Shown here: piece by piece, positions 1-44,605 of the stretch | How the letters are laid out: the number at the start of each line of letters is the position of its first letter | Numbering within the stretch: the first letter of the stretch is position 1 | Sequence record: MK759854 | From: Shigella phage DS8 | Length of the DNA: 44,605 bases | Direction: 5' to 3' (one strand) | Position numbers and translations under genes: made by a program | Notes under the pieces: generated by a model | The model's input: only the letters and a program-made list of their open reading frames with translations | Databases searched by the model: none | What the model was told of the DNA's origin: nothing

Positions 1-128
1 ATTTAAACATGGGTTCAACCAATTCGCCGTCTCGTTCACGCGCAACTGGCAACACTAAAACTGGCGGCAAAACTGGCGCAGTGAAGCCAAACGGCTCTAC
101 CCGCTCACCATCGCGCGGTAAGAAATAA
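1..128. repeat. 128-bp segment identical to window end (44478-44605); terminal duplication / circular-closure overlap
   Basis: Direct comparison: first 128 nt equal last 128 nt. Consistent with a circular or circularly permuted assembly, or a short direct terminal repeat. Confidence 0.9.
9..128 (+). CDS. small basic Gly/Ser/Thr-rich protein (39 aa), hypothetical
   Basis: ATG at 9 preceded by AGGAG across the junction (44473-44477); stop TAA 126-128 overlaps next ATG (TAATG). Same ORF is present at 44486-44605. Confidence 0.3.
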   Translation: MGSTNSPSRSRATGNTKTGGKTGAVKPNGSTRSPSRGKK

Positions 129-568
129 TGTTCGGCGCAGACGTTGCCATCATGATCATGTATGTGCTGGGTTTTGCCTGCACAGGCATGGTTGCGTTTC
201 TGGTGTTCATTCCGGCAATGGTGATGTCTGTGTATCTTGGATGGGTGCTTGTTGATTCATTTCCCGCCGAATATCTGTATTACCTTGCGCAGTCTATGGT
301 CTGGTTGTTTCCGGCTATTGCGCTGCGCAAAAGTACAAAGATGGCGCTCTGCATGCTGACGATGAGCCTTTACGAATGGCTGGTTGCGATAGAGTCATTC
401 GTATGGGAATTTATCACGCCTGTAGAAACGCCGCTTCATGCGCAGTACGCATTTATTATTGTCGGCATCCATCTGTTCATCCTTTCCATCACTTTTAAAT
501 GGGGCGGCGAAATTGGACATTATTCTTGGCGTGGTCGCCATTGTTTTTTCGCTGATTCAAATCTATAA
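128..568 (+). CDS. hydrophobic multi-pass membrane protein, hypothetical
   Basis: 146-aa ORF with several hydrophobic segments; its end overlaps ORFs in two other frames, so boundaries are uncertain. Confidence 0.4.
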   Translation: MFGADVAIMIMYVLGFACTGMVAFLVFIPAMVMSVYLGWVLVDSFPAEYLYYLAQSMVWLFPAIALRKSTKMALCMLTMSLYEWLVAIESFVWEFITPVETPLHAQYAFIIVGIHLFILSITFKWGGEIGHYSWRGRHCFFADSNL

Positions 569-600
569 GTGCTGGAAACATATCATCAGCGAGACACGCA

Positions 601-885
601 ATGAACGGAGCACTAAGGCAAGTCGCAGAGCAGATTATAAGCGGGACGACGGGACAGGTGATTGATAAGGCTGGATATGCTTCTATTGGAACCGGTATCG
701 GCCTGAAAGTTGCAGAGCAAACACCTGTCACGCAATCTTATTTTGAGGCTATGATTCCACACAGCCTGACAGAGTGGGCGGCAGTAGCGTCAATTCTTGG
801 CGCTCTTTCTCTGGTAATAAAGAACCTGTTTGAAATGTGGTGGAAAGTACGGGAGTCAAAGAGAAATGACAGCACCAACACCTGA
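601..885 (+). CDS. hypothetical protein with C-terminal transmembrane segment
   Basis: 94-aa ORF; hydrophobic stretch WAAVASILGALSLVIKNLF followed by a charged tail. Confidence 0.4.
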   Translation: MNGALRQVAEQIISGTTGQVIDKAGYASIGTGIGLKVAEQTPVTQSYFEAMIPHSLTEWAAVASILGALSLVIKNLFEMWWKVRESKRNDSTNT

Positions 886-1258
886 AGAACTGGTCAGTCA
901 GATGGCATCGCGCGGGATGACTATCACCACAACGGATGCGTCTGGCATTCTGTGCCTTGTGGCGTCAATCAGTGAATGCCTTGAACTGAACTATCCAAAT
1001 GATGAATGCCGACAAAATGCGATCATGCTGTGGGCTTCCATCCTGATTAGCGCAAACACCGCTGGTCGCTACGTTACCAGCCAGAGCGCACCATCTGGCG
1101 CATCACAATCATTCGCCTATGGCAGTAAGCCGTGGGTGGCGCTGTACAATCAGATGAAACTACTGGATACAGCCGGATGTACTGGCGATTTGGTGGAAGA
1201 CCCTGACGGAAGCGGCAAGCCGTGGTTTGCGGTTGTGCGTGGGAGTAAATGCAAATGA
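866..1258 (+). CDS. putative head-tail connector/adaptor-type structural protein
   Basis: Internal ATG of ORF 830-1258; placed in the head-tail joining block upstream of the tail genes; assignment is positional only. Confidence 0.35.
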   Translation: MTAPTPEELVSQMASRGMTITTTDASGILCLVASISECLELNYPNDECRQNAIMLWASILISANTAGRYVTSQSAPSGASQSFAYGSKPWVALYNQMKLLDTAGCTGDLVEDPDGSGKPWFAVVRGSKCK

Positions 1259-1596
1259 CTTCACTGGCTCGGTTTTCCTACACACAACCATGCACCATCT
1301 GGCACAAAAGCGGCACTGACAAGTACGGCAAGCCAACTTTTGACGCGCCAGTGAACATCATGTGCGATTATGGTTTCAACGATGATGTATCGACCGATGC
1401 GAAAGGTAATGAGATTGTGCAGAAGAATACATTCTGGACAGAATACACTGGCGCTAAGGTAGGTGATTACATCATGATTGGCACGGCGACAGAAGCTGAC
1501 CCGCTGGCGGCTGGCGCAAATCAGATTCTGAATGTGATTAACTATGGCAATACGTTCAATCGCGCTGAACCGCCTGATTTTGCACTGGTGACATGA
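1249..1596 (+). CDS. putative head closure / head-tail joining protein
   Basis: 115-aa ORF translationally coupled to neighbours; positional assignment. Confidence 0.4.
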   Translation: MQMTSLARFSYTQPCTIWHKSGTDKYGKPTFDAPVNIMCDYGFNDDVSTDAKGNEIVQKNTFWTEYTGAKVGDYIMIGTATEADPLAAGANQILNVINYGNTFNRAEPPDFALVT

Positions 1597-1994
1597 TGGC
1601 AGCAAAACTCAAAGGCATTAACGAAGCCATAGCCAGAACATCTCAGATTGTGGATGAGATAATCGCCACGAAAGCTGTGCGTGCTCTGAAGTCAGCGACA
1701 TACATCATCCGCACCGAATCAGCCACGTTGACGCCGATTGATACATCGACTCTGATTAACAGTCAGTTTGATACTGTGGAAGTTAGCGGAACGAGAATCA
1801 CTGGCAAGGTTGGCTACTCTGCAAAATATGCGCTGTACGTCCACAATGCCAGTGGCAAACTTGCAGGTAAACCGCGCAGCAACGGCAATGGCACGTATTG
1901 GAGCCCGGGAGGTGAACCACAATTCCTGGCCAAAGCAGCGCAACGCACAAAAGACCTGGTTGATGGTGTAATTAAGAAGGAGATGAAGCTGTGA
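1593..1994 (+). CDS. putative tail component (HK97 gp10-like)
   Basis: 133-aa ORF; start overlaps upstream stop; size, position and C-terminal GTYWSPGG-type segment resemble HK97 gp10-family tail components (from memory). Confidence 0.45.
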   Translation: MMAAKLKGINEAIARTSQIVDEIIATKAVRALKSATYIIRTESATLTPIDTSTLINSQFDTVEVSGTRITGKVGYSAKYALYVHNASGKLAGKPRSNGNGTYWSPGGEPQFLAKAAQRTKDLVDGVIKKEMKL

Positions 1995-2365
1995 ATATGC
2001 TTGAACTGGTTGATGCATATCTTCAGGAAGCCGGATTATACGATGGCTGGACTTCGCAGTTGCAGTTCTGGAATGATACCGGAGATGGCAACGAGCAGTT
2101 TATTGTTTTGCAATCCAATGGTGGCACTCAGGTTATGGATGGCCTCGGTGGTGACTTCTATTTCTCGCTGTATGTTGTTGGCAAACATGGACAGTACAAT
2201 GTATCAGATGTTGATGCGAAGGCGCTGGAGATTATCGAATACATCAAGACGCATCCGATTGATTCATGTGTTAACTATATCCAGTTGCAGGCTCCGCTCG
2301 GTAGGCCAATGCTGACGGAAGAAAAGCGACCTGTGCATGAGTTGCTTTTGCGGGTTGTGAAATAA
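1991..2365 (+). CDS. putative tail completion/terminator protein
   Basis: 124-aa ORF; GTG at 1991 with AAGGAG 8 nt upstream (alternative ATG at 1997); last gene before the noncoding region. Confidence 0.4.
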   Translation: MNMLELVDAYLQEAGLYDGWTSQLQFWNDTGDGNEQFIVLQSNGGTQVMDGLGGDFYFSLYVVGKHGQYNVSDVDAKALEIIEYIKTHPIDSCVNYIQLQAPLGRPMLTEEKRPVHELLLRVVK

Positions 2366-2440
2366 ATAAAGCCGCACTTGGCGGCCTTATTGCTGGTTTA
2401 AGTATTGCCAGCGTGCTTTCTTAACATCCAGCCCAGTAAC

Positions 2441-2470
2441 CCATACATACCCCTACATACCCCTACATAT
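2441..2470. repeat. three tandem 10-mers CCMTACATAY
   Basis: CCATACATAC / CCCTACATAC / CCCTACATAT read directly, inside the 840-bp ORF-poor region. Confidence 0.6.
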
Positions 2471-3127
2471 GATTGCGATAATGCTGGATGTTAAGTGTTG
2501 TGGTGGCCGGTGTCGAACTCCGGCGTGACGGGATTTTCAGTTCAAGGCTTGCAGCGACCGCCTTATACACTACCTCGCCATCGGTTGCTTACTTGCGCAT
2601 CGACCTGCGCATTCACCACAACGGTAAGAGCACTGGCTAACCAGGCGCGCCGACTCTTCACGATTATCGACTCAATGCTCTTACCTGTTGTGTGCAGGGT
2701 TTCCACCTGCTCCCATCTGTTTTTAAAGTCACTCAGATATCGTCTGGACTTGTTGTGGAGTGGCGCACCATCTCACTCTTGAATGTTAACCCACTCCCAG
2801 CACCTCAACACACACTACGGTTAAGATTATTGCGCGTGTTGTATGGTCTTGCTGGTCACAACGGGAATAGTACTGATGCGCTCACTTGGTACTCCTTAGC
2901 CGTAACCCACGGGCTTCCGGTACATCAATACTATTTCCTGTTATGTTCCCTGACTTATTAATCACACCTCAGGGACGCAGTGCGCCGAATTTGTTTACAA
3001 GGAATCGGAAGACCTTGCTGACTTACAGGCTATTACGCCGCCATCAGAACAACATCATCGTTTGCATTTATCTTTGTGGTCAGTTTCTAAAAACCCGCAA
3101 AGTCGCTCACGAAAACTATCTGAAATA

Positions 3128-3172
3128 CAATCTACACCACAAAATAATCACTGTCAACACCTGTGATATAAT
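3128..3172 (+). promoter_or_regulatory. putative promoter for major tail gene: motif CAATCTACACCAC plus extended -10 TGATATAAT
   Basis: Conserved motif at 3128-3140; TGATATAAT at 3164-3172; ATG at 3209 with GGAG RBS. Confidence 0.4.
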
Positions 3173-3208
3173 CACCACGTTAGCAGCTAACACAATTCGG
3201 AGATCGAA

Positions 3209-3925
3209 ATGGCTATTTGTGCAAATGATAAAGGCGTTCTTGTCGGTCGCATGACTCGACTATTCCTTGCTGAAGGGTGCGGTGACGCAGTTCCTGATGC
3301 AGAAGACTGGAAGTATTTAGGTTCAACCACAAGCAAAGGTGTTGACTACTCTCCGCAGACTACCACGTCTGAAGCGGATACCGCTGGCGGCTTTGTTTCC
3401 ACTCTCGTTACCAGCTCTGATATGACCATCAGCGCAGAGGTTGAAATCCGCAAGAATGACCCAAGCGATGAGTTTGGCTTCCATCGTCTGGTTGAGATTT
3501 ACGCCACTGAACTGAAAGCGCGTCGCCAGCCTTCCTTGTGGGTGCGTGAAGTAACTGGCGCGACTATCGTTACTGCGTACTGCAACATTACCAGCATCAG
3601 CTACGAAGGCGGCACAAACGACATCGTAACCGGCAGCCTTGAGTTCAAGGTTTACGATTCAGATAGCGTTACCGTCGAAAGCCTTGAGCCTCTGGCATTC
3701 ACTACCGACCTGCAATCAACTGGCAGCACTGGCAGCCCGTTAACTGTTGCTGTTGAGGGTGGTGTTGCTCCTTACACTTACGTATGGCGCAAAGATGGCG
3801 TGGTTGTTGGTGGTGAGTCTGGCGCATCGCTGACAAGTCCTACTGCTGGTGTATATACCGTTACGGTCACGGATTCGTCCACTGACCCGGAAATTATTAT
3901 CAGCACGGCTTGCACCGTATCCTGA
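3209..3925 (+). CDS. major tail protein with C-terminal Ig-like domain
   Basis: 238 aa; GGAG RBS; C-terminal segment (TVAVEGGVAPYTYVWRKDGVV...YTVTVTD) typical of Ig-like domains on siphovirus major tail proteins; lies upstream of chaperone and tape measure. Confidence 0.75.
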   Translation: MAICANDKGVLVGRMTRLFLAEGCGDAVPDAEDWKYLGSTTSKGVDYSPQTTTSEADTAGGFVSTLVTSSDMTISAEVEIRKNDPSDEFGFHRLVEIYATELKARRQPSLWVREVTGATIVTAYCNITSISYEGGTNDIVTGSLEFKVYDSDSVTVESLEPLAFTTDLQSTGSTGSPLTVAVEGGVAPYTYVWRKDGVVVGGESGASLTSPTAGVYTVTVTDSSTDPEIIISTACTVS

Positions 3926-3926
3926 T

Positions 3927-3960
3927 AAAGAAAAAGCCCCGAAAGGGGCTTTATTTTATT
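3927..3960. terminator. bidirectional rho-independent terminator
   Basis: Hairpin AGCCCC-GAAA-GGGGCT (3935-3950) flanked by an A-run upstream and TTATTTTATT downstream. Confidence 0.6.
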
Positions 3961-4150
3961 CTTGTGGTGGATCTGGTAACGGCATCCAGTGAGTAACATC
4001 CTGTCGAATAGGAACAACACCGTATGCGTCATCCCATCGGCCTTCGAAATAATACAGAGTTGATATGTCGCCTCCCTTGAAACATGCGAGAACCTCTTGT
4101 TCTGCATTTTCATCCGGCATCTGCTCACTACACTTAATCCACTGGCTCAT
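3956..4150 (-). CDS. DUF551-like phage protein
   Basis: 64 aa; motif W..C.E.MP...(x)...HWMPLPDPP matches the DUF551 pattern as I recall it; start overlaps upstream stop (ATGA). Confidence 0.55.
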   Translation of the reverse strand: MSQWIKCSEQMPDENAEQEVLACFKGGDISTLYYFEGRWDDAYGVVPIRQDVTHWMPLPDPPQE

Positions 4151-4461
4151 AATTTATCCTCATTCATTTTAAGGAAGACGATCATGGCGGCGCGTAGTGG
4201 GTTTCCATGCTGGCAAATAAACACATCATCACCACGGAACATCATTACTGCACTATTTGTTGCCAACGGACAATCTTGTCCATTATTTTGAATGACGTCA
4301 ATTTCATACTCAACAATAATGGGCCACGCATCAGCTGGGTTTTGGCATGGATTCCACTTGCCAGAATGTATTTCATGCGCAAATGATTTTGAAGTCCAAT
4401 TGCTAGCCTTTGCTACTTCGCAGTTAATTTCAAAATCACTCATGTCTTCATAATTTTTCAT
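4147..4461 (-). CDS. hypothetical protein
   Basis: 104-aa ORF, translationally coupled at both ends. Confidence 0.45.
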   Translation of the reverse strand: MKNYEDMSDFEINCEVAKASNWTSKSFAHEIHSGKWNPCQNPADAWPIIVEYEIDVIQNNGQDCPLATNSAVMMFRGDDVFICQHGNPLRAAMIVFLKMNEDKL

Positions 4462-4601
4462 ATCACCTTATCCTCATCAAAAATCACACCAATTACACGA
4501 AGCAAGTCTTTCGCCATTCTCTCTGCTTCTTCGTAGTCATAACCTGCATCAACATACAGTTCAGTGTAGAAAATCAGATCAGCTTTTGTTTGTTCGTTCA
4601 T
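4458..4601 (-). CDS. small acidic protein (47 aa), hypothetical
   Basis: ORF found by hand below the 60-aa track cutoff: MNEQTKADLIFYTELYVDAGYDYEEAERMAKDLLRVIGVIFDEDKVI; ATGA overlaps on both sides. Confidence 0.3.
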   Translation of the reverse strand: MNEQTKADLIFYTELYVDAGYDYEEAERMAKDLLRVIGVIFDEDKVI

Positions 4602-4804
4602 TTCTTATCGTCGCTCTTAACTAACGCCCAGACGAGTGCTGCAACCCATCCAATAAAGCTCCATCCAACGAGAATATTCAGAACGCAAATTGCCGTAGTG
4701 TTTACATGCTTGCGTTGCAGGGCTACAAAAGATGGTAGAAGGTACACAAATATCACCAAACCAACGAAAAACAACAAAATAACAACATCCATAGCTAACC
4801 TCAA
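4598..4804 (-). CDS. small two-pass membrane protein resembling superinfection-immunity (Imm-like) proteins
   Basis: 68 aa; two hydrophobic helices with pattern ...AICVLNILVGWSFIGWVAALVWAL...; family resemblance is from memory. Confidence 0.5.
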   Translation of the reverse strand: MRLAMDVVILLFFVGLVIFVYLLPSFVALQRKHVNTTAICVLNILVGWSFIGWVAALVWALVKSDDKK

Positions 4805-4824
4805 CTGTTAATAGCTTGTTTATA

Positions 4825-5118
4825 TTACATGCCATTCTTTTCGCACAAAGCAACAGCCACATCACGCAATTGCTCTTTTGTCATATCCTTGCGTGCATAA
4901 ACCATTTCTACGATGGCAAGGCCGATTATTTCTGCTGATTCGTTGTTTTTTGCGGAACCCTTAACTACCACCTCGGCAAGATTCTTGCTGATACCGTTAT
5001 CGCGAACTTCAGCTGTGTTCATGGCGATATCTCCGATGTTTTTGCAAACCTCAGATGTTGCGACAGCAGAGAAAGAAGAAGCTAACAAGACAGACGCGAT
5101 CAACATTTTAATTTTCAT
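4825..5118 (-). CDS. small secreted/periplasmic protein, hypothetical
   Basis: 97 aa; N-terminal signal-peptide-like segment MKIKMLIASVLLASSFSAVA; GAGGTGAG RBS; first gene of the antisense island. Confidence 0.45.
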   Translation of the reverse strand: MKIKMLIASVLLASSFSAVATSEVCKNIGDIAMNTAEVRDNGISKNLAEVVVKGSAKNNESAEIIGLAIVEMVYARKDMTKEQLRDVAVALCEKNGM

Positions 5119-5154
5119 AACTCACCTCATTTATTCATCACTCGTTTCGATGAC

Positions 5155-5206
5155 TTGAATCTACATCACCACCTCACAGGTGTCAACACCACTGAGATGA
5201 TATAAT
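5155..5206 (+). promoter_or_regulatory. putative promoter/operator: motif TTGAATCTACATCACC, palindrome GGTGTCAACACC, extended -10 TGATATAAT
   Basis: Elements read directly at 5155-5170, 5179-5190 and 5198-5206; lies between divergent genes (5118 leftward, 5227 rightward). Confidence 0.4.
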
Positions 5207-5226
5207 CAACATCAGTCAAATTCAGG

Positions 5227-5943
5227 ATGCAAAACATGAGCAATCGCACGCCACTAACAGAAATCGGAGAGATGCGCATCTCGCTTTCTGACAGGAGTTT
5301 TTTCTTTAAACCATCATTCCGCGCCATGAATGAAATTGGCACACCAAAAGAAATCGTTGAGGTGTACGCTAAGCTCAATGGCATTGATTATGTTGCGCCA
5401 TTGCAGCACGTCGAATACCTGCCATTTGGCGCGCAGATGCAGGTTATGAAGACAATCAGCAAGCCAGTGTATGGTCGACATGTGCTGAACGCGGCCTATA
5501 TTGTCATGCAGTCATGTTGTGAGGATGATATTTCTGTGCTGATTGGTGGATGGAAGCCAACACCGCGCGGCGTGCGATATGTTCCCGGCATCATGCCGGT
5601 GAGTGACATTATTATTATTGCGCGCAATCTGATGCAGCATGGCATCATTGGCAAGTCACCGCTCAAGGTTCCTGAGCGTCTGGAAGAGCAGGGCAAGAAA
5701 ACTACAAACGAGTTTCATGCGTCGCAATACATTATTTCAGCACGCACGCATTTCGACATGACGCGCGATGAGGCAGAAAACCTGTCCATGACAGAGTTTC
5801 AGATGATGATTAAGAATAAATACCCAGAGCCGAAAGGGTTAACGAAAGAGGAGCGCGCGGCAGAGTACGATCAGGCTAAAGCAGACCGCGAGCGCATGAA
5901 GGCACTGGCTGAACGCAAAGCGAAAAAAGCGAGGAATACATAA
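5227..5943 (+). CDS. putative tail assembly chaperone
   Basis: 238-aa ORF immediately upstream of and coupled to the tape measure gene (TAATG); positional assignment. Confidence 0.45.
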   Translation: MQNMSNRTPLTEIGEMRISLSDRSFFFKPSFRAMNEIGTPKEIVEVYAKLNGIDYVAPLQHVEYLPFGAQMQVMKTISKPVYGRHVLNAAYIVMQSCCEDDISVLIGGWKPTPRGVRYVPGIMPVSDIIIIARNLMQHGIIGKSPLKVPERLEEQGKKTTNEFHASQYIISARTHFDMTRDEAENLSMTEFQMMIKNKYPEPKGLTKEERAAEYDQAKADRERMKALAERKAKKARNT

Positions 5944-8851
5944 TGGCTGAAGAAGTCGGCGGAATTGTCTATGAAGTCGGGATGGATGTATCCGGGCTTA
6001 AAGCTGGCACAAGTTCAGCGGAATCAGAATTATCAAAATTTGACTCTGCTGTAAGTGGCTCCACGAAGAATTTAAATAAACTTGATGGTCAGGCTGATTC
6101 AACTGGCAAGGCATTCTCCTCCCTTGTCTCCGTGGTTAAAAGCATTGATGCCACACTCAGCAAGATGGCTGCCTCCAGTGATGGTGCAGCAAGCGCTGTC
6201 AAATCAACATCGCAATCTGCCGAGTCAGCCAATCAGGTTATCGACGCGCTAAACCAGCAACTGGCTATGATGCAGCAACAGCAGCAGCAAGCTGCTGTAT
6301 CTACTGGCAGACTGGAAACCTCAATTAATGCCGTCACCTCAGCCATTCGCGAGCTTGGAACATCAACTGGCGGCGCTGGCGCAAGTATATCTGGCACAGA
6401 AAGATTAATTGAAAGCCTCGGAAATCAGGTTGCCATCCTTGAAGAGCAAATGGAAAACGGCGCGAGAAGTGCGGCAATTCTTGCAGCACAACTCAGAGCT
6501 GGAGATGGCGCAACTGACGCACAAAAGGCCAAGATTGCTGAACTGACTGGTCGCCTGTACGACATGAAAAACGGTACGGAGTCGGCTGGCAAATCCACAA
6601 ACGGATTCAGGAACGCACTACAACAGGGTGGTTATCAGGTTCAGGACTTTATTGTTCAGGTTCAGGGTGGGCAGTCTGCGCTTGTTGCATTCAGTCAGCA
6701 GGGTTCGCAACTTGCATCTGTATTTAGTCCGGTAGCTGGCGCAGTGTTGACAATAGCGACAGTTATTGCTGGCTCTCTGATGGCTTCACTGAGTAATGGC
6801 AAGAATGCCATTGACGCCATGAAAGATGCCATTTCTGCAATGGATCAGGTTATCAGCGTTTCAAGCAATGGCGTGGCGGCATACTCAGATAAGTTTGCAG
6901 CACTGGCAAAAGCCAACACAACCGTTGCAACACTGATGCGCCAGCAAGCGCAACTTGAACTTTCAGCGGCGCTCTCAAAGGTATCTAAGGAAGTATCTAA
7001 GGCATCCGGTGAGTTTGTCACGTTTGGCGATCGTCTTTTTGCTTCATTGTCAGGAGCTAATGTCAGCGTTAAATCGTTTAATGATTATCTGTCCATGCTG
7101 AACATCACCACCAATGATTTCGGTGAAGCGATGAAGCAGGCCGCATCGGCTGGACTTGCTGGTCAATCAACGATGAACAGCATGATTGCCACCGTTGGCG
7201 CTCTTGCGAGTAGATTTGACCTGACCGACCAGCAGGCTTTCGAGTTCGCCAAGCAGCTCTCTGAAATCGCTAAAAACCCAAGCAACGAGAAACTAAATGA
7301 ACTGATTGTCACACTGCAAAAAGTTGGTGAGGGACAGTCATCTGGTGCACAAAAGGCAAGGGAGTATGCTGCTCGTTTGCTGGAAATCGCCACCACCACA
7401 ACCGATGCAACCATGAGGCTGAAGGCGCTTAAGGAGATGACTGACTCCTTAACGTCAAGTCAGGATAAGGCGCTACAAACTGCTCGCCAGACATTATTTA
7501 TTGAGAAGCAAACTGGCGATGAAAAGCTAAAAGCTCAGGCGTGGCGTGATGCGGAGGCTCAGGGATTAAAGCAGAATACCGCTGCGTTTCGTGAATATTA
7601 CAATGTCAGACTTGAGACATATCGTCAGCAGGAGAAAAATGCACAAGCGGCAAGGGATGAGCGCAATGCAAACAACCAGCTTAAGACTGAACTAAATCAA
7701 CAGGAAACAATCCAGCAGAAATTAAATAAACTGCGGCAGGAGGCTCTACTTGCTGGTCAGGCAGAATCAACAAAAGAACTCTCCCGCGAACAAGCAATTC
7801 TCAACGCGCAGCAATCGCTTGGTAAAGCAGCCACTCAGGAGCAGATAAAACTGGCTGGCGAGTACGCTGCGAAGATTTGGGACCAGAAGAACGCATTGAA
7901 GGAACAGGCGGAAGCGGAGAAAGAAAAGCAGCGCTTAGAAAAGTCATATCAGGGATTACGCGCCATTGCGTTACCAACGACTGGCATTGACAGTGAATAC
8001 CAGCAGCGCATGGCTGACCTTGACGCGTACGCCGCAGCATATCCGCAGAAAATTACGGAGATTGAGCAGACTCGCGCAGCAATTGAGGCGCAATACCGCC
8101 AGCAGAGAATTGACGCCATGTGGCAGGAGTGGAGTCAGCAAAACGCAGCCACACAAGCGGCGGCGGCGGCGTTTGATGCTTTCGGGCAGACGGCTGGAAA
8201 CGCGTTAACCGGTATCCTTACTGGTTCAATGTCTGTATCAGAGGCATTGCGATCAATTGGTTCAAATATTCTGTCCAGTGTTATCAATGCTTTTGTGCAA
8301 ATGGGTATAGATTGGGCCAAGTCAGCTATCATGGGTGCAGCAGGAATGAGCGCAGCTTCTGCGGCGACGATAGCTCAAGCTGAGGCAATATCAGCGGCAA
8401 TGGCTCCAGCGGCAGCAATGACATCACTGGCAACAGCTGGCACAAACTCAGCCCCTGCTATGGCTGGAATATCTGCAACAGTTGGTTTGGCTAAGACACT
8501 CTCCATTGCTGGCGCGCTGAAAAACGGCGGTCCAGCGCAGGAAGGTTCAATGTACAGGGTGGGCGAGAACAACCTACCTGAGATATTCCAGGCATCAAAT
8601 GGTCATCAGTACATGATACCGGGCGACAGCGGGCGCGTAATTAGCAACAAAGACCTTACAGGCGGTGGCAGTGGCGTTGTGGTTTATAATAACGTGATAA
8701 ATAACAGTTCAGCGCAGGTTAGCAGCAGCGCCAGAGATAATGGGGATGGCAGCGTGACAATTGAGACGATTGTGAGTGATATAGAAAACAACGGCCCCAT
8801 CGGGCAAAGCATCGGTAGGAACTACAACGCCAACAGGAGAGCAACAGAATA

Positions 8852-8852
<1 letters not shown>
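5943..8852 (+). CDS. tail tape measure protein
   Basis: 969 aa, Ala/Gln-rich with coiled-coil character, hydrophobic C-terminal third; canonical position after major tail and chaperone genes. Confidence 0.85.
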
Positions 8853-12653
<3,801 letters not shown>

Positions 12654-12692
12654 TACAATATACATCAAATTCACAAAGGAGCATTTATTATA

Positions 12693-14882
12693 ATGGCTAC
12701 CACCCCAACTAATAAACCAATTCCGTCAGAGGATCCTCGCGACCTCAAGTTTAATGCCGGGAAAATTGACGAGGTAGTGACATCTAACGCGCATTACTAT
12801 ACCGATCGCTTCGGCGTGCGCCGCTGGACTATTGCTGGATTTCAATACACAGCAGAAGAAGCTATCCGTAACTATGGCTACATAACGATGGACAGCTTTG
12901 AAGATGGAGCAACATTGACGCTTCCCAATCAGACCCTGCGTTATGAAGCGAATGGTGAATATTACCGCTGGGACGGGGAATTTCCCAAAATAGTGCCAGC
13001 TGGTTCAACTCCAGATAGCACGGGTGAGGTTAAATTAGGGGCGTGGGTTAGTGTTGGTGATGCCTCCTTGCGTGCTAACATGGCATCAACCCAAAATGAA
13101 GCGCTTGGCGATAATTTGGTTGGTGTAAAACTATCATCTTATGGCGCAATTGCCAGGACACAGCATGATAAAAACGCTGATCTGATGTCTATACAAGATC
13201 TAGGTGCGGAAAGTGGCATTCCTAATCCAGAGGTTGACGACCGGGTTATGGCGGTACTGAATGCAAATGCCGGGTTGTTAATTCCAGCAGGGTTTGTGTA
13301 TGTAACCACCAAACCTCTGCACACCGCAGCATGGAAGTCTTTCAATATCATCTGCCCTAACGGGAAAGCCACTATTAAATCATCTGGTGGATACACGATG
13401 TTCACGCAGGATGGTCCATATCAGTTCCAGTATTGCACTTTTAAAAATATTATTTTCGACGGTTCTGATATTACAAATAGCGCTAACGTTTTCATGGAAG
13501 CTGCTGCCGGTGATCGGGTGGCAATGTTTACCACTCATAACTGTGTATGGCAAGGTTTTCATACTGTATGGAAAGCGTCATGGATTGCTGTTTACCACTA
13601 TAACCCAATTTTCAAAACGGTTAACGACTCCGGTTACATTGTTGATACCCCTGTGGATGACAACAACCCTTTTGCAGCGTTTAATTTAAACTTCATGGAA
13701 AGCCCAATCTTCCTTGATGCTCGCGCCAGAATGTTCTTCCGCATCCTCGGTGGGTTTAACTTCACCATTAACAATCCGTGGTTTGAGAAAAATGAGGTAT
13801 TTGGCGGGGCGTTTTTCTATTTGCGTCAATTCTTTAACTTTAAGATTAACGATGGCTGGTTTGAATACTTTAAAGGTACAAACCTGATTTATCTTAACAG
13901 CGGTGGAACAGAAAATGCTCAATCAGACCATATTATTATAGACGGGTTGCATATCAATAATTCTCGTGAAGATTCTAACTTCAAAGGACTTATTCTTATG
14001 GACCCTCCTGAACACGCAGAGAACTTCACAGACCCTAAATGCGTGTTTAAAAACATAGTTGAGCATAACAGCTCAATGGCAGGTTGGTACTTGATTAAAT
14101 CCGGTGACGATACAAACCGTGCAGAGTCTCTTACAGAAATAAAAAATCTTCGTCTCAAATACGGTCAACCAGCTTGTTCAGACGGAATGACTATTGCAAG
14201 AACACAAGAAGGGGCTAACCCCGATATCATAAATTCAATAAGGAGCTTAAGCACGCAGGGAATTCAATTTCTCCCGAGAAGGTATCAAACAACGAGCTAC
14301 CGCACAAAAAACGGCCTGTGGGAGCAACAGCAAGTAGTTGATAATGATATAAATATAGCGTACTGGAAAATAGGTTATTCAACAGTTCTTGCATGGGGTG
14401 TTGATTATGTTCGCCCTGGTAGACAGAATGCTCAAACATGCGGAACATCAACATACGCGTGGTCTGGTGGTTATACGCAAACTGCTTTCCAAATAACATC
14501 AGACCGCAATGCTAAAATGGATGAGGGTGACATTCCTGATGCTGTCCTCGACGCCTGGGGTGACGTTCAGTATGTATCATATAAATTAAAAGCAAGCGTG
14601 GCAGAAAAAGGCAGTAAAGCCCGAAGACATATTGGGGTCATAGCCCAAGACATCAAAGCGGCATTTGAGGCCCACGGAGTGGACCCATTCGAATATGGCA
14701 TACTATGTTATGACAATACCCCAGCAACAGAAGCTGTTTACGATATTTTAGAAGACGGTACACAGGTACTGCTTCAGGCTGCACAGGAGGCTCACTCCGC
14801 TTACACAGTGCGATACGAAGAAATACTTTGTCTTGAGGCCGCATATATGCGCAGAGAATTATTAAGATTAAAAAACAGTTAA
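12693..14882 (+). CDS. tail spike/fiber protein with C-terminal peptidase S74-type intramolecular chaperone domain
   Basis: 729 aa; AAGGAG RBS; C-terminal ...TSDRNAKMD...HIGVIAQDI... matches the autoproteolytic chaperone domain of endosialidase/L-shaped tail fibers; central region may be a beta-helix (possible depolymerase). Confidence 0.7.
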   Translation: MATTPTNKPIPSEDPRDLKFNAGKIDEVVTSNAHYYTDRFGVRRWTIAGFQYTAEEAIRNYGYITMDSFEDGATLTLPNQTLRYEANGEYYRWDGEFPKIVPAGSTPDSTGEVKLGAWVSVGDASLRANMASTQNEALGDNLVGVKLSSYGAIARTQHDKNADLMSIQDLGAESGIPNPEVDDRVMAVLNANAGLLIPAGFVYVTTKPLHTAAWKSFNIICPNGKATIKSSGGYTMFTQDGPYQFQYCTFKNIIFDGSDITNSANVFMEAAAGDRVAMFTTHNCVWQGFHTVWKASWIAVYHYNPIFKTVNDSGYIVDTPVDDNNPFAAFNLNFMESPIFLDARARMFFRILGGFNFTINNPWFEKNEVFGGAFFYLRQFFNFKINDGWFEYFKGTNLIYLNSGGTENAQSDHIIIDGLHINNSREDSNFKGLILMDPPEHAENFTDPKCVFKNIVEHNSSMAGWYLIKSGDDTNRAESLTEIKNLRLKYGQPACSDGMTIARTQEGANPDIINSIRSLSTQGIQFLPRRYQTTSYRTKNGLWEQQQVVDNDINIAYWKIGYSTVLAWGVDYVRPGRQNAQTCGTSTYAWSGGYTQTAFQITSDRNAKMDEGDIPDAVLDAWGDVQYVSYKLKASVAEKGSKARRHIGVIAQDIKAAFEAHGVDPFEYGILCYDNTPATEAVYDILEDGTQVLLQAAQEAHSAYTVRYEEILCLEAAYMRRELLRLKNS

Positions 14883-14883
14883 A

Positions 14884-14915
14884 TAAAAAACCCCGCTTCG
14901 GCGGGGTTAGTTTTA
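14884..14915. terminator. bidirectional rho-independent terminator between convergent tail-spike and ssb genes
   Basis: Hairpin CCCCGC-TTCG-GCGGGG (14891-14906) with an A-run upstream and T-run downstream. Confidence 0.7.
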
Positions 14916-14918
14916 TCA

Positions 14919-15404
14919 TTAGAAGGGAATATCGTCGTCGAAGTCCATCGGAGGCTCATTGCCTCCTTGTGGGCTTTGTTGTTTTGGTTGCTGCTGTTGC
15001 TGTCGATACTGCTGCTGGCCTGATGGCTGACGTGGTTGCTGACCAGAATCTTCTCGTTTAACTCCAAGCATCTGCATAGCGCCACCCATCTGTGGGATGA
15101 CAATCTCAGTGGTGTACTTGTCCACGCCGTTGCTGTCAGTCCATTTACGGGTACGCAGCTGACCTTCGATATAAACCTGAGAACCTTTGCGAAGATATTC
15201 TCCTGCAACCTCCGCAAGTTTACCGAAGATGACTACGCGATGCCATTCAGTCTGTTCTTTCTTTTCCCCTGTTTGCTTGTCTTTCCACTGCTCAGATGTT
15301 GCAACGGAAAGGTTGGCAATTGCAGAGCCTGATGCTGAATATTTAACTTCAGGATCGTTTCCGAGAGTGCCGACAATAATTACTTTATTTACGCCGCGTG
15401 CCAT
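14919..15404 (-). CDS. ssb: single-stranded DNA-binding protein
   Basis: 161 aa; N-terminal OB-fold pattern ([15 protein letters not shown]...), Gln/Pro-rich linker and canonical acidic tail DDDIPF; AAGGA RBS. Confidence 0.9.
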
Positions 15405-15407
15405 TTA

Positions 15408-16070
15408 TTAAAATCCTTCAATTGGAGTTGATTTATGTTCGGTTTTTGTTTCTTCCTGCTGCTCTGGCTGCTGAGGTTGCGGTTTAGCCAGTTTTGCAGG
15501 GTTGAATGACTCTCCTGATACCATGAATTTTGCCTTCATTTCCTGATACGCACCAACAATAACGCGAGTTGCTGCATCATCACCACGGAACGCCTTGTAT
15601 TCCTCGCCATAGATTGATGTCAATTCTTCCATGGTGGCTGCGTTGCGAATCAATGCAACTGCGTCTTTTGGTGATTTTCTCGCTGCGTTGCCGTCATCAT
15701 CAGCCTGGGCAATGCCAAACATTGCCGCGATGGAATATCTGCGTGCATATGTCATTGCTGATCCGTACCCCTGAGCATCCTTCTTGGCAACTGGCATTGG
15801 CATTACTGATGACATGTACTCGCCAGACTCATGCATTATCGTTGTTTCAAGTTTAAGCACATCCATTGAATCACCATCAATGGCGTTCTGGATGATAATA
15901 AGACCGTTAGCCTCAAGCGCAGGTCGTATTGCATCAAGGAATGACTCAAGGTTTGCGTAATTGCTTTTCAGGTGTGGGTTTTTGGCGTTTTTCTTTGCGC
16001 CGCTACTCATCACCTTGCGAGCCTCAACCAGAGCCTTAATCAGATTTGCTTTCTGTTCCGAGAAAATCAT
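15408..16070 (-). CDS. ERF-family single-strand annealing protein
   Basis: Segment YGSAMTYARRYSIAAMFGIAQADDDG resembles the conserved ERF core (P22 Erf YARKYCLNGLFGIDD, from memory); located between ssb and an exonuclease; ATG 16070 chosen for RBS spacing. Confidence 0.65.
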   Translation of the reverse strand: MIFSEQKANLIKALVEARKVMSSGAKKNAKNPHLKSNYANLESFLDAIRPALEANGLIIIQNAIDGDSMDVLKLETTIMHESGEYMSSVMPMPVAKKDAQGYGSAMTYARRYSIAAMFGIAQADDDGNAARKSPKDAVALIRNAATMEELTSIYGEEYKAFRGDDAATRVIVGAYQEMKAKFMVSGESFNPAKLAKPQPQQPEQQEETKTEHKSTPIEGF

Positions 16071-16087
16071 TTGCATCACCTCACTAA

Positions 16088-17026
16088 TTATAAATTAAAC
16101 TGTTTCTTGAACCACTCAGGTGTTTCCATTTCTATGACAGGATTACCCATTGAGTAACCAGGCCATGAATTGGCTTTTTTGCACGCCTTGTAAATTTCCA
16201 TAGCGCCATGTAACTGAATTCTACCAATGTGCAACTGCTCTTCCGTCAATCGAATCAAAGCAGGAATGAACGGCGATTTCTTTTCCTGCACGAGAAGATT
16301 AACAGAACGTGGCGGATGACCGTATGCCGCAACAAACATATCGTGCTGCATTGCCATTTTCATAAAGTAGCCAAGTCGCGCAGCATGGCGGAAAAACTCA
16401 TCAGGCTTGGCGCTAACTGCTGTCTTGTAGTCAATGATGTCACCACCTTTTGTCAGGCAGTCAAAACGAACCTTTGCTTTTTCTCCGTTAAGTTCACCGA
16501 GAATTGACACTTCAGCATAAGCACCAGCAAGAAGGCTGCTGTAATAGCTGTTTGCGTGGATTACAGCACGCATTTGCTGAATAGCGTCATAATCATTTCC
16601 TTCTAACAGAATGCGACCATTGGCGTTAATTTCAGCAATAAGCCGTTCTTCGTCATAAATCTTCACTGGCTCGCCAGTTGCACGAATGATTTTGATTACA
16701 TCAGCTTTCGACTTACCTGAAAGCCCCTTGATGCCACGCTCTTTCGCCCATGAGTTCATGTCACTAACTGTAACAAGCAAGTCTTCACCAAAATCTTCTT
16801 TGGTTGGCATGCGAGCATATTCAGCATCGAAGCGCTCAGGTTCAAGCAACGCGGTATGGCTGCCAGTTCCGAAGACAAGAGCTTTTGACTGCTCATCTTC
16901 TTCGTCTTTGTAGCGCCATGCTGCTGGGCATCTGTCATATATGTTCCACAGGCCAGAACCATTAATGTGCTCTGTGTCAGAGTGGTATTGCTCATTAGTT
17001 AATTCATTATTGAAATATACTTTCAT
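16088..17026 (-). CDS. PD-(D/E)XK-type recombination exonuclease
   Basis: 312 aa; acidic and lysine residues in FDCLTKGGDIIDYKT fit a PD-(D/E)XK nuclease core; classic pairing with an annealing protein. Confidence 0.6.
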   Translation of the reverse strand: MKVYFNNELTNEQYHSDTEHINGSGLWNIYDRCPAAWRYKDEEDEQSKALVFGTGSHTALLEPERFDAEYARMPTKEDFGEDLLVTVSDMNSWAKERGIKGLSGKSKADVIKIIRATGEPVKIYDEERLIAEINANGRILLEGNDYDAIQQMRAVIHANSYYSSLLAGAYAEVSILGELNGEKAKVRFDCLTKGGDIIDYKTAVSAKPDEFFRHAARLGYFMKMAMQHDMFVAAYGHPPRSVNLLVQEKKSPFIPALIRLTEEQLHIGRIQLHGAMEIYKACKKANSWPGYSMGNPVIEMETPEWFKKQFNL

Positions 17027-17224
17027 TTAATCACCACTGTATTCATATAACGCTTCGACAATTTTTATTGCATCATCAAGCAATGAATAACCATCGCTGA
17101 CAACATAACCACCATCATCAAGTTCGTTTAACTTAACAAGAAGATTGCGTAGCATTTCGCGTTGCCACTCATCATCAAAACTATCAGGAATATCAATATC
17201 CATCTTCATCACCTCACTTGTCAT
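17027..17224 (-). CDS. small acidic protein, hypothetical
   Basis: 65 aa, strongly acidic (many D/E); conserved motif immediately upstream. Confidence 0.4.
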   Translation of the reverse strand: MTSEVMKMDIDIPDSFDDEWQREMLRNLLVKLNELDDGGYVVSDGYSLLDDAIKIVEALYEYSGD

Positions 17225-17230
17225 TGTGTA

Positions 17231-17246
17231 ATTGAATCTACATCAA
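17231..17246. promoter_or_regulatory. conserved motif TTGAATCTACATCAAC within the leftward operon
   Basis: Member of the recurring ATCTAC(A/G)TCA motif family, about 10 nt upstream of the start codon at 17224. Confidence 0.35.
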
Positions 17247-17683
17247 CCCATATCAAAAGGCAAGCCAAAATACGTCAACACTGCAATCTTTATCTGGGCG
17301 AGTCCACACGCCACAGCAGAGAACGCGCCAGCGCTGGCGCTATCGTTGAGAAACGGTATCTGTCCTGGTTGCCATTTGCTAAGCGTTGAATCGTGGCGCT
17401 TCAACTCTATCGTCGCTTTATGCCAATCACCACCAGGAGTCAGGATTATCACATCAGACACCCCTGACCTGACACCTTTCCTTGCGCGCGATGCCAGATG
17501 CTGCACTGAGTTGCTTTTAGTCTCCTGAGATGGATGGAACCACAGCACATCAGGAAACCGATAATCCATCCACCACTTGAACGCTATCAAGTCTGAATCC
17601 TCATGCGGACACTCGCCACGGTAACCATCATCAAAAATTAATACCTTGTCACTCAGCTCATGCTGCTTGAATCGCTTTTTCAC
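17243..17683 (-). CDS. VRR-NUC domain nuclease
   Basis: 146 aa; GTG start with AGGAG RBS 6 nt upstream; segment DVIILTPGGDWHKATIELKRHDSTLSKWQ fits the VRR-NUC pattern; typical partner of phage helicases. Confidence 0.55.
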   Translation of the reverse strand: MKKRFKQHELSDKVLIFDDGYRGECPHEDSDLIAFKWWMDYRFPDVLWFHPSQETKSNSVQHLASRARKGVRSGVSDVIILTPGGDWHKATIELKRHDSTLSKWQPGQIPFLNDSASAGAFSAVACGLAQIKIAVLTYFGLPFDMG

Positions 17684-19604
17684 TATTCTCTCCTGTAAAA
17701 TCTTTTCTGTGGATTATGTCTCGGCCTTTATCGTTAATACGATGTGTGATGCGTTTTGGTGCTTTAATCAACCCAGCATACATCATGAACTGCTTGGCGT
17801 TCTGGCATTTCAGGATTTTCCCCGCCATTGACTTATCATCAAGGTGAGGAAAGATAGCCTTCGCCTTGAACATGTTTTTCATGTGAGTTGCGCCGCCGTA
17901 TGGATAGAAAACCTCATTAGCCCATCCTTCCTTTCCATCACAACGATTAATCCAGTAGCGATACAAAATACCTTCTCCATCCTTCGTTAACTGGACTTTG
18001 AAATCCATAACATCAGCCCACTCATTATCCGTATACGCACGCTCATTCAGTGCCGCATTCGGGTCGCGCAAAACGTGATCGCAATGTCGGCAATAACGAG
18101 CAGTCGGGTCGTTTTTAGTGCCGCAACCATCATCAAAAATCCTGATGCCGTGCTTGTCAAAACCGCAACGGATATAACTGAAAAACTCTTCGCAACGACC
18201 ATCTGGCGACAATGCATCTTTGCCAATGCAGCGGCGCGCATATGGGCTGTTCATTGTTCCGCATTTCGGGCACGGAACTTGTTCACCACTGCGTTTTGAG
18301 CGTTGCGCTTCAGCTTCTTCAAGAATCGGGTCTTCATATAGCTGACCAAGCTCAAACATCGTTCCTGAGAAATCCAGAACCAGATGATCTTCTTTATGAT
18401 ACCCGGCATCAATTTGCTCTTTCTTCAGCAGGCGCATTCCGCGACCAAGAAGCTGGACAAGGAGAGTTAGCGACATTATTTTTCGCAATATTACAGACGT
18501 ATCCCATAGCGGTATGTTTACGCCGGTCGTCAGGCAACCAATTTGGAAAACATATTTAATCTTGCCAGTGTATGCGTCTTTTAATGCCTTGCGTCTGGCT
18601 TTCATGCCCATATCCTCGGTGACGATAGCATAACTTCCTTCGGGTAAATATTTAGCCGCTTCCTGACAGTGTTTTTTACCAGCGCATGTAATAAGCACTC
18701 CGTTCCTGTTTTTAGTCAACTCCATAACCTTGAGCATGATTTTCTGCGTTAGTGTTCCTTGCTCAAGAATTTCTTTCTGCATCTGCTTGAGCTGCTCGGC
18801 AGTAAAATCCTGCGTGCCGTCAACATCTGAACCATGGAAGTTATGCAAGTCATATTTCAAATCATCAACATCATGAAGACCAAAGATTGTTGGCACAACA
18901 AAACCGCGATCTACCATGTACTTTGTATCAATGTTTATTATTTCATTTTTCCAGTACGCACCTTTCATTGATTCAGTACCACGGAATGGGCTACCGGTGA
19001 ATCCAATTGTTATCATTTCATGCCCATATCTTGCCTTGCAGCGCCTGTTAAGTTCAGTAAGTATTACGCCATATTGTGTTGTTGGATTATCACTAATAAT
19101 ATCCTGCCATGGAGCTTGGTGGGACTCATCGATCAGGCAAAATCTTGGGGTAAAATCACTCAATCCACCTTTCTTGACGTCACCATTTGATTCATCTTTT
19201 TTATCAAAAAGTGCGTTAGCGATTGATCCTTCAGTACCGCATATAATAGGGTATGCTGTACTTTTCCTGCCAAGAGATGCGCTATAAAGAGAGTTTTTTA
19301 CACCACACTCCCACATCATTTCAGCATTCTGCTCAGCTATCTCGCCCTGCCTTGAGATTACAAGGCCATCCCACCCCATATCCTGAAATCTACTGCAAAG
19401 CATTGAAATCATCACGGTCTTTCCTGATGAAACAGACGCTGTAACATAGCTTGGTTCAGGTTTCTTGCCAAAATTACGAATAACCTCAGCGCACTTTGCG
19501 TAAACAAGCCATTGGTAATCATACGGCTCTATGGAACCTATTTTTATTGATTGCTTTAATCTATCTATATCAATCTCTGAAATCATTTTGTCTATTTTGT
19601 GCAT
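17658..19604 (-). CDS. superfamily 2 DNA helicase with C-terminal zinc-ribbon region
   Basis: 648 aa; Walker A SSGKT, motif II LIDESHQ, TGSPFR, motif VI LLGRGMRL; C-terminal CPKCG...CRHCDH cysteine clusters. Confidence 0.8.
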   Translation of the reverse strand: MHKIDKMISEIDIDRLKQSIKIGSIEPYDYQWLVYAKCAEVIRNFGKKPEPSYVTASVSSGKTVMISMLCSRFQDMGWDGLVISRQGEIAEQNAEMMWECGVKNSLYSASLGRKSTAYPIICGTEGSIANALFDKKDESNGDVKKGGLSDFTPRFCLIDESHQAPWQDIISDNPTTQYGVILTELNRRCKARYGHEMITIGFTGSPFRGTESMKGAYWKNEIINIDTKYMVDRGFVVPTIFGLHDVDDLKYDLHNFHGSDVDGTQDFTAEQLKQMQKEILEQGTLTQKIMLKVMELTKNRNGVLITCAGKKHCQEAAKYLPEGSYAIVTEDMGMKARRKALKDAYTGKIKYVFQIGCLTTGVNIPLWDTSVILRKIMSLTLLVQLLGRGMRLLKKEQIDAGYHKEDHLVLDFSGTMFELGQLYEDPILEEAEAQRSKRSGEQVPCPKCGTMNSPYARRCIGKDALSPDGRCEEFFSYIRCGFDKHGIRIFDDGCGTKNDPTARYCRHCDHVLRDPNAALNERAYTDNEWADVMDFKVQLTKDGEGILYRYWINRCDGKEGWANEVFYPYGGATHMKNMFKAKAIFPHLDDKSMAGKILKCQNAKQFMMYAGLIKAPKRITHRINDKGRDIIHRKDFTGENSEKAIQAA

Positions 19605-19612
19605 TTCATCAC

Positions 19613-20689
19613 CTATGGCATGTCAGGCCAATAAGAGTTGCTTTTAGATCTGTTCTCACTTGGTGCAAGTAATTGCAAGTTATGCCAGCAGTGAAGACCA
19701 CAAACCAATTTGCTATTTATTGGCACTATGTGATCAACCTGCATACCAAGAACGCCAGCCATCTCATAAACCTTTTCAATTAAAACCCTTTCATGTTCAA
19801 ACCATGATGGTATCGCCCGTCTTTTAAGATACTTATATTTACGCTGATGATATCTAACAACACCCTTGTTTTTCTGTCTCCACTGCTTTGACTTCTCGCT
19901 ATGCTTTTCCTTGTTTTTATCGTAATAACGTTTTGATTTTTCATTTATCTCTGCCTTTTTTAATTTATAAATATTTTTCCTGAACTCAGCCTGACATTTT
20001 TTGCAATCAGGACGTAGTCCATCAAGAGATGATTTATTTTTATTAAAGTTTTCTTCGTTCGCCTCAAGAACAGATTTACACTTAGAGCAAATCTTCAATC
20101 CATTACCAAGGTATCTTGCTCTCTTCCCTTTATTACCAGAGCACTTCTTGCATATGGAACTAAAGCCAAGTTTCATACTTTTATCTGCATAAAAGTATTC
20201 GCTTGTAGCTGGAAGAACGGACCTGCATTTTGAGCACATTTTCTCATTTAAAACTTCAGTTGAAATCCTGAGGTTGCATATCCTGTTGTCAGCGCGATTT
20301 TTGTTTATGTGCTCAATTTTCGCATTCCCAATATTATCTCCATTAACATAAATCCATGCGAGTCTTTGCGCCCAATATTGATTGCCATCTATGCTAATTC
20401 TCAGATAACCACTAACATCAAGACAGCCAGCAATATCTCCTACTTTAACACGAGAACCTGTCTTTATCTTACGCGTGAATATCCAAGTATCTGGGTTGTA
20501 ATCAAGAACCTCCCTTAGCCTCTCCTGTGAAATGTGTGACTTTCTTTTGGTTCCTGCATTTTTTAACCCTGCACTTTCCTGAGCAACATTTTGCTTTTGC
20601 AGTTCCGATAAACTCATTTCCGCAAACCTCGCACTTCTTGACGGTGATAGCCATTTCTTATCCTCTATTGTAACGATTAATTGTTTCAT
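19613..20689 (-). CDS. HNH endonuclease with two HNH-type motifs and internal CxxC repeats
   Basis: IEHINKNRADNRICNLR (HNH_3-like) and C-terminal DHIVPINS...HCWHNLQLLAPSENRSKSN; four K-x-C-x-K-C units between them; N-terminal ~60 aa and true start are uncertain. Confidence 0.65.
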   Translation of the reverse strand: MKQLIVTIEDKKWLSPSRSARFAEMSLSELQKQNVAQESAGLKNAGTKRKSHISQERLREVLDYNPDTWIFTRKIKTGSRVKVGDIAGCLDVSGYLRISIDGNQYWAQRLAWIYVNGDNIGNAKIEHINKNRADNRICNLRISTEVLNEKMCSKCRSVLPATSEYFYADKSMKLGFSSICKKCSGNKGKRARYLGNGLKICSKCKSVLEANEENFNKNKSSLDGLRPDCKKCQAEFRKNIYKLKKAEINEKSKRYYDKNKEKHSEKSKQWRQKNKGVVRYHQRKYKYLKRRAIPSWFEHERVLIEKVYEMAGVLGMQVDHIVPINSKLVCGLHCWHNLQLLAPSENRSKSNSYWPDMP

Positions 20690-20714
20690 TGCAAGTAACG
20701 ATTGATTGTTTCAT
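20670..20714. repeat. 20-bp direct repeat (1 mismatch) duplicating the start codon and first codons of the HNH ORF
   Basis: GTAACGATTAATTGTTTCAT (20670-20689) and GTAACGATTGATTGTTTCAT (20695-20714); each ends in CAT, which is ATG on the minus strand. Confidence 0.55.
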
Positions 20715-20761
20715 ACGAGTAAATTACAATGAATCCACATCATCGTCAACAGGAAGATTTT

Positions 20762-21715
20762 ATGAGATACGACTGGAAGGACATTGAACCAAAAATGCTC
20801 GGCAACTGGCAGGCCGCCATCATGTCTATCGTCAATGTGGATAGCAGGGTTTTCAATGGCAAGCACCAGCCATGCCCAAGCTGTGGCGGAACAGACAGGT
20901 ATCGCTTTGATGACAACTTCGAAACAAAAGGAGACGGTGGAGCAATATGTAATCAGTGCGGTTCCGGCAGCGGCATGAACTGGCTGATGAAACTCTCCGG
21001 AATGAGCTTTCCTGAAGCGCTGGAGGCACTGGGTGGATTCCTGAATATGCACCCGCGCGAAAAACTGGAGGCAATCAGGAAGGAGCTACCGAAGATAAAT
21101 TACAACGATGACTTCATCACTGATCAGGAAGTCGCCGCAATAATGGCTAAAACGACGCGTGTCGCGATGAATGAATGGGCGTTGATAAATGGTATTGGTT
21201 GCGAAGTTAATGTCGCCAGAGGTAAATCTGGAGAGCTTATTGCGGTTGAGATGATGCGCGCTGACGCAATGAAGCCGTGCAACGTGGCATTCATTGGTGT
21301 GGATGGAGATTCATTCAGAACGTTTTTCCGCGCAGGATACAACAAAGACTCAGCCATCAATGGAAAACTCACGCGCGGCGCGATAAGCACAATCGGTGAA
21401 GATAACGGGAAGTTCATTTATCTGGTATCTGATTATGCCGACGCGTGGAAGTGCCATTACTTCACTGGTGCTCATGTATGGTGCTGCTGGTCGCCGGAAA
21501 ACATGTGGGAGGTTGTGCGCTCGGTTAGCGATGGGACGAAGGCGAGATTGCGCTGCATAGTTAATTATAAATTTGACGAACTTTGCGCAGCAGAAAATGC
21601 AGGGCTTCCGGTGATGCTACCCGATGATGCTGACACTATCAGGATGGCAAAGAGAATCAGAAGAAAGATTTATGACGCTGGCGAGTTGATAGAAAAAATG
21701 TCAGTAAGCAGATAA
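20762..21715 (+). CDS. putative DNA primase (zinc-ribbon N-terminus, TOPRIM-like core)
   Basis: CPSCGGTDRYRFDD...GAICNQCG zinc ribbon typical of primase N-termini; ATG 20762 has an AGGAAG RBS (longer ORF begins at 20729); only plus-strand gene within a minus-strand block. Confidence 0.5.
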   Translation: MRYDWKDIEPKMLGNWQAAIMSIVNVDSRVFNGKHQPCPSCGGTDRYRFDDNFETKGDGGAICNQCGSGSGMNWLMKLSGMSFPEALEALGGFLNMHPREKLEAIRKELPKINYNDDFITDQEVAAIMAKTTRVAMNEWALINGIGCEVNVARGKSGELIAVEMMRADAMKPCNVAFIGVDGDSFRTFFRAGYNKDSAINGKLTRGAISTIGEDNGKFIYLVSDYADAWKCHYFTGAHVWCCWSPENMWEVVRSVSDGTKARLRCIVNYKFDELCAAENAGLPVMLPDDADTIRMAKRIRRKIYDAGELIEKMSVSR

Positions 21716-21718
21716 AAG

Positions 21719-21742
21719 AAACCCTCATATGGAGGGTTTTTT
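21719..21742. terminator. bidirectional rho-independent terminator between convergent genes
   Basis: Hairpin AAACCCTC-ATATG-GAGGGTTT followed by a T-run. Confidence 0.65.
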
Positions 21743-21743
21743 G

Positions 21744-22160
21744 TTATTCCTTGAACTCTGGCGCTTCAGTCCAGAAGGCTACATTTCGCAGAGACTTACC
21801 CGTGTGATTGCACCAGTATATTCCTGAGTCATCATACTTGGCAGTAACCTTGACGCGATCAGCATCAATAATAACAACCTCCTGTCCATATTTAGGGTCG
21901 AAAAGGCGCGCATCCTTCCAGTCAGCAATCTCATTAAGGGAAAGAAGAACATATCCGGGAAGATAAGCGCCGACATCAGCAATGTGAACTATGGTTCTCT
22001 CCGTTCTCTCTCCAGTGTAGTCTCCATTCCACTCATAAAGAATAATCGTGTCTCCAACCTTAAAATCACGATCGTTCTTTCTTAGTTCCGCCTTCTTGTG
22101 TCCGGTAACTACAGGCCAGAAGTGTTCAGGTAAGATTTTTAGTTCGTGTGTTTTGCTCAT
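21744..22160 (-). CDS. DUF3850/ASCH-like domain protein
   Basis: N-terminal HELKILPEHFWPVVTGHKKAELRKNDRDFKVGDTIIL matches the DUF3850 (ASCH-like) pattern as I recall it; ATG 22160 with GAGG RBS. Confidence 0.5.
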   Translation of the reverse strand: MSKTHELKILPEHFWPVVTGHKKAELRKNDRDFKVGDTIILYEWNGDYTGERTERTIVHIADVGAYLPGYVLLSLNEIADWKDARLFDPKYGQEVVIIDADRVKVTAKYDDSGIYWCNHTGKSLRNVAFWTEAPEFKE

Positions 22161-22242
22161 TTCAAACATCCTCATAATACCAATATGCAACGCGAATTAT
22201 TTCAACCAAACCATTCAACATCATACCAATCATCTTCTGGAC

Positions 22243-23796
22243 TCATTTCAACCTCGGATTTATGTGAACAGTATTTCCGATAAATACGCAGTAACCATCC
22301 TCTTCAAGTGATGGCAATACACTTGATCTTAGTCGGTCATAAATTTTAGGTATCCCTTTGAATGGCCTAACATTTTTAAGTGAATCATAAAGCCACTTCA
22401 CCGTTACGCTTGTTTTTCCTTTCTGAGCGGCAGAGCGTAGCTTTTCGGCAACAACATCAAACTCAGATCGTTCACCAGCATACCCATTTGATTCCACAGC
22501 GTCAGTGAACGTTTTTGTCAGTGCGTCATAAACGCTGATAGCGCGACTAATTTCATTTTCACCGATAATCTTTGAACGCTTTCCTCCATCGCACCAGTTT
22601 TCAGCAGCGTGAAATATTGCTGCCAGACGGATTATTTGCTTATCAGCTTTACCCATCGCGCCACGAAGAAGAACGTGGTCCCACTTACCGCCGGGAAGGA
22701 AGTTTTTCTCCCACTGATTTCGTAACAGGCCGATCATTCTTGCTGAGTCATTGTGAAGTGTCAGTTTTGTTTTTTCTGCTGACACAACGTTATGTATAAA
22801 TCTTGCATATTCCGACCTCAAGCTGTCTGGCATTGGCTTGCTTACAGGGCAATCATTAACCATGTCCCAGTGTTCGCGATAGCCAAGCATTGATTGCTCT
22901 CGCAACATCAGGAAACGTTCAGAAAGCCCGTTACCCCTGTCGCCAGCAGCAAGAATGGCATCAATACTTTCATCCTGAGCAATCACGCTTATGTTTCCAA
23001 GCACGTAACCAGATGAAACGCCACGACCAACACGAGCAGAACCAATGAATCCTCCATCCCAGCCCTTCAGGATGACTTCGGCGTTTGCCTTTCCACCTTC
23101 TTTTCCGTAAGAAAGGCCAAGGCAGGTGTTAAGAACGCTGGCCTCGTCACTTATCAGATTAAAAAAACCACCTTCATGAATGGCTTGATGCTGAACAGCC
23201 TCCGGCGTTGCGTCCGTCAGTGGATATGTGATCGTATAAAGCTCCTCCAGCTTCTCCTTTTCGCGAGCAATATCGTCTCCGATTAGTGCCTTTGCATTCT
23301 GGTTGCTGGCCTCCTTGTATGCCTTCATCAACTCTTCAATGCGAAGATTTATTTTTATGATCTGCTTTTCCATCTTTTTGGAAAGGTTGTCATACTCAAT
23401 CTTCACCGGATTCATGTGCATTGAGTTGATAGCGGTTTTCCCTGCTGATGGAGGCTGAGAAGTAACCACGTAAAGAGAAACTGGAAGTTCTGAATGGTAA
23501 TACTCAACGCTAAAGTTTCTCGTCATTGCGCTGGCAACGCACCCAAGTAAATGCATGAACGATGTATTTATTGGGAACTGAACGGCACGAGCTGCAGCGA
23601 TTGCATAACGAGACAGCAAATCAGTCCTGTGCTCACTGGTCAGTTCTGTTTCTGAGTACGTTACATCACGCTCCTTACCTTCCTTGATGTCCAGCCACAT
23701 ATTTGAGCTTGGTGTCATGCCATGATGGAAGGCGACGCGAGCCGGAGATACTTTTAACTCCCTTGCTTCGTTGAAGATGTCTTGAGCTGTAATCAT
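22243..23796 (-). CDS. P-loop NTPase, putative replication initiation/helicase-type protein
   Basis: 517 aa; Walker A-like QPPSAGKT and Walker B-like LISDEAS; GAGGT RBS; function inferred from its place in the replication module. Confidence 0.5.
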   Translation of the reverse strand: MITAQDIFNEARELKVSPARVAFHHGMTPSSNMWLDIKEGKERDVTYSETELTSEHRTDLLSRYAIAAARAVQFPINTSFMHLLGCVASAMTRNFSVEYYHSELPVSLYVVTSQPPSAGKTAINSMHMNPVKIEYDNLSKKMEKQIIKINLRIEELMKAYKEASNQNAKALIGDDIAREKEKLEELYTITYPLTDATPEAVQHQAIHEGGFFNLISDEASVLNTCLGLSYGKEGGKANAEVILKGWDGGFIGSARVGRGVSSGYVLGNISVIAQDESIDAILAAGDRGNGLSERFLMLREQSMLGYREHWDMVNDCPVSKPMPDSLRSEYARFIHNVVSAEKTKLTLHNDSARMIGLLRNQWEKNFLPGGKWDHVLLRGAMGKADKQIIRLAAIFHAAENWCDGGKRSKIIGENEISRAISVYDALTKTFTDAVESNGYAGERSEFDVVAEKLRSAAQKGKTSVTVKWLYDSLKNVRPFKGIPKIYDRLRSSVLPSLEEDGYCVFIGNTVHINPRLK

Positions 23797-24069
23797 TTAT
23801 ACCTCGTACTCTGTTTCAAATTTCTCATGAGGATTCTCTGATAACCATTCCTTGGCTCTCAAAACTGCAGCGTTTGCTTCCTCTGCCGTTTCAAACATAC
23901 CAAGCTCATATCTTTTCTTGAGTACCATCACTCTCGCTCTGAATTTTTTCGATGCCTTGTGGTAATCAACACCGTAGTATCCAGTGGTTGATTTTGATGA
24001 TGCAACCCACCCTGCACCACGACCATGTTTGTTTAATTTGCGCTTTAATAATACACCGTGATTGCTCAT
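23797..24069 (-). CDS. AP2-domain DNA-binding protein
   Basis: 90 aa; YYGVDYHKASKKFRARVMVLKKRYELGMFETAEEA fits an AP2 domain; GGGGAG RBS; first gene of the leftward operon next to the control region. Confidence 0.5.
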   Translation of the reverse strand: MSNHGVLLKRKLNKHGRGAGWVASSKSTTGYYGVDYHKASKKFRARVMVLKKRYELGMFETAEEANAAVLRAKEWLSENPHEKFETEYEV

Positions 24070-24165
24070 TTCCGCTCCCCAATCAACTATTTCCCCAAAA
24101 TACTACCACCTACTCCCCAGCATTGCAACACAACAAAAGCGTCAAAAGGGGTAAATTGGGTTAAC

Positions 24166-24188
24166 GTGGGGCAACCAACCTGCCCCAC
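24166..24188. promoter_or_regulatory. 23-bp palindrome GTGGGGCA-N7-TGCCCCAC (candidate operator/origin element)
   Basis: Perfect 8-bp inverted arms read directly. Confidence 0.5.
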
Positions 24189-24396
24189 GAAGTTTTACTC
24201 TAAGTATATGTAATATAATATAATTATTATTATTTGGGTTAATGGGTAATATTATTATTCATATTATAGATAAAAATTAACATAATATTAACAAATGGAT
24301 TATTTGAATATGTTTATAAGGGGATGGGTATGAAATCTGCCCCTTTTTACCCACGAAAAATAAAAACATTCAAATCAATGATTTACGATGAAAAGC

Positions 24397-24419
24397 GTGG
24401 GGCAACCGACCTGCCCCAC
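24397..24419. promoter_or_regulatory. second copy of GTGGGGCA-N7-TGCCCCAC, followed by extra CCCCACG half-sites
   Basis: Identical arms; additional ACCTGCCCCACG (24421-24432) and TTTACCCCACG (24441-24451). Confidence 0.5.
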
Positions 24420-24474
24420 GACCTGCCCCACGGGCAAAAATTTACCCCACGAGCACGTTTTTAACGCATTACTG

Positions 24475-24503
24475 TTGACGTAGAATCATCGTTGATGTAG
24501 ATT
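24475..24503 (+). promoter_or_regulatory. putative sigma70-type early rightward promoter (TTGACG-N17-TAGATT) built on two motif copies
   Basis: TTGACG 24475-24480, 17-nt spacer, TAGATT 24498-24503; RBS GAGGGTGAAGAG and ATG 24534 downstream. Confidence 0.4.
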
Positions 24504-24533
24504 GAACTCATCGAAACAAACGAGGGTGAAGAG

Positions 24534-24719
24534 ATGAAAGAAGAAAGCACGCACAACATCGACCAGATGAAGTTATTCAGCGATATATGCATGGCATTGT
24601 CACAACAGGTTACAAGCCTGCCTGCTGATATGCGCTCAAATGCAATCATTGATGCGGCAAACATGATTTGCGAGGCATATGCGATGACTGAAAATGAATA
24701 TAAGGCTTCGAAGAAATGA
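24534..24719 (+). CDS. hypothetical early protein
   Basis: 61-aa ORF with strong RBS; first rightward early gene. Confidence 0.4.
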   Translation: MKEESTHNIDQMKLFSDICMALSQQVTSLPADMRSNAIIDAANMICEAYAMTENEYKASKK

Positions 24720-24899
24720 CAGGCGCAACATTAGAACTTATCTCCAGTCTGGTTATCGTGGCATTCATCATTATCGCAGTGGCAGTTTCTAAATCAGGGT
24801 ATAAGGAGTAACAAAATGAGAAACTTGCATAACGAACACATCATGCAGTGGTATCGTTGTCGCATTAAGGCAATCATTAACTCTTGTGAGGTTTAACAA

Positions 24900-25082
24900 A
24901 TGGCAAAGACCATCTATCGCCGCGAGAAGCTGGAGTCGGAACTCGGTCGCGTTGGCGCGCAGAACTTTATGAGCAAGCAGGCACGCAATGCAATGGAATC
25001 TATCCGCGTAAATCGCGTTGTGCGCGTGTTTAATGGTGAAGGTAAGCGTAGAGTAATGGATGAGCTGATTATCGTATTCTGA
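24900..25082 (+). CDS. hypothetical early protein
   Basis: 60-aa ORF; GAGG RBS 8 nt upstream. Confidence 0.35.
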   Translation: MAKTIYRREKLESELGRVGAQNFMSKQARNAMESIRVNRVVRVFNGEGKRRVMDELIIVF

Positions 25083-25118
25083 ACTCGATTCAGCGCTCTT
25101 ATTTCTAATGGTGATGAT

Positions 25119-25352
25119 ATGGCAAAAGTAAAAACATACGAGTTCTGGTTTGTGCAGAACAAAATGTATGCCACCAAGACAATCAGGCGAGTCAGCTGGT
25201 GGAATAAGTGGTTAATCCTGTCAGGCTGCATTGTGCTGACAAAATGCAAATTCAAAGCGATTGACATCACCGATGAAGATGCGCTCAAAATCGCAAAGAT
25301 TGAGTTTGAAGAAGATTGTTATTACGAAGAAATTATGGGGGTTAGGGTATGA
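25119..25352 (+). CDS. hypothetical early protein
   Basis: 77-aa ORF; GGTGA RBS; stop overlaps next start. Confidence 0.4.
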   Translation: MAKVKTYEFWFVQNKMYATKTIRRVSWWNKWLILSGCIVLTKCKFKAIDITDEDALKIAKIEFEEDCYYEEIMGVRV

Positions 25353-25792
25353 GTGAAGTTAAGCGTTATGACCTTGTTGGCGATATGGATGGTAATTGCA
25401 ATCTTAACGAGGCCAGAATGGAATTGTCGGCTGATGGTGTTTATGTAAAGCACCGTGACTATGAGGCACTGCAAGCAAAGTGCGCGGCGCTGGCAGCGGA
25501 GAATGCGGCATTTAAGGATATAAACCAATGGTGTAAAACGGATGCGTTCAGCAACATGTATCGTGATTTTAAAAAAGCCGAAGCTGTTGGTTGTTGCAAC
25601 ATTGACTGCATGCATGACGCAATGGTTGTCGCAATCATGCATGCACCTGAAGCGCCATCCACCGATGCTTTCATGGCTGAAGTTCGAGCACAGGTGGTGG
25701 AGATGTTTGCTGACCATCTGTTGTGCCCAGACCTTGATGACACTATCCGTGACTTTGCTGAACAGCTTCGTAAAGGAGGCGAGCAAAAATGA
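25349..25792 (+). CDS. hypothetical early protein (Cys-rich)
   Basis: 147-aa ORF; coupled to both neighbours by ATGA overlaps. Confidence 0.45.
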   Translation: MSEVKRYDLVGDMDGNCNLNEARMELSADGVYVKHRDYEALQAKCAALAAENAAFKDINQWCKTDAFSNMYRDFKKAEAVGCCNIDCMHDAMVVAIMHAPEAPSTDAFMAEVRAQVVEMFADHLLCPDLDDTIRDFAEQLRKGGEQK

Positions 25793-26136
25793 CAATCACA
25801 AAACAACGAGTGGAAGAAATCATATCCCGCATTGAAATGTATGGGCATGGTGCAGTATATACCGCTGAAGAGGTTTATGACCTTGCTGTACTGGCGCTGA
25901 ACTTATCAAATATCGCAAAACTCAAGCGATATGAGCTTGATATGGGTGGCTGTGACTCATGCGGCCAGGATTGTGGTGCCGATATGACTGAAGACCCTGA
26001 AGGCGAATTTGTCATGTTTGACGATGTGGTCAGTATGGTTCAGCTTGATACTACCAACCAGCAATTAGAAAGCCTAAGCAACCACAAGCATCACTTCATC
26101 AACGGCACTTGCGTAGAGTGCCTGAAAAGTGAATAG
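25789..26136 (+). CDS. hypothetical early protein (Cys-cluster CDSCGQDCG ... CVEC)
   Basis: 115-aa ORF; ATGA-coupled start. Confidence 0.45.
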   Translation: MTITKQRVEEIISRIEMYGHGAVYTAEEVYDLAVLALNLSNIAKLKRYELDMGGCDSCGQDCGADMTEDPEGEFVMFDDVVSMVQLDTTNQQLESLSNHKHHFINGTCVECLKSE

Positions 26137-26199
26137 CTACCCGTTCATATTAATTATCAGTGCGCTATATGTGGCGCACGCTTTACTGGAGATATTAAG

Positions 26200-26307
26200 A
26201 TGACCAGATACCAACGACGCCGATACACCACTGGCGCTAAAATATTCCTTGCTGTTTATGTTCTGGCACTGGTAGCAGCTATTGCAGGAGTTGTGCATTA
26301 TGTTTGA
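26200..26307 (+). CDS. small membrane peptide (35 aa), hypothetical
   Basis: Hand-found ORF with GGAG RBS; hydrophobic core IFLAVYVLALVAAIAGVV. Confidence 0.25.
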   Translation: MTRYQRRRYTTGAKIFLAVYVLALVAAIAGVVHYV

Positions 26308-26479
26308 TGACATCAACGCTGCAATGGAATTCATGTGGAAGCGCTACTGGGACTGTATGATGACGTGTCATTACATGATGGTGCAGCTCGACAATCGAAT
26401 TGAGGTTGTGCCGGATAATGGCGTGCATGACATCAAGTGCATGTGTTCTACGAGGGATTATGCTAATGCAAACAACTAA
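26300..26479 (+). CDS. hypothetical protein
   Basis: 59-aa ORF from internal ATG with AGGAG RBS. Confidence 0.3.
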   Translation: MFDDINAAMEFMWKRYWDCMMTCHYMMVQLDNRIEVVPDNGVHDIKCMCSTRDYANANN

Positions 26480-26639
26480 ACAAAAAGTCTGGAATCTCGC
26501 AAAGCAGCACGAATTAGACGACTTCATAGCGAAGGTCGCCAAAACATTTCCTGATGCGCTTGAAGTTGTTCATGTGCAGACGCGAACAGAAAACGCATGG
26601 TGCTATGCTGGCAGGCGTGATAACGATGGTGTACAATAA
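26466..26639 (+). CDS. hypothetical protein
   Basis: 57-aa ORF; GAGGG RBS. Confidence 0.3.
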   Translation: MQTTKQKVWNLAKQHELDDFIAKVAKTFPDALEVVHVQTRTENAWCYAGRRDNDGVQ

Positions 26640-26684
26640 ACACATAACCACCATTGCTTTCACTCATATCATCACCCAACCTTT

Positions 26685-26710
26685 AACCCGCCTTGTGCGG
26701 GTTCTTTTTT
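26685..26710 (+). terminator. rho-independent terminator ending the early operon
   Basis: Hairpin ACCCGC-CTTGT-GCGGGT followed by TTCTTTTTT. Confidence 0.6.
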
Positions 26711-26757
26711 ATCTGTGTTAAACTAACGATATCGAAATACGAAAAGACGAAAACAGA

Positions 26758-27204
26758 ATGGCTAATCCAAACCCTGTCATGAAATTTTCCTCTGAATACC
26801 AGCCTGCTGGTAGAGGATTAAGCTACAGAAACAGGCTTATTGAAGCATTAAAGCGCTGCGGGCTTGGAGAAGAGGAGTTCCTTGACGCATTCATCAGAAC
26901 CTCAATCAAGATGACTGAGGAAAACCAGACTCAAGGCGTACAAATGCTGAAGGAAATATTCCTGCGCATCAGCCCAGTGCAAAAAAGCATGGCACCTCCG
27001 GTTAATTTTAAATACCGCAAAGATGCTACTCCAGTTGAGCAGATAGAGGACGTCATTCAATCTGTCTCCAGTGGTGAGCTTCCAATTGACGTGGCGTCTC
27101 AGGTTGTATCTATGATTAAGGTTGGCCTTGACGTGAAAGAATTAACCGAACTCGCCGCTCGCCTTGAGCGACTGGAAAAATTACTGGAGCAGCGGAATGC
27201 GTGA
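26758..27204 (+). CDS. putative terminase small subunit
   Basis: 148 aa directly upstream of the large terminase; N-terminal MANPNP...PAGRG resembles small-terminase N-termini; C-terminal coiled-coil-like segment. Confidence 0.5.
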   Translation: MANPNPVMKFSSEYQPAGRGLSYRNRLIEALKRCGLGEEEFLDAFIRTSIKMTEENQTQGVQMLKEIFLRISPVQKSMAPPVNFKYRKDATPVEQIEDVIQSVSSGELPIDVASQVVSMIKVGLDVKELTELAARLERLEKLLEQRNA

Positions 27205-27355
27205 TGTTGTTACGTGGTGCTTTGTGGTATCTATCGCTATGAGCATGATTAGCGTCATTATGCCATCTGGAGATTTTGCTGGTAACATATTCGCATTTAT
27301 GTTCTGGGTATCTGGATGCGTTATCGCTTGGGGTCGGATTCACTATGGCTCGTAA
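27197..27355 (+). CDS. small hydrophobic protein overlapping TerS/TerL junction, hypothetical
   Basis: 52-aa ORF; ATG overlaps TerS stop; GGAG RBS; may not be expressed. Confidence 0.25.
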   Translation: MRDVVTWCFVVSIAMSMISVIMPSGDFAGNIFAFMFWVSGCVIAWGRIHYGS

Positions 27356-28769
27356 ACGCCTCTCCGCGCTGGCAATCGAAAAGCTGGAGGCGCAGATTGA
27401 TGATGCAATGACAGATGTCGCTGAGTCTGCCACCTTTGGTATCTGCGACATGCAGAAGAACGTCATTAAGCGGTTAAGGATGACTGCTACTGGCGTTGAT
27501 GATGTGACCAATGCAACCACTCATGCCGACCACCTGATTCCAGCAAAACTGGAGCGCCTGCTTTATCCGAAGCGTTTTAAGTTTGTCTACGGTGGGCGTG
27601 GGTCAGGGAAGACGAGAACGATTATCACTATCCTTACTGAGCGAGCAAGGTTTCGACCTGACCGCTTTGCCTGCTTTCGTGAGATTCAGCAATCCATTGA
27701 AGACTCAAGTTATCAGGAATTGTGCGACGAAATAGCGCGCAAGGGTGAATCGGCAGAGTTTCGCGTTATCAACAACGAGATAACGCACAAGAAGACAAAA
27801 GCGAAGTTTCGCTTCAAGGGGCTGTATCGCAATCAGACAACCGTTAAGGGGTTTGCTGGCATTACCGTCGGTTGGGTAGAGGAAGCGGAGAACGTCAGCC
27901 AGACGAGCTGGGATATTCTGGTTCCCACCATCCGCGCCGCTAATTCCGAGTTGTGGTGCTCATTCAACCCCAATAAGGAAACAGACCCAACATGGAAAAA
28001 CTGGATTGCCCCATATCACTCACAGATGGTTGATGGCATATTCGAAAACGATGAAATTCTGATTATCGAATGTAACTATTCAGACAACCCGTGGTTCTGG
28101 GACACTCCACTGCCGTCCGCTATGGAGCAAATAAAGCGAACTGATTACGACCGTTATCGCTGGATTTGGATGGGAGCATTCAACAAGCGCAGCGACGAGC
28201 AGGTCTTTGGCGGTAAGTGGCACATTGATAACTTTGAGGTTAAGTCTGAATGGCATGGGCCATACTTCGGGATGGACTTCGGGTTTTCCACAGATCCTAC
28301 CGCAATGGTAGAGGTTTACATCGAAGAGTTACCAGGTGGGCGGCGCAACATTTATATTAATCGCGAATACGGAAAGGTCGGGCTTGAGATTACCGATACG
28401 CCAGCCGCAATGGAGCAATCATTCCCTATGGCTAAACGTGCGCGATGGTATGCCGACTGTGCTCGTCCTGAAACCATCAGCCACATCAAGCGTTCTGGCT
28501 TCGATATTCACCCGTGCACGAAATGGCCAGGTAGCGTTGAGGATGGCGTAACGTGGTTGCGCGGCTGCGACAGCATCATCATCCATGAGCGATGCAAGGA
28601 AATGCAGAATGAGGCGGCAATGTACAGCTACAAGGTTGATAAGCTGACAGGGAATGTGCTGACTGATATTGTCGATGCATATAACCATTACTGGGATGCT
28701 GTTCGCTACGCACTCAATGACCACATCGTACAGCGCGGCAGTGGAATGCTAATACGGCGCAGGCGATAA
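27345..28769 (+). CDS. terminase large subunit
   Basis: Walker A KFVYGGRGSGKT, Walker B-like ITVGWVEEAE, C-terminal nuclease-type motifs (MDFGFSTDPTAMV, HYWDAVRYAL); ATG 27345 in frame with a longer TTG-initiated ORF. Confidence 0.9.
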   Translation: MARKRLSALAIEKLEAQIDDAMTDVAESATFGICDMQKNVIKRLRMTATGVDDVTNATTHADHLIPAKLERLLYPKRFKFVYGGRGSGKTRTIITILTERARFRPDRFACFREIQQSIEDSSYQELCDEIARKGESAEFRVINNEITHKKTKAKFRFKGLYRNQTTVKGFAGITVGWVEEAENVSQTSWDILVPTIRAANSELWCSFNPNKETDPTWKNWIAPYHSQMVDGIFENDEILIIECNYSDNPWFWDTPLPSAMEQIKRTDYDRYRWIWMGAFNKRSDEQVFGGKWHIDNFEVKSEWHGPYFGMDFGFSTDPTAMVEVYIEELPGGRRNIYINREYGKVGLEITDTPAAMEQSFPMAKRARWYADCARPETISHIKRSGFDIHPCTKWPGSVEDGVTWLRGCDSIIIHERCKEMQNEAAMYSYKVDKLTGNVLTDIVDAYNHYWDAVRYALNDHIVQRGSGMLIRRRR

Positions 28770-28785
28770 ATCTGCATCACCACAC

Positions 28786-28825
28786 TTGACCAATCTACAC
28801 CGAGCGCATAGTATAATCTACATCA
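28786..28825 (+). promoter_or_regulatory. putative promoter of the TerL-portal island: two motif copies and TATAAT
   Basis: CAATCTACACCG (28791-28802), TATAAT (28812-28817), AATCTACATCA (28815-28825). Confidence 0.4.
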
Positions 28826-28845
28826 GGCTTATCGGAGATGTCACT

Positions 28846-29052
28846 ATGCGCAGCTATGCAGGATTCACACAGGAGGAAAAAGAGCAGGTTTATTCGCTGG
28901 CAAGGGCTGGCGTGCCTGACGAGGTGATTTGCCGTCGGTATGATATCGACGAGGATTTCCTGCTGCGCGTTATTGATGATGTCTTCGTTAACCTGCAAGA
29001 GAAGCGCGGATATAAAGGCATCTGCTGCAAGAATGATTTTTTGAGAGGGTGA
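28846..29052 (+). CDS. hypothetical protein, possible helix-turn-helix
   Basis: 68-aa ORF from ATG 28846 with GGAG RBS; segment LARAGVPDEVICRRYDIDEDFL looks HTH-like. Confidence 0.4.
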   Translation: MRSYAGFTQEEKEQVYSLARAGVPDEVICRRYDIDEDFLLRVIDDVFVNLQEKRGYKGICCKNDFLRG

Positions 29053-29063
29053 TGTTATGAGTA

Positions 29064-29336
29064 TTGAACTATTTAAAAAAAGGTCAGATTATACCAAAGC
29101 GCATCGGTGGATTACATGTTCATCGTAAAGCCCGTCACAGATTGGTATTTGGCTGTGATGTGCTAATTGATGGCAGTAATTGGATTGCCGTGCCAAAGAC
29201 TGGTGAATCAATGGTTATTGCTAAGAAGTTGGGTATTCGCAGAAATAACGGAACTTATCAAAGTGTAGAAGCTGCATTTAAAGACATCCACTTTAATGCC
29301 AACAAGATTGACTATGTTGTCAAAACTTGCCGGTGA
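29064..29336 (+). CDS. hypothetical protein (start unresolved; possible frameshift at A7 run)
   Basis: 90-aa ORF begins at TTG; a well-placed ATG at 29057 (GAGGG RBS) is in another frame and joins this ORF across the A7 run at 29075-29081. Confidence 0.35.
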   Translation: MNYLKKGQIIPKRIGGLHVHRKARHRLVFGCDVLIDGSNWIAVPKTGESMVIAKKLGIRRNNGTYQSVEAAFKDIHFNANKIDYVVKTCR

Positions 29337-29356
29337 TGAAATTAACTGGTGGTGAG

Positions 29357-29770
29357 TTAATCATGTTCAGAAATAAACTAAAGAAAATAATCCGCGACAC
29401 TGCGGATAAGAAATACACCAAAAAGATTGATATATCATTCATTGACGGCACTGGCCTGTACAATCACGCCTGTCACCTGAATGCGGTAAACCGGGCGAGA
29501 GATGGAAGTTCGTGCGCAGTGGTAGAGGTTGTGGTGATTGATGATAAGTCGGTGATTGCGCATTACATCAACATGCAATGTGACGGCACGTACATCGACT
29601 ACACGCTTGGCTGGCACTGGTCTGGTGCTGATTACCGATTTGTGCGCTACGTTCCATTTACCGAATGGGCTGATATTGCGGGCGCGCTAAACAGGCTTAA
29701 ATCAGAACTGTGCAGGCCGGTAGCGAAATGGCAGAAGTTTTTAATGGTAACTGATGGTGAACTTTGTTGA
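29357..29770 (+). CDS. hypothetical protein
   Basis: ATG 29357 with GGTGGTGAG RBS inside the longer ORF 29327-29770. Confidence 0.4.
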   Translation, partial: LIMFRNKLKKIIRDTADKKYTKKIDISFIDGTGLYNHACHLNAVNRARDGSSCAVVEVVVIDDKSVIAHYINMQCDGTYIDYTLGWHWSGADYRFVRYVPFTEWADIAGALNRLKSELCRPVAKWQKFLMVTDGELC

Positions 29771-29776
29771 GGTGAT

Positions 29777-29968
29777 GTGATGATTATTGATGAAACGAAA
29801 AATTGCTATGAACTGCAAGTTAGTCATAGCTTTAGTGATTACCCTATCATGATGCTTACTTCATTCCGTGAAGGTGATGATGTTAACTCTATCGGCATTG
29901 ACAAACACCAAGCCGCGCAGCTAATAGAAGTGCTGCAACGCTGGGTTGATGGCGAGGAGATTGAGTAA
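29777..29968 (+). CDS. hypothetical protein
   Basis: 63-aa ORF; GAGGTGA RBS; TAATG coupling to next gene. Confidence 0.4.
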   Translation: MMIIDETKNCYELQVSHSFSDYPIMMLTSFREGDDVNSIGIDKHQAAQLIEVLQRWVDGEEIE

Positions 29969-30153
29969 TGAGCATTTACTTTATTCACGCTGAAGTTCTT
30001 GATGGCGATAAGGTTGTAACGAAGGCTTGCGCCATTGCGTGCTTCGACAATGCTAATGATGCCTTCGATTGGTTTATGGATAGCCAAGAGGTTGCAAAAT
30101 ATAAGAATAAAGGGCGCGATGTGGTAATAGATAAACTGGAAAAGGTGGAATGA
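29968..30153 (+). CDS. hypothetical protein
   Basis: 61-aa ORF; ATGA coupling to next gene. Confidence 0.4.
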   Translation: MSIYFIHAEVLDGDKVVTKACAIACFDNANDAFDWFMDSQEVAKYKNKGRDVVIDKLEKVE

Positions 30154-30395
30154 TGGCAGCCACAATTCTTGCTCTTGTCGTTACAGTGTTCTTTGTTTAT
30201 ATCCTGATAAGAAATAAGTTTGTCTATATTGAGCGCGGCAGATTTATAAACTACTTTTATGAGGAAGACCCAGAAGGGTATGCAGCAGGAAAGCGATTCC
30301 ATAAGGCGTTACCAAGTTACGACGAGATGCTGTGGAGATTCTGGGTATGGCGTTTATCAAAATTCTATCCAGCGTACAGAAATCGCAACAAGTGA
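30150..30395 (+). CDS. small membrane protein (N-terminal TM), hypothetical
   Basis: 81 aa; hydrophobic segment ATILALVVTVFFVYILI followed by a basic/aromatic tail. Confidence 0.4.
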   Translation: MMAATILALVVTVFFVYILIRNKFVYIERGRFINYFYEEDPEGYAAGKRFHKALPSYDEMLWRFWVWRLSKFYPAYRNRNK

Positions 30396-30439
30396 CCATG
30401 ATATAATCCCCTTAATTGGGGATTTTTTATTGGTGACAT

Positions 30440-31852
30440 ATGTCCAAAATTGATGCATTAAACGCCTACATTCGCGACCGCGTGGCGAACAATAACCGGG
30501 CAATTCAGCAGCAACGGCTTTGCGCTGGCGGGAAGAATCTCGACCAGAAGCACGATCGCCTCTGGACGGAATGCGGATACCCACAGGAAATCACTGCCGA
30601 GATGTTCCGTTATGCCTATGAGCGACATCCAGCAGCCGCTGCTGGCATTAACCGAATTATTAATAAATGCTGGCAGAAATACCCTGAGGTGGTCGAAGAT
30701 GGCGAGGATGATAAGAACTCAACGCCGTGGGAGCTGTCCATCAACGACATGATGAAGCGCGCATACCCATTCATCAAGGAAGCCGACAAGCGCAACGCCA
30801 TCAACCGCTACTCTGCTGTCATCCTGCAAATCCGTGATGGCAAGCAATGGAGTGAGCCGGTAGACATCACCAAAACCCGCCGCATTAAAGATAAATCCAT
30901 CGTTCGCTTTATTCCTGTATGGGAGGAGCAGCTCCGCGTCAGCGCATGGAATAACGATGAAACAAGTGAAGACTACGGCATGCCTGAGATGTACGAATAT
31001 CAGGAAAGCGCCGTTGAGGACTTCGACAGCGATGGCAAGCCTGAACGTTCCGTGCAGATTCACCCTGACCGCATCATCATTCTGGCTGAGGGTAGTTTTG
31101 ACGGCAGCATGTTCAGTGGCATTCCGATGCTGCGCGCTGGCTACAACAGCCTTATCGACATGGCTAAGGTTTCAGGCAGTTCTGCGGAAGGTTTCCTGAA
31201 GAATGCAAGCCGCCAACTGGCAGTTAACTACACGAAGGACAACGTAACGCCAGCAAGCCTCGCCCAGTCGATGGGTGTCGATATCGAAGAGCTAACTGAC
31301 ATCATGAATGAGAACATTGAGGCGCTAAACTCAGGCATCGACGCCGCTATGTTCACAATGGGAGCTGATGCAAAAGTTCTCGCTGTGACGCCAGCCGACC
31401 CGAAACCAACATGGGAAGTGGCTGCCAACCAGTTCGCTGCATCTATGGCGCTTCCGTTCACGGTCATTTTTGGGCAGCAGACCGGACGCCTTGCGAGCGA
31501 TGAGGACAAGATGCAGGAGGCAATGACAGCCAAGCAGCGCCGAGAAACATGGGTTGATTATGTCATCTCAATGTTTGTTGAGCGCATGATTCAGTTCGGT
31601 ATTGTCGATAAAGCACCGGCAAATGGTTACAAGGTTAAGTGGGATGACCTGCTGGCACCATCAGAACTGGATAAGGCGGAGTTGCTGGCTAAACTCGCCA
31701 CTGCGAACAAGTCATTTTTTGATGCTGGTCAATCTGCGTTGCTGACTGTCGATGAGGCTCGCGGCATGGTTGGTATGGAGCCGATTAAACTTGACGAAAG
31801 CTATCGCGAAGACACTCCACCGGAAGATAAAAATGAAGATATTCCGGTTTAA
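30440..31852 (+). CDS. portal protein
   Basis: 470-aa ORF between the large terminase block and a Mu F-like head morphogenesis gene; size and position typical of portals. Confidence 0.7.
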
Positions 31853-32786
31853 CGCAAGGCTGCCGCAACCGCGCATATCACAGAGCCTGACCGACCCGTT
31901 AGGCGCTGCAACCCGCCTGTCGAAGATGGACAAGGTGATAACGCGCAAGTACAAACAACTCAGGACTCGTGCGCTTGAGTTGTTTCGCACTATTCCGAGC
32001 AGTCAGGCTAATGCAGAATCAAGCGGTCTGTATTTCTACGATTTCAGCAGTGCACGTGCTGCTACTTTCATGGATGAGTTACAGGCGCTGATTGACGAGA
32101 TTCTGCTTGAGGGTGATGACTTCGGTCACGGTAAAATGTGGGCTAACGTGTTCATTGGTGATGCGTATCAGGCCGGAACGCAGAAGGCAAACTCAGAACT
32201 ATCAAGCCTGTCTCCGGTGTATACTGAACAGCGACCGATTGCTGCGATACTCTACAGTGAGCCATATCTGAATCGCCTGCAACTTGCGTATACACAAGGA
32301 TTTTCAGACTGGCGAGGGTTGAGTGACTACTCCCGCCAGCAACTGGCATCCGTCATTATGGAAGGCATTGCACGTGGTGCTAATCCTCGTGATGTTGAGG
32401 CTGACATTGTTAAGCGCGTTGATGTTTCTCACAGTTACGCGAAACAGATAGCGCAGACAGAAATCACCGGAACGCTGCGGCAGGCTAACAGGCGAGAGGT
32501 CATTGAGGCGCGAGAGGAGTTGGGTATTGAGACGGTAATGCTGTGGCAGTCGGCATTGTTACCTGGCCGAACGAGATTTACTCACGCGGCGAGACATGGA
32601 CGGTTTTACGCGCCAGAAGAGATTGACACGTTTTATAGCGAGAATGGCAATAAATATAATTGTCACTGCGCCCAGGTGCCAACGCTGCTAATGGATGGTA
32701 AGCCTGTGATTCTTGAGTCATCACAGGAAAGGCTCGATAAGCAGCGTGAAGCATGGCAATCGGCAAACAAAAAGCCCTCTAAGTGA
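31833..32786 (+). CDS. head morphogenesis protein (Mu F / SPP1 gp7-like)
   Basis: ATG 31833 with GGAAG RBS (longer ORF from 31752); central region resembles the Mu F family; follows the portal gene. Confidence 0.65.
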
Positions 32787-32800
32787 GGGCTTTGTTTATC
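32771..32800 (+). terminator. rho-independent terminator overlapping the stop codon
   Basis: Hairpin AAAGCCCTC-TAAGT-GAGGGCTTT followed by GTTTATC. Confidence 0.5.
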
Positions 32801-33140
32801 TGATCAGCATGCACAGAACAAATATTATTATCGCATAGCACAATATCTCTACGACGCTGAATATGGTTTTAATCATCCAGTTTCACACCGGGAATTTTGC
32901 CTGCTGCGATGGCGTCGTAAATGATTTCGTATTCGCTAAATAATTGGTACACTTCGCGCTGCGTCATTATCAACCTCACTTAATATATTCAACAATCTCG
33001 CATTCACGCATCTGCACCAGACCAAATGGCGCAACCACCTTACCGCACGGACGTATTTTGATTTGCTCAAGATTGAACACTCCGCAGCGTCCATTTTCTT
33101 TGAATTTGACCATTACCATGACTTTTATTCCTCACTATCT

Positions 33141-33199
33141 GGTTGATGTAGATACTATGTACCACCGCTCAATCTACGTCAATACCGTTGTGATAAAAT
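33141..33199 (+). promoter_or_regulatory. lysis-cassette promoter: inverted motif pair and extended -10 TGATAAAAT
   Basis: GGTTGATGTAGATA (33141-33154) and CAATCTACGTCAAT (33170-33183) form an inverted pair; TGATAAAAT at 33191-33199; motif-to--10 spacing matches the site at 44426-44455. Confidence 0.45.
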
Positions 33200-33225
33200 C
33201 AATCATTATTTGAACAGGAGGCAGA

Positions 33226-33504
33226 ATGAAACTATCGCAACGCGGCGTGGAGACGCTTGGAATCACCGATGCCGTGGATATATCGCCTTACATCACCACC
33301 GAGACAACGCAGAATCAGTTTGATGCACTAACAAGCCTTGCCGCCGACATCGGCATTGACACGTTCCGCAAGTCAACACTCCTGAAGAAACACAACCTCC
33401 GCTGCTTCTCATGTGCTGTTGCGTATTTCATCGTGTGGGGCGAAAAGACTGGCGACAAAGCAAAACGCAAGGCTGAAAAAGAGGTTTACTGGTATGGCTA
33501 TTAG
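33226..33504 (+). CDS. truncated GH24 (T4/P22-type) lysozyme homolog lacking the catalytic segment
   Basis: 92 aa; C-terminal TQNQFDALTSLAADIG...AVAYFIVWGEKTGD aligns with P22 gp19 (NQNQYDALCSLIFNIG...ADAFLLWKKAGKD, from memory), but about 50 residues carrying the catalytic Glu/Asp/Thr are absent. Confidence 0.5.
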   Translation: MKLSQRGVETLGITDAVDISPYITTETTQNQFDALTSLAADIGIDTFRKSTLLKKHNLRCFSCAVAYFIVWGEKTGDKAKRKAEKEVYWYGY

Positions 33505-33958
33505 CAAAAACATGAAGGCGTTTCTGGATATGCTGGCGTACAGCGAGGGCACGGATAACGGGCGGCAGAAAACCAATAATCATGGCTATGATGTGATTGT
33601 TGGTGGCTCACTGTTTACCGACTATTCCGACCACCCGCGCAAACTGATTAGCCTGCCTAAGCTGGGCATCAAATCCACCGCCGCCGGGCGATATCAGGTG
33701 CTGGCTAAGTTTTATGATGCGTACAAAAAGCAGTTGCGTTTGCCGGACTTCTCCCCAACATCGCAGGACGCTATTGCAATGCAGCTAATCCGTGAATGCA
33801 AGGCCACCGCCGATATTGAAGCTGGTCGCATTGCTGATGCTATTCATAAATGCCGCTCCCGCTGGGCTTCATTGCCGGGTGCTGGTTATGGTCAGCACGA
33901 ACAGAAACTGGATAAGCTGATTCAGGTATATAAAGAGGCTGGCGGAGCTGTGGCATGA
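33494..33958 (+). CDS. endolysin, lambda R-type lytic transglycosylase
   Basis: 154 aa; near-colinear match to lambda R (KAFLDMLAYSEGTDNGRQKTNNHGYDVIVGG...FTDYSDHPRKL...AGRYQ...WASLPGAGYGQHEQK); GAGG RBS. Confidence 0.85.
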   Translation: MAISKNMKAFLDMLAYSEGTDNGRQKTNNHGYDVIVGGSLFTDYSDHPRKLISLPKLGIKSTAAGRYQVLAKFYDAYKKQLRLPDFSPTSQDAIAMQLIRECKATADIEAGRIADAIHKCRSRWASLPGAGYGQHEQKLDKLIQVYKEAGGAVA

Positions 33959-34194
33959 AAAAGCTAAGCAACTGGCTGCTCGGCGCGTGGATTTCATTCT
34001 GCTCGCTGTTGCAGCTATGGCCTGATGCAATGATGCATGTGTGGGTAATGATGCCGGACGACCTGAAAGCAGCGCTGCCGCCAATCGTGGTTAAAGGTGT
34101 GAGCTACTCAATCATGCTGATTGGTATTCTTGGCAAAATGCACGGCATGAGGAAGGAAAACCGGAGACTGCGCAATGATGTCGATTCTCGCTAA
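33955..34194 (+). CDS. small membrane protein, holin candidate
   Basis: 79 aa; two hydrophobic segments and a basic C-terminus; ATGA-coupled to endolysin stop and overlaps Rz start. Confidence 0.4.
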   Translation: MKKLSNWLLGAWISFCSLLQLWPDAMMHVWVMMPDDLKAALPPIVVKGVSYSIMLIGILGKMHGMRKENRRLRNDVDSR

Positions 34195-34669
34195 ATACTG
34201 GCGACCACTGGCAATTATTATAATTGTTGTTATCTGTGCGCTATGGGTTGGCAATGAAGTATCCAGCTACGGCGACCAGCGATACGCAGAAGGCAAGGCT
34301 CAAGCAATCGCAGACCAGAAGGCCGCAGACGAACAAGAGGAGCAACGACGTAATGCAGAACTGCAAAAGATTCAGGCCGACGCACAGCAAAGGATTGACG
34401 CTGCGCGCAATGATGCTGTTAACGCTACTGCTAAGTCTGGCAGGTTGCAGCAACAGCTCGCAAATATCCGCAAGCAGCTCGTCGGATATTCCACCGCTGA
34501 GTCCATTGGCAATCCAGCCGCAGAAACCGGAGTTTTGCTCTCCCAACTGCTCTCAGAATCTGTCGAAAGAAATCGACAGCTGGCAGATTATGCTGACAGG
34601 GCAAGAGAGGCAGGATTAGCGTGCGAGGCGCAGTATAATTCGTTACGCAATAAAAAACCCCTCAACTGA
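34175..34669 (+). CDS. i-spanin (Rz-like)
   Basis: 164 aa; N-terminal TM (LAIIIIVVICALWV) followed by Ala/Gln/Arg-rich coiled-coil; position after endolysin. Confidence 0.7.
   Translation: MMSILAKYWRPLAIIIIVVICALWVGNEVSSYGDQRYAEGKAQAIADQKAADEQEEQRRNAELQKIQADAQQRIDAARNDAVNATAKSGRLQQQLANIRKQLVGYSTAESIGNPAAETGVLLSQLLSESVERNRQLADYADRAREAGLACEAQYNSLRNKKPLN
34410..34619 (+). CDS. o-spanin (Rz1-like lipoprotein) embedded in the +1 frame of Rz
   Basis: 69 aa; signal/lipobox MMLLTLLLSLAGC; Pro-rich mature part (DIPPLSPLAIQPQKPEF). Confidence 0.65.
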   Translation: MMLLTLLLSLAGCSNSSQISASSSSDIPPLSPLAIQPQKPEFCSPNCSQNLSKEIDSWQIMLTGQERQD

Positions 34670-34680
34670 GGGGTTTTGCT
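34652..34680 (+). terminator. rho-independent terminator after the lysis cassette
   Basis: Hairpin CCCCTC-AACT-GAGGGG flanked by an A-run and TTTT. Confidence 0.65.
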
Positions 34681-34803
34681 TGCCAGTCAGCGACTGCGAA
34701 TCGCTGATTGCTGTCCGAAAACATGTACCGAAGCTAACGTTGTCGTTACTTATAGCAAAGTAATAGTAGCAGCAACCTTCCATTGCGTCAACTCCACGAG
34801 CAA

Positions 34804-34835
34804 TAAAAAAAGCCCCATAATGGGGCTTGTGTTTA
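34804..34835. terminator. bidirectional terminator (ends the leftward 35.9-34.9 kb operon)
   Basis: Hairpin AGCCCCA-TAA-TGGGGCT with AAAAAAA upstream (a T-run on the minus strand). Confidence 0.55.
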
Positions 34836-34959
34836 ACTGGTGTGCCCAGAATCTTCTCTCTGCTTCCACATCTGCTTCAGCTGAAAATAAACATACGCCT
34901 CATCACCATCTTTCGCATTGCGCTCCATTTTCTCACACCATGCCGATGGTTTTGATGGC

Positions 34960-35268
34960 TCACTCTGCTGGCAGTGTTGTTGGTTCATCAACAGATTCCT
35001 CGGTCGCTGCTTCAACGATGCGCACCAGTGAGCACTCAAGATTCGGTGCGTTGTAATTACCAGCCAGAAACAGAACACTGCCTGTGCTGATTAATACCTG
35101 TTTTGCGCTTGCCTGTGACAGATTCTGCGCGATGAATTGCGCCGTTTCCGTGCCGATTTTCAGCACTGCGCTGCCGTCACTGTTCAGTGATACCAGTTGT
35201 GCGGATGTGTCAGCAATGTTGGTATAGTTCGCGTTTCGTTGCGCGATGGTAATATCGCAGAATGCCAT
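34960..35268 (-). CDS. hypothetical protein
   Basis: 102-aa ORF with plausible composition. Confidence 0.4.
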   Translation of the reverse strand: MAFCDITIAQRNANYTNIADTSAQLVSLNSDGSAVLKIGTETAQFIAQNLSQASAKQVLISTGSVLFLAGNYNAPNLECSLVRIVEAATEESVDEPTTLPAE

Positions 35269-35699
35269 TATTTATTCTCCAGTTCTTTTGCGCGAATTGC
35301 GCTATCAATGATGTCTTGCAAATCCTGTTCGCGTGATTTGTGTCCGCGATCGCCAGCCTGCAACGCCTTCTTGATCAAGTGCTGCAACGCTGGGTTGGTG
35401 ACATTCCACGCCATGAGCACATCGTACACGTCAACAAAAATACCAGGTTTAATCTCGTGCAGGTATTTGTTATCAGCTTCCGGCGCGCCAATGCAATCGT
35501 TGAGGTCTTTCTCGTCGGTAATTGGCTCGCGGTATGCAATAACAATATCCCCGCAACCCTCAATCACTTCAATGCGACCAGCATAATATTTGCTTAGATA
35601 GAAAATCTCACCAGTCCTTCCTGACTTAACTACAAGATAAGCCGCGTCATGGCCAGCAAAATCATCCTCACAACCCTTCCGATATTCCCACTTTTTCAT
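35268..35699 (-). CDS. conserved phage protein, hypothetical
   Basis: ATG 35699 is ATGA-coupled to the upstream gene; C-terminal FVDVYDVLMAWNVTNPALQHLIKKALQAGDRG looks like a conserved phage family whose name I cannot assign with confidence. Confidence 0.45.
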   Translation of the reverse strand: MKKWEYRKGCEDDFAGHDAAYLVVKSGRTGEIFYLSKYYAGRIEVIEGCGDIVIAYREPITDEKDLNDCIGAPEADNKYLHEIKPGIFVDVYDVLMAWNVTNPALQHLIKKALQAGDRGHKSREQDLQDIIDSAIRAKELENK

Positions 35700-35920
35700 T
35701 TCTCTCTCCACTTAATCATCTCGCGTCGCGGCATAGTGACGCGGTTGTATTCATCAACATTAAAATTGGCCCGAATCAAATCGTACATGTCATTTTTAGG
35801 CATATCAGCCAGCGCCACATAGCAACGGGCAAAGTAGCGAACATCACGGAGTGTCAGCGGCTGCCGCTTCTCCACAATGCTGGTGATAATGTCCATCGGC
35901 TCGCGTCGTGGTCTTGGCAT
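35696..35920 (-). CDS. hypothetical protein
   Basis: 74-aa ORF with AAGGAG RBS 8 nt upstream; first gene of the leftward operon. Confidence 0.45.
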   Translation of the reverse strand: MPRPRREPMDIITSIVEKRQPLTLRDVRYFARCYVALADMPKNDMYDLIRANFNVDEYNRVTMPRREMIKWREK

Positions 35921-35946
35921 ATTTACTACTCCTTTTCGAAATTTAT

Positions 35947-36000
35947 TATTGACGAATCTACGTCACTTAGTCAATACTGTTGGTGTAGAATGATTCTACC
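35947..36000. promoter_or_regulatory. divergent control region: TTGACGAATCTACGTCAC and palindrome GTAGAA-TGA-TTCTAC
   Basis: Motif copies read directly; sits between the leftward (35920) and rightward (36024) operons. Confidence 0.4.
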
Positions 36001-36023
36001 ACAACGGAAAAGGTGATGTGGAA

Positions 36024-36221
36024 ATGCGATACAAAGAAATAGCAGCGAGATATCAGAAAGAAGTTCGCGAGGTTATGGAAATCCTTAACGTTCGCGAAGA
36101 TACCATTAAGTTTGTGGAAACTGCCATGTGTTCACTGGCGCTTGAGGCGGAGGTTGCAGGCCGTGAAAAGGCTGACGAACTTATATCTGCGGTGGTTTAT
36201 AGTTCAACCAGTAACGGTTGA
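36024..36221 (+). CDS. hypothetical protein
   Basis: ATG 36024 with AAGGTGA RBS. Confidence 0.4.
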   Translation: MRYKEIAARYQKEVREVMEILNVREDTIKFVETAMCSLALEAEVAGREKADELISAVVYSSTSNG

Positions 36222-36472
36222 AGATGAAGGTTATCTGTGCGTTGAGCACGTTGTTATTAAATTCTACGGGAGAAATTATAGATGGCGCATGACGAGTTGT
36301 ACGAAGAATCGTTAATCCAGCGACTGAATGAAGTTGAGCGAACTCGAGAATGGCTGGAGTGCGAATTGCGATAGGTGCGCAACCGTCTGCAACGTAAGCG
36401 CAGTCAACAGAAGGATGTTATCGACTGGTCTGGTGATACGCCTAAATTTAACAACATTGGAGAATGGTTGAA

Positions 36473-36694
36473 ATGAGAAAGTTCAGCACGTTAGTTGACT
36501 TGATTTTCGCTGACATCAGCGAGTCCAACGCCAGAAACAAGAAGTCAAAAAATCAGCGGCAGGATATTACGTTTCGCACACTGCTTAAAAAATCAATGCG
36601 CAGCAAAAAGGAATGGAGATACAGGCGCGACCGAGTGCTGATAAGACTGTGCAAGTTAAACATGAATAAGATACTTAAGGATATGACAAAATGA
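36473..36694 (+). CDS. small basic protein, hypothetical
   Basis: ATG 36473 with GGAG RBS; Lys/Arg-rich. Confidence 0.4.
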   Translation: MRKFSTLVDLIFADISESNARNKKSKNQRQDITFRTLLKKSMRSKKEWRYRRDRVLIRLCKLNMNKILKDMTK

Positions 36695-36936
36695 GCGCAC
36701 CACATATGCCGATGATGAATGACGATGGGTTGCTGGAGTGTGATAATTGCGGCAGCCACGAAGTTAAATTATATAACGATGATGGTATGTATTTCGCCAT
36801 GTGTGAGTGCGGATGCTCAAGTGATGTCCACGTAACGAAGTTGGCTGCGGCCACCCAATGGAACACAAGAGGTGGACACCTCTACGCCGCTGATGACTTC
36901 AATCAGGCGGCAGAGGAGCGTGATTATGGACTATAA
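36691..36936 (+). CDS. zinc-ribbon protein resembling Lar-family restriction alleviation proteins
   Basis: 81 aa; CDNCG ... CECGC cysteine pairs followed by AAATQWNTRG, reminiscent of the Lar-family C-terminal A..WN.R signature (from memory). Confidence 0.4.
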   Translation: MSAPHMPMMNDDGLLECDNCGSHEVKLYNDDGMYFAMCECGCSSDVHVTKLAAATQWNTRGGHLYAADDFNQAAEERDYGL

Positions 36937-37414
36937 ATCACAAATCATGCGCGTGATTGTCAATCACCCTGGCGCAACGCGAGCATACATTGAAAAGCAT
37001 TGCGGCGGAAAGCATTCAAGCACCACAACACATCGCCTACATGAGATGCTGGCACTTGGATTCATTCGGCGCGAGAAGTCAGTGATTCGTGGCGGCAAAT
37101 GGCAGTATAAATATTTCATCTCTGATGATGCAGCCGGTATTGATGATGCGATTAAGTGCCATTTGCTTGATAACTCTGGTGCAGAAGTGAAAGAAATCAG
37201 CGCCGCCACTGGCATTGATTATCGCATCGTGAAAAGCCGCATTCGCATCATGTTTCATAACGGAGATGTAACGCGAAGCTATGACCATCATAAGAAGCTG
37301 TGGCGTTACTCATGGCAGGAGCATGAGGTTAACGTCGGCAATCTGTTTAATTCACTTCTTCGCAATGCAAGGGGTCGTCATGGGAAAAGCCAAGCGCAAG
37401 AAGCAAGAGTATGA
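36926..37414 (+). CDS. putative DNA-binding protein (winged-helix-like repeats)
   Basis: ATG 36926 with GAGGAG RBS; two segments with HTH-like character. Confidence 0.4.
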   Translation: MDYKSQIMRVIVNHPGATRAYIEKHCGGKHSSTTTHRLHEMLALGFIRREKSVIRGGKWQYKYFISDDAAGIDDAIKCHLLDNSGAEVKEISAATGIDYRIVKSRIRIMFHNGDVTRSYDHHKKLWRYSWQEHEVNVGNLFNSLLRNARGRHGKSQAQEARV

Positions 37415-37556
37415 GCCGCTGCCGCCATGCGAAATGTCAGGAATGCCGCAGCATGAGGATGTAATCCTCACCGAGGCGGAGTGGCGAAAAGTGGCAAGGG
37501 TGCAAATCATGTTCCGCAAACTTGCTGAGGATGTACTAAATGAGATGGGCTATTAA
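37380..37556 (+). CDS. hypothetical protein
   Basis: ATG 37380 with AAGGGG RBS. Confidence 0.35.
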   Translation: MGKAKRKKQEYEPLPPCEMSGMPQHEDVILTEAEWRKVARVQIMFRKLAEDVLNEMGY

Positions 37557-37773
37557 GCATAAATCAGGAAGAACTCTGTTTGTGACATCAGATGAGTTTA
37601 TTGCCAATAACCGTAAAAAGATGGGGTGGACAGTGGAGGAAATTGAATGTGACCACGAGTGGGTTAGTAGCGGTGGATGGCCTTACATTCATTATACTTG
37701 CATGTGGTGTGACGAGTATGGATGGTCTGTAAATCTAGAAGGCGATGATGAGGACTTAGAGAATGACGAGTAG
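37540..37773 (+). CDS. hypothetical protein (Cys/His-containing, acidic C-terminus)
   Basis: 77-aa ORF. Confidence 0.4.
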   Translation: MRWAIKHKSGRTLFVTSDEFIANNRKKMGWTVEEIECDHEWVSSGGWPYIHYTCMWCDEYGWSVNLEGDDEDLENDE

Positions 37774-38035
37774 AGAGAAGTTTGAAGAATGGGTTAAGGA
37801 AGAAACAGGATTTGATTTGTGGCGCACGGAATATCCAATGACTGAATGGGATAACCAGCAGTACAAATGTCATCAAACAAACCTTGCATGGATGGCATGG
37901 CAGGCATCGCGCGCAGCAATTGAGATTGAATTGCCAGGTTCATTCCGTGAGTCTTATCTAAGTTCAAATATGGTCACTGATGAGCAGGAAACAATTGAAC
38001 TCATCGAATCGCAAGGCTTAAAGGTGAAAAAATGA
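37763..38035 (+). CDS. hypothetical protein
   Basis: 90-aa ORF. Confidence 0.4.
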   Translation: MTSREKFEEWVKEETGFDLWRTEYPMTEWDNQQYKCHQTNLAWMAWQASRAAIEIELPGSFRESYLSSNMVTDEQETIELIESQGLKVKK

Positions 38036-38358
38036 TTATCCCATTAAACGACATCATGAAAGCAGGCATCATTCAACTTGAAGATTATGACATGCAGCTG
38101 GCGTTTGAAATCGAAACTGTCGAGCGTCAACTGCAATATGCAGATAAGAAGAATGATCGTATCTGGCATGAGAAAGCACTTAAGGCACGCGACCACATGA
38201 AGCGAACGCGCGCACTCATTAAAACTCGACTTGATAAGCTGTATTTTGGTGAAGAACGCATGTTACATGGCGCTGTACTGGCGCAAATCCGCAAGGAAAT
38301 GCCGATTGGCAAGTTCATGTCATACGTTCACCGGGCGAAACAGGAGGCAGGGTTATGA
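38032..38358 (+). CDS. hypothetical protein
   Basis: 108-aa ORF; ATGA-coupled. Confidence 0.4.
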   Translation: MIIPLNDIMKAGIIQLEDYDMQLAFEIETVERQLQYADKKNDRIWHEKALKARDHMKRTRALIKTRLDKLYFGEERMLHGAVLAQIRKEMPIGKFMSYVHRAKQEAGL

Positions 38359-38556
38359 TTCCATTGCTGTGGATATTATCAGCCTACGCATTCGCAAGGG
38401 TATTTGAGGCTGACACTCTGTACCAGATGATTTGCTATGGTGCTCTGTTCTGCCTGTCAGGTGCTGCACTTGCATTTATGGATGATGTGATTTCAGACTA
38501 ACACCGTATATCTTTTGTTCATCATGGGCTGCTATCATTTAATCAGGAGGTAGCCC

Positions 38557-38676
38557 ATGAACATAATCCCTATCACTTACTTTCTCACGCTATACGCACT
38601 CACCAATTCGCCATTGTTTGCACTGGCTACCGCCTCATGGTGCTATATCTCCCTGTGTTATAATTCGACCACAAAC
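38557..38676 (+). CDS. small hydrophobic peptide (39 aa), hypothetical
   Basis: Hand-found ORF with strong AGGAGG RBS. Confidence 0.25.
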
Positions 38677-38695
38677 TAACCGTGGAGAGTTAACC

Positions 38696-40575
<1,880 letters not shown>

Positions 40576-40577
40576 TA

Positions 40578-41648
40578 ATGGAAAAGATTATTTTTACCAA
40601 AGACTTGGTAGCCAACTCCGCAGTAGTGGCTGACCAGTGGAAACATCTCACCATCGACCGTAAAGTGTTCTGCAATGCAGAAGCTGAACTGGCGAAAACC
40701 TATGGCGTTAACGCTACCGCACTGGTAACGAAAGATTACTGGCGCGACGTGGACAACGTCACCACCCGTGTTTTCCGCAATGAGGCTGGTCAGGACATGA
40801 TGGCTGACCTGATGGGTATCGCGGCAAACATCAATATCGGTAAAACTGTGGCAATCAGCCGCATTGCTTCTGATGCTGGTAAGGTTGTGCGCACCCTGTC
40901 TGGTCAGGAACCGGAAGATTTGGATAAAACTCGCTACGATTACACTGGCGATGTGATTCCAATCTTCAAAACTGGCTACAGCCGCGAATGGCGCGAGCTG
41001 CTGGGTATGCAGTCTGAAGGTTTTGACCCACTGCTGGACGATCAGGCTAACGTCACCTTTAACCTGCGTTCCGACATGGCGCAGTATCTGCTGACTGGCG
41101 ACCAGACTCTGAACGTGAACGGCGTTTACACTGGCTACGGTATCACCAACCACCCGAACACTGTTCAGGTTAACCTGAACGTTTCCGGTGGCCTGAATAT
41201 CGACCTGCAAACCGCAACGCCAGATGAAATCGTGAAATTCTTCAATCAGGATTTCCAGGCTATTCTGGATGCGCAGAACGTATTTGAGCAGGTGACTCTG
41301 TGGGTTTCCCCGGCAGTGCGTCGCAGCTTCATGCGTCCGTATTCTGATGCGGCAGGCTTCAAAGGTGGCACGGTTGAGCAGTACATCACGCAGTTCGGCA
41401 ATGGTCGTATTGGTAAGATTGGCACCAACTTCCTTCTGACTGGCAACCATTTCGTTGGCTATGTTCGCAACGACATGTACATCCGTCCGCGTGTTGCTCA
41501 ACCTGTTTCCACCTATGCGGCTGCCCGCGACAACCCGCACGATAACTTTAACTTTATGGTGTGGTCAGCTTTCGGTTTGCAAATTCGTAAGGATTTCACC
41601 GGTAAGTCCAAAGTGTTTAACGGCTACGGCACGCAAACTCCGCTGTAA
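40578..41648 (+). CDS. major capsid protein
   Basis: 356 aa; GGAG RBS; size and position (after scaffold and decoration-like genes, followed by terminator) fit a lambda E-like capsid protein. Confidence 0.7.
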   Translation: MEKIIFTKDLVANSAVVADQWKHLTIDRKVFCNAEAELAKTYGVNATALVTKDYWRDVDNVTTRVFRNEAGQDMMADLMGIAANINIGKTVAISRIASDAGKVVRTLSGQEPEDLDKTRYDYTGDVIPIFKTGYSREWRELLGMQSEGFDPLLDDQANVTFNLRSDMAQYLLTGDQTLNVNGVYTGYGITNHPNTVQVNLNVSGGLNIDLQTATPDEIVKFFNQDFQAILDAQNVFEQVTLWVSPAVRRSFMRPYSDAAGFKGGTVEQYITQFGNGRIGKIGTNFLLTGNHFVGYVRNDMYIRPRVAQPVSTYAAARDNPHDNFNFMVWSAFGLQIRKDFTGKSKVFNGYGTQTPL

Positions 41649-41651
41649 TAA

Positions 41652-41675
41652 AAGGGGGCTTCGGCCCCTTTGTGA
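41652..41675 (+). terminator. putative terminator after the capsid gene
   Basis: Hairpin GGGGGC-TTCG-GCCCC followed by a short T-run. Confidence 0.45.
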
Positions 41676-41689
41676 ATTTGAGGTGAATA

Positions 41690-41887
41690 ATGGCTAAGTA
41701 CGAAGTGATCGCACGAGGAATCTTTGTTAAAGAGAAAGGCAAGATTCGTGAGTTGCAGCTTGGCGAGGTGATTACCGAACCAGACGAGCATCTGCTGCCA
41801 AAACTGCGCATCATGCCAGAACTGGAAAAGTCTTTCGAAGTCGCAACCCCGCAAGAAAAGACGACAAAGAAAAAGAAAGCAGAGTAA
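41690..41887 (+). CDS. hypothetical protein (Lys-rich C-terminus)
   Basis: 65-aa ORF with GAGGTGA RBS. Confidence 0.4.
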   Translation: MAKYEVIARGIFVKEKGKIRELQLGEVITEPDEHLLPKLRIMPELEKSFEVATPQEKTTKKKKAE

Positions 41888-41915
41888 ACAAAACCCGCAT
41901 TATGCGGGTTTTTAT
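41886..41915. terminator. bidirectional rho-independent terminator between convergent operons
   Basis: Hairpin AAACCCGCA-TTA-TGCGGGTTT with a T-run. Confidence 0.65.
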
Positions 41916-41917
41916 TG

Positions 41918-42454
41918 CTACAGACGCATCGGCATAACAACAATCTTCGCAGTCTCGCCAGATGGCGCATTAAGGCAGCAAACGGCGGCATTTGTATTCC
42001 CATTCAATTCAAACTTAACGCCACAGAATTTAGGATTAAACAGCTTCGACACTTTCTCGATATCCACGAGATAACCAGCATTGAAGCCAATTTCCTCTGC
42101 TGCTTTAGTTTCCTTTGGTATCGCGCGGTCAATATCAGGGAATATACCATCAATCTCTTCGCAGATACCAGAACCAACCATCGCGCCAGTTTCATCATGA
42201 TACGTTGCAATTTTCGACTTTGTATCAATGATGGCGTACTCATAACGTTTTGTTGGAGATTTACCAATCTTGATAATCACATTTTCTGTCAGCTTATTGT
42301 CATGACTGCAGCCAATGAATGCGCGATGACCATCAGTTGAGGCAATGCGACCATCAGGCATGAAGCAGATGCCGTTCAGGTAGTAGCGCACATCATTACG
42401 CGCCTTAAATATTAATGCCGACTCAAGTAATAATTTGCTGATTTTTAGTTTCAT
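41918..42454 (-). CDS. truncated beta sliding clamp (DnaN) homolog: domain II plus C-terminal part of domain III
   Basis: 178 aa; colinear with E. coli DnaN from about residue 140 as I recall it: DVRYYLNG, TDGHRA, DG.FPD, EIGFN..Y.LD and the exact C-terminus VVMPMRL; no domain I. Confidence 0.6.
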   Translation of the reverse strand: MKLKISKLLLESALIFKARNDVRYYLNGICFMPDGRIASTDGHRAFIGCSHDNKLTENVIIKIGKSPTKRYEYAIIDTKSKIATYHDETGAMVGSGICEEIDGIFPDIDRAIPKETKAAEEIGFNAGYLVDIEKVSKLFNPKFCGVKFELNGNTNAAVCCLNAPSGETAKIVVMPMRL

Positions 42455-42624
42455 CACTTCACCTTAATCATGTGTTGTTTTGCAACCTTCAGGCATTCTT
42501 CAAAAATGCCACCCTTCTTTGCGCTCTGATTGCGCTTGTAATACTGGATTGCCACATCAATTGCCATCTGGTCGATATCTGGCAGCTTAGCGCGCAGTTG
42601 CTTGACGAGAAAATCATAAACGTT
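42454..42624 (-). CDS. small protein (56 aa), hypothetical
   Basis: Hand-found ORF, GTG start with GGAG RBS 6 nt upstream; TGATG-coupled to the DnaN-like gene. Confidence 0.3.
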   Translation of the reverse strand, partial: NVYDFLVKQLRAKLPDIDQMAIDVAIQYYKRNQSAKKGGIFEECLKVAKQHMIKVK

Positions 42625-43105
42625 CACTTTTTACTCCGTGATTCTCGTGATATCCAGTTGAAGTTTCAGCTTTTTCTCTGGCTGATATTGCATCTTCTTT
42701 ATTGGCAAAAAAACCAATATGCATCTTTGATACATAAGCCCTCCATAACCCACTCTTCCTGTCAAAGCTAACGCCAGTTCTTCCTGATTTGTTATTTTTC
42801 TGCCTGCTGAGATTTCTGTGGTTCTCTATATGGCTCACCAGCCTTAAGTTTTCAATGCGGTTATCATCACGAATATGGTTAATGTGATCAATTTGCATCC
42901 CGTCAGGGATTGGTCCATTAAACATCTCCCATATAATTCTGTGAGCCAAGAACTTTTTGTAATCAACGCATATGATTACATATCCTGTATTTGCAATTGT
43001 CCCAGCTAAAGAGCCACTTAGCATTTTTCTTTTTTGGTGCTTCCACCTAAGCGCCCCATTATCATAATGAAAAATATCACCCCAATTTATTTTAGTTGTG
43101 TTCAT
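42614..43105 (-). CDS. HNH homing endonuclease with AP2 DNA-binding domain
   Basis: IDHINHIRDDNRIENLRLVSHIENHRN (HNH) followed by GVSFDRKSGLWRAYVSKMHIGFFANKEDAISAREKA (AP2-like); ATG 43105 with GGAG RBS. Confidence 0.7.
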   Translation of the reverse strand: MNTTKINWGDIFHYDNGALRWKHQKRKMLSGSLAGTIANTGYVIICVDYKKFLAHRIIWEMFNGPIPDGMQIDHINHIRDDNRIENLRLVSHIENHRNLSRQKNNKSGRTGVSFDRKSGLWRAYVSKMHIGFFANKEDAISAREKAETSTGYHENHGVKSERL

Positions 43106-43914
43106 CACATCTTCTCCAGAATTGCCATAACCTCGTGAATATCAGCAACAGGAATCTGGATAAATTCCTCATCCTCAGCCACCACATGGCCAGCAGGTAG
43201 AATCACGTGGTCTGCTGGCTTCAGTAACTCAATCAGGCGGTCCACTGGCTTAATCTTTTTCGACTTCAGCACCTTTGCTGTGACCTTTTCTTTGCCTTGC
43301 GCCTTCGCTTCTTCTACTGCCTCGTCGATAACTTTAACCGCATCATCGCCATGCTCACGCGTTACCGCTACGGCATTTGCATAGCTGATTTGCCCTGCAC
43401 TGATGCGCGCTTTTACTTCTGCTGGCACATCACCAAGCGACAGATGCATTTGCACGTCAGATACTGAACGACCTACCTTTTTGGCGATTTCTTCATTCGT
43501 CCAGCCAAAGCCTTTCAGTCTCGTGTAAGCCTTTGCACGCTCAAACGGGTCGAGCTGCTTACCCTGGCTGGATGACACCATGAAGGCGATTTTGTCTGCT
43601 TCGTCTCCAGTGAAGTCCTTACACTCAATGCGAACGATTGGTGCGCCGCGCTCAATGGCACGCAGTGCACCGAGATAGCGATGCTGACCATCAAGAATGC
43701 GGATTCCCTTCTCGTCTGGAATAACTGTTAATGCTGGCAATGGCTGACCTGATTCCCAGCACTGCGCGAAATATTCAACGTGCTGCTCGTCTGCTTCGCG
43801 GATGTTGTATCCCGGCTCCAGATAGATTTGCTCAACTGGCACTAGATAGGTTTTGTTAACAGCGATACCGTTGCGCGTTTCTTTGTCTGAATAGATTTTG
43901 CTGAGTGTTTTCAT
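43105..43914 (-). CDS. ParB-like nuclease-domain (ParB/Srx fold) protein
   Basis: IRILDGQHRYLGALRAI matches the ParB N-terminal domain core; ATG 43914 (alternative GTG 43926). Confidence 0.6.
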   Translation of the reverse strand: MKTLSKIYSDKETRNGIAVNKTYLVPVEQIYLEPGYNIREADEQHVEYFAQCWESGQPLPALTVIPDEKGIRILDGQHRYLGALRAIERGAPIVRIECKDFTGDEADKIAFMVSSSQGKQLDPFERAKAYTRLKGFGWTNEEIAKKVGRSVSDVQMHLSLGDVPAEVKARISAGQISYANAVAVTREHGDDAVKVIDEAVEEAKAQGKEKVTAKVLKSKKIKPVDRLIELLKPADHVILPAGHVVAEDEEFIQIPVADIHEVMAILEKM

Positions 43915-43915
43915 A

Positions 43916-44107
43916 TTATTCACCACTTTCTTCTAATAAAAGTTCATAGTTTGCAATGTACGCATTAGCCAGATGATATATTTGCTCTGCGGCACAACGC
44001 TCTGGCACGCTAAAGTCATCAATAGAACCAGCATTGCTGAGTGCATCAACACAATTTCGGAAATCATCCATAGTATTTCGAAACATACAGTAGGACATGT
44101 TTGCCAT
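43916..44107 (-). CDS. small acidic protein, hypothetical
   Basis: 63-aa ORF with GAGGAG RBS. Confidence 0.4.
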   Translation of the reverse strand: MANMSYCMFRNTMDDFRNCVDALSNAGSIDDFSVPERCAAEQIYHLANAYIANYELLLEESGE

Positions 44108-44109
44108 GA

Positions 44110-44370
44110 TTACTCCTCATCACCCTGAAAAATGCCGCCAAACTCTTCTACCAGCTCATCAATACATTGGTCCGCCTCAGCGCAATTACCAGCAGCACAA
44201 AGCAGAATATCAGCCGCCTCATCATCAGGAATGTTGATTGCCGAGAAGAACTCAACAATGCACATTTTCACAACCTGATATTCACCTTCTGTCTGGCATG
44301 ATGCGAAACTGCAAGCGACCGCATCAATCAGCTTGGCTTTGTCATCACTTGGGTTATCAATATCAAACAT
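44110..44370 (-). CDS. small highly acidic protein, hypothetical
   Basis: 86 aa, strongly Asp/Glu-rich; GAGGTGA RBS; first gene of the leftward operon. Confidence 0.4.
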   Translation of the reverse strand: MFDIDNPSDDKAKLIDAVACSFASCQTEGEYQVVKMCIVEFFSAINIPDDEAADILLCAAGNCAEADQCIDELVEEFGGIFQGDEE

Positions 44371-44397
44371 TTCATCACCTCTAACATTTATTGTTGT

Positions 44398-44455
44398 TTC
44401 TACGTCATCACTATAAACACACCATCAATCTACGTCAACAGGAATATGCTAAAAT
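44398..44455. promoter_or_regulatory. divergent promoter region: two motif copies and extended -10 TGCTAAAAT
   Basis: TTCTACGTCATC (44398-44409), CAATCTACGTCAACA (44426-44440), TGCTAAAAT (44447-44455); same motif-to--10 spacing as the lysis promoter. Confidence 0.4.
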
Positions 44456-44477
44456 CATGCTAATTAAACAACAGGAG

Positions 44478-44605
44478 ATTTAAACATGGGTTCAACCAAT
44501 TCGCCGTCTCGTTCACGCGCAACTGGCAACACTAAAACTGGCGGCAAAACTGGCGCAGTGAAGCCAAACGGCTCTACCCGCTCACCATCGCGCGGTAAGA
44601 AATAA
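44478..44605. repeat. second copy of the 128-bp terminal duplication (identical to 1-128)
   Basis: Exact identity with window start; contains the small ORF 44486-44605. Confidence 0.9.

Follow-up and report, generated by a model that had tools for sequence, protein, structure and literature searches.

The species 1 and 2 RNAs of T4 are tRNA-like stable RNAs, and Ponchon and Dardel reportedly engineered, in 2007, a tRNA scaffold that expresses recombinant RNAs in E. coli. Full tmRNAs are carried by cluster C mycobacteriophages and by Bacillus phage G, and mycobacteriophage DS6A has a tmRNA composed of the tRNA-like domain (TLD) only, which inhibits host tmRNA; the same surveys contain no tmRNA from an enterobacterial phage (PMC4131195, PMC11915505). 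STnc100 and PasD, expressed and Hfq-associated prophage sRNAs adjoining Q, have been treated as individual Hfq sRNAs, with no tRNA-shaped scaffold arrays with cassettes and a tag module described (bioRxiv 10.64898/2026.05.13.724894).

The window analyzed here is the 44,605-nt stretch of the Shigella phage DS8 record MK759854. Its gap at 2366-3208 is probably an accessory transcription unit running leftward, against the tail operon, with non-coding RNA rather than protein as its product. An earlier note on this DNA had found no credible protein gene in the gap, placed between a tail completion gene and the major tail gene, and we agree: a tail terminator lies upstream and the major tail protein downstream (Table 1), no frame has homologs, and the three plus-strand ORFs, which overlap one another (2495-2782, 2692-2961, and 2886-3254), are real, with zero Pfam matches. 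The reported decamers are recovered by Tandem Repeats Finder as a 10-nt unit in 3.1 copies at 2439-2469, and the palindrome GGCGCGCC is located at 2644-2651. The major tail gene does have its own promoter, a perfect extended -10 (TGaTATAAT, 3164-3172) upstream of its ATG, missed by a consensus scan because it is without a -35 hexamer. The meaningful content of the gap is on the minus strand, which the earlier note overlooked.

Table 1. Flanking genes and predicted elements of the gap: feature, position in the window, strand, basis or remark
Tail terminator	1991-2365		PF23842, E 2.5e-40
Bidirectional intrinsic terminator, GCCGC-N5-GCGGC	2371..2385	both	T-run on minus, 2370-2360; partial T-run on plus
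Conserved 3' domain	2391..2496	-	13-bp stem, 2495-2483 with 2432-2420
Small hairpin of 3' domain	2412-2408 with 2396-2392	-	
Alpha, tRNA-shaped scaffold	2497..2622	-	framework alignment
Cassette 2, CACAAC-A-GGUAAGAGCAUUG (43-nt payload with GGCGCGCC) CAGUGCUCUUACC-GUUGUG	2617..2692	-	
Epsilon, four-way cloverleaf, closing GUUGUG/CACAAC	2752..2862	-	RNAalifold, 5 homologs
Cassette 1, CAUAAC-A-GGAAAUAGUAUUG (payload) CAGUACUAUUCCC-GUUGUG	2857..2945	-	structural search; diverged family stem
tmRNA-message-like (MLD) module	2947..3122	-	~175 nt; sub-threshold Rfam and homologs
MLD terminal hairpin, UCCCUGA-GGUGUGAUUAAUAAG-UCAGGGA	2947..2975	-	
Post-stop hairpin, CAAGG-N10-CCUUG	2998..3017	-	position of tmRNA helix 5
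Tag-like frame, GCA AAC GAT GAT GTT GTT CTG ATG GCG GCG TAA TAG (ANDDVVLMAA, two stops)	3030..3065	-	
Predicted transcript start	near 3122	-	from sigma-70 promoter 3157-3129
Sigma-70 promoter, TTGACA-N17-TAGATT	3129..3157	-	10/12 consensus positions
Major tail protein	3209-3925		annotated thus in KFS-SE2

The sigma-70 promoter and the bidirectional terminator enclose ~750 nt of highly structured RNA. Structure in the minus-strand RNA 3122..2366 goes well beyond chance: it folds at -266 kcal/mol versus -230 ± 7 for shuffles (z = -5.4). The promoter is kept in every relative with RNA modules and missing in the two relatives (L030 and L031) whose slot holds a protein gene, while the terminator is kept at the slot end in all relatives. 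Alternative 5' modules of the relatives part ways directly after TAGATT, and the homology of prophage copies to the window begins at 3120, i.e., at the predicted +1. Aeromonas phage pIS4-A has the same promoter-plus-module arrangement, and the promoter spacer of the window resembles a relic half-cassette. The earlier proposal of a structured non-coding RNA was right about the kind of product and wrong in placing one RNA within the late operon, the gap appearing instead as an independent multi-module unit that runs leftward from a promoter of its own to its own terminator.

The stretch between promoter and terminator comprises a series of modules that each fold independently, arranged leftward as the tmRNA-message-like module, cassette 1, epsilon, cassette 2, alpha, and a 3' hairpin, with compensatory and minus-strand-specific G.U substitutions in all helices. 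The motif GUUGUG(GUG) forms the end of every hairpin cassette and the beginning of the next module and can pair with CACAAC on either side.

The tmRNA-message-like module, hereafter the tag module, is composed of a 5' block conserved as GUUUUCGU..GCGACUUUGCGGG..UAGAAACUGACCA, the tag frame, and a hairpin past the stop codons, followed by AAAUUCGGCGCACUG as a further segment and by a terminal hairpin. The covariance-model scan suggested earlier yielded sub-threshold tmRNA matches in the window (tmRNA_permuted, 27.3 bits, E 0.003, threshold 47; beta_tmRNA, E 0.0036) and no family at its gathering score. Unannotated DNA with 88% identity to the module occurs in 858 of 5426 E. coli genomes, and 485 phage records contain the module. 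Its frame lacks a start codon, has an in-frame TAG 8 codons upstream, and is directly preceded by UAAAU, the U at -5 and the A at -4 before the resume codon being conserved in the MLD alignment. A start-less, GCN-led frame with these two bases, a hydrophobic-A-A end, and a stop is the layout of a tmRNA mRNA-like domain. Of 120 genome matches to the 15-mer AAAUGCAAACGAUGA searched with GCNGCNUAA, 103 fall within tmRNAs called by ARAGORN, and AAAUGCAAACGAUGA is common to beta-proteobacterial and Legionella tmRNAs. A scan of genome contigs for the tag motif returned mostly genuine bacterial tmRNAs and few new phage-type copies; the tag endings MAA, QAA, and VAA are present in genuine tmRNAs.

All 22 tag variants consist of 10 codons plus a stop. 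Across these variants, synonymous and non-synonymous changes stand at 31:34 in the tag frame versus 6:56 and 12:50 when the two alternative frames are read (p = 2.7e-5), giving a synonymous share of 48% in the tag frame only, compared with 10% and 19% in the others and 24% expected. Kuttervirus tags differ by GCA/GCT and AAC/AAT swaps. Judged by these substitutions, the tag frame evolves in the manner of a translated sequence. The post-stop hairpin has changed on both sides in three of its five pairs over 14 sequences (CAAGG/CCUUG, UGAGG/CCUCA, and CGGGG/CCCCG), and the terminal hairpin keeps a constant loop, GUGUGAUUAAUAA, on varying stems (GCCCG/GGGC, UCCCUGA/UCAGGGA, and GUCCCCGU/ACGGGGA). 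For a putative P2-like helix between the MLD ends, the sole support consists of a few wobble-compatible changes.

Full-length and global alignments of the module to E. coli ssrA are not significant, with z values of 0.2-1.7 outside the tag core, and base-pairing to host tmRNA is no better than in shuffles. No G3:U70 alanine-type minihelix with an encoded CCA was found near any phage-type tag module, and the sole match to an alanine-type acceptor was discarded as an ordinary tRNA-Arg of a Rouxiella prophage. ARAGORN calls no tRNA or tmRNA gene in the window or in the prophage and plasmid copies. The tag module is always in the same array as tRNA-like modules, pairing with any type of downstream module and lying upstream or downstream of the tRNA-like element.

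Two long-stem hairpin cassettes, chosen by sequence and complementarity, belong to a family in which the stem is conserved and the interior hypervariable. Cassette 1 folds at -31.9 kcal/mol, and its payload recurs within a canonical stem in two other genomes (L011 and L017). The exact 19-mer 5' half of cassette 2 occurs in >120 viral contigs, where its 122 copies are followed by 73 distinct payloads; the count of distinct payloads across cassettes is 73-84. In the family alignment, 10 of 19 pairs have changed on both sides, equaled by 0 of 500 shuffles, a control that overstates significance because the aligned sequences share kinship, and the paired-cell percentage of the cassettes is partly circular because they were ascertained by sequence and complementarity. 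Pair 18:27 is U.G in 36 of 45 stems. Some payloads carry T-arm-like hairpins; hammerhead-like motifs (CUGAUGAG...GAAAC) in others found no confirmation in Rfam and were set aside.

Epsilon and alpha have the shape of a tRNA without an anticodon loop. In epsilon, the last arm directly adjoins the 3' strand of the closing stem, and 11 of the 33 pairs in the consensus of five homologs show compensatory changes. In alpha, a 7-bp closing stem (UGUGGUG/CACCACA) encloses an AAU linker, a 5-bp hairpin (GCGCA-GGUCGA-UGCGC), a variable core of 70 nt, and a second 5-bp hairpin (GCCGG-AGUUCGACA-CCGGC) adjoining the 3' strand, after which the next base is A. Its 46 distinct copies contain 37 different cores of 33-162 nt, and in the framework alignment 10 of 19 pairs have changed on both sides with 96% of cells paired, a level that 0 of 500 shuffles reach, significance again being overstated by kinship. 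Both modules are cloverleaf-like in topology only, with no ARAGORN or RF00005 call in the window, and alpha departs from the tRNA-like domain of tmRNA in its 3:70 pair (U:A), its 9-nt hairpin loop (AGUUCGACA), and an A followed by CAC rather than CCA.

A related module (L145, 3972-4096) has a tRNA score of 44.5 bits, yet a UGAA tetraloop replaces its anticodon loop, and a canonical T arm is present in some tRNA-like modules, including gamma in L034 (RF00023, E 5.7e-6), KpS110, and the EP75 'putative tRNA-Ala'. The RF02076 consensus shows the STnc100 architecture to be that of the alpha framework. The last P1-type module scores 37.8 bits against RF02076 (E 3.8e-6; gathering score 47); the window, alpha and epsilon included, has no match to this model at E <= 10, and its Skatevirus relatives have none at E <= 0.05. 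Beyond alpha, the stem of the conserved 3' domain encloses a G-rich loop containing the decamer repeat, of which the window carries one extra 10-nt copy compared with relatives. Covariation from C:G to U:A is seen in the alignment of this domain, along with several U.G pairs valid solely on the minus strand.

The window's relatives are Skatevirus. Among close relatives, the slot ranges from 451 to 1595 bp, with its modules in shuffled combinations and with tRNAs, an HNH gene, or an antirepressor gene in some cases; module exchange falls at constant motifs. In L030 and L031, the occupant is a Rha/KilAC antirepressor gene unrelated in sequence to the window, and the window is without the tRNA-Met kept by most relatives. 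The modules usually share a transcript with tRNA genes, canonical tRNAs lying on the same strand at 17 of 121 loci and also in most Skatevirus relatives, P1, and N4-like SP-076. In lambdoid late leaders, modules follow Q by ~95 nt (at least 42 of 121 loci), and in P1 they occupy the C1-controlled ban leader. Further copies are present in Klebsiella phage-plasmids, Ackermannviridae (Kuttervirus), Schitoviridae (N4-like), Drexlerviridae, and Roufvirus. The modules are conserved in at least eight unrelated phage groups.

The modules are without annotation in all carriers, and several records cover such gaps with spurious hypothetical ORFs; around a homologous lambdoid segment, the CUS-3 annotators marked 'boundary sequences'. 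Rfam searches covering the gap, the window as a whole, and the relatives returned only the sub-threshold tmRNA and STnc100 matches, with no riboswitch, ribozyme, GOLLD, ROOL, or Y RNA. The RNA is complementary to the genome of the phage itself at no more than chance level, and literature searches on the tag peptides, phage tmRNA-like RNAs, and Skatevirus/Guernseyvirinae non-coding RNA turned up no account of the modules.

We infer that the unit supplies processed, scaffolded small RNAs, with a role in trans-translation possible. The precursor would be cut into stable small RNAs by host tRNA- and dsRNA-processing enzymes, with predicted sites for RNase P at the tRNA-like closing stems and for RNase III or RNase E at the ~20-bp cassette stems. 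The constant frameworks, both tRNA-like and long-stem, may act as processing and stability scaffolds, while the variable interiors would confer specificity as base-pairing or decoy RNAs against the host in lytic growth. Their designation as candidate effector RNAs is modeled on Hfq-bound STnc100 and PasD, to which one P1-type module bears a resemblance. Ribosome rescue might receive ANDDVVLMAA from the first module as a template for a degradation tag, or might be disturbed by that module. A bolder version, tentative and on balance doubtful, holds that at least eight unrelated enterobacterial phage lineages swap an RNA kit composed of a tmRNA message lacking its tRNA half (encoding a phage-specific 10-residue degron) and two constant scaffolds, one tRNA-shaped and one a bulged long stem, with hypervariable inserts. 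The kit would rewire ribosome rescue and, in lytic growth, deliver rapidly evolving effector RNAs, the tRNA-like partner being non-canonical and not of the alanine type.

The coding-type constraint on a frame without a start codon, the conserved U at -5 and A at -4, endings (MAA, QAA, and VAA) like those of genuine tmRNAs, and the constant presence of tRNA-like modules in the array, some with a canonical T arm, are all consistent with a split or rearranged trans-translation system, and pseudoknots 2-4 of tmRNA are dispensable. In such a system, a tRNA-shaped module would be trimmed, CCA-added, and aminoacylated and, with SmpB, would bring the separate tag module to stalled ribosomes, providing a phage degron (ANDDVVLMAA) or extra rescue capacity. 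We consider it unlikely, given that neither the G3:U70 pair nor an encoded CCA was found, that the tag module partners any downstream module type on either side of the tRNA-like element, that the window's 5' UGUGGUG copy falls within the promoter spacer and so outside the predicted transcript, upstream of its start, and that ARAGORN and Rfam recognize no one-piece or two-piece tmRNA. Distinctly unlikely is a decoy or inhibitor of host ribosome rescue or of tRNA-directed defences, in which the tag module and the tRNA mimics lacking an anticodon would have no productive use and would titrate away SmpB, tmRNA-interacting factors, tRNA-modifying or -processing enzymes, or anticodon or acceptor nucleases. 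A pure decoy has no need of a constant-length frame with synonymous drift. In favour of a decoy are the precedent of the DS6A TLD-only tmRNA inhibiting host tmRNA (PMC4131195, PMC11915505), the tRNA shape without an anticodon loop, and a fast turnover of variable parts and spread over lytic phages that would fit an arms race.

Explanations at the DNA level fare less well than the leftward RNA unit. Helices maintained by compensatory substitutions, many G.U pairs that turn into A.C when the opposite strand or a DNA duplex is considered, a tag frame under selection, and conservation across the unrelated phage groups all argue against functionless RNAs from recombination linkers or decaying tRNA-array leftovers whose repeats mark mosaic boundaries. 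That account, which draws on the exchange at constant motifs, the CUS-3 'boundary sequences', the loss of tRNA-Met in the window, and the half-cassette likeness of the promoter spacer, is quite improbable. Scarcely credible are the other readings raised in the earlier note, a headful pac site and a protein gene lost to frameshift or decay: the absence of a credible ORF and the antirepressor gene in the slot of L030 and L031 are their only support. The slot content is replaced wholesale among close relatives, without the positional conservation expected of a pac site, and the same modules occur elsewhere in unrelated phages, including those with other packaging modes (P1 and lambda-like). No frame has homologs that would betray a decayed gene, covarying RNA helices account for the sequence, and the alignment to relatives, put forward earlier as a way to see whether a gene once occupied the site, reveals RNA modules rather than a gene remnant, the antirepressor being unrelated in sequence.

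If the reading of the gap as an RNA unit is true, hundreds of sequenced phages and prophages harbour an unannotated class of RNA genes in seemingly empty gaps, the carriers including P1, P22-like and lambda-like phages, Vi1-like and N4-like therapeutic candidates, and Klebsiella phage-plasmids. The tag module would then represent the first tmRNA derivative made up of the message alone, posing the testable question of whether a template not covalently joined to an alanyl-tRNA-like domain feeds trans-translation or jams rescue. The design of a constant frame with a variable insert, resembling the synthetic tRNA-scaffold trick, suggests a natural, fast-evolving repertoire of effector RNAs with a bearing on host takeover, counter-defence, and phage engineering. 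Structural and evolutionary context would also be gained for the orphan sRNAs STnc100 and PasD.

Two known element types were compared and dismissed. YrlA (RF02553; PMC4201824) also combines a long stem with a tRNA-like domain; the Rsr motif of Y RNA (GNCGAAN0-1G) is absent from the cassette stems, no Rfam match was obtained, and no rsr gene is nearby. For integron attC-like sites, GUUGUGG/CACAAC misfits GTTRRRY / RYYYAAC, G.U pairs are many, and no integrase is associated. With phage tRNA arrays, the modules share strand and transcript with bona fide tRNAs, acceptor-like and T-like helices, and probable processing by tRNA enzymes; they differ in having no anticodon arm and a core of 33-162 nt that varies per copy, and ARAGORN calls none. 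With STnc100 (RF02076) and PasD, they share closure by a UGGUG/CACCA stem, the linker AAU with a 5-bp hairpin, a middle that varies, and a last hairpin adjoining the 3' strand, as well as a location downstream of the antiterminator Q in lambdoid prophages. Like the engineered tRNA scaffold, they place arbitrary RNA in the position of the anticodon arm within a constant acceptor, D-like, and T-like frame, whereas the phage version is natural and joined with a second framework in the form of a long bulged stem, any scaffold function being presumptive.

The closest counterpart of the tag module is tmRNA (ssrA), with which it has in common a start-less frame, a GCA resume codon after UAAAU, an A-N-D start, an (M/V/A)-A-A end, and a length of 10 codons followed by stop codons in or beside a hairpin. 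Unlike ssrA, the module is free-standing and phage-carried, is called by neither ARAGORN nor Rfam, and is without a recognizable tRNA-like half in cis, G3:U70, a CCA end, and PK1-PK4. The DS6A element is likewise a phage-borne, partial tmRNA derivative, thought to interfere with host trans-translation. The two are complementary in composition: DS6A carries the tRNA-like half without a message, whereas the element in the window appears as the message without a tRNA-like half.

The window phage is a siphophage of Skatevirus type; Salmonella virus KFS-SE2, its nearest relative with an annotation, is placed in Skatevirus. Between the tail terminator and major tail protein genes, the gap at 2366-3208 holds solely three overlapping plus-strand frames, all without a Pfam match, confirming its description as ORF-poor in the earlier note. 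The decamers, palindrome and promoter reported there were likewise recovered: Tandem Repeats Finder places 3.1 decamer copies at 2439-2469, 2644-2651 reads GGCGCGCC, and the major tail gene is preceded by an extended -10 of its own. GC skew goes negative over the gap, a first hint of information on the opposite strand.

Three readings of the gap had been proposed: a structured noncoding RNA, a packaging (pac) site and a decayed gene. The structured RNA is real, the minus-strand RNA (3122..2366) folding at -266 kcal/mol versus -230 +/- 7 in shuffles (z = -5.4), but the strand had been read wrongly, the signal lying on the minus strand. A dead gene is rejected because the frames match no Pfam family and RNA modules are found instead. 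A pac site likewise finds no support. The gap belongs to a family of phage RNA modules that is widespread but carries no annotation.

Features of the gap and its surroundings
Feature	Position	Strand	Remark
Tail terminator gene	1991-2365		PF23842, Pfam match
Terminator	2385-2371		GC-rich hairpin, T-runs on both sides
3' domain	2496-2391	-	Conserved 13-bp stem around loop with G-rich decamers
Alpha module	2622-2497	-	
Hairpin cassette 2	2692-2617	-	
Epsilon module	2862-2752	-	Four-way cloverleaf closed by GUUGUG/CACAAC
Hairpin cassette 1	2945-2857	-	
Tag module	3122-2947	-	
Leftward promoter	3157-3129	-	Near-consensus TTGACA-17-TAGATT
Extended -10 of major tail gene	3164-3172	+	TGaTATAAT
Major tail protein gene	3209-3925		
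ORFs in 3950-5250 (examples)	4147-4461, 4458-4601, 4598-4804, 4825-5118	-	

The gap recurs in 33/33 related contigs, with lengths of 451 to 1595 bp. Read on the minus strand, RNA-bearing copies share the promoter, and alternative sequences start directly after its -10 hexamer. Most relatives carry one or two tRNA genes (tRNA-Met CAT, tRNA-Arg) directly before the terminator. The tRNA-Met lies between the 3' domain and the terminator (L002, L003 and others; 2386-2392 in the window), and some relatives also have a tRNA-Arg, a small ORF or an HNH endonuclease gene there. The KFS-SE2 slot contains an additional HNH endonuclease gene, and in two contigs without the promoter a Rha/KilAC antirepressor gene occupies the slot. 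The constant promoter, swapped contents, and tRNA, antirepressor and HNH genes among relatives identify the slot as a leftward accessory locus within the tail operon. ARAGORN calls no tRNA in the entire 44.6 kb window, which has lost the slot tRNA genes that most relatives keep. In four relatives (L005, L009, L011, L022), the tag module is replaced by other 5' modules; these start with UGGAUUUAACAGAGAUUGG or AAAGUCUACUUAAGAUAUGAAUUG, both end in GCCGGACGCGUAACCGGCA, and have no Rfam match.

The leftward promoter and that of the major tail gene, which has a ~30 nt 5' UTR and a GGAG Shine-Dalgarno, stand back to back. The -35 hexamer of the former and the extended -10 of the latter are 7 nt apart, and the two promoters may therefore compete or be co-regulated. 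The spacer CAGUGAUUAUUUUGUGGUG (3133-3153, minus strand) resembles a cassette 3' half plus GUUGUGGUG (CAGUGCUCUUAUCGUUGUGGUG), and the leftward promoter seems to have arisen within a relic cassette. Just 3' of the major tail gene, 3950-5250 has low GC (38-43%) and several small minus-strand ORFs and looks like a second leftward accessory island within the tail operon; the KFS-SE2 annotation at the corresponding place is 'immunity to superinfection'.

Both window cassettes belong to one family, in which CACAAC and a bulged A precede a 13-bp stem (GGUAAGAGCAYUG / CAGUGCUCUUACC) and GUUGUG follows it; the stem encloses a payload of 35-176 nt that is entirely different among copies. An exact 19-mer search yielded 73 payloads in 122 copies and a structural search 84. 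Across 45 distinct stems, 10/19 pairs are altered on both sides, a value reached by 0/500 shuffles; copies were chosen by complementarity, which makes the percentage of paired cells circular but not the occurrence of alternative complementary sequences, exemplified by GGAAAUAGUA/UACUAUUCCC in cassette 1. One pair is U.G in 36/45 stems and would be A.C on the opposite strand. Some payloads (L153, L126, L025, L129) contain T-arm-like hairpins or hammerhead-like strings (CUGAUGAG-GCC-GCAA-GGC ... GAAAC), the latter giving no ribozyme at the Rfam gathering score.

The epsilon module has compensatory changes in 11/33 pairs, from five homologs only. Alpha comprises a 7-bp closing stem (UGUGGUG/CACCACA), an AAU linker, a 5-bp hairpin whose 6-nt loop contains GG, a variable core, and a second 5-bp hairpin abutting the 3' strand of the closing stem, followed by A. 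Its 46 distinct copies hold 37 different cores of 33-162 nt, and 10/19 framework pairs are altered on both sides; the geometry is that of a tRNA with the anticodon arm replaced. The 3' domain loop has one 10-nt copy more in the window than in relatives. GUUGUG(GUG), present at each cassette-module junction, can pair with the upstream CACAAC, closing the cassette, or the downstream CACAAC, closing the module. Because a U-to-C change in this motif of one P1-type module is compensated on both partners (CGUAAC, GUUGCG, CACCGCA), both pairings may matter, for example before versus after processing.

The tag module matches tmRNA_permuted (27.3 bits) and beta_tmRNA weakly in Rfam, with AUAAAUGCAAACGAUGAUGUUGUUCUGAUGGCGGCGUAAUAG at the centre. 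Its frame, GCA AAC GAU ..., encodes ANDDVVLMAA followed by two stops; it lacks an AUG, GUG or UUG and is preceded, eight codons upstream, by an in-frame UAG. As a control, the pattern AAATGCAAACGATGA-N13-25-GCNGCNTAA was scanned across one genome per species. It fell inside ARAGORN-called tmRNAs (beta-proteobacteria, Legionella) in 103/120 matches, with tags including ANDESYALAA and ANDENFAMAA. The remaining complete matches, together with phage-record copies, gave 22 distinct phage-type versions, all (22/22) of ten codons plus stop. Their tags include ANDDVVLMAA, ANDDLMLMAA, ANDDLMMVAA (P1), ANDDLMLQAA, ANDDYKLAAA, ANDNTFLAVA and ANDSEVLMAA (Kuttervirus), ANEEMYLAVA (Aeromonas phage) and ANDDVVLMSA (N4-like), none of which was found in the searchable literature. 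Along a minimum spanning tree, 31/65 substitutions in the tag frame are synonymous (24% expected; p = 2.7e-5), versus 6/62 and 12/62 in the other two frames; the resume and Asn codons also vary synonymously (GCA/GCT, AAC/AAT). Covariation is seen in the hairpin 3' of the stop codons, and in the terminal hairpin the loop GUGUGAUUAAUAA stays constant on differing stems. The message part of tmRNA thus appears to be present in the window and to behave as if read.

The tRNA half of tmRNA is absent, with no G3:U70 pair, CCA end, or ARAGORN or Rfam call, and outside the core the tag module has no significant similarity to E. coli ssrA. A partner delivering the tag to the ribosome was looked for and not found. 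In Kuttervirus EP75 (L285), a 67-nt element at 186-252, situated 150 nt upstream of the tag module, is annotated as 'putative tRNA-Ala'. It has a GGUGAGG/CCUCGCC acceptor stem (U3.G70) and a canonical T arm, lacks an anticodon arm, and is a candidate tRNA-like partner for the tag module in that lineage. A Rouxiella prophage (L224) carries a phage-type tRNA-Arg (UCU) ~334-410 nt after the tag, whose acceptor stem contains G3:U70, the alanine identity pair, which could allow mischarging.

Unannotated DNA with 88% identity to the tag module is present in 858/5426 complete E. coli genomes, and the module matches 485 phage records in total. The E. coli 55989 copy is part of a lambdoid prophage, where it sits between antiterminator Q and holin, with a cassette on either side and then a tRNA-like module that has a canonical T arm. 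Among 121 viral contigs, a cassette begins ~95 nt after a recognisable Q gene in at least 42, and 67 have at least one lambdoid probe gene; in CUS-3 the homologous segment lies between annotated 'boundary sequences'. P1 and ~500 P1-like plasmids carry the whole array (tag module, tRNA-Asn, tRNA-Thr, at least five cassettes, several alpha-type modules) in the C1-controlled ban leader, after an annotated 'dicF-like region'. The P1 genes plp and upl (L156, NC_005856, 1371-1940) overlap the tRNA/cassette/alpha array on the opposite strand and may be spurious ORFs covering genes for structured RNAs. Further carriers of the tag module are Klebsiella phage-plasmids of ~110 kb, Cronobacter phage CS01 and Aeromonas phage pIS4-A; in N4-like phages it comes at the end of an array of eight tRNAs, and in Kuttervirus and Taipeivirus it stands alongside other tRNA-like elements in long gene-poor stretches. 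Canonical tRNAs near modules are on the same strand in every case.

From promoter to terminator, the region forms one unit of RNA structures that covary and are strand-specific, with hypervariable inserts in constant frames and a tag frame that evolves under coding-type constraint. Modules share transcripts with tRNAs and have lytic-phase promoters in three contexts: their own sigma-70 promoter in the window, where promoter and start are predicted; a position downstream of a terminator-like hairpin following the late promoter in lambdoid phages, taken to be Q-dependent; and the C1-repressed Pban promoter in P1. In the proposed mechanism, the precursor would be cut by host tRNA and dsRNA processing enzymes, the constant frames would serve as scaffolds for processing and stability, the variable inserts could be effectors (base-pairing sRNAs or decoys), and the tag module might act in, or on, ribosome rescue.

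Among phages, published surveys list tmRNAs for mycobacteriophages and Bacillus phage G alone, with a form consisting only of the tRNA-like domain in mycobacteriophage DS6A (PMC4131195, PMC11915505). To the extent that Rfam can detect them, Y RNA, GOLLD, ROOL, ribozymes and riboswitches are ruled out. In gene-poor stretches of up to 2.6 kb in Kuttervirus SE14 (L281, 925-3530) and N4-like SP-076 (L282, 1440-1530), T-arm elements are abundant; a recurring type with a long stem around the T arm (CAUUGACAGGUGGA ... GGGUUCGAGUCCC ... ACAGUG) resembles a Y-RNA-like architecture and gives no ARAGORN call. STnc100 and PasD, two abundant prophage sRNAs that associate with Hfq, are located next to Q (bioRxiv 10.64898/2026.05.13.724894). 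Against STnc100, the last P1-type module reaches 37.8 bits, and the STnc100 consensus has the same layout as alpha (closing stem UGGUG/CACCA, AAU, 5-bp hairpin, terminal hairpin abutting the 3' strand). Because the window's own modules do not score with the STnc100 model, the relation is one of common architecture, not membership. In an arrangement that we have not found described, the family joins known ingredients: the tmRNA message, tRNA-like folds and STnc100-like sRNAs.

Follow-up and report, generated by a model that had tools for sequence, protein, structure and literature searches.

Which signal recurs at almost all operon starts of Shigella phage DS8, a small tailed phage, and which protein may read it? 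Near-identical copies of a word of about 11 bp had been described in an earlier note at eight intervals of the window, the whole stretch of 44,605 nucleotides analysed here (MK759854), and had been taken for a phage-specific promoter element or a regulator site coordinating divergent operons. The observation was confirmed: the word is real and is conserved among relatives. The first interpretation is only partly supported. The word is clade-specific and lies at divergent starts, but the orientation that fits core promoters is the reverse complement and not the one first stressed.

Occurrence and placement of the word

The motif was found in all eight intervals. The circular genome of 44,477 bp contains 12 copies of the core TCTAC[AG][TC]CA versus about 0.3-0.6 expected copies, on the plus strand at 3131, 5160, 17237, 28817, 33173, 35957, 44399 and 44429 and on the minus strand at 24476, 24493, 33144 and 35981. 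A scan with a position weight matrix (PWM) and shuffled controls, the check proposed beforehand, yielded 15 matches with a score of at least 14 in the genome versus 0.82 in shuffles, and the enrichment held. With at most one mismatch, ATCTACGTCAA was matched seven times versus 0.58 expected, a count reached in 0 of 100 dinucleotide-preserving shuffles. Under a second-order Markov model, TCTACGTCA and ATCTACATCA were each seen five times versus 0.12 and 0.07 expected, respectively. As the earlier note had claimed, placement is intergenic, here defined as outside the curated gene list of this genome: all 12 core copies fall into intergenic DNA, which makes up 8.8% of the genome (P ~2e-13), and one of them shares 3 nt with a stop codon.

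Wherever ATCTAC occurs in intergenic DNA, RYC comes next and then A, with G in its place once. The full element, tSAATCTACRYCAa, has a length of 11-14 bp and is asymmetric; its self-complementary part is limited to T..ACGT..A, and the centre varies between CG, CA and AC; the word is not palindromic. The opposite strand had correctly been said to supply a TTGACG -35-like hexamer. The reverse complement tTGRYGTAGATTsa (TTGRYGTAGATT) consists of a -35-like hexamer (TTGACG or TTGATG) joined directly to a -10-like hexamer (TAGATT). Both orientations occur genome-wide, and the reported pairing was found as direct pairs (24476/24493, 17 bp apart; 44399/44429, 30 bp apart) and inverted pairs (33144/33173 and 35957/35981). 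A triple in steps of 23 bp is formed by copies 28769, 28792 and 28815. Degenerate extra copies are present at 20732 (AATCCACATCA), 28769 (AATCTGCATCA) and 28792 (AATCTACACCG). The copies at 17237 and 28769-28825 are the only ones located between co-directional genes.

Reverse reading as host-type promoters

When the 12 strict copies and the degenerate 20732 are read in reverse, by our own reading 11 of these 13, with 17237 among them, point to a non-coding RNA region or to a co-oriented gene starting 26-76 nt away. Neither is faced by copies 28792 and 28815. A sigma-70 partner hexamer lies 16-18 bp off in seven of the 12 copies, the second base of the -10 being A and the sixth T, and six of these seven face an early-type gene or RNA, the early or late class of every transcription unit being assigned by gene content only. 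TAGATT takes the place of the -10 in copies 3129, 5158 and 24498 and, with a weaker partner, in 17235, and TTGACG that of the -35 in copies 24475, 33177 and 44433. A -35 matching at least five of six positions was present 16-18 bp upstream of TAGATT in 4/12 copies versus 2% of control positions, and a -10 that follows TTGACG after exactly 17 bp in 3/12 copies versus 6% of controls. Units of the -10 type carry TTGACA or TTGACG 17 bp upstream of the TAGATT half, those of the -35 type TATAGT, CATAGT or TAGATT 17 bp downstream of the TTGACG half. The word appears to be built into host sigma-70-type promoters that start non-structural units, early-type by gene content.

Copy F (AATCTACACCA; 3129-3139, plus strand) is invariant in seven genomes, and its reverse complement TAGATT forms the -10 of a leftward sigma-70-type promoter, TTGACA-17-TAGATT (3129-3157, minus strand; 10/12 match). 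This promoter faces a non-coding stretch of ~740 nt (2390-3122) whose counterpart holds tRNA genes in relatives (annotated in L004 and L008); its 17-bp spacing is kept in L004 and L007 though the spacer sequence diverges. Copy E (AATCTACATCA; 5158-5168, plus strand), identified by motif scan and alignment of relatives, lies in the leftward promoter TTGACA-17-TAGATT (5158-5186, minus strand) of operon 5118-3956, which comprises NinX-like, DUF551 (Pfam) and other small genes. The alignment of L004, L007 and L008 reads TTGACA-18-TAGATT for this promoter. Copy H (17235-17245, plus strand) is situated between two leftward genes; its reverse complement TAGATT serves as -10 and is preceded at 17 bp by TTGCCT, for which relatives have TTGATG. 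On the minus strand, D1 (24475-24485) and D2 (24492-24503) are spaced such that the plus strand of 24475-24503 reads TTGACG-17-TAGATT, facing gene 24534. The pair C1 (35955-35965, plus) and C2 (35980-35991, minus) spans 35955-35991 around the conserved TTAGTCAATACT, with each TAGATT/TAGAAT facing outward to a gene that starts 26-34 nt away (leftward at 35920, rightward at 36018).

The leftward promoter TTGACG-17-CATAGT (33154-33182, minus strand) has the reverse complement of copy B2 (33171-33182) as its -35, and copy B1 (33143-33154, minus strand; TTGATGTAGATA on the plus strand) just downstream of its -10. Similarly, the leftward promoter TTGACG-17-TATAGT (44410-44438, minus strand; 10/12 match) of the anti-restriction/ParB-like/RusA operon uses the reverse complement of copy A2 (44427-44438) as -35, while copy A1 (TTCTACGTCA; 44398-44407, plus strand) covers about +3 to +13. 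Both hexamers and the spacing of this promoter are invariant in nine genomes. The triple (28769-28825, plus strand; 28769 and 28792 degenerate, 28815 full) is interleaved with the rightward promoter TTGACC-17-TAGTAT (28786-28814): the first copy precedes it, the second falls into its spacer and the third covers -10/+1. In the primase promoter TTGATT-17-TACAAT (20702-20742, plus strand), the degenerate copy (20732-20742) covers the start site, where relatives carry the complete word AATCTACATCA.

Such promoters could be explained by sigma-70 only, with the word as a preferred pairing of a -35 with a -10 hexamer that was spread by duplication of promoter cassettes, has no separate reader and carries TGRYG as an uncommon extension upstream of the -10. 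Each half corresponds to a sigma-70 hexamer, T-12, A-11 and T-7 included, and the properly spaced partners of seven copies fit this explanation. So do the copies used as -35, which always carry the best match TTGACG, those used as -10 being looser in this half (GTGATG, GTGGTG, GTGACG). Furthermore, the repeats D2, D11, I1 and I6 reveal paralogy of entire promoter regions over 25-68 nt, and an invariant motif is expected of an invariant host reader. The TG of the word, however, precedes TAGATT by three bases (TG-RYG-TAGATT) and thus occupies -17/-16, whereas the TG of the known sigma-70 extended -10 is located at -15/-14. Sigma-70 alone also leaves unexplained the copies away from hexamer positions, namely 44398, 33143, 28792 (spacer), 28815 (-10/+1) and 20732 (+1), where no hexamer is needed and several are opposite to the local promoter, and the half unneeded by sigma-70, which is invariant at 44427-44438 and 33171-33182 in nine genomes. 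We consider an explanation by sigma-70 only unlikely, though it retains a substantial chance.

Relation to extended -10 promoters

Extended -10 sites separate from the word are found at 3164, 5198, 33191, 38656 and 44447. They include TGATATAAT without a -35 at 3164-3172 for the major tail gene (3209), the same TGATATAAT at 5198-5206 for the tape-measure/tail operon, TGATAAAAT at 33191-33199 for the lysis cassette and TGCTAAAAT at 44447-44455 for the rightward lipoprotein/tail-completion operon, all on the plus strand. The identical spacing reported between the motif and TGnTAAAAT was reproduced, with 8 nt at both 33172 and 44428. As a general arrangement, the combination of motif, fixed spacing and extended -10 failed, since it holds at only 2-3 loci, and the distance shifts by 1 nt among relatives at the 33191 and 44447 loci. 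The full copies next to the extended -10 sites 3164 and 5198 precede the -10 by 27-32 nt, a gap that changes by 4-10 nt among relatives. No motif copy was present near the extended -10 promoter 38656 of a head gene, and the one at 12651 has a weak motif match only and no full copy. Given the fixed spacing at few loci, the 1-nt shifts and the promoters without a full copy, the word is not a general upstream element of late promoters. Judging from these alignments, late promoters appear to be independent of the motif.

The same loci bear on an activator box similar to that of T4 MotA, by which the forward word, at about -33 to -23 of -35-less extended -10 promoters, would allow a phage activator to recruit RNA polymerase for late genes. 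TCTACGTCA is followed by 11-13 nt and TGnTAWAAT at 33173, at 44429 and at the tail-fibre gene of phage SB28, and loosely so at 24476 (minus strand), a spacing that resembles the 11-13 bp between MotA box and -10 in T4. An activator box would nevertheless apply to only 2-4 of ~12 loci, would have to tolerate the variable gaps at 3164 and 5198, and would be missing at 38656 and weak at 12651. Copy 17237 would point against both neighbouring genes, and a Pfam domain search of ~55 proteins detected no MotA-, AsiA- or sigma-like domain. This role of the word is improbable.

Conservation and candidate readers

The word is present at orthologous sites in eight relatives of the Skatevirus/Roufvirus cluster, with 12-16 copies per genome, and absent from the two more distant phages examined, the related Yersinia phage P400 and E. 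coli phage ep3. Its PWM is identical across three subclades, and phages of Escherichia, Salmonella and Klebsiella share the identical motif despite diverging phage proteins. Alignments of 7-9 genomes contain 66 invariant columns out of 88 in the motif and 131 out of 329 elsewhere in intergenic DNA (Fisher P = 4e-9). Relatives with ~70% protein identity retain the partner hexamers at a distance of 17 bp while their spacer sequences diverge. A block of 14 bp, TCAATCTACGTCAA, is invariant at loci needing only TTGACG. The element seems to behave as one unit, in which the half that sigma-70 does not need is as conserved as the needed half.

We tentatively favour an explanation that we rate slightly below an even chance, namely that the word combines host-type promoter boxes with the putative operator of one trans-acting DNA-binding protein, probably a repressor of early promoters. 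An operator is suggested because the half unneeded by sigma-70 is equally conserved and because copies occur at every position of the RNA polymerase footprint, in both orientations and usually paired. The protein would dock on the word and occlude these promoters, and its binding would result in a genome-wide shut-off of, or feedback on, early transcription. In four divergent regions (3129-3172, 5158-5206, 33143-33199 and 44398-44455) binding would also clear the overlapping, -35-less extended -10 promoters of the major tail, tape-measure, lysis and tail-completion operons. The reader could be a phage protein, with 36926-37414 as best candidate, or a host protein.

This best candidate, a putative binder of the word, is a basic protein of 162 amino acids with two tandem winged-helix domains (36926-37414, plus strand; weak Pfam MarR_2 match; PHROG 1687; AF2 model with pLDDT 83). 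It is present in 8/8 motif-positive relatives and absent from 2/2 motif-negative phages, and its family is restricted to this clade. In the second recognition helix, I101, K103, R105 and R107 are kept in all homologues; the first recognition helix is not conserved. The same phyletic pattern is exhibited by other clade-wide small proteins (38032-38358, 24900-25082, 35696-35920, 28846-29052 and 4825-5118), and the phyletic comparison of relatives revealed no phage protein that stands out as equally conserved with the motif.

The candidate is only 37-47% identical between the three subclades that share the PWM; an invariant reader, such as host sigma-70 or a host factor, fits the invariant site at least as well. 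The varied positions and orientations of the copies could also reflect promoter duplication rather than an operator.

Of the three binders proposed earlier, only the winged-helix protein remains a candidate. The gene of the AP2-like protein is missing from most relatives that keep the motif. The protein 28846-29052 is a small three-helix protein without a significant fold match, and its would-be recognition helix is invariant and acidic. A ParB/KorB-HTH protein (43105-43926) is not the reader either, since its gene is missing from SB28 and VLCpiS13d, both of which keep 12-15 copies.

A host transcription factor, that is, a conserved enterobacterial DNA-binding protein with which the phages time or boost their promoters, would be in line with a motif that stays identical in phages of three host genera while phage proteins diverge, none of them being equally conserved. 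The word, however, is not known to match an enterobacterial regulator consensus (CRP, FNR, IHF, DnaA, NarL, CpxR, PhoB, MetJ, EvgA, MarA), and its absence from P400 and ep3 also disfavours a host factor, to which we assign little probability.

Finally, the word might mainly provide microhomology for cassette swaps between phages. Copies flank variable cassettes, for example a homing-endonuclease insertion in SB28 that carries its own motif pair (30002/30023), and the small-gene blocks adjoining motif regions vary between relatives. Shared promoters could produce this as a by-product rather than as their function; moreover, 11-14 bp are short for homologous exchange, and the precise 17-bp partnerships with sigma-70 hexamers suggest that transcription is what primarily constrains the word. 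A recombination or mobility signal is very improbable.

Comparison with known systems

The PeSL mobile promoter cassettes of T4-type phages consist of near-identical early promoters around variable small-gene cassettes and include a stem-loop. Here, too, a near-identical early-type promoter sequence is repeated around variable small-gene cassettes, but no stem-loop is associated with the word. In T4 middle promoters, the MotA box (TGCTTtA) near -30 replaces the -35 and is located 11-13 bp before a good, often extended, -10, with sigma appropriation by AsiA. Loci 33173 and 44429 resemble this arrangement; the sequence differs, most copies are not at -30 of any promoter, and MotA- or AsiA-like domains were not found at the Pfam level in the ~55 proteins scanned. 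Plasmid RK2 KorB controls a global regulon through 12 OB sites, each a 13-bp palindrome. DS8 likewise has about a dozen copies at or near promoters of a small replicon and encodes a ParB/KorB-HTH protein, but the word is asymmetric, and sites and ParB/KorB-like gene do not co-occur in SB28 and VLCpiS13d.

In the mycobacteriophages L5 and Bxb1, a single phage reader (gp71/gp69) recognises operators and stoperators, which are asymmetric sites of ~13 bp with many intergenic copies, contain a -35-like TTGACA and overlap the early promoter. The word of DS8 is similarly asymmetric with ~11-14 bp, has many copies in short intergenic regions and overlaps the -35 of early-type promoters. L5 and Bxb1 are temperate and their reader is the immunity repressor; the L5 sites all face the same way with respect to transcription and stop elongation between genes. 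In contrast, the copies in DS8 are grouped at promoters and point either way, the annotations of the relatives fetched list neither an integrase nor a CI-like repressor, and the L5 repressor is known whereas here there are candidates, chiefly 36926-37414.

The p4 switch of phage phi29 acts on the early promoters A2b and A2c, which possess a -35 and overlap, back-to-back, the late promoter A3, which lacks one; the p4 site is an inverted repeat in one region per genome. Unlike this single inverted repeat, the word is asymmetric and present at ~9 regions, and a p4 homologue was not detected. As in phi29, early-type promoters with a -35 are arranged back-to-back over -35-less late promoters, an arrangement in which one site over the early -35 could switch early transcription off and favour late transcription.

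Results

The core TCTAC[AG][TC]CA occurs in 12 strict copies in the genome and extends with its flanks to the word tSAATCTACRYCAa. Each of the eight intervals in which the earlier note had reported a conserved motif contains at least one core copy. With up to one mismatch allowed, ATCTACGTCAA gave seven matches against 0.58 expected, a number attained in none of 100 shuffles, and in an unbiased k-mer screen TCTACGTCA and ATCTACATCA were among the words most strongly over-represented, with five occurrences each against expectations of 0.12 and 0.07, respectively. The position weight matrix (PWM) scan with shuffled controls that had been proposed as a check yielded 15 matches at a score of at least 14, against 0.82 in shuffles, and added degenerate copies at 20732, 28769 and 28792. 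The suggested intergenic location was confirmed, as all 12 strict copies lie within the 8.8% of the genome outside our own curated gene list (P ~2e-13), one of them with a 3-nt overlap with a stop codon. All ten intergenic occurrences of ATCTAC continue with RYC and then A (once G), whereas none of the four inside genes does so, which indicates that the two halves of the word are coupled. The copies are mostly paired at variable spacing, and both of the arrangements described before were found, direct (10, 17, 21, 23, 25 and 30 bp) as well as inverted (26 and 29 bp). A scan of IMG/VR for paired copies returned predominantly chance matches.

Bases 1-128 of the window are repeated at 44478-44605. 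On account of these identical ends, the window represents a circularly closed genome of 44,477 bp, and the gene starting at 44487 runs on at position 10 across the closure. The window shares ~90% identity with the E. coli phages Bas77-80, C1 and S192 and with many Salmonella phages, which are placed in GenBank in Deseoctovirus, Buchananvirus, Segzyvirus, Macdonaldcampvirus and related genera. The authors of the BASEL collection assigned these phages to a Skatevirus cluster, for which Roufvirus serves as outgroup, and termed the group understudied; the closest relatives, Bas77-80, are available in this public collection, with E. coli K-12 with restored O-antigen as host. Together these genera and their relatives comprise more than 200 sequenced members infecting Salmonella, E. 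coli and Klebsiella, many of them isolated for biocontrol or therapy. A literature search revealed no transcription study or promoter map for this phage group and no mention of the word itself. The genes are arranged in a patchwork-like order of short transcription units of alternating direction. Two HNH_3 endonuclease genes, 19613-20689 (-) and 42614-43108 (-), are consistent with homing-endonuclease insertions; the first lies between helicase and primase, where the closest relatives lack such a gene. For three genes, the start of the longest ORF probably lies upstream of the actual one. Relatives as well as ribosome-binding sites favour 38696 over 38618 for the 471-aa head protein, 20762 over 20729 for the primase and a later ATG, at ~17209 instead of 17224, for a 65-aa ORF.

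The word was present at orthologous intergenic positions, with 12-16 copies, in five enterobacterial relatives (L001, L002, L003, L005 and L009), and also in three Klebsiella/Roufvirus-type phages (L004, L007 and L008) with a portal protein ~70% identical. It was not found in Yersinia phage P400 (portal 53% identical) or in E. coli phage ep3. When five regulatory regions were aligned, 66 of the 88 motif columns proved invariant, as against 131 of 329 among the remaining intergenic columns (P = 4e-9), a conservative contrast since the latter include partner hexamers and ribosome-binding sites. The PWM was the same across all three subclades. The word is a real, strongly conserved, clade-specific cis-regulatory element. 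An enriched word of phage P400, GAAGTTGA, was considered as an analogous element and rejected because it sits in coding DNA, as Glu-Val-Asp/Glu codons.

Several promoter regions are paralogous beyond the 12-mer, with 70-92% identity over 25-68 nt: 5144-5168 and 24493-24517, 3129-3172 and 5158-5201, 33154-33201 and 44410-44457, and 24452-24519 and 44394-44461. For the promoters at 5158 and 24503 the likeness extends over the first ~16 transcribed bases (CAAGTCATCGAAAC). The homing-endonuclease gene inserted in Salmonella phage SB28 (L009), 28316-29986 (-), is accompanied at 29990-30060 by its own motif pair (30002 and 30023) and by an extended -10 (TGATACAAT) serving the tail-fibre gene, so that promoter modules with the motif move together with cassettes.

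In the reverse complement, TTGRYGTAGATT, a -35-like hexamer abuts a -10-like hexamer. The TTGACG that had been pointed out as -35-like on this strand indeed emerged from a sigma-70 scan as the predicted -35 at 24475, 33182 and 44438. The scan predicted the leftward promoters TTGACA-17-TAGATT at 3157>3129 and 5186>5158 (10/12 each), TTGACG-17-CATAGT at 33182>33154, TTGACG-17-TATAGT at 44438>44410 (10/12) and GTGACA-18-TAGATT at 28844>28815, as well as the rightward promoter TTGACG-17-TAGATT at 24475>24503, which is built from two motif copies 17 bp apart. A -35 hexamer with at least five of six matching bases was correctly spaced from TAGATT at 4 of 12 copies, compared with 2% of random positions, and a -10 exactly 17 bp from TTGACG occurred at 3 of 12, compared with 6%. 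The assignments are supported by relatives, in which partner hexamers and spacing are kept. At 3129-3157 the spacer is almost wholly different in the Klebsiella/Roufvirus-type phages L004 and L007, with TTGACA, the 17-bp distance and TGGTGTAGATT retained; at 44410-44438 TATAGT, TTGACG and their spacing are invariant in nine genomes; and site 17237 reads TTGATG-17-TAGATT in relatives. When read in reverse, 11 of 13 copies (the 12 strict ones and the degenerate copy 20732) are directed towards a start codon of the same orientation at a distance of 26-76 nt or, in the case of 3129, towards non-coding DNA in which tRNA genes occur on the same strand in relatives. Copy 17237 lies between two leftward genes and is meaningful in reverse orientation only. 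At the sequence level, the word is embedded in reverse orientation in sigma-70-type promoters. A forward reading of the nnnAAT hexamer as -10 was rejected, given that position -4 of the PWM is T instead of A and A-11 is thus missing.

In forward orientation, the word had been described as followed after an identical spacing by TGnTAAAAT. This holds at 33173 and 44429, but the arrangement is restricted to two to four loci in all genomes, and even at these two loci the gap differs by 1 nt from one subclade to another. In the other two divergent regions, 3129-3172 and 5158-5206, the full copy is 27-32 nt from the extended -10, a distance that differs by 4-10 nt in relatives. The head genes are preceded by a good extended -10 promoter (38656) that has no motif copy, and the one preceding the tail fibre (12651) shows only a weak PWM match, of score 13, immediately downstream of its -10. 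Given the few loci, the shifting gaps and the lack of a copy at 38656, the extended -10 promoters look independent of the word. They lead the major tail, tape-measure, lysis, head and tail-completion operons and look like independent, -35-less promoters of structural and lysis operons that by chance stand back-to-back with motif promoters. In segment 30399-30424, a further, perfect extended -10 (TGATATAAT) overlaps the stop codon of gene 30150-30395; a terminator-like hairpin with a T-run follows immediately, shortly before the portal gene.

The leftward promoter 3157>3129 faces a stretch of ~840 nt (2366-3208) that has a bidirectional terminator (2371-2385) on one side and the major tail gene on the other, with no convincing ORF on either strand. 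Parts of it (2497-2622, 2611-2692 and 2926-3235) have matches of 78-99% in unannotated sequence from unrelated phages, among them Ackermannviridae including Det7, Cba120 and Marshall, as well as Klebsiella phage Magnus, FSL SP-058, ECBP1 and a 'Campylobacter' phage record. In relatives the equivalent region holds tRNA genes; here, neither a tRNA nor an Rfam gathering match was found, 2984-3141 (-) gave weak tmRNA-like matches (E ~0.002), and the predicted fold was no more stable than shuffles (z = 0.06). The stretch could represent either a tRNA region that has decayed or a non-coding segment that is mobile. Another region, 24070-24470, looks by its base composition and repeats like a replication origin adjoining the DUF3987 primase-helicase operon. 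A 26-nt GC hairpin stands on either side of its strongly AT-rich core at ~24200-24300 (24165-24190 and 24396-24421, CGTGGGGCA...TGCCCCACG), and the region contains additional repeats of CCCCACG and GGGGTAAATT.

Phyletic profiling of eight motif-positive and two motif-negative genomes identified seven proteins that fit the pattern of the motif, namely 36926-37414, 38032-38358, 24900-25082 (DUF7540), 28846-29052, 35696-35920, 4825-5118 and Lar. A recognised DNA-binding fold is present only in 36926-37414, which shows a weak match to MarR_2 and matches PHROG 1687, annotated as 'MarR family regulator'. Its AlphaFold model consists of two tandem winged-helix domains (pLDDT 83, pTM 0.72), and fold searches returned generic tandem winged-helix proteins only (RPC62, SelB, TFIIE, ScpB and MarR; TM 0.3-0.44). 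As modelled, such a monomer would be well matched to a site of 12-14 bp that lacks symmetry. The family is confined to this clade, with 8 matches among 1.84 billion representatives, and homologues retain I101, K103, R105 and R107 of the second recognition helix. Against a role as reader counts that the protein is only 37-47% identical between subclades with an identical motif and that its first recognition helix is variable. It is possible that a host protein reads the word instead. The protein 36926-37414, proposed as binder in the earlier note, remains the chief candidate by fold and phyletic fit, despite its divergence under a constant motif. Co-variation was of no help, as a PWM identical in three subclades leaves no variants to correlate with alleles of the candidate proteins.

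The two other binders that had been suggested were dismissed. The AP2-like protein (23797-24069) is present in only three of the eight motif-positive relatives. The supposed HTH-like protein (28846-29052) is a three-helix protein in its AF2 model; its would-be recognition helix, YDIDEDFLLRV, is invariant and acidic, and its best fold matches, NarL/GerE-type domains, are not significant (E ~1). For four small conserved proteins, a sequence search against the PDB gave no significant match. The ParB/KorB-like protein 43105-43926 (-), attractive for its HTH_ParB and KorB Pfam domains and its conservation of 80-98%, was also rejected, since SB28 and VLCpiS13d keep the motif without the gene. It is 97-99% identical among Salmonella and E. 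coli relatives and 80% in Klebsiella phages, and its target is not the motif studied here.

Discussion

The embedding of the word in promoters raises the question of whether it serves a second function. Possibly nothing beyond sigma-70 reads it; but sigma-70 needs only one half per copy, yet both halves are conserved, so that something else probably reads the word. For instance, TCAATCTACGTCAA is invariant at 44425-44438 and 33169-33182, where TTGACG alone is used. A TG lies three bases upstream of TAGATT at every -10-type copy, off the position of a classical extended -10. Copies 44398 (~+3 to +13) and 33143 lie outside any plausible promoter hexamer, both just downstream of a -10; copy 28792 is within a spacer and has no hexamer role; and copies 28815 and 20732 cover -10/+1 in an orientation opposite to the local promoter. 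Sites scattered across the polymerase footprint in both orientations are typical for repressor operators, and this distribution argues for operators rather than an activator box. The best explanation is a dual-purpose element that would combine core promoter hexamers and an operator. Of the alternatives offered earlier, promoter element or regulator site, the first is supported by the embedding, and we infer the operator role, both its binding and its sign, as well as the identity of the reader.

Motif-type promoters lead the units for the anti-restriction protein, the ParB-like protein, RusA, NinX/DUF551, Erf and exonuclease, helicase, primase, Lar and many small ORFans. Judged by gene content, they would be early and the extended -10 promoters late. 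A factor bound to the word would silence the early promoters and, at the four overlapping divergent pairs, would at the same time remove the competing polymerase from the extended -10 promoters. In its fullest form, this scheme would make the 12-mer with both sigma-70 hexamers a universal promoter and operator module usable in either register. A clade-restricted, monomeric tandem winged-helix reader on the -35 or -10 of ~9 early promoters would flip at least four back-to-back early/late pairs, a whole-genome temporal switch in a virulent siphovirus without its own sigma factor or RNA polymerase; we regard the complete scheme as rather unlikely. The motif itself provides a map of ~9 promoter regions in this phage, a short list of candidate regulators and an early/late architecture, in which word-bearing canonical promoters stand back-to-back with -35-less extended -10 promoters. 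If one factor reads the word, it would offer a compact handle to engineer or silence these phages.

Among known systems, the word is not a classical extended -10. MotA boxes require a fixed -30 position and MotA/AsiA, and KorB operators a palindrome and co-occurrence with a ParB-like gene; the word fits neither class, and no MotA- or AsiA-like domain turned up among the ~55 proteins scanned. In its regulatory effect it would come closest to the early/late switch of phi29, where the outcome of the p4 switch resembles the proposed silencing and clearing. In behaviour it is closest to the asymmetric, multi-copy, -35-containing operators of mycobacteriophage L5.

What the first reader, a model, noticed from the sequence alone, without database searches (positions are those of the whole stretch)
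3956..5118. Antisense five-gene island embedded in the tail module
Between the major tail gene and the chaperone/tape-measure genes lies a 1.2-kb block on the opposite strand with its own RBSs and ATGA overlaps between every gene pair. It encodes a signal-peptide protein, a two-TM Imm-like membrane protein, a 47-aa acidic protein, an unknown protein and a DUF551-like protein. The position and content look like a moron/superinfection-exclusion cassette.
Basis: partly seen in the sequence, partly recalled or inferred. Interest (0 to 1): 0.6.

Follow-up and report, generated by a model that had tools for sequence, protein, structure and literature searches.

The report
Antisense accessory operon carrying Imm
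The five backward-facing genes in the tail region are a real, self-contained small operon found in all examined relatives of this virulent phage, and its one recognisable member is a T4 Imm-type membrane protein that probably stops other phages from injecting DNA, so it is an ordinary, already-annotated kind of cassette.

Summary
Five minus-strand ORFs lie at 3956-5118, between the major tail gene and the chaperone and tape-measure genes. One detail is wrong: only 3 of the 4 junctions are ATGA overlaps.

The block is a complete transcription unit, with a sigma-70 consensus promoter (5186..5158) and a bidirectional terminator (3933-3952). Both are conserved in all 15 relatives examined, from Skatevirus-like to Roufvirus-like phages.

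It is therefore not a sporadic insertion. It is an ancestral antisense slot with mosaic cargo:
- the 47-aa gene is present in 15/15 relatives
- DUF551 in 13/15
- Imm in 11/15
- the exported protein in 10/15
- NinX in 7/15

Imm is a true PF14373 member and keeps the R and W residues that are functionally important in T4 Imm. T4 Imm binds the tape-measure protein. The most likely role is exclusion of superinfecting phages at DNA entry. The other four genes have no known function. Interest is low, because relatives already carry this annotation.

A more notable item lies next door (2495-3141, minus strand). It is an unannotated tmRNA-like RNA with the tag ANDDVVLMAA** and a covarying pseudoknot, and it occurs in many enterobacterial phage families.

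The parts
5158..5186 (-). Sigma-70-type promoter of the antisense operon, TTGACA-17 nt-TAGATT
   Evidence: Scores 10/12 in the consensus scan. The exact pattern occurs only twice in the window, against 0.02 expected. The hexamers are invariant in all 15 relatives while the spacers vary.
4825..5118 (-). g1: 97-aa exported protein with a signal peptide, a four-helix body and two invariant Cys (C25, C92); function unknown
   Evidence: Matches phrog_2315, with no Pfam hit. Alignment A1. The AF2 model has pLDDT 76.6 and helices at 21-40, 45-55, 60-75 and 81-94. There is no significant PDB match. BFVD matches are other exported or lipoprotein phage proteins.
4598..4792 (-). g2: Imm-family superinfection immunity protein, 64 aa, with two hydrophobic helices
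   Evidence: PF14373 scores 64.7 bits against a cut-off of 27.9, covering the full profile 1-42/42. Also matches phrog_1039. It is 47% identical to a T-even Imm, and R27 and W44 align with T4 R33 and W50.
4458..4601 (-). g3: 47-aa acidic two-helix protein, the invariant core gene of the unit; function unknown
   Evidence: phrog_17424, E=8e-37. Present in 15/15 relatives and in 190 phage records. The AF2 model has pLDDT 91.6 and is a helical hairpin. There is no PDB match.
4147..4461 (-). g4: NinX-family protein, 104 aa; function unknown
   Evidence: PF10765, E=2.7e-14. Present in 7/15 relatives at only 42-75% identity.
3956..4150 (-). g5: DUF551 protein, 64 aa; function unknown
   Evidence: PF04448, E=5.6e-14. 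Present in 13/15 relatives at only 34-47% identity, although the flanks are 91-99% identical.
3933..3952 (.). Bidirectional intrinsic terminator shared by the major tail gene (+) and the antisense operon (-)
   Evidence: An 8-bp stem with a T run on both strands. Conserved in all 15 relatives, and the Roufvirus-like phages carry a stem change that keeps the pairing (GCCCC to CCCCC).
5182..5206 (+). Divergent plus-strand promoter-like element (GTCAACACC...TGATATAAT) in front of the chaperone and tape-measure genes; back-to-back with the operon promoter
   Evidence: The pattern is found only here and at 3153-3172, against 0 expected. It is conserved in the Skatevirus-like relatives.
5943..8852 (+). 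Tape-measure protein gene, 969 aa, with a hydrophobic segment at residues 256-286; inferred target of Imm
   Evidence: Annotated as tape measure in relatives. T4 Imm binds the T4 tape-measure protein (bioRxiv 10.64898/2026.03.06.709160).

Best explanation
The block is a conserved, autonomously transcribed antisense accessory operon. It sits in the tail module of a virulent Skatevirus-like siphovirus.

Host RNA polymerase starts at the consensus promoter at 5186..5158 and reads g1 to g5. The last four genes are translationally coupled. Transcription stops at the bidirectional terminator it shares with the major tail gene.

g2 (Imm) inserts into the inner membrane. By analogy with T4 Imm, it binds the tape-measure protein of an incoming related phage and blocks formation of the DNA conduit. 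An already infected cell is then not superinfected.

g1 is exported to the periplasm as a disulfide-bonded four-helix protein. It is an independent, optional envelope factor.

g3 is universal. g4 (NinX) and g5 (DUF551) are exchangeable. All three are small acidic cytoplasmic proteins of unknown role. They resemble the small early or 'nin'-type genes of other phages.

Shown here: the gene anatomy, family membership, the conserved promoter and terminator sequences, and the presence/absence pattern.

Inferred: promoter use and timing, membrane topology, export of g1, binding to the tape-measure protein, and the exclusion phenotype.
For: - ORFs, ribosome-binding sites and overlaps are documented.
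- The promoter and terminator were predicted and are conserved in 15/15 relatives, with variable spacers and a pairing-preserving stem change.
- Imm scores above the Pfam cut-off. It is 42-47% identical to T-even Imm and keeps R27 and W44, which correspond to T4 R33 and W50.
- Mutating those two residues reduced T4 Imm activity, and T4 Imm co-purifies with the T4 tape-measure protein.
- The window's tape-measure protein has a hydrophobic segment at residues 256-286.
- g1 has a signal-peptide-like leader, invariant Cys25 and Cys92, and a confident four-helix model. Its structural neighbours in BFVD are annotated as exported proteins or lipoproteins.
- The slot is ancestral and the cargo is mosaic.
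- Relatives are annotated 'immunity to superinfection' at this gene.
Against: - No experiment exists for any Imm of this lineage.
- Imm is missing in 4 of the 15 relatives, and only about 49 phage records hold a close Imm homologue (at least 80% identity), against 190 records for g3. Exclusion therefore cannot be the conserved purpose of the operon.
- T4 is a myovirus, and its tape-measure protein is unrelated in sequence to this one. Transferring the mechanism is an analogy.
- Promoter timing cannot be read from sequence.
- Four of the five genes have no functional evidence at all.
Confidence: 0.6

Rival explanations
1. The operon is mainly an early cytoplasmic 'takeover' or counter-defence cassette. 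Its conserved purpose lies in the universal 47-aa protein g3. Imm and g1 are optional passengers.
For: g3 is in 15/15 relatives and 190 records, at 96-100% identity within the Skatevirus-like group. Imm, g1 and NinX are each dispensable. NinX and DUF551 are families typical of lambdoid early regions.
Against: There is no functional clue for g3. It is a bare two-helix hairpin with no database match. This view is compatible with the best explanation rather than exclusive of it.
Confidence: 0.25
2. This is a classical moron. It is a recently acquired foreign insertion peculiar to this phage that benefits a lysogen.
For: The block has its own promoter and terminator, lower G+C and a position among the tail genes. 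It resembles the HK97 gene 15 moron next to the tape-measure gene (PMC3594210).
Against: The unit is present at the same place in all 15 relatives, including Roufvirus-like phages that share only 54-68% protein identity in the flanking genes. Related phages are described as lytic (PMC8425127).
Confidence: 0.05
3. g1 and Imm form a two-layer exclusion pair like T4 Sp plus Imm. g1 would be a periplasmic inhibitor of an incoming tail component, and Imm the inner-membrane block.
For: g1 is about 97 aa with a cleavable leader, is helical and has two conserved Cys. It is encoded directly upstream of Imm. From my own knowledge, T4 Sp is also a small exported helical protein.
Against: The g1 profile finds no Sp chain among PDB sequences at E up to 10. 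No Sp entry appears among the 50 Foldseek PDB matches shown, of 63 found. g1 and Imm occur independently: 4 relatives have only g1 and 5 have only Imm. No tail lysozyme was identified.
Confidence: 0.1

Closest known systems
T4 Imm (Imm_superinfect, PF14373)
   Same: g2 is a member. It matches the full domain above the cut-off, has two hydrophobic helices, and is 42-47% identical to T-even Imm. The residues equivalent to T4 R33 and W50 are conserved. It probably acts in the same way, by blocking DNA entry through the tape-measure protein.
   Different: It is shorter: 64 aa, against 78 aa in the T-even homologue aligned here. It is encoded in a siphovirus whose tape-measure protein is unrelated to T4 gp29, and it lies next to the gene of its presumed target. 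No phenotype has been tested.
HK97 gp15 moron (superinfection exclusion, tape-measure dependent)
   Same: Both are small inner-membrane proteins encoded inside the tail operon beside the tape-measure gene, each with its own promoter and terminator (PMC3594210).
   Different: gp15 is YebO-like, a single gene, in a temperate phage and expressed from the prophage. Here the protein belongs to the Imm family, is one of five genes on the opposite strand, is in a virulent lineage, and the unit is ancestral rather than an insertion.
Annotated 'immunity to superinfection' loci of Skatevirus-like and Roufvirus-like phages (e.g. STGO-35-1, Sa179lw, C1, Akira, KP591P3)
   Same: They share the locus, promoter and terminator. 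g1-g3 are 85-100% identical in the closest relatives.
   Different: The window's NinX and DUF551 alleles are at most 75% and 47% identical to those of the 15 relatives. One record, ECO111 5-P, matches 59% of the g4-g5 stretch at 94% nucleotide identity.

Membership tests
Imm_superinfect / T4 Imm | Sequence match to PF14373 above the curated cut-off | tested here: met
   64.7 bits against a cut-off of 27.9, E=7e-18, profile 1-42/42. Also phrog_1039 'immunity to superinfection', E=4e-24.
Imm_superinfect / T4 Imm | Small protein with two membrane-spanning hydrophobic helices | tested here: met
   Kyte-Doolittle windows above 1.6 occur at residues about 1-22 and 39-60 of the 64 aa. Topology was not tested.
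Imm_superinfect / T4 Imm | Conservation of residues shown to matter in T4 Imm (R33, W50) | tested here: met
   R27 and W44 are invariant in the alignment with a T-even Imm in which they are R33 and W50. The mutant data are in bioRxiv 10.64898/2026.03.06.709160.
Imm_superinfect / T4 Imm | Blocks DNA entry of superinfecting phage; binds the tape-measure protein | not testable with these tools
   Needs plating, DNA-entry and pull-down experiments.
Moron (Hendrix/Juhala sense) | Own promoter and terminator | tested here: met
   Consensus promoter and bidirectional terminator, both conserved. They are predicted, not mapped.
Moron (Hendrix/Juhala sense) | Base composition differs from the neighbouring genes | tested here: met
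   41.5% G+C, against 51.6% (major tail gene) and 49.8% (tape-measure gene).
Moron (Hendrix/Juhala sense) | Extra DNA absent from otherwise similar genomes | tested here: not met
   The unit is present in 15/15 relatives. Only single genes within it vary.
Moron (Hendrix/Juhala sense) | Expressed from a repressed prophage | not tested
   I did not search the window for lysogeny genes. The lytic description I read concerns Jerseyvirus phages, not this lineage (PMC8425127). The BASEL paper places the closest relatives in the Skatevirus cluster (PMC11990801).
HK97 gp15 / YebO-like exclusion proteins | YebO-like sequence | tested here: not met
   The Pfam scan of all five proteins returned no YebO family.
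T4 Sp (Spackle) | Sequence or fold similarity of g1 to Sp | tested here: not met
Phage_P22_NinX (PF10765) | Sequence match above the cut-off | tested here: met
   g4 scores 53.8 bits against a cut-off of 22.6.
DUF551 (PF04448) | Sequence match above the cut-off | tested here: met
   g5 scores 53.2 bits against a cut-off of 22.

The most novel reading that the evidence does not exclude
The operon may be a self-exclusion module genetically linked to its own target. Imm, and possibly g1 and the universal g3 as periplasmic and cytoplasmic helpers, would recognise the tape-measure protein encoded immediately downstream on the other strand. The shared divergent promoter region would keep inhibitor and target co-inherited, so that Imm alleles and tape-measure alleles co-evolve. 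More broadly, the major tail gene is bracketed by two antisense units carrying a duplicated promoter cassette. The other unit encodes an undescribed tmRNA-like RNA. The two units might together form an early cell-conditioning programme.
Probability: 0.12. Interest if true: 0.55.

Novelty: new member of a known kind. Interest (0 to 1): 0.3.

Why it matters
For the island itself the value is modest. It shows that a T4-type Imm gene is widespread in a group of virulent siphoviruses used for Salmonella and E. coli biocontrol. It sits next to the tape-measure gene, which a recent preprint identifies as the Imm target in T4. This makes these phages a convenient second system to test whether Imm proteins act generally through tape-measure proteins. 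It also bears on phage cocktails, where related phages could exclude one another. The comparison also defines a recombination hot spot with one invariant 47-aa gene of unknown function.

Tried and rejected
**Searches on the five proteins that gave nothing**
- PDB sequence searches for g1, g3, g4 and g5 gave nothing meaningful.
- Foldseek against PDB gave no match at E<=0.001 for g1 or g3.
- NCBIfam and PADLOC gave only sub-threshold noise.
- An exhaustive HMMER search with g1 found only 9 representatives, all about 100-aa proteins and none informative.

**Ideas rejected**
- I considered that the block is unique to this phage. Comparison with 15 relatives rejects this.
- I considered g1 and Imm as an obligate pair. 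Their independent distribution rejects this.
- Tape-measure length does not track Imm presence among the relatives (annotation tables). I did not pursue this further.

**Neighbouring RNA**
- ARAGORN at default settings and Rfam at gathering thresholds find nothing in the window.
- Only relaxed settings reveal it.
- A strict search for a tRNA-like domain fails in most copies.

Full report
**What is there**

The window is a virulent-type small siphovirus genome. Its nearest database relatives are about 90-93% identical in nucleotides. They include Escherichia phages Sa179lw, C1 and Bas79 and Salmonella phage STGO-35-1. The BASEL study places such phages in the cluster it calls Skatevirus and relatives (PMC11990801).

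Five ORFs lie on the minus strand between the major tail gene and the gene in the chaperone position. The major tail gene is at 3209-3925 (phrog_853, E=1e-85). The chaperone-position gene is a DUF6246 protein at 5227-5943 (E=3e-73), and it is followed by the 969-aa tape-measure gene at 5943-8852.

| Gene | Coordinates | Size | Identification |
|---|---|---|---|
| g1 | 4825-5118 | 97 aa | hydrophobic leader; phrog_2315 |
| g2 | 4598-4792 | 64 aa | Imm_superinfect PF14373, 64.7 bits vs cut-off 27.9 |
| g3 | 4458-4601 | 47 aa | pI 4.1; phrog_17424 |
| g4 | 4147-4461 | 104 aa | NinX PF10765 |
| g5 | 3956-4150 | 64 aa | DUF551 PF04448 |

One stated detail is wrong. ATGA overlaps join g2/g3, g3/g4 and g4/g5, but g1 and g2 are 32 nt apart.

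**It is a transcription unit**

A consensus-like promoter, TTGACA-17-TAGATT, lies at 5186..5158 on the minus strand. A hairpin at 3933-3952 has T runs on both strands and ends both the major tail gene and the antisense unit. The exact promoter pattern occurs twice in 44.6 kb, against 0.02 expected.

In 15 related loci the two hexamers are invariant while the spacer varies. The terminator is also kept. In the Klebsiella and Aeromonas relatives its stem changes from GCCCC to CCCCC with pairing preserved. G+C is 41.5% in the block, against 51.6% and 49.8% in the flanking genes. Use of the promoter and its timing are inferred, not shown.

**Comparison with relatives**

I fetched 15 loci spanning nine named genera: Buchananvirus, Caminolopintovirus, Segzyvirus, Akiravirus, Deseoctovirus, Skatevirus, Macdonaldcampvirus, Shuimuvirus and Roufvirus. 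The set also includes unclassified Klebsiella and E. coli phages. I scored the five proteins against them with tblastn.

All 15 loci have an antisense unit at this spot.

| Gene | Present in | Identity to the window |
|---|---|---|
| g3 | 15/15 | 96-100% in the close group; 53-62% in the Roufvirus-like phages |
| DUF551 (g5) | 13/15 | 34-47% |
| Imm (g2) | 11/15 | 92-100% in the close group; 44% in the Roufvirus-like phages |
| g1 | 10/15 | nine at 85-97%, one at 37% |
| NinX (g4) | 7/15 | 42-75% |

The flanking proteins are 91-99% identical in the same close relatives, which makes the low DUF551 and NinX identities stand out.

Some relatives carry other genes in the slot. LPST10 and BS5 have a 91-aa gene, and pIS4-A has an HNH endonuclease.

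Seven relatives have both g1 and Imm, four have only g1, and five have only Imm. The two are therefore independent.

Database-wide counts agree. About 195 phage records carry the locus. 190 carry g3. 115 carry a close g1. About 49 carry a close Imm. The counts are skewed by dozens of near-identical 'seszw' records.

The block is therefore an ancestral slot with one fixed gene and exchangeable cargo. It is not an insertion peculiar to this phage.

**The individual proteins**

*Imm (g2).* It aligns with a T-even Imm (Dhakavirus MN04) at 47% identity. R27 and W44 are invariant and correspond to R33 and W50 of the T-even protein. A 2026 preprint reports that T4 Imm co-purifies with the T4 tape-measure protein, and that the R33A and W50A mutations reduce exclusion (bioRxiv 10.64898/2026.03.06.709160). 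The window's tape-measure protein has a strongly hydrophobic segment at residues 256-286.

*g1.* It has a leader ending SAVA|TSE and invariant Cys25 and Cys92. Its AF2 model is a four-helix body (pLDDT 76.6). It has no significant PDB neighbour. It resembles a set of uncharacterised exported proteins and lipoproteins of about 100 aa from many phages. All its sequence relatives lie on contigs the size of these phage genomes.

*g3.* It is a confident two-helix hairpin (pLDDT 91.6) with no informative match.

*g4 and g5.* They belong to families of unknown function that are common in lambdoid early regions.

Nothing in NCBIfam or PADLOC adds to this.

**Most likely mechanism**

I judge the following at about 0.6. 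It is an accessory operon driven by the host polymerase. Its one interpretable product, Imm, sits in the inner membrane. It prevents the tape-measure protein of a later-arriving related phage from opening the DNA channel. This is the mechanism proposed for T4 Imm and for HK97 gp15.

The exported g1 is a separate envelope factor. g3, g4 and g5 act in the cytoplasm and have unknown roles.

Because Imm is dispensable in the lineage and g3 is not, exclusion cannot be the conserved reason the unit exists. This is the main rival view (0.25), and it is compatible with the first. The 'recent moron' reading is contradicted by the comparative data.

**Novelty**

Relatives already carry the annotation 'immunity to superinfection' at this gene. 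A paper on Jerseyvirus, a different siphovirus group, notes that those lytic phages all carry an imm gene whose role there is unexplained (PMC8425127). The island is therefore a new member of a known kind, and its interest is low.

**Noticed next door**

The 840-bp ORF-free gap at 2366-3208 lies on the other side of the major tail gene. It begins with a copy of the same divergent promoter cassette (3129-3172).

*Tag reading frame.* On the minus strand the gap reads AUAAAU GCA AAC GAU GAU GUU GUU CUG AUG GCG GCG UAA UAG at 3065-3030. This encodes ANDDVVLMAA**. From memory, the E. coli SsrA tag is ANDENYALAA.

*Detection.* Rfam gives sub-threshold tmRNA hits here: RF04321 at 27 bits (E=0.002) and RF01850. 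ARAGORN finds a tmRNA only at relaxed settings.

*Distribution.* The roughly 190-nt core is conserved and unannotated in many groups.
- Ackermannviridae, Schitoviridae, Ounavirinae and Drexlerviridae phages, and Roufvirus-like phages.
- A lambdoid prophage of E. coli 55989, between the Q antiterminator gene and the holin gene.
- 656 of 5426 E. coli genomes, mostly on non-mobilizable plasmids (the twelve listed are mostly about 80-125 kb).
- At least 119 IMG/VR contigs.

*Tag conservation.* Eighteen tag variants occur. All are 10 codons long, and all have the form AN[DE]...[AV]A followed by a stop.

*Structure.* I tested a stem that encloses the stop codons and a pseudoknot just downstream, on a 59-sequence alignment. 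They pair in 98.8% of cells, and 10 of 13 pairs show compensatory changes. Slid controls pair in 26-60% of cells.

*tRNA-like domain.* The prophage copy is 389 nt. It has a 5' strand UGUGGCA, a T-arm GCCGG-UUCGAUU-CCGGC and a 3' strand CGCCACA followed by ACC. Rfam's tmRNA model matches this 3' part at E=4e-6. The window has UGUGGUG at 3141-3135. It appears to have two 3' modules. One ends near 2751. The other has a degenerate T-arm and CACCACA at 2524-2499.

*Caveats.*
- There is no G3:U70 pair.
- The 5' strand lies inside the predicted promoter spacer.
- A simple motif tally finds both halves of this tRNA-like domain in only 30 of 118 copies.

*Prior description.* No paper in the library contains these tag peptides. 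A 2014 survey of 543 RefSeq bacterial viruses found phage tmRNAs only in mycobacteriophages, and named two further ones outside that dataset, in Bacillus phage G and mycobacteriophage DS6A (PMC4131195). This looks like an undescribed family of phage tmRNA-like RNAs and deserves its own study.

Noticed in passing
window 2495-3141, minus strand (tag ORF 3065-3030; conserved core 3132-2946): An unannotated tmRNA-like RNA. It has a 10-codon tag, ANDDVVLMAA**, a stem enclosing the stop codons and a downstream pseudoknot (98.8% paired, 10/13 pairs compensatory in 59 sequences). It is present in several unrelated enterobacterial phage families, in a lambdoid prophage (between Q and holin) and in many E. 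coli plasmids. Eighteen tag variants occur, all of the form AN[DE]...[AV]A. The tRNA-like domain is clear in some copies (Rfam RF00023, E=4e-6 in the E. coli 55989 prophage) but atypical, with U1-A72 and no G3:U70. In the window it is degenerate or duplicated. No paper in the searched library holds these tags.
   Followed up: partly
window 3129-3172 and 5158-5206: A bidirectional promoter cassette of about 50 bp is duplicated on both sides of the major tail gene. It consists of TTGACA-17-TAGATT on the minus strand, back-to-back with GTCAACACC...TGATATAAT on the plus strand. The major tail gene is thus bracketed by two antisense units and has its own promoter and terminator.
   Followed up: partly
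window 3135-3141 versus 3129-3157: There is an unresolved conflict. The candidate 5' acceptor strand of the tmRNA-like RNA (UGUGGUG) lies inside the spacer of the predicted promoter. Either the promoter is not the start of that RNA, or the RNA lacks an acceptor stem. Citrobacter phage Moogle also has a consensus promoter (TTGACA-17-TATAGT) directly upstream of the conserved core.
   Followed up: no
window 2366-3208 compared with L002, L004, L006, L010, L011, L015: In relatives the same gap holds minus-strand tRNA genes (Met, Arg, Ser). In some relatives, HNH endonuclease genes flank the gap. The window has no tRNA at all. This gap is a second variable region.
   Followed up: partly
window 3956-4461 (g4, g5): The NinX and DUF551 alleles are at most 75% and 47% identical to those of 15 relatives whose flanking genes are 91-99% identical. 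This points to allele replacement by recombination inside the operon. One record (ECO111 5-P) matches 59% of this stretch at 94% nucleotide identity.
   Followed up: partly
window 2595-2692: This stretch is 94-96% identical to unannotated DNA in the lambdoid phages HK630 and IME10. It forms the long stem GGUAAGAGCA...UGCUCUUACC, which also occurs in the 3' half of the prophage tmRNA-like copy.
   Followed up: no
window 3209-3925: The C-terminal third of the major tail protein (about residues 154-237) matches Hoc-like and Ig-like decoration domains in PHROGs.
   Followed up: no
L018 (Citrobacter phage Moogle, NC_027293.1 61979-65132): The record's tRNA features are listed on the plus strand. 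ARAGORN places all 16 tRNAs on the minus strand, the same sense as the tmRNA-like element. This looks like a strand error in the annotation table or the record.
   Followed up: no

Follow-up and report, generated by a model that had tools for sequence, protein, structure and literature searches.

In the insertion sequences IS1 (InsA/InsAB′) and IS3 (OrfA/OrfAB), a small upstream ORF encodes a DNA-binding regulator, a zinc-finger protein in IS1, which binds inverted repeats that overlap the promoter. The catalytic ORF of these elements is reached by a −1 frameshift at A6G or A6C. The cI gene of phage lambda with its promoter P_RM represents another type: a leaderless, autoregulated repressor gene that begins at the transcription start or a few nucleotides beyond it, with palindromic operators lying across the promoter. 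In phage T4, the free-standing endonuclease genes segC, segF, mobA and mobC overlap upstream ORFs, with coupling in the case of mobE, and this arrangement is thought to limit their translation (PMC2988022). The T4 endonuclease I-TevI represses its own late promoter through an overlapping operator (PMC2988022).

We analyzed a 44,605-nt stretch of DNA from Shigella phage DS8 (sequence record MK759854), referred to here as the window. As in T4, where such genes are of the HNH or GIY-YIG type, a free-standing nuclease gene occupies an intergenic slot between conserved replication genes, and its start overlaps an upstream ORF. As with I-TevI, the predicted promoter of the homing endonuclease is overlapped by a site, here a putative operator, that may limit its own expression.

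Sequence comparison places the window with the Vi II-E1/Skate-like Salmonella siphophages. The Salmonella phages Skate, Vi II-E1 and LPSTLL are 95–96% identical to it and show no indel across the cassette region. The cassette lies between the divergent primase and helicase genes. With the neighboring primase gene as an anchor, 54 viral loci were fetched. The site is empty in 19 of these loci, with a gap of about 70–80 nt between helicase and primase; 24 loci carry the cassette and 9 carry other inserts. Presence and absence of the insert at this one intergenic primase/helicase site is the polymorphism expected of a free-standing homing endonuclease. By its distribution, then, this appears to be a mobile, free-standing homing-endonuclease cassette, for which cleavage of the empty allele or biased inheritance is only predicted. 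It contains two palindrome-containing 20-mers, a sigma-70-like promoter, a Cys4 zinc-ribbon ORF and, in the +1 frame, the body of an HNH nuclease. The parts of the coding region are as follows.

20618–20689, minus strand: upstream extension of the mechanical ORF, MKQLIVTIEDKKWLSPSRSARFAE, apparently non-coding as an N-terminus; relatives have +1 stops here (L009, L010, L036, L040, L063 and others).
20661–20665, minus strand: Shine-Dalgarno sequence GAGGA of the zinc-ribbon ORF, 7 nt 5′ of its ATG; GAGGA, GAGGG or GAGGT in relatives.
20502–20654, minus strand: zinc-ribbon ORF of 50 codons plus TGA, starting MAITVKKCEVCGNEF and ending KGGS before the stop; full translation MAITVKKCEVCGNEFIGTAKAKCCSGKCRVKKCRNQKKVTHFTGEAKGGS, then stop.
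20626–20630, minus strand: internal Shine-Dalgarno-like GAGGT, 8 nt 5′ of the +1-frame ATG at 20617; an annotated RBS in Skate.
19613–20617, minus strand: HNH endonuclease gene from its likeliest start (MSLSEL...), 334 codons plus TAG, with HNH_3, two CxxC...CxxC units and a C-terminal HNH/EndoVII-like motif.
20541–20564, minus strand: A-rich junction of lysine codons (AAA AAA at 20564–20559, AAG AAA at 20546–20541), where relatives with different bodies lose homology.

The zinc-ribbon ORF lies inside a mechanical ORF of 358 codons (19613–20689), and the long frame is +1 relative to the ribbon. The initial annotation had pointed to an ATG opening a 50-codon alternative frame and to its resemblance to the CxxC units found later in the nuclease. 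The ORF at 20654–20502, with GAGGA 7 nt upstream, is borne out by conservation of the ribbon frame, while the resemblance is only generic (weak PHROG matches). Among 23 distinct sequences of ribbon codons 1–29, the third codon position varies in 28 of the 29 codons, the first in 15 and the second in 13; pairwise differences number 2907, 1271 and 1182 for the third, first and second positions. After about codon 41 the variation moves to the third position of the +1 frame. Cys8, Cys11, Cys24, Cys28 and R34 are invariant down to about 50% identity; a basic tail follows the cysteines and is unconserved beyond codon ∼38. This pattern indicates that the ribbon frame is under purifying selection, which at the amino-acid level is strong for residues 1–34.

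Two CxxC-type knuckles with conserved spacing sit on a predicted beta ribbon, the arrangement of a Cys4 zinc ribbon or treble clef. The AlphaFold (AF2) model has four short strands within residues 5–29, a pLDDT of about 80 over residues 1–30 and a disordered tail. The best Pfam match of the ribbon was DUF2116, with 12–18 bits against a gathering cut-off of 26.8. A PDB fold search gave no significant match, and Pfam, PHROG and PDB together returned only sub-threshold or generic Zn(Cys)4 matches. The product is thus modeled as a zinc ribbon outside the curated families. An exhaustive phmmer search with the 38-aa ribbon returned mostly tandem-ribbon proteins, which helps to identify the type of module. 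The tandem-ribbon proteins and the [ribbon]n-HNH and HNH_3 nucleases (P0004, P0005, P0055, P0057, P0072) share the same K-x-C-x2-C-G-x2-F...C-S-x2-C-R plus basic-helix module. In those proteins the modules are in-frame domains of one polypeptide, whereas here a single module has an ORF to itself, in a different frame from the nuclease.

The ribbon also occurs as a stand-alone ORF or before a gene with its own Shine-Dalgarno sequence and ATG (L099, L101/102, L110, L132, L134, L137–140, L147 and L166). The ribbon ORF has been called, as a protein of 45–50 aa, in only 3 database clusters. Taken together, the out-of-frame ORF is a genuine zinc-ribbon gene of 50 codons, conserved but mostly left out of annotations, and it overlaps the 5′ end of the nuclease gene.

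Pfam HNH_3 (PF13392) matches residues 105–144 of the 358-aa ORF with 33.9 bits against a cut-off of 24.8. The C-terminal half matches phrog_99 (E = 9e-44) and phrog_1035, endonuclease VII (E = 1.5e-20), and it contains the beta-beta-alpha-metal motif VDHIVPI...HCWHNLQLL...N. The gene product is a predicted HNH endonuclease (HNH_3; PHROG 99/1035).

Its N-terminus has been annotated inconsistently, with MKQLIV, MSLSEL and other starts. In the GenBank records of Skate, Vi II-E1 and LPSTLL the nuclease begins at the equivalent of ATG 20617 and not at 20689. Several lineages have +1 stops at ribbon codons 3–5, which cut off ATG 20689. Over the first ∼60 residues of the long ORF, variation falls on long-frame position 2, which is position 3 of the ribbon frame. 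From these alignments, the long ORF starting at 20689 is not the gene, and its ATG is not a conserved start. The initial annotation had described these first ∼60 residues as non-protein-like, and they are indeed unconserved as protein, with no genuine start at 20689. It had also proposed a comparison with homologues to locate the true N-terminus; that comparison excludes 20689, through the relatives' +1 stops, and agrees with the annotated 20617 equivalents in the three Salmonella phages.

Upstream of the two ORFs lie the repeats and the predicted promoters.

20721–20749, minus strand: P1, TTGACG (20749–20744) followed by TGTAAT/TAATTT (20728–20721) at a spacing of N15/17, read from the sequence.
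20695–20714, minus strand: repeat copy 1 (O1), ATGAAACAATCAATCGTTAC, with the imperfect palindrome core GAAACA-N6-CGTTAC at 20712–20695; kept in relatives, as well as in the cassette's second-site copies.
20670–20689, minus strand: repeat copy 2 (O2), ATGAAACAATTAATCGTTAC, with the palindrome core at 20687–20670; its right arm overlaps the P2 −10 hexamer.
20667–20694, minus strand: P2, predicted sigma-70-like promoter TTGCAA-N16-TACAAT, with a scan match of 9/12, containing the second 20-mer.

Relatives with an empty site have a promoter-like sequence directly 5′ of the helicase gene that is homologous to 20749–20721. This indicates that the cassette entered the interval separating the helicase promoter from the start of the helicase gene. 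P1, which scored below the threshold of the promoter scan, is thus the presumptive ancestral helicase promoter, kept upstream of the insertion. The cassette appears to bring the whole span from the first 20-mer to the nuclease stop, and second-site copies in relatives each have their own 20-mer pair.

The two 20-mers, ATGAAACAAT[C/T]AATCGTTAC, had been noticed before as a repeat. They are real, with 19/20 identity and a spacing of 25 nt. Their earlier interpretation as a duplicated start of the HNH gene does not stand: both are palindromic, overlap a promoter that is conserved, and move together with the cassette. Within each 20-mer an 18-nt core forms an imperfect palindrome with the consensus GTAACG-N6-CGTTAC. 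The core pattern GWAACR-N6-CGTTAC occurs at only these two sites in the 44.6-kb window, against 0.42 expected. Relatives keep both copies, and distant lineages have single ones.

In P2, the cassette's own predicted promoter, the −10 hexamer ends 12 nt 5′ of the ribbon ATG. The architecture TTGNNN-N1-2-GTAACG-N6-CGTTAC-AAT, in which the right arm overlaps the −10 hexamer, precedes the ribbon ORF in about 30 lineages. From the end of the −10 hexamer to the ribbon start codon there are 5–22 nt across lineages; in five loci the distance is 5–6 nt, a spacing typical of leaderless mRNAs. At 29 sites the palindrome arms are 82.8% complementary, and double changes were found at 3 of the 6 positions (for example GTGACG/CGTCAC). 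A palindrome that lies over the core hexamers and is conserved with the gene, as at an operator-controlled promoter, was thus found, with two exceptions. In L159 the palindrome-promoter stands before a methyltransferase gene and the ribbon ORF is absent, and in phage 15G (L099) the ribbon ORF has no palindrome. An exact operator search of viral contigs gave mostly chance matches; when a −35 was included there were 3, of which 2 precede ribbon ORFs and 1 precedes a methyltransferase.

The 20-mers therefore look like palindromic control sites in the cassette promoter rather than a duplicated gene start. Since the palindrome stays the same next to different nuclease bodies, its obvious candidate binder is the ribbon protein, which may repress its own promoter. 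The exceptions in L159 and phage 15G count against this putative link between ribbon and operator. Spacing also suggests that transcripts starting at P2 in the window would have a leader of only about 4–5 nt, in which case GAGGA would be carried only by transcripts from the upstream helicase promoter.

Ribbon ORFs were gathered from the primase-anchored relatives, by tblastn on 50,697 phage records (74 matches) and by a metagenome scan. Without any indel, 74 phage records share this two-frame layout, as do dozens of contigs from metagenomes; the lineages that have it number more than 16, among enterobacterial, Vibrio and marine phages. Hosts of the ribbon-body loci range from Salmonella, E. 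coli and Klebsiella to Vibrio and Listonella, and loci also come from marine samples. At least four kinds of body are joined to the ribbon. They include HNH_3 with CxxC units and HNH, CxxC units with HNH, and HNH_3-AP2; further bodies are a 'DNA-binding domain protein', a T5orf172-like protein and a KEA..YFTGKPC family, and Rha-like genes also recur with the module. Clearly degenerate bodies were seen in a few relatives (L044/L113 and L083/L106). In the nuclease-linked cases the body is always in the +1 frame, and in none is it in-frame or +2. No close in-frame ribbon-nuclease relative was found among 54+30+36 loci or 5.8 billion proteins, where only ORFs of 45–50 aa appeared. No relatives of the cassette were found in 185,579 bacterial and archaeal genomes, and no published description of this module was found in the literature.

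The lysine run is the mosaic boundary at which the conserved ribbon gives way to variable nuclease bodies; no other place permits a +1 slip. The earlier suggestion of a recombination scar is thus right in part: it fits the lysine-rich junction, where different bodies are joined, and fails for the 20-mers, which are palindromes.

We consider the most likely reading to be a pair of overlapping genes in which the nuclease begins at ATG 20617, behind the Shine-Dalgarno sequence GAGGT, and we would give it about an even chance of being correct. The interval between the helicase promoter and the helicase gene would have received a free-standing homing-endonuclease cassette with two overlapping genes. 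Gene 1 (20654–20502) would encode a Cys4 zinc-ribbon protein of about 50 aa with a basic tail. Gene 2 (20617–19613) would encode the HNH nuclease in the +1 frame from the internal GAGGT-N8-ATG inside gene 1, so that 116 nt would be dual-coding; ATG 20689 and the codons that follow it would not be translated as part of the nuclease. O2 overlaps the −10 of the predicted cassette promoter, and O1 lies between that promoter and the ancestral helicase/primase promoters. The palindromes would act as operators, probably bound by the ribbon protein, and transcription would then be self-limited; the putative operator sequence GAAACAATTAATCGTTAC is the proposed target of the ribbon peptide. Translation of gene 1 would occlude the internal start and may keep the nuclease scarce. 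Nuclease bodies would be swapped 3′ of the lysine-rich junction, with the module of promoter, ribbon gene and internal start retained.

Two tests bear on the internal start, and both are inflated by shared ancestry: no +1 stop occurs in ribbon codons 8–35 in any of the 34 nuclease-linked variants (about 16 lineages), and a Shine-Dalgarno sequence with a start codon in the +1 frame inside the ribbon ORF is present in 21 of the 34, against 2.9 expected (17 against 2.2 for ATG with a Shine-Dalgarno sequence). Only 3′ of the 20617 start is the +1 frame maintained free of stops. In synonymous shuffles the probability of an open +1 frame was 0.35–0.9 per variant; for independent lineages these values would multiply to about 0.001. 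Among the own-start or stand-alone ribbon variants, 8 of 13 have +1 stops in codons 8–35. On a conservative count of codon types, those making a +1 stop were 5 of 14 upstream of codon 8 and 0 of 8 downstream (Fisher p = 0.12, not significant). Stand-alone ribbon ORFs have an ATG at codon 16 about as often, and descent or codon bias therefore explains some of the start enrichment. The internal start varies in position and type (ATG at codon 12, 13 or 16; GTG at 8, 11 or 13). L084, with an intact nuclease body, has no +1 ATG, GTG or TTG inside the ribbon ORF and is the only variant without a candidate; the +1 starts of L117, L126, L127, L129 and L130 are GTG only, without a Shine-Dalgarno sequence, and marine variants are among those of this type. 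Two more points count against an internal start. The nuclease would bear an unconserved N-terminal extension of 25–35 aa, and in-frame [zinc ribbon]n-HNH and -HNH_3 proteins (P0055, P0057, P0072) make a fusion biologically sensible as well.

The same observations bear on a programmed +1 ribosomal frameshift, which we regard as plausible and yet doubtful. Translation would start at ATG 20654, and tRNA-Lys would slip from AAA to the overlapping AAA or AAG, at AAG AAA G (20546–20540) or AAA AAA T (20564–20558), to yield a zinc-ribbon-HNH fusion together with an excess of the free 50-aa ribbon protein, much as in IS1 and IS3 but in the +1 direction. This would account for the position of the body, which all nuclease-linked variants (16 or more lineages, 4 or more body families) have in +1 and none has in-frame or in +2, for the absence of an own start codon near the conserved N-terminus of most bodies and for the lack of any +1 start codon in L084. 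At the junction, a frame-0 AAA with A or G as the next base is present in all variants; the body's first CxxC comes directly after the lysine run in Bas80, L090 and variants like them; and in-frame ribbon-HNH and ribbon-HNH_3 architectures are known. However, the codons after the candidate AAA are GTC, TGC, GAA, AAC, GCT, GGT and similar, with no stop and no hungry or rare codon. No stimulator is conserved across junction types, the overlap-region RNA fold has an MFE z-score of 0.04, and there is no Rfam match. A basic tail rich in Lys would contain A-runs in any case. Far 5′ of the junction the +1 frame is already kept open, for which frameshifting has no need, and a Shine-Dalgarno sequence with a start codon in +1 is over-represented. 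A slip of the ribosome is therefore currently less supported than the internal start at ATG 20617. A broader proposal built on it, which we judge unlikely, is a portable self-limiting module with a leaderless or short-leader promoter, a palindromic operator, a zinc-ribbon repressor and swappable bodies joined by programmed +1 frameshifting. The ribbon would then have two roles, repressor when free and N-terminal DNA-binding domain when part of a rare fusion nuclease, an IS1-like strategy in the +1 direction. Other routes between the frames were rejected. A −1 (= +2) frameshift would enter a frame that reads MQEPKESHTFHRRG and closes after 14 codons, with the body in +1. For transcriptional slippage, runs of A4–A6 are too short to be efficient, and several variants have only A4–A5 at the junction. 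A frameshift at the frame-0 stop (TCT TGA after GGGAGG) would skip the conserved ERLREVL and offers poor tRNA re-pairing, and the motif is absent from other junctions.

The position of the ribbon ORF at the extreme 5′ end of the transcript, overlapping the nuclease start, together with a tail unconserved past codon ∼38, would also suit a purely regulatory upstream or leader ORF, in which translation rather than the peptide matters and the nuclease is made from 20617 or a non-canonical codon. We find this quite improbable given the strong purifying selection on residues 1–34, the invariant Cys4 and R34, and the existence of the ribbon module as a tandem domain in many proteins. The term 'leader peptide', offered by the initial annotation, fits the small ORF in part and undersells it: the four Cys and the fold are conserved to about 50% identity and there are stand-alone gene copies. 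Its other suggestion, a mutational frameshift or sequencing error, would make the locus a once in-frame ribbon-HNH gene broken by a pseudogene mutation or a miscount in the A6 homopolymer, with the 20-mers as an insertion duplication scar. Deletion of one A from the A6 run at the frame change would indeed fuse the frames, and the degenerate bodies of L044/L113 and L083/L106 could be read in the same way. Yet the indel-free layout is identical in independently sequenced phages of 95–96% identity, and it is found throughout the 74 phage records and the metagenomic contigs, including diverged lineages with different junction sequences. The body is intact and conserved, no in-frame relative exists in the material searched, and the repeats are palindromes that distant lineages keep as single copies. 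An accident of this kind is extremely improbable.

Nearly all annotations of this phage group lack the conserved small gene. The recurrence of promoter, palindrome, ribbon ORF and overlapping +1 gene as one module suggests a general way for selfish nucleases to bring tightly limited expression control with them. If the +1 frameshift proved true, the locus would add a kind of recoding that is rare in bacteria, and natural variants of it would be plentiful for study.

Compared with the systems described above, the differences are specific. The T4 nuclease genes overlap resident phage genes, by 11–24 bp, whereas here the upstream ORF is a dedicated ribbon gene that travels with the nuclease, overlaps it by 116 nt and is joined to several nuclease families. 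I-TevI itself binds its operator, which resembles the homing site; in the present cassette one palindrome accompanies varied bodies, and the ribbon protein is therefore the probable binder. The locus is like IS1 and IS3 in having a small upstream ORF, a catalytic ORF in another frame and an A-run at the junction. Unlike those elements, its body is in the +1 frame, its −1 frame is closed and its enzyme is a nuclease rather than a transposase, so the −1 arrangement of IS1 and IS3 is not present. As with lambda cI and P_RM, the −10 in some lineages ends 5–6 nt before the ATG of the small gene; unlike cI, the putative regulator is a Cys4 ribbon instead of a helix-turn-helix protein, and there is no lysogeny context. 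The cassette thus appears to differ from known systems in three ways: it has a dedicated mobile small gene, 116 nt of predicted dual-coding sequence and a front module reused across nuclease families. The finding is a conserved gene, seldom annotated, within what appears to be a reusable control module for selfish nucleases, a variation on known kinds and not a new category.

The cassette of promoter, zinc-ribbon ORF and HNH nuclease lies between the divergent primase and helicase genes, and the features at its two edges are as follows.

20729, plus strand: primase ORF start as listed in the ORF listing
20702-20730, plus strand: promoter-like site TTGATT-N17-TACAAT
19615-19613, minus strand: nuclease stop codon TAG
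17658-19604, minus strand: helicase, 648 aa, downstream of the cassette

The promoter-like site shares bases with both O1, the first repeat copy (20695-20714), and the first primase ATG. O1 thus lies between divergent, predicted promoters. In relatives, the primase start is annotated at the second ATG (20762, MRYDW...). Together with the promoter-like site over the first ATG, this indicates that the 11-codon extension between the two ATGs is probably untranslated.

At the other edge, only 8 nt (19605-19612) separate the nuclease TAG from the helicase ATG (19604). This spacing indicates that the helicase now shares a transcript with the upstream cassette, its original 5′ UTR having been lost. 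The helicase itself contains two internal zinc-ribbon-like segments (∼residues 444-512), with DUF7577 and Zn_Ribbon_1 matches below the Pfam cut-offs.

The primase/helicase intergenic slot is an insertion hot spot. Other inserts occupy it in two sets of loci (L024, L028, L034; L032, L054-L058): one measures 336 nt, and another is a different HNH_3-AP2 gene, which lacks a ribbon ORF and begins at a start of its own.

In L101/L102, L132 and L137-L139, the ribbon ORF and the same palindrome-promoter stand upstream of non-nuclease genes, encoding a Rha-like regulator and unknown proteins. Each such gene has its own SD-ATG within an 8-11 nt overlap, also in the +1 frame. In some of these loci the end of the -10 is 5-6 nt from the ATG, which is leaderless-mRNA spacing. 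GTAAC/GTTAC motif arrays (…ATGTTACAAAGTAACG-N6-CGTTACAATGTAACACC…) were seen in the viral contigs L149, L152, L160 and L170; they may be a related binding-site cluster in another context.

Some copies (L044/L113; L083/L106) carry frameshifted nuclease bodies and an intact ribbon ORF; these bodies are nucleases in decay or assembly errors.

In related phages (L083, L084, L100 (phage HC8A), L106 and L107), a second copy of the promoter-ribbon module, joined to an HNH_3-AP2 body, is found at another genomic site, so the module moves as one unit.

Follow-up and report, generated by a model that had tools for sequence, protein, structure and literature searches.

The DNA of Shigella phage DS8 analyzed here (sequence record MK759854; 44,605 nucleotides, called the window below) encodes on its minus strand, at positions 23797-24069, a protein of 90 amino acids which resembles an AP2 domain and whose gene lies between a helicase gene and a palindromic non-coding region. 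The locus raises the question of what an AP2-like protein standing alone does at this place. An earlier note had considered it a candidate sequence-specific regulator or origin-binding protein and had linked it to the neighboring GTGGGGCA/TGCCCCAC palindromes.

According to the list of open reading frames, the gene occupies exactly these positions (90 codons and the stop) and begins with ATG, the Shine-Dalgarno sequence GGGGAG being located 5 nt 5' of the start codon. Its stop codon TAA is directly followed by the ATG of a gene for a 517-aa protein (22243-23796, minus strand), which matches DUF3987 (1.3e-34) and PHROG 2373, “DNA helicase”, and whose ribosome-binding site (RBS), GAGG, lies inside the final AP2 codons (E-Y-E-V). 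The last gene in this direction (21744-22190, minus strand) was assigned by Pfam and PHROG to a DUF3850/ASCH protein, and the hairpin scan identified a bidirectional intrinsic-terminator-like hairpin at 21716-21742, opposite to the end of the primase gene, which closes the unit; the terminator search found no terminator within the leftward unit before this hairpin. The three genes form one leftward unit, composed of a putative promoter, AP2, helicase, DUF3850 and terminator, with AP2 as the first cistron, and a 464-bp intergenic region upstream of AP2 sets the leftward genes apart from the small early genes that run rightward. The earlier description of the gene as heading a leftward unit beside the palindromic region agrees with the promoter geometry conserved among relatives (see below), the stop codon abutting the helicase ATG and the terminator at 21716-21742. 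The hairpin itself, located between the convergent DUF3850 and primase genes, is perfect (AAACCCTCCATATGAGGGTTT) and has T runs on both strands. Neither the AP2 protein nor the helicase nor the first rightward ORF has a family in NCBIfam, and the Rfam scan of 23600-24800 yielded a single, meaningless snoRNA match at E=0.1 and no sign of structured RNA.

When the single sequence was compared with Pfam, AP2 (PF00847) was found at residues 29-72 with E=6.7e-4 and 20.4 bits, which does not reach the gathering score of 33.3. PHROG families of HNH-AP2 proteins match residues 22-85 at up to 1.7e-13, while the family of the 90-aa protein itself, PHROG 35306, is listed in PHROG with unknown function. 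A family profile built from eight orthologue clusters and searched against a representative protein library matched 6214 proteins, 259 of them at E<=1e-10, and the strongest matches were multi-AP2 and HNH-AP2 proteins. Seven of eight sampled matches pass Pfam AP2 at 1e-11 to 1e-30, the eighth (P0138) failing with 26.2 bits, and two of the eight also match HNH_3, one above the cut-off; at the profile level, the 90-aa protein is homologous to AP2 proteins that satisfy the curated threshold. The profile search suggested by the earlier note to confirm the AP2 fold has thus given a positive answer.

The structural data point the same way. The AF2 model (mean pLDDT 66; core 75-86) contains strands at residues 35-37, 42-49 and 52-59 and a helix at 62-78, that is, a three-stranded antiparallel sheet packed on a C-terminal helix, as in the AP2 fold. 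Foldseek against PDB placed the AP2 domains of WRI1 and TEM1 first, with probability 0.96-1.0 and weak E-values of about 0.1, and among viral proteins the best matches were AP2 and HNH-AP2 proteins. When the family profile was compared with PDB sequences, the only meaningful matches were the AP2 domains of WRI1 and ERF096, with YxGV, FRARV and LGxFxTAEEA aligned; in this alignment most of the canonical DNA-contacting residues of ERF (Arg/Trp) appear replaced in the 90-aa protein. Given the PHROG matches, the family profile, the AF2 model and the Foldseek matches, the assignment of the AP2 fold is sound, and a stand-alone AP2 fold makes it very probable that the protein binds DNA. The earlier wording that the protein is almost entirely an AP2-like domain was right about the similarity and overstated its extent: the AP2 core covers approximately residues 29-79, about 55% of the protein, and is preceded by a basic arm (residues 1-28; six K/R and no D/E), predicted to be disordered, and followed by an acidic tail of 11 residues (80-90).

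Phage AP2 domains had been said to reside mostly on HNH endonucleases, and this holds for the relatives of the protein. About 22 of the 215 phage records matched by tblastn carry a stand-alone orthologue, whereas 193 matched with less than 60% identity and, among the matches listed, these were for the most part the AP2 segments of proteins annotated as HNH or homing endonucleases. In the 90-aa protein no HNH match was found by Pfam, and no HNH remnant flanks the gene, which is bounded by the promoter and the helicase ATG. The window contains two HNH_3 endonuclease genes on the minus strand, one for 358 aa inside the replication gene block (19613-20689) and one for 164 aa (42614-43108), the C-terminus of the latter being the only, and weak, AP2 match elsewhere in the window (E=0.004 with the family profile). 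Since this is the sole other AP2-like stretch and the match is weak, origin of the AP2 gene by recent duplication within the window was rejected.

The window shares about 95% identity with Escherichia phage EcoIv28_Lewi and with Salmonella phages IME207, Vi II-E1 and Akira, which are siphoviruses of some 45-48 kb. In Lewi the 90-aa protein is unchanged (100% identity), and in IME207, Akira and Vi II-E1 its identity is about 98-99% (97.8% in Vi II-E1). The value falls to 81-84% in a group of Klebsiella phages and to 61-62% in ZX4, BUCT610 and the records of pYD38-A and pIS4-A, deposited as phages of Vibrio and Aeromonas, respectively. Some orthologues already bear the AP2 label: Akira gp01 is noted as “AP2 domain, DNA binding domain”, and R9TRZ8 of pYD38-A is named “AP2/ERF domain-containing protein” in UniProt. 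As annotation, the finding is already in the public record; what is added here is the evidence against the link to the palindromes, the cassette polymorphism and the promoter G-tract repeats. The Vi II-E1 orthologue VIP0049 (locus L001, 4535-4807) is labelled a pseudogene, yet it is an intact 90-codon ORF in the correct frame, and the label appears to be wrong; the idea, based on this label, that the gene is dispensable was dropped because the ORF is intact.

Across 22 phage records and metagenomic contigs, the protein is 82-90 aa long and the start codon and RBS are conserved, and in 14 of the 14 phage or metagenomic loci examined the gene stands directly in front of the DUF3987 gene. This synteny is invariable in phages of Salmonella, Escherichia and Klebsiella and in the records deposited as Vibrio and Aeromonas phages. 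Between AP2 alleles, dN/dS is 0.05-0.14, with approximately 0.10 non-synonymous differences per site and saturated synonymous sites (pS 0.65-0.95). The gene is under strong purifying selection and is functional, and it very probably encodes an AP2-fold DNA binder heading the helicase operon. In the phages examined the slot in front of the helicase is never empty, but it may hold alternative genes, which are considered below.

The intergenic region consists of two arrays of iterons around an AT-rich core. The left array (24148-24189) contains direct repeats GGGGTAA (24148), GGGTTAA (24158) and GGGGCAA (24168) at 10-nt spacing and an inverted TGCCCCACG (24181-24189), which completes the left palindrome at 24165-24189; the layout of three direct copies and one inverted copy was found both in phages with AP2 and in those without it. 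The right array (24396-24451) comprises the palindrome CGTGGGGCA-N7-TGCCCCACG (24396-24420), another TGCCCCACG at 24424-24432 and a degenerate TTACCCCACG at 24442-24451. The palindromes beside the AP2 gene, reported in the earlier note, are real and non-random, as CGTGGGGCA occurs in the 44.6-kb window in five exact copies, every one of them within 24165-24432. The arrays enclose the lowest-GC stretch of the window (24195-24330), a probable DNA-unwinding element kept in relatives, with GC of 13% over 100 nt compared to 26% in the next-lowest stretch, and the global minimum of the cumulative G-C skew of the window is at 24134. To the right, the consensus scan found a promoter-like site TTGACG-17-TAGATT on the plus strand (24475-24503), which is the portion of the region shared by the broadest set of relatives. 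This architecture suggests that an iteron origin and divergent early promoters are combined here. In addition, each of the two palindromes scores as a terminator-like hairpin directed into the AT-rich core. A literature search found no experimental work on the origin-like region at 24148-24451.

A similar layout of iterons, AT-rich core and adjacent helicase gene is known from SaPI Rep/ori and P4 alpha/ori, where two sets of iterons flank an AT-rich core next to the helicase gene and the helicase-initiator itself (SaPI Rep, P4 alpha) reads the iterons. It is more likely that the helicase would read the iterons here too, in which case no definite part at the origin would be left for the AP2 protein.

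Natural replacements of the gene bear directly on this point. In 25 phage records, including Bas78/79, C1, S192, HC6, STGO-35-1, AB4P2, ZCKP8 and KpV2811, the slot corresponding to 23797-24069 is filled by a gene for an unrelated protein of 72-78 aa, which we call type B (4055-4273 in L002, gene Bas79_0080; 4055-4273 in L008; 4554-4790 in L010). The 72/78-aa protein has no match in Pfam or PHROG. Its AF2 model is confident (pLDDT 80) and shows a small alpha/beta fold, for which Foldseek against PDB gave only generic alpha/beta matches (E>=0.06), and hhalign of the type B profile with gp68 of 64795_sal3 gave E=0.002 but a probability of 14%. No recognizable DNA-binding fold was detected by Pfam, PHROG or AF2 with Foldseek against PDB, and therefore the slot does not obviously demand a regulator.

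Within a clade, the helicases of AP2 and type B phages are 99-100% identical, the succession of iterons, AT-rich region and iterons is kept in both groups, and the left palindrome CGTGGGGAACATCACCTTCCCC is identical in the AP2 contig L015 and the type B phage Bas79. Therefore the palindromes do not need the AP2 protein, and the link between the two drawn in the earlier note is not borne out. If the palindromes function without AP2, they are more likely read by a protein that all these phages share, for which the DUF3987 helicase is the obvious candidate. Neither did AP2 alleles and left-iteron sequences show clean co-variation, as would be expected of a protein that sets origin specificity; the iterons are heterogeneous within every phage.

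The boundaries of the replaced segment were visible in pairs of close relatives. The window and Bas79 share an identity of at least 92% over most of the region compared; the exception runs from approximately -130 to +273 relative to the AP2 ATG, corresponding to 23797 to approximately 24200, and comprises the left iteron array, the promoter and the gene. Similarly, KlebP_265 and ZX4 are 95-100% identical outside approximately -160 to +150, and the stretch in which they diverge takes in the left array, the promoter and codons 1-50, which encode the beta sheet. AP2 domains contact DNA through the beta sheet. In the comparison of KlebP_265 with S13e, pS is 0.95 in the AP2 gene and 0.28 in the helicase gene. 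An exchangeable cassette of approximately 400 bp (left iterons, promoter and AP2 gene) recombines independently of the helicase, while the right iteron array lies outside the cassette and is unchanged by its exchange. The breakpoints and the contrast in pS thus show that several old alleles are shuffled among otherwise closely related phages.

More distant relatives, Bas80 (L021, 2478-3070) and 64795_sal3 (L022, 2564-3080), share with the window only the rightward promoter (24459-24540 of the window). They have iterons around AT-rich cores of their own (TTTACCGG in Bas80 and GGATAA in 64795_sal3), different helicase-sized proteins without Pfam matches, and other small first genes. The locus thus seems to be a place where phages exchange entire replication modules.

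The part of the cassette in which a target of the AP2 protein may be sought is the promoter of its own operon, here called PL. In the orientation of the gene, the sequence of the 60 nt before the start codon is TTGCAA-TGCTGGGGAGTAGGTGG-TAGTAT-TTTGGGGAAATAGTTGATTGGGGAGCGGAA-ATG, with a putative -35 hexamer TTGCAA (24123-24128, minus strand) and a putative -10 hexamer TAGTAT (24100-24105, minus strand) preceded by TGn (extended -10). Because it scores 8/12 against the promoter consensus and the threshold of the scan was 9/12, PL is missing from the output of that scan; its geometry (-35, 17-nt spacer and TGn-extended -10; 24128-24100), however, recurs in all AP2 alleles.

A motif census found three copies of TGGGGA on the minus strand at PL: in the spacer next to the -35 (24114-24119), immediately after the -10, where transcription is expected to start (24092-24097), and overlapping the Shine-Dalgarno sequence GGGGAG of the AP2 gene (24076-24081). 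These are three of only six copies in 89 kb (both strands of the 44.6-kb window), and they fall within 45 nt; for T[GA]GGGA[AG], three of five copies in the window, both strands counted, are at PL. The first two copies bracket the -10 at a distance of 22 nt, and this spacing is kept in alleles A1-A3, where the copies read T(G/A)GGGA, despite the saturated synonymous sites. In the ZX4 and P0005 alleles, which have a different beta sheet, GGG(G/T)(A/T)A repeats approximately 11 nt apart lie between -35 and -10, whereas the type B promoter has no G tracts and contains TTGAATCAT twice instead. The promoter of the AP2 gene is thus overlapped by a repeated motif specific to the cassette, as in operons of autoregulators. 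AP2 domains are reported to favour GC-rich DNA, according to a passage of PMC10448857 that cites Magnani et al. 2004.

We propose, tentatively, that the AP2 protein autoregulates the helicase operon at PL. A small AP2-fold DNA binder standing alone, with a basic N-terminal arm and an acidic tail, would be made from PL and would bind the T(G/A)GGGA direct repeats bracketing the -10 and the transcription start of its own promoter, and this binding would adjust the expression of the helicase operon. It would not be the protein that defines the GGGGCA iterons and the palindromes; these would more likely be read by a protein present in all these phages, with the DUF3987 helicase as the candidate. 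The clustering of the motif, its conserved spacing, the cassette-specific G tracts and the preference for GC-rich DNA together favour this reading without proving it. We infer that the protein binds DNA, which site it recognizes and in which direction it regulates, and the compact unit is probably early. Against autoregulation at PL it may be said that one of the three TGGGGA copies is the Shine-Dalgarno sequence itself, and the G-rich promoter spacers could have another cause. The low consensus score of PL, the replacement of most ERF contact residues and the failure to recognize a DNA-binding fold in the type B protein count against it as well. Of the two roles suggested in the earlier note, that of a regulator is plausible, with its site at the gene's own promoter instead of 24150-24460, while origin binding is weakened by the natural swaps. 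As the iteron core TGGGG(C/T)A resembles the TGGGGA motif of PL, some binding of AP2 at the iterons is possible.

In alleles with a divergent sequence, the N-terminal arm contains an AT-hook-like core, FRGRPS in P0005 (L016, 2001-2249) and GGRPS in ZX4 (L005, 3001-3258), and A/T runs lie on either side of the G-tract repeats at the promoters. An AT-hook-like arm and A/T-flanked G tracts could mean combined recognition of the minor and the major groove.

Other explanations of the gene differ in where they place its target, or deny it a function. A decaying remnant of an HNH-AP2 homing endonuclease would have its precedents in the degenerate AP2 fragments described in Xanthomonas phages (PMC2248197) and in gp115/gp116 of ICP1, which are AP2-only fragments of homing endonuclease genes (PMC10448857), and the pseudogene label in the Vi II-E1 record would fit. 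It is nevertheless extremely improbable: the Vi II-E1 copy is intact, the region between the promoter and the helicase gene leaves no space for an HNH remnant, and the purifying selection, seen with synonymous sites saturated, together with the conserved length, start, RBS and synteny rules out a decaying fragment. Sporadic presence with decay, the pattern of homing genes, was not observed; the synteny is fixed, the ORFs are intact and dN/dS is low. A function at the origin, in which AP2 would bind the GGGGCA iterons or palindromes and help to recruit or load the DUF3987 helicase, also seems unlikely, although the position of the gene, adjacent to the helicase gene with apparent translational coupling, speaks for it, as do the iteron arrays flanking the lowest-GC stretch, the skew minimum at 24134, the TGGGG shared by the iteron core and the PL motif, the travelling of the left array with the cassette and the GC-rich preference mentioned in the quoted passage of PMC10448857. 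It conflicts with the occurrence of 99-100% identical helicases and the same iteron architecture where an unrelated protein replaces AP2, with the left palindrome shared by L015 and Bas79, and with the constancy of the right array outside the cassette.

A further explanation places the target outside the locus. The protein would then have a host-directed or inter-phage role, for instance occupying the sites of HNH-AP2 homing endonucleases of co-infecting phages, or some other part in early takeover, and its gene would stand where it does for no other reason than to be expressed early from a hot spot of recombination. We consider this somewhat doubtful. Several old alleles and an unrelated alternative at a hot spot of exchange are typical of accessory or conflict genes, the difference in pS between the AP2 and helicase genes of KlebP_265 and S13e fits such a history, the nearest relatives of the protein are homing-endonuclease DNA-binding modules, and nuclease genes and their derivatives mark boundaries of phage exchange (PMC10448857). 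However, this reading points to no definite target and leaves unexplained why G-tract repeats specific to the cassette occur at PL, and the HNH_3 genes of the window itself are only distantly related to the AP2 protein. A more elaborate scheme treats the cassette (left iteron array, PL and the codons of the AP2 beta sheet) as a co-evolving specificity module: AP2 alleles would read differing G tracts at the promoter and the left iterons and would tie the transcription of the helicase operon to the firing of the origin, and the old alleles and the unrelated type B analogue would be kept by selection against cross-talk at co-infection. We regard it as quite improbable.

Compared with known systems, the closest relatives in sequence and fold are the phage HNH-AP2 (HNH_3) homing endonucleases (for instance PHROG 99, 3593 and 953; T5, Tls and KP15 types), with whose C-terminal DNA-binding domains the AP2 core (YxGV strand, FRARV strand and LGxFxTAEEA helix) aligns. 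In contrast to them, the 90-aa protein has no HNH domain and shows fixed synteny and purifying selection, whereas homing genes insert sporadically and decay. The plant AP2/ERF domains (WRI1, 7wq5; TEM1, 7et5; ERF096, 5wx9) have the same fold and are the best matches of solved structure by both profile and Foldseek, but the similarity is weak (E of about 0.1), most of the base-contacting Arg/Trp residues are replaced and the biological context is different. Other short stand-alone AP2 proteins of phages include R9TRZ8 and Akira gp01, both from the family of the 90-aa protein, the “putative transcription factor” of Sf12 (64 aa), and proteins of 57-66 aa in Si3, phT4A and HdK5; all have a single AP2 domain and no catalytic domain and were annotated from sequence alone. 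The family of the 90-aa protein differs by the basic N-terminal arm, the conserved acidic tail and the linkage to the DUF3987 helicase. We know of no characterized member among the stand-alone phage AP2 proteins or the AP2 regulators predicted in anti-CRISPR loci. Predictions of AP2-domain proteins as regulators in such loci have been published (PMC10732046, PMC12658196).

Autoregulation at PL would have its nearest functional parallel in Cro-like and Aca-type autoregulators, which likewise are small DNA-binding proteins encoded in an operon whose promoter is overlapped by repeats; the cassette of the window, as these operons, carries both the regulator candidate and its presumed sites. The difference is that Cro-like and Aca-type proteins are helix-turn-helix dimers acting on inverted repeats, while the 90-aa protein has an AP2 fold and its candidate sites, recognized from the sequence, are direct repeats.

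As it stands, the gene encodes an already annotated domain protein, and short stand-alone AP2 proteins are common in phages. If the proposed autoregulation is true, it would be among the first functional assignments for the many such proteins. For plant AP2/ERF proteins, the proposed route of origin is a homing-endonuclease DNA-binding module becoming a transcription factor, and the phage protein would be a case of the same conversion in a bacterial virus. The natural swaps between AP2 and type B cassettes (IME207 or Akira versus Bas78/79) offer ready isogenic material on the first gene of the helicase operon.

Two further observations concern the rightward side and the AT-rich core. A 60-aa DUF7540 protein (1.3e-31) is encoded at 24900-25082 on the plus strand. 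In each of four related metagenomic loci (L015, L016, L019 and L020) a DUF7540 gene is likewise called among the first genes to the right, which makes it a conserved early gene. The Akira record starts (end of L003), and the ZCKP8 (end of L010), ZC2 and ZCKp20p genomes begin or end, in the AT-rich core at differing positions, which look like assembly or linearization breakpoints in low-complexity DNA and not like true termini.

Follow-up and report, generated by a model that had tools for sequence, protein, structure and literature searches.

Paired iteron arrays around an AT-rich core mark a probable replication origin beside an MCM-like helicase gene in a Vi II-E1/Akira-like siphophage

The window analysed here, 44,605 nt of Shigella phage DS8 (MK759854), is that of a Vi II-E1/Akira-like siphophage. 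As an earlier note on this DNA had described, a control region lies in it between divergent operons, flanked by a leftward operon (AP2 gene, helicase) and by rightward small early genes from 24534. The genes and features that concern us are the following, in window coordinates:

20729..21715, plus strand: DnaG/T7-type primase with a zinc ribbon, 328 aa (PF08273, phrog_510), the likely partner of the helicase.
22243..23796, minus strand: DUF3987 (SF6, MCM-like) helicase, 517 aa, with a predicted C-terminal winged helix at about residues 442-512; proposed iteron-binding initiator-helicase.
23797..24069, minus strand: AP2-like DNA-binding protein, 90 aa, a cassette gene (Pfam AP2 at 20.4 bits against a cut-off of 33.3).
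24076..24119, plus strand: three CCCCA motifs (TCCCCAATC, TCCCCAAAA, CTCCCCAGC) that lie in the AP2 gene leader and belong to its cassette.
24148..24164, no strand: degenerate outer left sites, GGGGTAAATT at 24148-24157 and GGGTTAA at 24158-24164, with 10-nt spacing.
24165..24189, no strand: left iteron pair, the 25-bp palindrome CGTGGGGCAACCAACCTGCCCCACG, made of two facing 9-mer sites and abutting the AT core.
24190..24395, no strand: AT-rich core, 77.7% A+T overall, the presumed DNA-unwinding region.
24263..24291, minus strand: candidate leftward promoter inside the core, TTAATA-17-TATAAT, matching 10/12 consensus positions; promoter-like matches in AT-rich DNA are weak.
24338..24353, no strand: inner right weak sites, TGCCCC at 24338-24343 and TACCCACG at 24346-24353.
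24373..24385, plus strand: exact match to the IHF consensus, WATCAANNNNTTR (AATCAATGATTTA), of uncertain relevance.
24396..24420, no strand: right iteron pair, the 25-bp palindrome CGTGGGGCAACCGACCTGCCCCACG.
24424..24451, plus strand: two further direct sites, TGCCCCACG at 24424-24432 and TACCCCACG at 24443-24451.
24475..24503, plus strand: early rightward promoter, a sigma-70-type match (TTGACG-17-TAGATT) that starts 23 nt past the last site.

The sequence reads GTGGGGCA-N7-TGCCCCAC at both 24166-24188 and 24397-24419, exactly the two 23-bp palindromes that had been claimed, and each gains one further C/G pair to become 25 bp, CGTGGGGCA-N7-TGCCCCACG. The resulting 9-mer sites lie at 24165-24173 and 24181-24189 on the left and at 24396-24404, 24412-24420, 24424-24432 and 24443-24451 on the right; the last two, present where extra CCCCACG half-sites had been noted, share the orientation of the inner arm of the right palindrome. 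The left and right arrays are the reverse-complement organisation of each other, and the outer left site is an exact inverted match to AATTTACCCC at 24439-24448. With up to 3 mismatches allowed, the 25-bp pattern was found twice against 0.01 expected, and in 0/100 shuffles. All 6 window copies of CCCCACG fall within 24165-24451 (287 bp), while 6 of the 7 genome copies of CCCCAC fall within 24070-24470, against 0.06 expected under uniform placement. A full-text literature search for the repeat sequence returned unrelated primer sequences only.

Comparison of site positions in eight phages with helicases 86-99.8% identical revealed that the arrays keep a fixed geometry. The left CCCCA-core 9-mers stand at constant offsets of -43, -32 and -16 from a conserved core, and the right ones at +190/200, +206/216, +218/228 and +237/248; measured from the CTAAGT anchor at which the AT core starts, the left palindrome sites are at -32 and -16 in 8/8 phages, and the direct sites within 24424-24451 hold their positions in all eight as well. 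The outer left sites of the window (24148-24164) occupy the place of full ACGTGGGTA and ACGTGGGGCA sites in Bas78, C1 and 6947, and C1, 6947, EI_sp1 and VLCpiS13a carry TGCCCCACT and TTCCCCAAA where the window has its inner right weak sites. Similarity to the Bas78-type phages starts where the AP2 cassette joins, at about 24165, and among the aligned phages only the window and Vi II-E1 have the leader CCCCA motifs at 24076-24119.

Palindromes of this kind might act as nucleic-acid hairpins, either as terminators or insulators shielding the core or as cruciforms or single-strand hairpins for priming. A scan marked both as terminator-like, each having a short run of T toward the core, and their single-strand folds reach -11.3 (left) and -11.1 (right) kcal/mol, with z about -4.4. 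The 9-mer also occurs unpaired and direct, however, at 24424-24432 and 24443-24451, the left array of Bas78-type phages holds three direct copies of it, and relatives with other helicases have only direct repeats, with the palindrome absent (Skate). Moreover, the first two bases of the 9-mer vary among the eight phages with no compensation between the palindrome arms, which leaves two inner stem positions uncompensated and therefore argues for selection on the unit sites and not on a hairpin. The T runs are just four T long, no transcription unit ends there, no gene is aimed so as to send outside transcripts into the core, and an Rfam scan of 23700-24900 (E up to 1) gave no family match, only a chance snoRNA hit at 17 bits against a gathering score of 47. 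A hairpin function thus appears very improbable.

The A+T content of the segment between the palindromes is 80.1% over 24195-24340, in agreement with the figure of about 80% given earlier, and 83.9% over 24199-24322, with the window as a whole at 53.5%. Among all 146-bp stretches of the window, the one starting at 24193 has the highest A+T (81.5%, next best 73.3%). In the eight-phage alignment 24199-24325 is almost invariant, including in two Klebsiella phages with divergent flanks, indicating that the sequence itself is conserved, beyond mere AT richness. The IHF-consensus segment is retained in Bas78 and Vi II-E1 and replaced in C1, 6947 and EI_sp1; the best matches to DnaA boxes in the region carry 2 mismatches, and the region contains no GATC. 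The cumulative GC skew, which the earlier note had named as a guide to an origin, does have its global minimum at 24134, but because gene orientation switches at the same place the two are inseparable and the minimum is not independent evidence of an origin. The 46-aa ORF at 24324-24464, for which a ribosome-binding site is plausible, was rejected as a real gene: at this place MK54 lacks an ATG, and the ORF of VLCpiS13a is just 12 codons long.

An early rightward promoter had been claimed beyond the palindromes, and the sigma-70-type match at 24475-24503 bears this out: the segment is kept in most of 167 region-matching phage records, whatever replication module lies upstream. Both hexamers of the candidate leftward promoter are likewise kept in the eight-phage alignment. 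This setting raises the question of whether the repeats serve solely as the operators of a transcription switch, through which a phage protein (the helicase or an early product) would control the divergent promoters, with replication starting elsewhere or without a fixed origin. Consistent with such a switch, the region is placed between divergent operons, the right array stops 23 nt before the -35 of the widely kept promoter, phage Ymer likewise has an array and then a promoter, and the candidate leftward promoter lies within the AT core, so that the left array would fall in its transcribed leader. Four observations point the other way: firstly, the -35 and -10 of the rightward promoter are free of overlap with the sites, and the adjacent small gene is not conserved with them, an arrangement that does not match a repressor and its operator; secondly, this promoter is conserved where the upstream repeats differ entirely, and so does not depend on one particular binder; thirdly, the repeats track the helicase and not any small regulator-like gene; fourthly, mirror arrays around an AT-rich core of about 200 bp are the anatomy of an origin and atypical for operators. 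We therefore regard control of transcription as unlikely to be the sole function of the repeats, though an operator role may exist alongside an origin role, the two being compatible.

Two features of the arrays sit less easily with an origin. In this phage and in Ymer alike, the right array stops shortly before a strong conserved promoter, where a transcription-factor site would also fit, and the centres of the palindrome half-sites are about 15 bp apart, unlike those of a simple dimer on one helix face.

The 517-aa protein encoded to the left scores above the gathering score for Pfam DUF3987 (PF13148) and has a Walker A motif and an MCM-like AAA+ fold. A sequence search against PDB chains gave no match, and fold comparison was used instead: the predicted structure is a confident model whose top structural matches are MCM subunits, and within it residues 442-512 have winged-helix topology and winged-helix structural matches. 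In this model the protein is an MCM-like helicase that carries a winged helix at its C-terminus. A search for the helicase among phage genomes matched 1161 records. For one DUF3987 protein, ATP-dependent helicase activity and binding to its primase have been shown experimentally (PMC11724360).

The repeats vary together with the replication gene. Where the same early promoter is found with another replication gene at the locus, other repeats flank an AT-rich segment: GGGATAA accompanies a 495-aa helicase, GGCAWWTAG or a GGGAA-type repeat a 777-aa primase-helicase, and TTTACCGG the ASO78B type, such that four replication-gene types at one locus correspond to four repeat types. Among more distant homologues of the helicase, CCCCA copies gather in one 400-bp interval (13/15 copies at 62% identity, 7/10 at 49%, 6/7 at 42%), and at the 62% and 42% loci this interval also contains the top AT-rich 100 bp of the locus. 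In the 42% homologue the interval lies downstream of the gene, and the small upstream gene is absent; CCCCA clusters accompany helicase homologues down to 42% identity in differing gene orders, while the small upstream gene shows no covariation with the repeats. T1-like phages encode a 34-39% helicase homologue and lack any CCCCA cluster up to 2.5 kb from its gene, and in T1 and Webervirus, where the cluster is absent nearby, the homologue is encoded inside an operon. For the primase-helicase type, the large proteins are 93-97% identical and the repeats nonetheless differ, so that specificity would need to come from a few C-terminal residues or from another protein.

As binders of the palindromes the earlier note had put forward the AP2-domain protein and the P-loop ATPase. 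Our data favour the latter, the DUF3987 helicase, and disfavour the former, which is absent from relatives that keep the repeats. That the palindromes are sites of the adjacent 90-aa AP2 protein, acting as an origin-binding or autoregulatory protein, has some appeal: its gene is the nearest one, GC-rich DNA is bound by AP2 domains, and the leader of its cassette holds the three CCCCA motifs. A cyanobacterial HNH-AP2 protein reportedly binds poly(dG)/poly(dC), which is a lead and not a test. By contrast, Bas78, C1, 6947 and EI_sp1 (helicase 99.2-99.8% identical), like MK54 and VLCpiS13a from Klebsiella, have CCCCA repeats at unchanged positions but unrelated 47-79-aa proteins instead of AP2; the Vi II-E1 record marks the AP2 gene as a pseudogene; and seszw, a related phage, can do without the small gene found here. 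The AP2 protein matches the DNA-binding parts of HNH homing-endonuclease PHROGs, and its likeness to these modules suggests that the gene is a mobile-element remnant. A swappable cassette that is missing from repeat-keeping relatives is therefore unlikely to supply the binder; we give this reading a very small chance and place the AP2 gene probably outside the origin mechanism. We also considered the AP2 protein as a copy of the DNA-binding domain of a nearby 358-aa HNH endonuclease, and rejected this for want of similarity between the two (E 0.41).

Essentiality was taken from deposited mutant genomes of seszw, a spread sample of CRISPR genome-reduced derivatives. The whole analogous 521-bp region is retained in every sampled mutant, down to 35,993 of about 45,900 bp. 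In mutant 300S the small upstream gene and early genes 53-59 are gone, while the helicase and the region are retained, the latter with point changes and 1-nt indels only. As seszw differs from the window in its helicase family and its repeats, this retention is read as showing the importance of the region, not its function as an origin.

In several relatives the GenBank record begins within the AT core (Akira, ZCKp20p, ZC2) or near it, as might be expected if the region were a packaging signal (pac or cos) or the physical genome ends. The break points of the records vary, however (window positions of about 24240, 24244 and 24290), the distance to the terminase genes, on the right, is about 2.3-2.8 kb, and the repeats track the replication gene and not the terminase. 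For the related phage STGO-35-1, packaging is reported from PhageTerm to be headful, with a genome that is terminally redundant and partially circularly permuted (PMC8954984). On this headful evidence and the differing break points we rejected a packaging site, the probability of which is close to negligible.

We conclude that 24148-24451 is probably the replication origin of the phage, of the iteron type used by self-loading helicase-initiators. An origin or a major operator region had been proposed at the outset, and the origin side of that proposal fits all of the tests run: covariation, helicase linkage and fold, the layout of staphylococcal pathogenicity island (SaPI) origins, and retention in seszw. 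We infer that the helicase binds the sites, melts the DNA and initiates replication at this place. In the proposed mechanism, 9-mer sites with a CCCCA(C)(G) core would form two mirror-image arrays, the left consisting of two weak outer sites and a palindrome and the right of a palindrome and two direct sites, on either side of a conserved core of about 200 bp with 78-84% A+T. The 517-aa MCM-like helicase, encoded one gene leftward, would read these sites via its C-terminal winged helix; its assembly at both flanks of the core would melt the AT-rich DNA and allow the helicase to load itself, after which the separately encoded DnaG-type primase would start bidirectional synthesis. The flanking divergent promoters probably aid opening through the negative supercoils generated between them, and array-bound helicase may in turn feed back on these promoters.

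The closest known counterpart is that of the SaPIs, whose Rep helicases bind iterons through a C-terminal winged helix and whose experimentally defined origins have oppositely pointing iterons flanking a central AT-rich region (PMC9371898). The phage locus resembles these Rep-ori pairs in a number of ways: firstly, at least two oppositely pointing sites lie on each flank of the AT-rich core; secondly, a neighbouring AAA+ helicase has a C-terminal winged helix in its predicted structure; thirdly, each initiator lineage has a repeat sequence of its own, and a swap of initiator brings a different one. It differs in position, as the SaPI origin is immediately downstream of rep and the phage region stands upstream of the operon, the AP2 gene intervening before the helicase gene, although a SaPI-like downstream position is found in the contigs of the 42% helicase homologue (L029, L030). 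It differs further in its CCCCA-core 9-mers, two pairs of which make 25-bp palindromes, and in its longer AT core of about 200 bp, the sequence of which is conserved; its carrier is a virulent enterobacterial siphophage and not a satellite, and site binding is something that we infer here.

Other systems share parts of this design. Like lambda ori and iteron plasmids, the region has an initiator-specific repeat array beside an AT-rich unwinding region, specificity that swaps between related phages, and nearby transcription that probably helps. Lambda ori, however, lies inside the O gene and recruits host DnaB via the P protein, whereas the repeats here are intergenic, stand on both sides of the AT core and are accompanied by the phage's own helicase and primase, an arrangement unlike that of lambda. 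In satellite P4, the C-terminal DNA-binding domain of the alpha helicase recognises short repeats in both orientations. P4 is thus similar in having a phage-encoded helicase with a C-terminal DNA-binding domain that reads short repeated sites, but alpha is a fused primase and SF3 helicase that needs a second distant site (crr), whereas here the primase is separate, the helicase belongs to SF6, and all CCCCAC copies but one lie in a single region. Head-to-head double hexamers form at the origins of SV40 large T antigen, papillomavirus E1 and archaeal and eukaryotic MCM. The phage helicase is unrelated in sequence to the SF3 initiators, and cellular MCM differs in requiring ORC/Cdc6 loaders and in not itself reading DNA sequence; formation of a double hexamer here is speculation.

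A wider reading, which we advance tentatively as possible yet somewhat short of probable, joins two ideas. The locus would be a fixed site that holds, in the Vi II-E1, Akira, Skate and Sf11 lineages, an exchangeable cassette of an origin and its initiator, and at which at least four unrelated helicase or primase-helicase families, each with its own iterons, would have come to lie beside a shared early promoter; and a winged-helix, sequence-reading MCM-like helicase would load as two rings from the mirror-image arrays. If true, this would provide a bacterial-virus model of sequence-directed MCM loading without ORC/Cdc6-type loaders. An iteron and AT-core design beside a self-loading helicase is already known from SaPIs, so that a specialist would be little surprised by it.

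We know of no mapped origin in these siphophages of Salmonella, Escherichia and Klebsiella, a widespread group with many members that have been suggested for use in biocontrol and typing. Defining such an origin together with its cognate MCM-like helicase would explain the exchange of replication modules among these phages, would flag a cis-acting region to retain in genome-reduction and engineering projects, and would offer a simple bacterial system in which to study how a winged-helix MCM-type helicase finds and opens DNA.

Two sequence records already mark the homologous feature, and state no function for it: that of Salmonella phage Vi II-E1 (GenBank AM491472) has two repeat_regions at the same locus, 231 bp apart and described as 'repeat of sequence GTGGGGCAACCAACCTGCCCCACGA', and in that of Akira both palindromes are entered as repeat_region.

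Reading the sequence from 23800 to 24800 base for base, we found GTGGGGCA-N7-TGCCCCAC at 24166-24188 and 24397-24419, exactly as the earlier note had described. Each copy extends by one further C/G pair into a 25-bp palindrome (24165-24189 and 24396-24420), a single loop base being the sole difference between the two. The extra sites 3' of the right palindrome were also confirmed, both in direct orientation: TGCCCCACG (24424-24432) and TACCCCACG (24443-24451). This clustering is far beyond chance: the 25-bp pattern, with up to three mismatches, was found twice against 0.01 expected, all six copies of CCCCACG in the 44.6-kb window fall within 24165-24451, and six of the seven copies of CCCCAC fall within 24070-24470. 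Weaker sites accompany them:

24148-24157, weak site GGGGTAAATT
24158-24164, weak site GGGTTAA
24338-24343, weak site TGCCCC
24346-24353, weak site TACCCACG

A repeat scan identified the outermost left element as an exact inverted copy of AATTTACCCC (24439-24448); thus, the right array is organised as the reverse complement of the left. The repeats themselves are not new: the GenBank record of Vi II-E1 (2008) already enters both palindromes as 'repeat of sequence GTGGGGCAACCAACCTGCCCCACGA' and the Akira record as repeat_region, neither record stating a function for them.

The sites lie between divergent operons, with minus-strand genes to the left and small plus-strand genes to the right:

20729-21715, strand opposite to its neighbours, DnaG/T7-type primase gene
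22243-23796, minus strand, 517-aa P-loop protein (the helicase)
23797-24069, minus strand, AP2-like gene
from 24534, plus strand, small early genes

The replication module also holds a 358-aa HNH homing-endonuclease-like gene (19613-20689) and a DUF3850/ASCH (RNA-binding-like) gene (21744-22190). A promoter scan placed the expected early rightward promoter at 24475-24503 (sigma-70-type match TTGACG-17-TAGATT), a segment kept in most of 167 matching phage records. Within it, TTGACGTAGA and TTGATGTAGA form a direct repeat at a distance of 17 nt, so that the -35 and -10 regions are copies of one 10-mer.

The AT-rich segment between the palindromes held up as well (24195-24340, 80.1% A+T versus 53.5% overall), and, of all 146-bp stretches in the window, the one starting at 24193 is richest in A+T. 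In an alignment of the phages with the 517-aa helicase, the core (24199 to ~24325-24329) was almost invariant in eight of eight, including both Klebsiella phages, whose flanks have diverged; it is therefore conserved in sequence and not merely AT-rich. Within it, conserved G runs, GGGTTAATGGGTAAT (24234-24250) and AAGGGGATGGG (24319-24329), resemble degenerate sites. The 13 bases that open the core, ACTAAGTATATGTA, recur even in Skate-type phages, whose helicase is different but whose primase gene is similarly annotated as DnaG-type; they might be a primase or host-factor signal. Between core and right array lies an exact IHF consensus, AATCAATGATTTA (24373-24385), present in Bas78 and Vi II-E1, in a segment replaced in C1, 6947 and EI_sp1. 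A 46-codon open reading frame (24324-24464) spans the right array and has a plausible ribosome-binding site, and some relatives' records list it as a 'hypothetical protein'. The frame is not conserved, as MK54 lacks an ATG there and VLCpiS13a has a 12-codon frame only.

The window is that of a siphophage near Salmonella phages Vi II-E1, IME207 and Akira and Escherichia phages Bas78/79 and C1. Taking the shared TTGACGTAGA as anchor, we compared the 450-660 bp upstream of it at 17 loci. This DNA sorts into distinct types, and its repeats differ according to the large replication gene at the left.

Repeats upstream of the shared early promoter, by replication gene
517-aa DUF3987 helicase; window, Vi II-E1, Bas78, C1, 6947, EI_sp1, MK54, VLCpiS13a; 9-mers with CCCCA(C)(G) core
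495-aa helicase of another family; Skate, seszw, KFS-SE2, 64795_sal3, Segz_1; (C)GGGATAA / GGATAA, direct repeats flanking both sides of an AT-rich core
777-aa primase-helicase; YX3973, Sa179lw; GGCAWWTAG
777-aa primase-helicase; gmqsjt-1, Sf11; GGGAA-type
525-aa protein; ASO78B; TTTACCGG

At least four unrelated replication-gene modules occupy one locus (relatives' loci L006, L011-L018 and L022; equivalent to 24070-24470 of the window), each with its own short repeats around AT-rich DNA upstream of the common early promoter. This pattern suggests that origin-initiator cassettes are exchanged as units between related phages. The 777-aa primase-helicases (L024-L027) share 93-97% identity and differ mostly in their last ~55 residues; in this small sample, one C-terminal variant pairs with GGCAWWTAG and the other with the GGGAA-type repeats.

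Across the eight phages with the 517-aa helicase, the sites keep their orientations and their offsets from the start of the core (-43, -32 and -16 at left; +190/200, +206/216, +218/228 and +237/248 at right), while bases 1-2 of the 9-mer vary (TG, TT, TA, CG) without compensation between palindrome arms. Together, these features point to selection for individual sites held at set positions rather than for pairing within a hairpin. That the palindromes act as hairpins or terminators is accordingly improbable: a terminator scan flags both, and each folds at ~-11 kcal/mol as single-stranded DNA, but the identical 9-mer also occurs unpaired and no transcription unit ends at the palindromes. No Rfam family matches the region.

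The helicase accompanies CCCCA repeats across different gene orders. Firstly, in a metagenomic contig whose helicase is 62% identical, 13 of the 15 CCCCA copies fall in the corresponding intergenic region; secondly, in Pectobacterium phage Ymer (helicase 49%), the array reads '> < < <' and stops ~20 nt before a TTGACT-17-TAGATT promoter; thirdly, two contigs with a 42% helicase (L029, L030) have no small upstream gene and carry six of seven copies in the 535-bp region that directly follows the helicase gene. At both the 62% and the 42% loci, the CCCCA-bearing stretch also contains the locus's most AT-rich 100 bp. Among T1-like and Webervirus phages (T1, L019; NJR15, L020), whose homologue (34-39%) sits inside an operon, there is no CCCCA cluster within 2.5 kb of the gene; any iteron-based origin of theirs would rely on a different motif or lie elsewhere. 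In all, 1161 phage records match the helicase.

By contrast, the small gene that comes first in the leftward operon changes independently of the repeats. The earlier note had proposed the AP2 protein as a candidate binder, which we disfavour: it is confined to the window, Vi II-E1, Akira and IME207, and is missing from phages that keep the CCCCA sites, namely Bas78, C1, 6947 and EI_sp1 (helicase 99.2-99.8% identical) and MK54 and VLCpiS13a (86-87%), which have unrelated 47-79-aa proteins in its place. Its match to DNA-binding parts of HNH homing endonucleases, together with the pseudogene mark in the Vi II-E1 record, makes it look like a mobile-element remnant. Likeness to Bas78-type phages starts at ~24165, marking the AP2 gene and its 95-bp leader (23797-24164) as a cassette that seems to have taken the place of the left array's outer sites; it adds three CCCCA motifs of its own (24076-24119). 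In Bas78-type phages, the unrelated 72-79-aa gene at this position is preceded by two copies of ATTGAATCAT.

The helicase matches Pfam DUF3987 (120.5 bits), one member of which has been shown to form oligomers, to work as an ATP-dependent helicase and to bind its primase (PMC11724360). Its residues 442-512 are predicted to fold as helix-strand-helix-helix-strand-strand, the winged-helix order, and their structural matches include many winged-helix domains of 60-80 residues (ORC2 winged-helix domain, Stn1, ScpA, Fur/PerR). The closest experimentally defined system is that of SaPI Rep proteins, self-loading helicase-initiators whose C-terminal winged-helix domain reads penta- or hexanucleotide iterons; SaPI origins have six to twelve iterons around a central AT-rich region, at least two per side and in opposite directions, and two hexamers are thought to load, one per side (PMC9371898). 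The DS8 region has this anatomy in common, but lies upstream of its operon whereas the SaPI origin lies just downstream of rep; its sites differ in length and sequence, and its core is longer and sequence-conserved.

From anatomy, covariation, protein fold and this analogy, we consider it rather probable that the region serves as an iteron-type origin from which replication runs in both directions, with the phage supplying its own MCM-like helicase. The helicase would bind the 9-mer sites through its winged-helix domain, the core would melt, its opening probably aided by the flanking divergent promoters, and replication would initiate there. Cumulative GC skew, a suggested check, has its global minimum at 24134, which fits an origin but coincides with the coding-strand switch. 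The sites could instead be operators only, a role that may also accompany origin function; against this, no site overlaps the rightward promoter, which is kept whatever repeats lie upstream, and the repeats go with the helicase. Two aspects of the origin reading hold the most interest: origin and initiator that would swap as cassettes at a single locus, and, in a tractable phage, an MCM-like helicase that would read DNA sequence.

CRISPR-based genome reduction of Skatevirus seszw yielded dozens of deposited viable mutants (PMC9825161). The analogous 521-bp region was 100% retained in every seszw record among the matches listed, a spread sample in which genomes had shrunk from an original ~45,900 bp to as little as 35,993 bp. 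In mutant 300S, early genes 53-59 are gone, as is the small gene that precedes the helicase gene, yet the helicase and the region remain, the latter with only six point changes or 1-nt indels. These changes disrupt the frame of a 'putative membrane protein' annotated in the AT core of Skate and seszw (L022 2702-2941; L023, seszw, 1663-1893); since 300S is viable and the DNA was never deleted, this is probably not a gene. The pattern fits an undeletable cis-acting DNA element beside a dispensable small gene and, as seszw has a different helicase family, supports the general reading of the locus, not DS8 specifically.

Several relatives' genomes are opened inside the core (window equivalents: Akira MK599416 ends at ~24290; ZCKp20p OP373729 and ZC2 OP481875 start at ~24240 and ~24244), and the INT55 and INT59 records are opened close to it. 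A packaging site here is unlikely, as these break points differ and a close relative is headful-packaged (PMC8954984); the openings were probably chosen arbitrarily or arose where assembly or coverage broke off in DNA of 84% A+T.

Follow-up and report, generated by a model that had tools for sequence, protein, structure and literature searches.

A probable lineage-wide, moron-like accessory-gene locus between the large terminase and portal genes of Shigella phage DS8

Introduction

In phage T1 the genes for the large terminase (TerL) and the portal protein are adjacent, with a terminator alone between them, and the first-pass annotation of the DNA analysed here had taken such adjacency as the usual arrangement. 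In Shigella phage DS8 (sequence record MK759854; the whole analysed stretch of 44,605 nt is referred to as the window) six small genes, here called g1 to g6, intervene between the end of TerL and the start of the portal gene. This raises the question of whether the six genes were inserted into DS8 as an island, as had been proposed at first, or whether they belong to a locus that is common to the lineage. A second question is posed by g2, the reading frame of which is broken at a run of seven adenines (A7).

Materials and methods

The TerL-portal region was compared with 33 scorable related loci of the Skatevirus/Macdonaldcampvirus/Swiduovirus cluster, a group of small siphoviruses, which together with the window gave a set of 34 loci. 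The related loci were largely derived from one wastewater metagenome series and from isolate genomes, so that the sampling of the lineage is uneven. For the comparison of homopolymer lengths, runs of at least 5 nt that were alignable to at least 3 relatives were used (n = 88 in the window).

Results and discussion

Gene content of the TerL-portal region

The six small genes were all found on the plus strand in the stretch initially assigned to them (Table 1), and the TerL protein on their left has the same length (474 aa) as TerL of the relatives. All six proteins match a PHROG family (E 1e-19 to 1e-47) and are therefore considered to be encoded by real genes. In Pfam none of the six reached the threshold, and comparisons with PHROG, Pfam and structures revealed no resemblance to known proteins of the virion or of its assembly. 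With 43% the GC content of the intervening stretch is lower than that of TerL (50%) and of the portal gene (52%), which is the deviant base composition expected of a moron. The genes g2 to g6 are tightly packed with stop and start codons that are close or overlapping, as for the start of g5 and the stop of g4 (TAATG) and for the start of g6 and the stop of g5 (ATGA).

The acidic protein encoded by g4 has a sub-threshold Pfam match to DUF6967, and its ORF family (F1), with 20 ORFs, occurs in the majority of the 34 loci. The most frequent cassette is g5, with 23 ORFs in the 34 loci. The membrane protein with which the island had been said to end is g6, which has a hydrophobic helix at its N-terminus (residues 2-20, Kyte-Doolittle mean of 2.73 over 19 residues); where g6 is present, it is the final gene ahead of the terminator. 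An exact-protein look-up in a public collection did not find g3 and g6 of DS8. The TerL-portal region had no match in an E. coli genome collection, which indicates that there is no prophage copy in that collection.

Table 1. Positions of genes and predicted signals in and around the TerL-portal interval of the window.
Feature	Position	Strand	Basis or remark
TerL (left flank)	27345..28769	+	Pfam Terminase_3 E 1e-36, Terminase_3C E 7e-12
Promoter-like region, putative	28786..28825	+	consensus scan; -35, -10, two motif copies
-35 TTGACC	28786-28791	+	consensus scan
Motif copy AATCTACA	28792-28799	+	phage-wide motif
-10 TAGTAT	28809-28814	+	17-nt spacer from TTGACC
TATAAT	28812-28817	+	20 nt from TTGACC
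Motif copy AATCTACATCA	28815-28825	+	phage-wide motif; AATCTACA match at 28815
g1, 68-aa HTH-fold protein (sigma region 4 / LuxR-like three-helix bundle)	28846..29052	+	universal in lineage
g2, 92-aa basic all-beta protein, +1 A insertion	29057..29336	+	phrog_29107 E 1e-35 (A6-corrected protein)
A7 run, frameshift site	29075..29081	+	relatives A6, reading TTTAAAAAAGG
g3, 135-aa protein, widespread unnamed family	29363..29770	+	phrog_6596
g4, 62-aa acidic protein	29780..29968	+	phrog_13627 E 3e-19
g5, 61-aa acidic protein	29968..30153	+	phrog_26739 E 1e-22
g6, 81-aa protein, N-terminal transmembrane helix	30150..30395	+	phrog_25285 E 5e-47
Composite boundary element	30399..30430	+	terminator scan, folding
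Extended -10 TGATATAAT, putative	30399-30407	+	overlaps intrinsic terminator
Intrinsic terminator, predicted	stem-loop 30405-30424, T run 30425-30430	+	fold -11 kcal/mol
Portal (right flank)	30440..31852	+	Pfam Phage_portal_3 E 2e-20

A variable gene array in the relatives

In the 33 related loci the distance between TerL and the portal gene ranges from 535 to 2390 nt, and since the two genes are never adjacent there, the locus is lineage-wide and not an insertion specific to DS8. All 33 loci carry g1, with 75-1385 nt before it and 96-1596 nt after it when the window is included, and the variation is confined to the content downstream of g1. There, the number of small genes in the array varies from 0 to about 9, with about 27 recurrent ORF families (some spurious ORFs in overlapping frames included) that are colinear when present. 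Each of the genes g2 to g6 is absent from many related loci, a patchy distribution as known for morons that g1 does not share, and in two phages (L022 and L030) the array is empty with nothing between g1 and the terminator. The array of DS8 corresponds to the arrangement in swi2, with the same order of g1 to g6, minus one gene.

We consider it likely (probability about 0.75) that the stretch is the DS8 version of a lineage-wide, moron-like accessory-gene locus that forms a self-contained transcription unit between TerL and portal. Transcription of this unit would be driven by a promoter overlapped by two copies of an ATCTAC motif, the core gene for the HTH-fold protein g1 would be transcribed first, followed by the variable array of AT-richer small genes in fixed order when present (here g2 to g6), and transcription would end at a conserved intrinsic terminator. 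The genes g2 to g6 are regarded as dispensable cargo, the products of which most likely target the host or rival phages. Horizontal exchange of the array genes is suggested by the occurrence of g2 in 10 records of ~72-kb Escherichia phages outside the cluster (St11Ph5, Bas96 and others; 77-80% nucleotide identity) and of an identical g5 protein on two other phage contigs with different neighbouring genes.

From their position in the morphogenesis module, the small genes might also be conserved accessory proteins of head assembly or packaging, and the first-pass annotation had allowed for the case that all related phages carry them as conserved structural genes. This is improbable, as g2 to g6 are often missing and two arrays are empty, as a separate 148-aa gene lies at the usual small-terminase position upstream of TerL and as none of the six proteins resembles known virion or assembly proteins, although for g1 alone such a role could still apply. 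A recent insertion into DS8 that split an adjacent TerL-portal pair is more improbable still: TerL and portal do adjoin in T1 and the GC content of the island is below that of its flanks, but the gap is occupied in every relative examined, together with g1, promoter and terminator, swi2 has the g1 to g6 order plus one extra gene, and g1 has diverged at third codon positions as TerL and portal have.

Promoter-like region and ATCTAC motif

Ahead of the genes, two motif copies and a TATAAT had been noticed at first sight, and all three are in place. The promoter that had been postulated from them corresponds to a promoter-like site that is conserved in relatives; its -10 hexamer at standard spacing is, however, TAGTAT and not TATAAT. 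It is TAGTAT that is kept in those relatives which read TATATC in place of TATAAT. The promoter block upstream of g1 is nearly invariant in about 34 relatives. In a divergent clade (g1 54% identical) the upstream sequence differs, yet 2-3 copies of ATCTACG are retained. The -10 hexamer has four of six consensus matches, and promoter-like matches in the region (10 vs 7.6 in shuffled sequence) are not enriched. The stretch appears to have a conserved sigma-70-type promoter of its own (TTGACC, 17 nt, TAGTAT), the activity of which, like the timing of expression, we infer from the sequence.

The motif is over-represented in the window, both as AATCTACA (6 copies vs 1.4 expected) and in the longer form ATCTACRTCA (8 occurrences vs 0.16 expected). 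Across the whole phage cluster this 10-mer is promoter-associated and occurs about twice per 10 kb. Position 28786, from which the region had originally been counted, is the first base of the TTGACC hexamer as well as of a TTG reported by the ORF finder; the start codon of g1 is the ATG at 28846.

A composite element ahead of the portal gene

A terminator that the first-pass annotation did not list was detected before the portal gene. The succession of TGnTATAAT, a hairpin and a run of six to seven T is found ahead of the portal gene in 34/34 loci. The stems covary, with at least five different stem sequences and pairing kept in all of them, and all variants fold (-11 to -15 kcal/mol). Like a moron, the unit is thus predicted to have its own downstream terminator. 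Of about 11 terminator-like hairpins in the window, this one alone is overlapped by a -10, and the stretch from g1 to g6 contains no such hairpin. Since the 5′ arm of the terminator overlaps the extended -10, transcripts arriving from upstream should stop here, and transcripts that start locally from the extended -10 would be missing that arm of the hairpin and continue into the portal gene. The composite element may in this way insulate the accessory unit from the portal gene.

The core gene g1

The codon-position pattern of g1 indicates selection on the protein with strong purifying constraint, and g1 is conserved more tightly than TerL or portal. At third codon positions g1 has diverged to a similar degree as TerL and portal with the same allele type, so that it looks as old as the core genes. 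With g1 as a universal gene under high constraint, the unit is more than a purely accessory one, and part of it may have a core role in regulation or assembly. The identity of g1 as small terminase was considered and rejected, because the conserved 148-aa gene already occupies that position.

The protein has the three-helix HTH fold. Neither a Pfam match nor a significant PDB sequence-profile match was found for it, and residues 36-53 (EDFLLRVIDDVFVNLQEK), which form the helix in the recognition position, are acidic (pI 4.1). This is atypical for a DNA-reading helix, so that DNA binding is not assured. In this g1 differs from the HTH domains of sigma-70 region 4 and of the LuxR-GerE type: it has no match to them at sequence level and belongs to none of their sequence profiles, and its helix in the recognition position is acidic rather than basic or polar.

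It is conceivable, if doubtful, that the sigma-4-like g1 regulates an ATCTACRTCA regulon that extends over the whole phage, with the TerL-portal locus as an organised expression site and not a passive store of extra genes. In that case g1 would repress its own promoter, the -35/-10 region of which is covered by the two motif copies, and would also act on the tail, lysis and other operons at those of their extended -10 promoters that bear the motif, while the composite terminator and promoter before the portal gene would serve as an insulator between the swappable cargo and the structural operon. In a lesser variant of this proposal the A7 run would be real, and slippage on it would give a low and tunable level of g2. 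A comparison of g1 with the ATCTAC motif for co-variation had no discriminating power, as both g1 clades have the same motif core.

Relation to known accessory regions

Like the morons of the lambdoid phages HK97 and HK022 (PMC3594210), the locus is an extra unit between late morphogenesis genes that has a putative promoter and terminator, deviant base composition and a content that appears to be horizontally exchanged and dispensable. Unlike single-gene morons, it comprises a multi-gene array at one fixed locus, and its first gene belongs to the core of the lineage. The classical rationale for morons is expression from the repressed prophage to the benefit of the host (PMC3594210), whereas the isolates of the cluster considered here have no recognised lysogeny module and this rationale does not obviously apply. 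In the fully annotated relative E1 no CDS is labelled as integrase or repressor; ParB-like, anti-repressor and MarR-type genes are listed.

With the hyperplastic regions of T4-like phages and their PeSL elements (PMC2839356, PMC4122927) the locus shares the clustering of variable small genes between conserved core blocks and a boundary element that joins promoter and stem-loop. PeSLs are present as many repeats, flank individual cassettes and have been proposed to drive shuffling (PMC2839356, PMC4122927). The composite element described here, in contrast, is single and located at the right edge, and its -10 precedes and overlaps the hairpin; a search of the window for repeated PeSL-like composite elements found none, and the cassettes are not separated by repeats.

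As a moron-like accessory region the locus is ordinary and leaves the current understanding of phage biology unchanged; its value lies mainly in annotation and engineering. As the relatives range from an empty array to about 1.6 kb after g1, it represents a tolerated insertion site with its own (putative) promoter and terminator, that is, a natural cargo slot in understudied O-antigen-dependent coliphages and Salmonella phages (PMC11990801). The universally conserved small HTH-fold protein g1 and the promoter-associated 10-mer are leads for further work.

The A7 run in g2

The ATG of g2 at 29057 is preceded six nt upstream by GAGAGGG and opens an ORF of only 23 codons that ends at 29128, while the remainder of g2 (from 29064/29082 to 29336) lies in the +1 frame. 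The translations agree with the initial observation that a well-placed start is one nucleotide out of frame with the long ORF and that both frames meet at the A7 run. By removal of one A an intact protein of 92 aa is obtained, for which the AF2 model has a pLDDT of 92; a PDB neighbour of the predicted structure was not found. In five close DNA relatives the run is A6 with the ATG in frame and in one distant relative it reads AAGAAA, and the proteins of about 45 close g2 clusters are full length (92-93 aa). In the family alignment the invariant motif FKKGQxxPKR spans the run, with the Phe codon upstream of it. Because the g2-carrying relatives have A6 and an in-frame ATG and because the invariant motif spans the run, the A7 is, as judged from these alignments, a +1 insertion that reflects a true mutation or else an isolated error of sequencing, and not conserved recoding. 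Of the two explanations first offered, a homopolymer indel is thereby retained and programmed slippage abandoned. The TTG at 29064 was examined as a compensatory new start and rejected, since at these frame positions the relatives read GTG GTG, which makes a start codon there nothing special, and since the nearly invariant Phe would be missing from the product.

For the origin of the additional A we somewhat favour a real, recent mutation in a gene that can be dispensed with. A pure sequencing or assembly artefact, with g2 intact in the phage, is a serious but less probable alternative, for which it speaks that homopolymer indels are a classic type of error, that all relatives have A6 and that the protein, once corrected, looks like any other member of its family. 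Errors are not widespread in the genome, however: only one of the 88 compared homopolymer runs, namely this one, has a length unique to the window, and frame breaks were not seen in other conserved genes, although the underlying frame-split screen against relatives, which flagged only non-coding or spurious ORFs, is blind to short fragments such as the 8-codon head of g2. Moreover, g2 is missing from most relatives, so that a true inactivating mutation would be cheap. A metagenome scan for A6, A7 and A8 variants of g2 returned nothing, and a scan of viral contigs returned A6 only.

Synthesis of g2 by programmed recoding, through a +1 ribosomal slip on AAA_AAA_A before AGG or through transcriptional slippage on A7, is very unlikely. 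The AGG codon is rare in E. coli, and +1 shift sites such as Ty1 CUU-AGG-C are known. With the programmed sites of prfB and Ty1 (CUU-AGG-C) the A7 run shares a re-pairable P-site codon followed by the rare AGG in the zero-frame A site: in the zero frame AAA AAA AGG the P-site AAA (tRNA-Lys) can re-pair one base forward, which is necessary but not sufficient for a shift, and the ATG at 29057 has its well-placed GAGAGGG. Unlike those sites it is unconserved, all homologues being read in a single frame through A6 or AAGAAA rather than in two conserved frames, and it has no stimulatory element. The shift would, in addition, fall merely 8 codons after the start, and growth of a slip-prone A6 tract by one base is the expected outcome of ordinary mutation or sequencing error. 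In annotations, g2 should accordingly be marked as frameshifted or the base be re-checked, and it should be treated neither as TTG-started nor as recoded.

The g3 family

Homologues of g3 are mostly 135 aa long, and at E<=1e-3 the family has 237 cluster representatives. Sequence searches of Pfam and PDB gave no significant match for g3, and the comparison of 71 of its relatives with Pfam gave scattered chance matches only, including one to SpvD at E 0.095 that was not relied on. Besides the confidently predicted small beta fold of g2, which has no solved neighbour, the g3 family with its Cys-His-Asp signature is a further lead. In the 71 diverse sequences C37, N40, H67 and G83 are invariant and N34, D79 and T81 are each kept by at least 90%, and C37, H67 and D79 follow each other in the Cys-His-Asp order of papain-like and other thiol enzymes.

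Gene organization between TerL and portal

The window (~44.6 kb) is of siphovirus type, and the database entries nearest to it are Escherichia phages S192, C1 and swi2, Salmonella phages Vi II-E1, Skate and IME207 and BASEL phages Bas77-81, with roughly 84-92% nucleotide identity at patchy coverage; some relatives are assigned in GenBank to the genera Macdonaldcampvirus, Swiduovirus or Shuimuvirus. The first-pass annotation had described six small genes between TerL and portal, and all elements that it listed were found (genes in the table). This observation is accurate. The locus is an ordinary accessory-gene locus carrying a frameshifted cassette. Findings made along the way, of modest interest, concern g1, the ATCTACRTCA motif, the composite terminator/promoter, the g3 family and the g2 fold.

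Features of the TerL-portal region and positions of the ATCTACRTCA motif
Feature	Position	Strand	Remarks
TerL	27345-28769	+	Pfam
g1	28846-29052	+	68 aa; PHROG match
g2	29057/29064-29336	+	92 aa once corrected; PHROG match
g3	29363-29770	+	135 aa; PHROG match
g4	29780-29968	+	62 aa; PHROG match
g5	29968-30153	+	61 aa; PHROG match
g6	30150-30395	+	81 aa, N-terminal transmembrane helix; PHROG match
Portal	30440-31852	+	Pfam
ATCTACRTCA and variants	3130, 5159, 17236, 24502(-), 28793, 28816, 33153(-), 33172, 35956, 44428		8 exact copies, two variants

All six genes matched PHROG families of unknown function (E 1e-19 to 1e-47), and opposite-strand ORFs across g4-g6, without such support, were rejected as spurious. 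The start of g5 overlaps the g4 stop (TAATG), the start of g6 overlaps the g5 stop (ATGA), and the remaining junctions are short. The GC content of the locus is 43%, compared with 50-52% in the flanking genes. Directly upstream of TerL lies a conserved 148-aa gene (26758-27204; phrog_9747, unannotated in relatives); its protein had no match in a Pfam search, and its position, together with a coiled-coil-like C-terminus, makes it a probable small terminase. As this gene already occupies that position, g1 was rejected as a small terminase candidate.

The locus in related phages

The usual adjacency of TerL and portal holds for the model phage T1, in which nothing but a terminator lies between the two genes, but not for the lineage of the window. 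From 39 related loci retrieved from IMG/VR via the portal protein, the 33 spanning TerL to portal were scored; the distance between the two genes was 535-2390 nt, never zero, and g1 was present in every locus. The proposal of an inserted island is thus wrong for this lineage. Downstream of g1 the content is highly variable, with ~27 recurrent ORF families (some overlapping-frame artefacts included); hardly any two of 34 loci are alike in arrangement, and genes are colinear when present. Two loci (L022 and L030) pass from g1 directly to the terminator, and the window has the arrangement of phage swi2 minus one gene. Since the locus is always occupied, g1 universal and the content after it variable, the locus is ancestral to the lineage and its cargo alone is fluid.

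The space from TerL to the g1 promoter is minimal in the window (76 nt). In many relatives a second variable segment of ~330-1385 nt separates the TerL stop from the g1 promoter (e.g. 1691-2048 in locus L001); in swi2 it carries two small minus-strand genes. TerL itself, compared between the window and loci L002, L003, L019 and L023-L032, occurs as two deeply diverged allele types; the last 100 codons are 96-100% or ~75% identical to the window in amino acids, and third-position identity falls to ~0.45-0.49 in the second type. There is free combination of these types with portals of 97-100%, 71-76% or 61-63% identity, and g1 is at least 96% identical throughout, which is strong mosaicism around the locus.

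The unit resembles a moron (PMC3594210) in its own predicted promoter and terminator, different base composition, patchy distribution and site between morphogenesis genes. Unlike a moron, it comprises several genes arrayed at a single fixed locus, with a core gene at their head, in a phage cluster without a recognised lysogeny module. Overall it is similar to the hyperplastic regions of T4-like phages (PMC2839356, PMC4122927), but without their repeated PeSL (promoter and stem-loop) elements.

The A7 run in g2

The A7 run noted at 29075-29081 was confirmed, as was the ATG at 29057. This ATG, with GAGAGGG six nt before it, starts a reading frame of just 23 codons; the long ORF is in the +1 frame. 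Removal of one A restores an intact 92-aa ORF. In five close DNA relatives the sequence is TTTAAAAAAGG, with A6 and an in-frame ATG, and a distant homologue reads TTTAAGAAAGG; when A6 to A8 were allowed in an exact-pattern scan, viral contigs yielded A6 alone and metagenomes no match. All of the ~45 close protein clusters are 92-93 aa long, and among 29 family members, some with identity as low as 34%, the N-terminal FKKGQxxPKR shows little or no variation. Because the Phe codon of this conserved segment lies upstream of the run, the gene truly begins at ATG 29057 and is broken by the extra A. A rescue start at TTG 29064 was rejected; in relatives the corresponding in-frame codons are GTG GTG, and a protein started there would carry another residue in place of the conserved Phe.

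That the gene was inactivated by a real and nearly neutral mutation is plausible, because g2 is absent from most relatives, and we favour a real mutation with a probability of about 0.55-0.6. An isolated sequencing error, as the first-pass annotation had suggested, is a weaker though still sizeable possibility: the run stands out as the only one of 88 homopolymer runs (at least 5 nt, aligned to at least three relatives) with a length unique to the window, and since no frame breaks were seen in other conserved genes of the window either, homopolymer errors are not a general feature of its assembly. Programmed slippage, the other explanation offered, is very improbable, since AAA AAA AGG would permit some +1 slippage but the relatives have A6 with the ATG in frame, full-length homologues and a conserved N-terminus.

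A second A7 run, at 34805-34811 in the A/T tract of a bidirectional terminator (AAAAAAAGCCCCATAATGGGGC), is A6 in most relatives and A7 in at least one (L041); being non-coding, it is uninformative on frame. Homologues of g2 with 77-80% nucleotide identity occur in ~72-kb Escherichia phages outside the cluster (St11Ph5, Bas96, KKP 3715 and others; records H49-H58), and g2 thus moves between unrelated phage families. For the predicted g2 fold (pLDDT 92) no solved structural neighbour was found.

Properties of g1, g3 and g6

The g1 protein is 91-100% identical across phages whose TerL is ~75% identical (C-terminal stretch compared). Identity is 0.96-1.00 at codon positions 1 and 2 and 0.76-0.87 at position 3, the latter similar to TerL and portal alleles of the same type, which points to long-standing purifying selection and not to a recent sweep. 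DNA binding by g1 is not assured, because the helix in recognition position is acidic (pI 4.1).

The g3 product is a stand-alone protein of ~135 aa from a widespread unnamed family (237 cluster representatives at 50% identity), whose invariant residues are C37, N40, H67 and G83; N34, D79 and T81 come close to invariance. The Cys-His-Asp pattern suggests a thiol enzyme; the family had no match among Pfam and PDB sequences and may represent thiol enzymes not described before. The g6 product is a small membrane protein. In a relative (contig of 46,886 nt), protein P0082 is a 114-aa fusion of the g2 N-terminal part (to ~residue 45) and the C-terminal 80 residues of g3. It results from a deletion that spans the g2/g3 junction and keeps the frame, an example of how such cassettes decay.

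The composite element preceding portal

In all 34 loci the locus ends with CATGnTATAAT, a hairpin, T6-7, ATTGGTGACAT and the portal ATG (30399-30430 in the window, same place in loci L001-L043). TGnTATAAT is the extended -10 consensus, and the last three bases of the hexamer are the first three of the stem. The stem takes at least five different sequences (e.g. CCCC/GGGG, CCCTC/GAGGG, CCCATC/GATGGG), all of which fold into hairpins of 7-10 bp with -11 to -15 kcal/mol; such compensatory changes support the hairpin as a real structure. Transcripts from the g1 promoter would stop at this hairpin, while those initiating ~7 nt past TGnTATAAT would start inside it, could not form it and would continue into portal. 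The element may thus act as a terminate-and-restart insulator. It is the only terminator-like hairpin with an overlapping -10 in the window, and a repeated PeSL-type cassette (PMC4122927) was rejected for this reason.

The predicted g1 promoter region and the ATCTACRTCA motif

Two copies of AATCTACA (28792 and 28815) and a TATAAT (28812-28817) precede g1, as first annotated. The start assigned to the unit, 28786, does mark a feature, the TTGACC hexamer, but not a gene start, the g1 ATG being at 28846. The proposed promoter of the unit is a conserved promoter-like site by prediction: TATAAT is spaced 20 nt from TTGACC, TAGTAT has the standard 17-nt spacing, and TAGTAT is kept in many relatives with TATATC in place of TATAAT. 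The ~60 nt upstream of g1 (TTGACC, both motif copies, TAGTAT) are almost invariant among related loci. A clade with g1 only 54% identical has unrelated sequence there, yet with two or three ATCTACG copies.

The window contains six copies of AATCTACA (1.4 expected) and eight exact copies of ATCTACRTCA (0.16 expected), plus two ATCTACACC variants. The phage-wide ATCTAC motif is real and a candidate binding site. Its copies appear to lie in gaps between long ORFs, mostly upstream of operons; after those at 3130 and 5159 come a conserved GTCAACAC block and the extended -10 TGATATAAT, and those at 33172 and 44428 are 22 nt ahead of TGnTAAAAT. Relatives keep the motif at these sites; its frequency is ~2 per 10 kb over 71 related loci, in which both g1 clades are represented, and phage T1 lacks it. 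Downstream of the copy at 24502, repeated GTGGGGC/CGTGGGG units (cgtggggtaaatttttgcccgtggggcaggtcgtggggc; ~24400-24470, minus strand) resemble a repeat annotated in phage E1, GTGGGGCAACCAACCTGCCCCACGA, and may function in replication or regulation.
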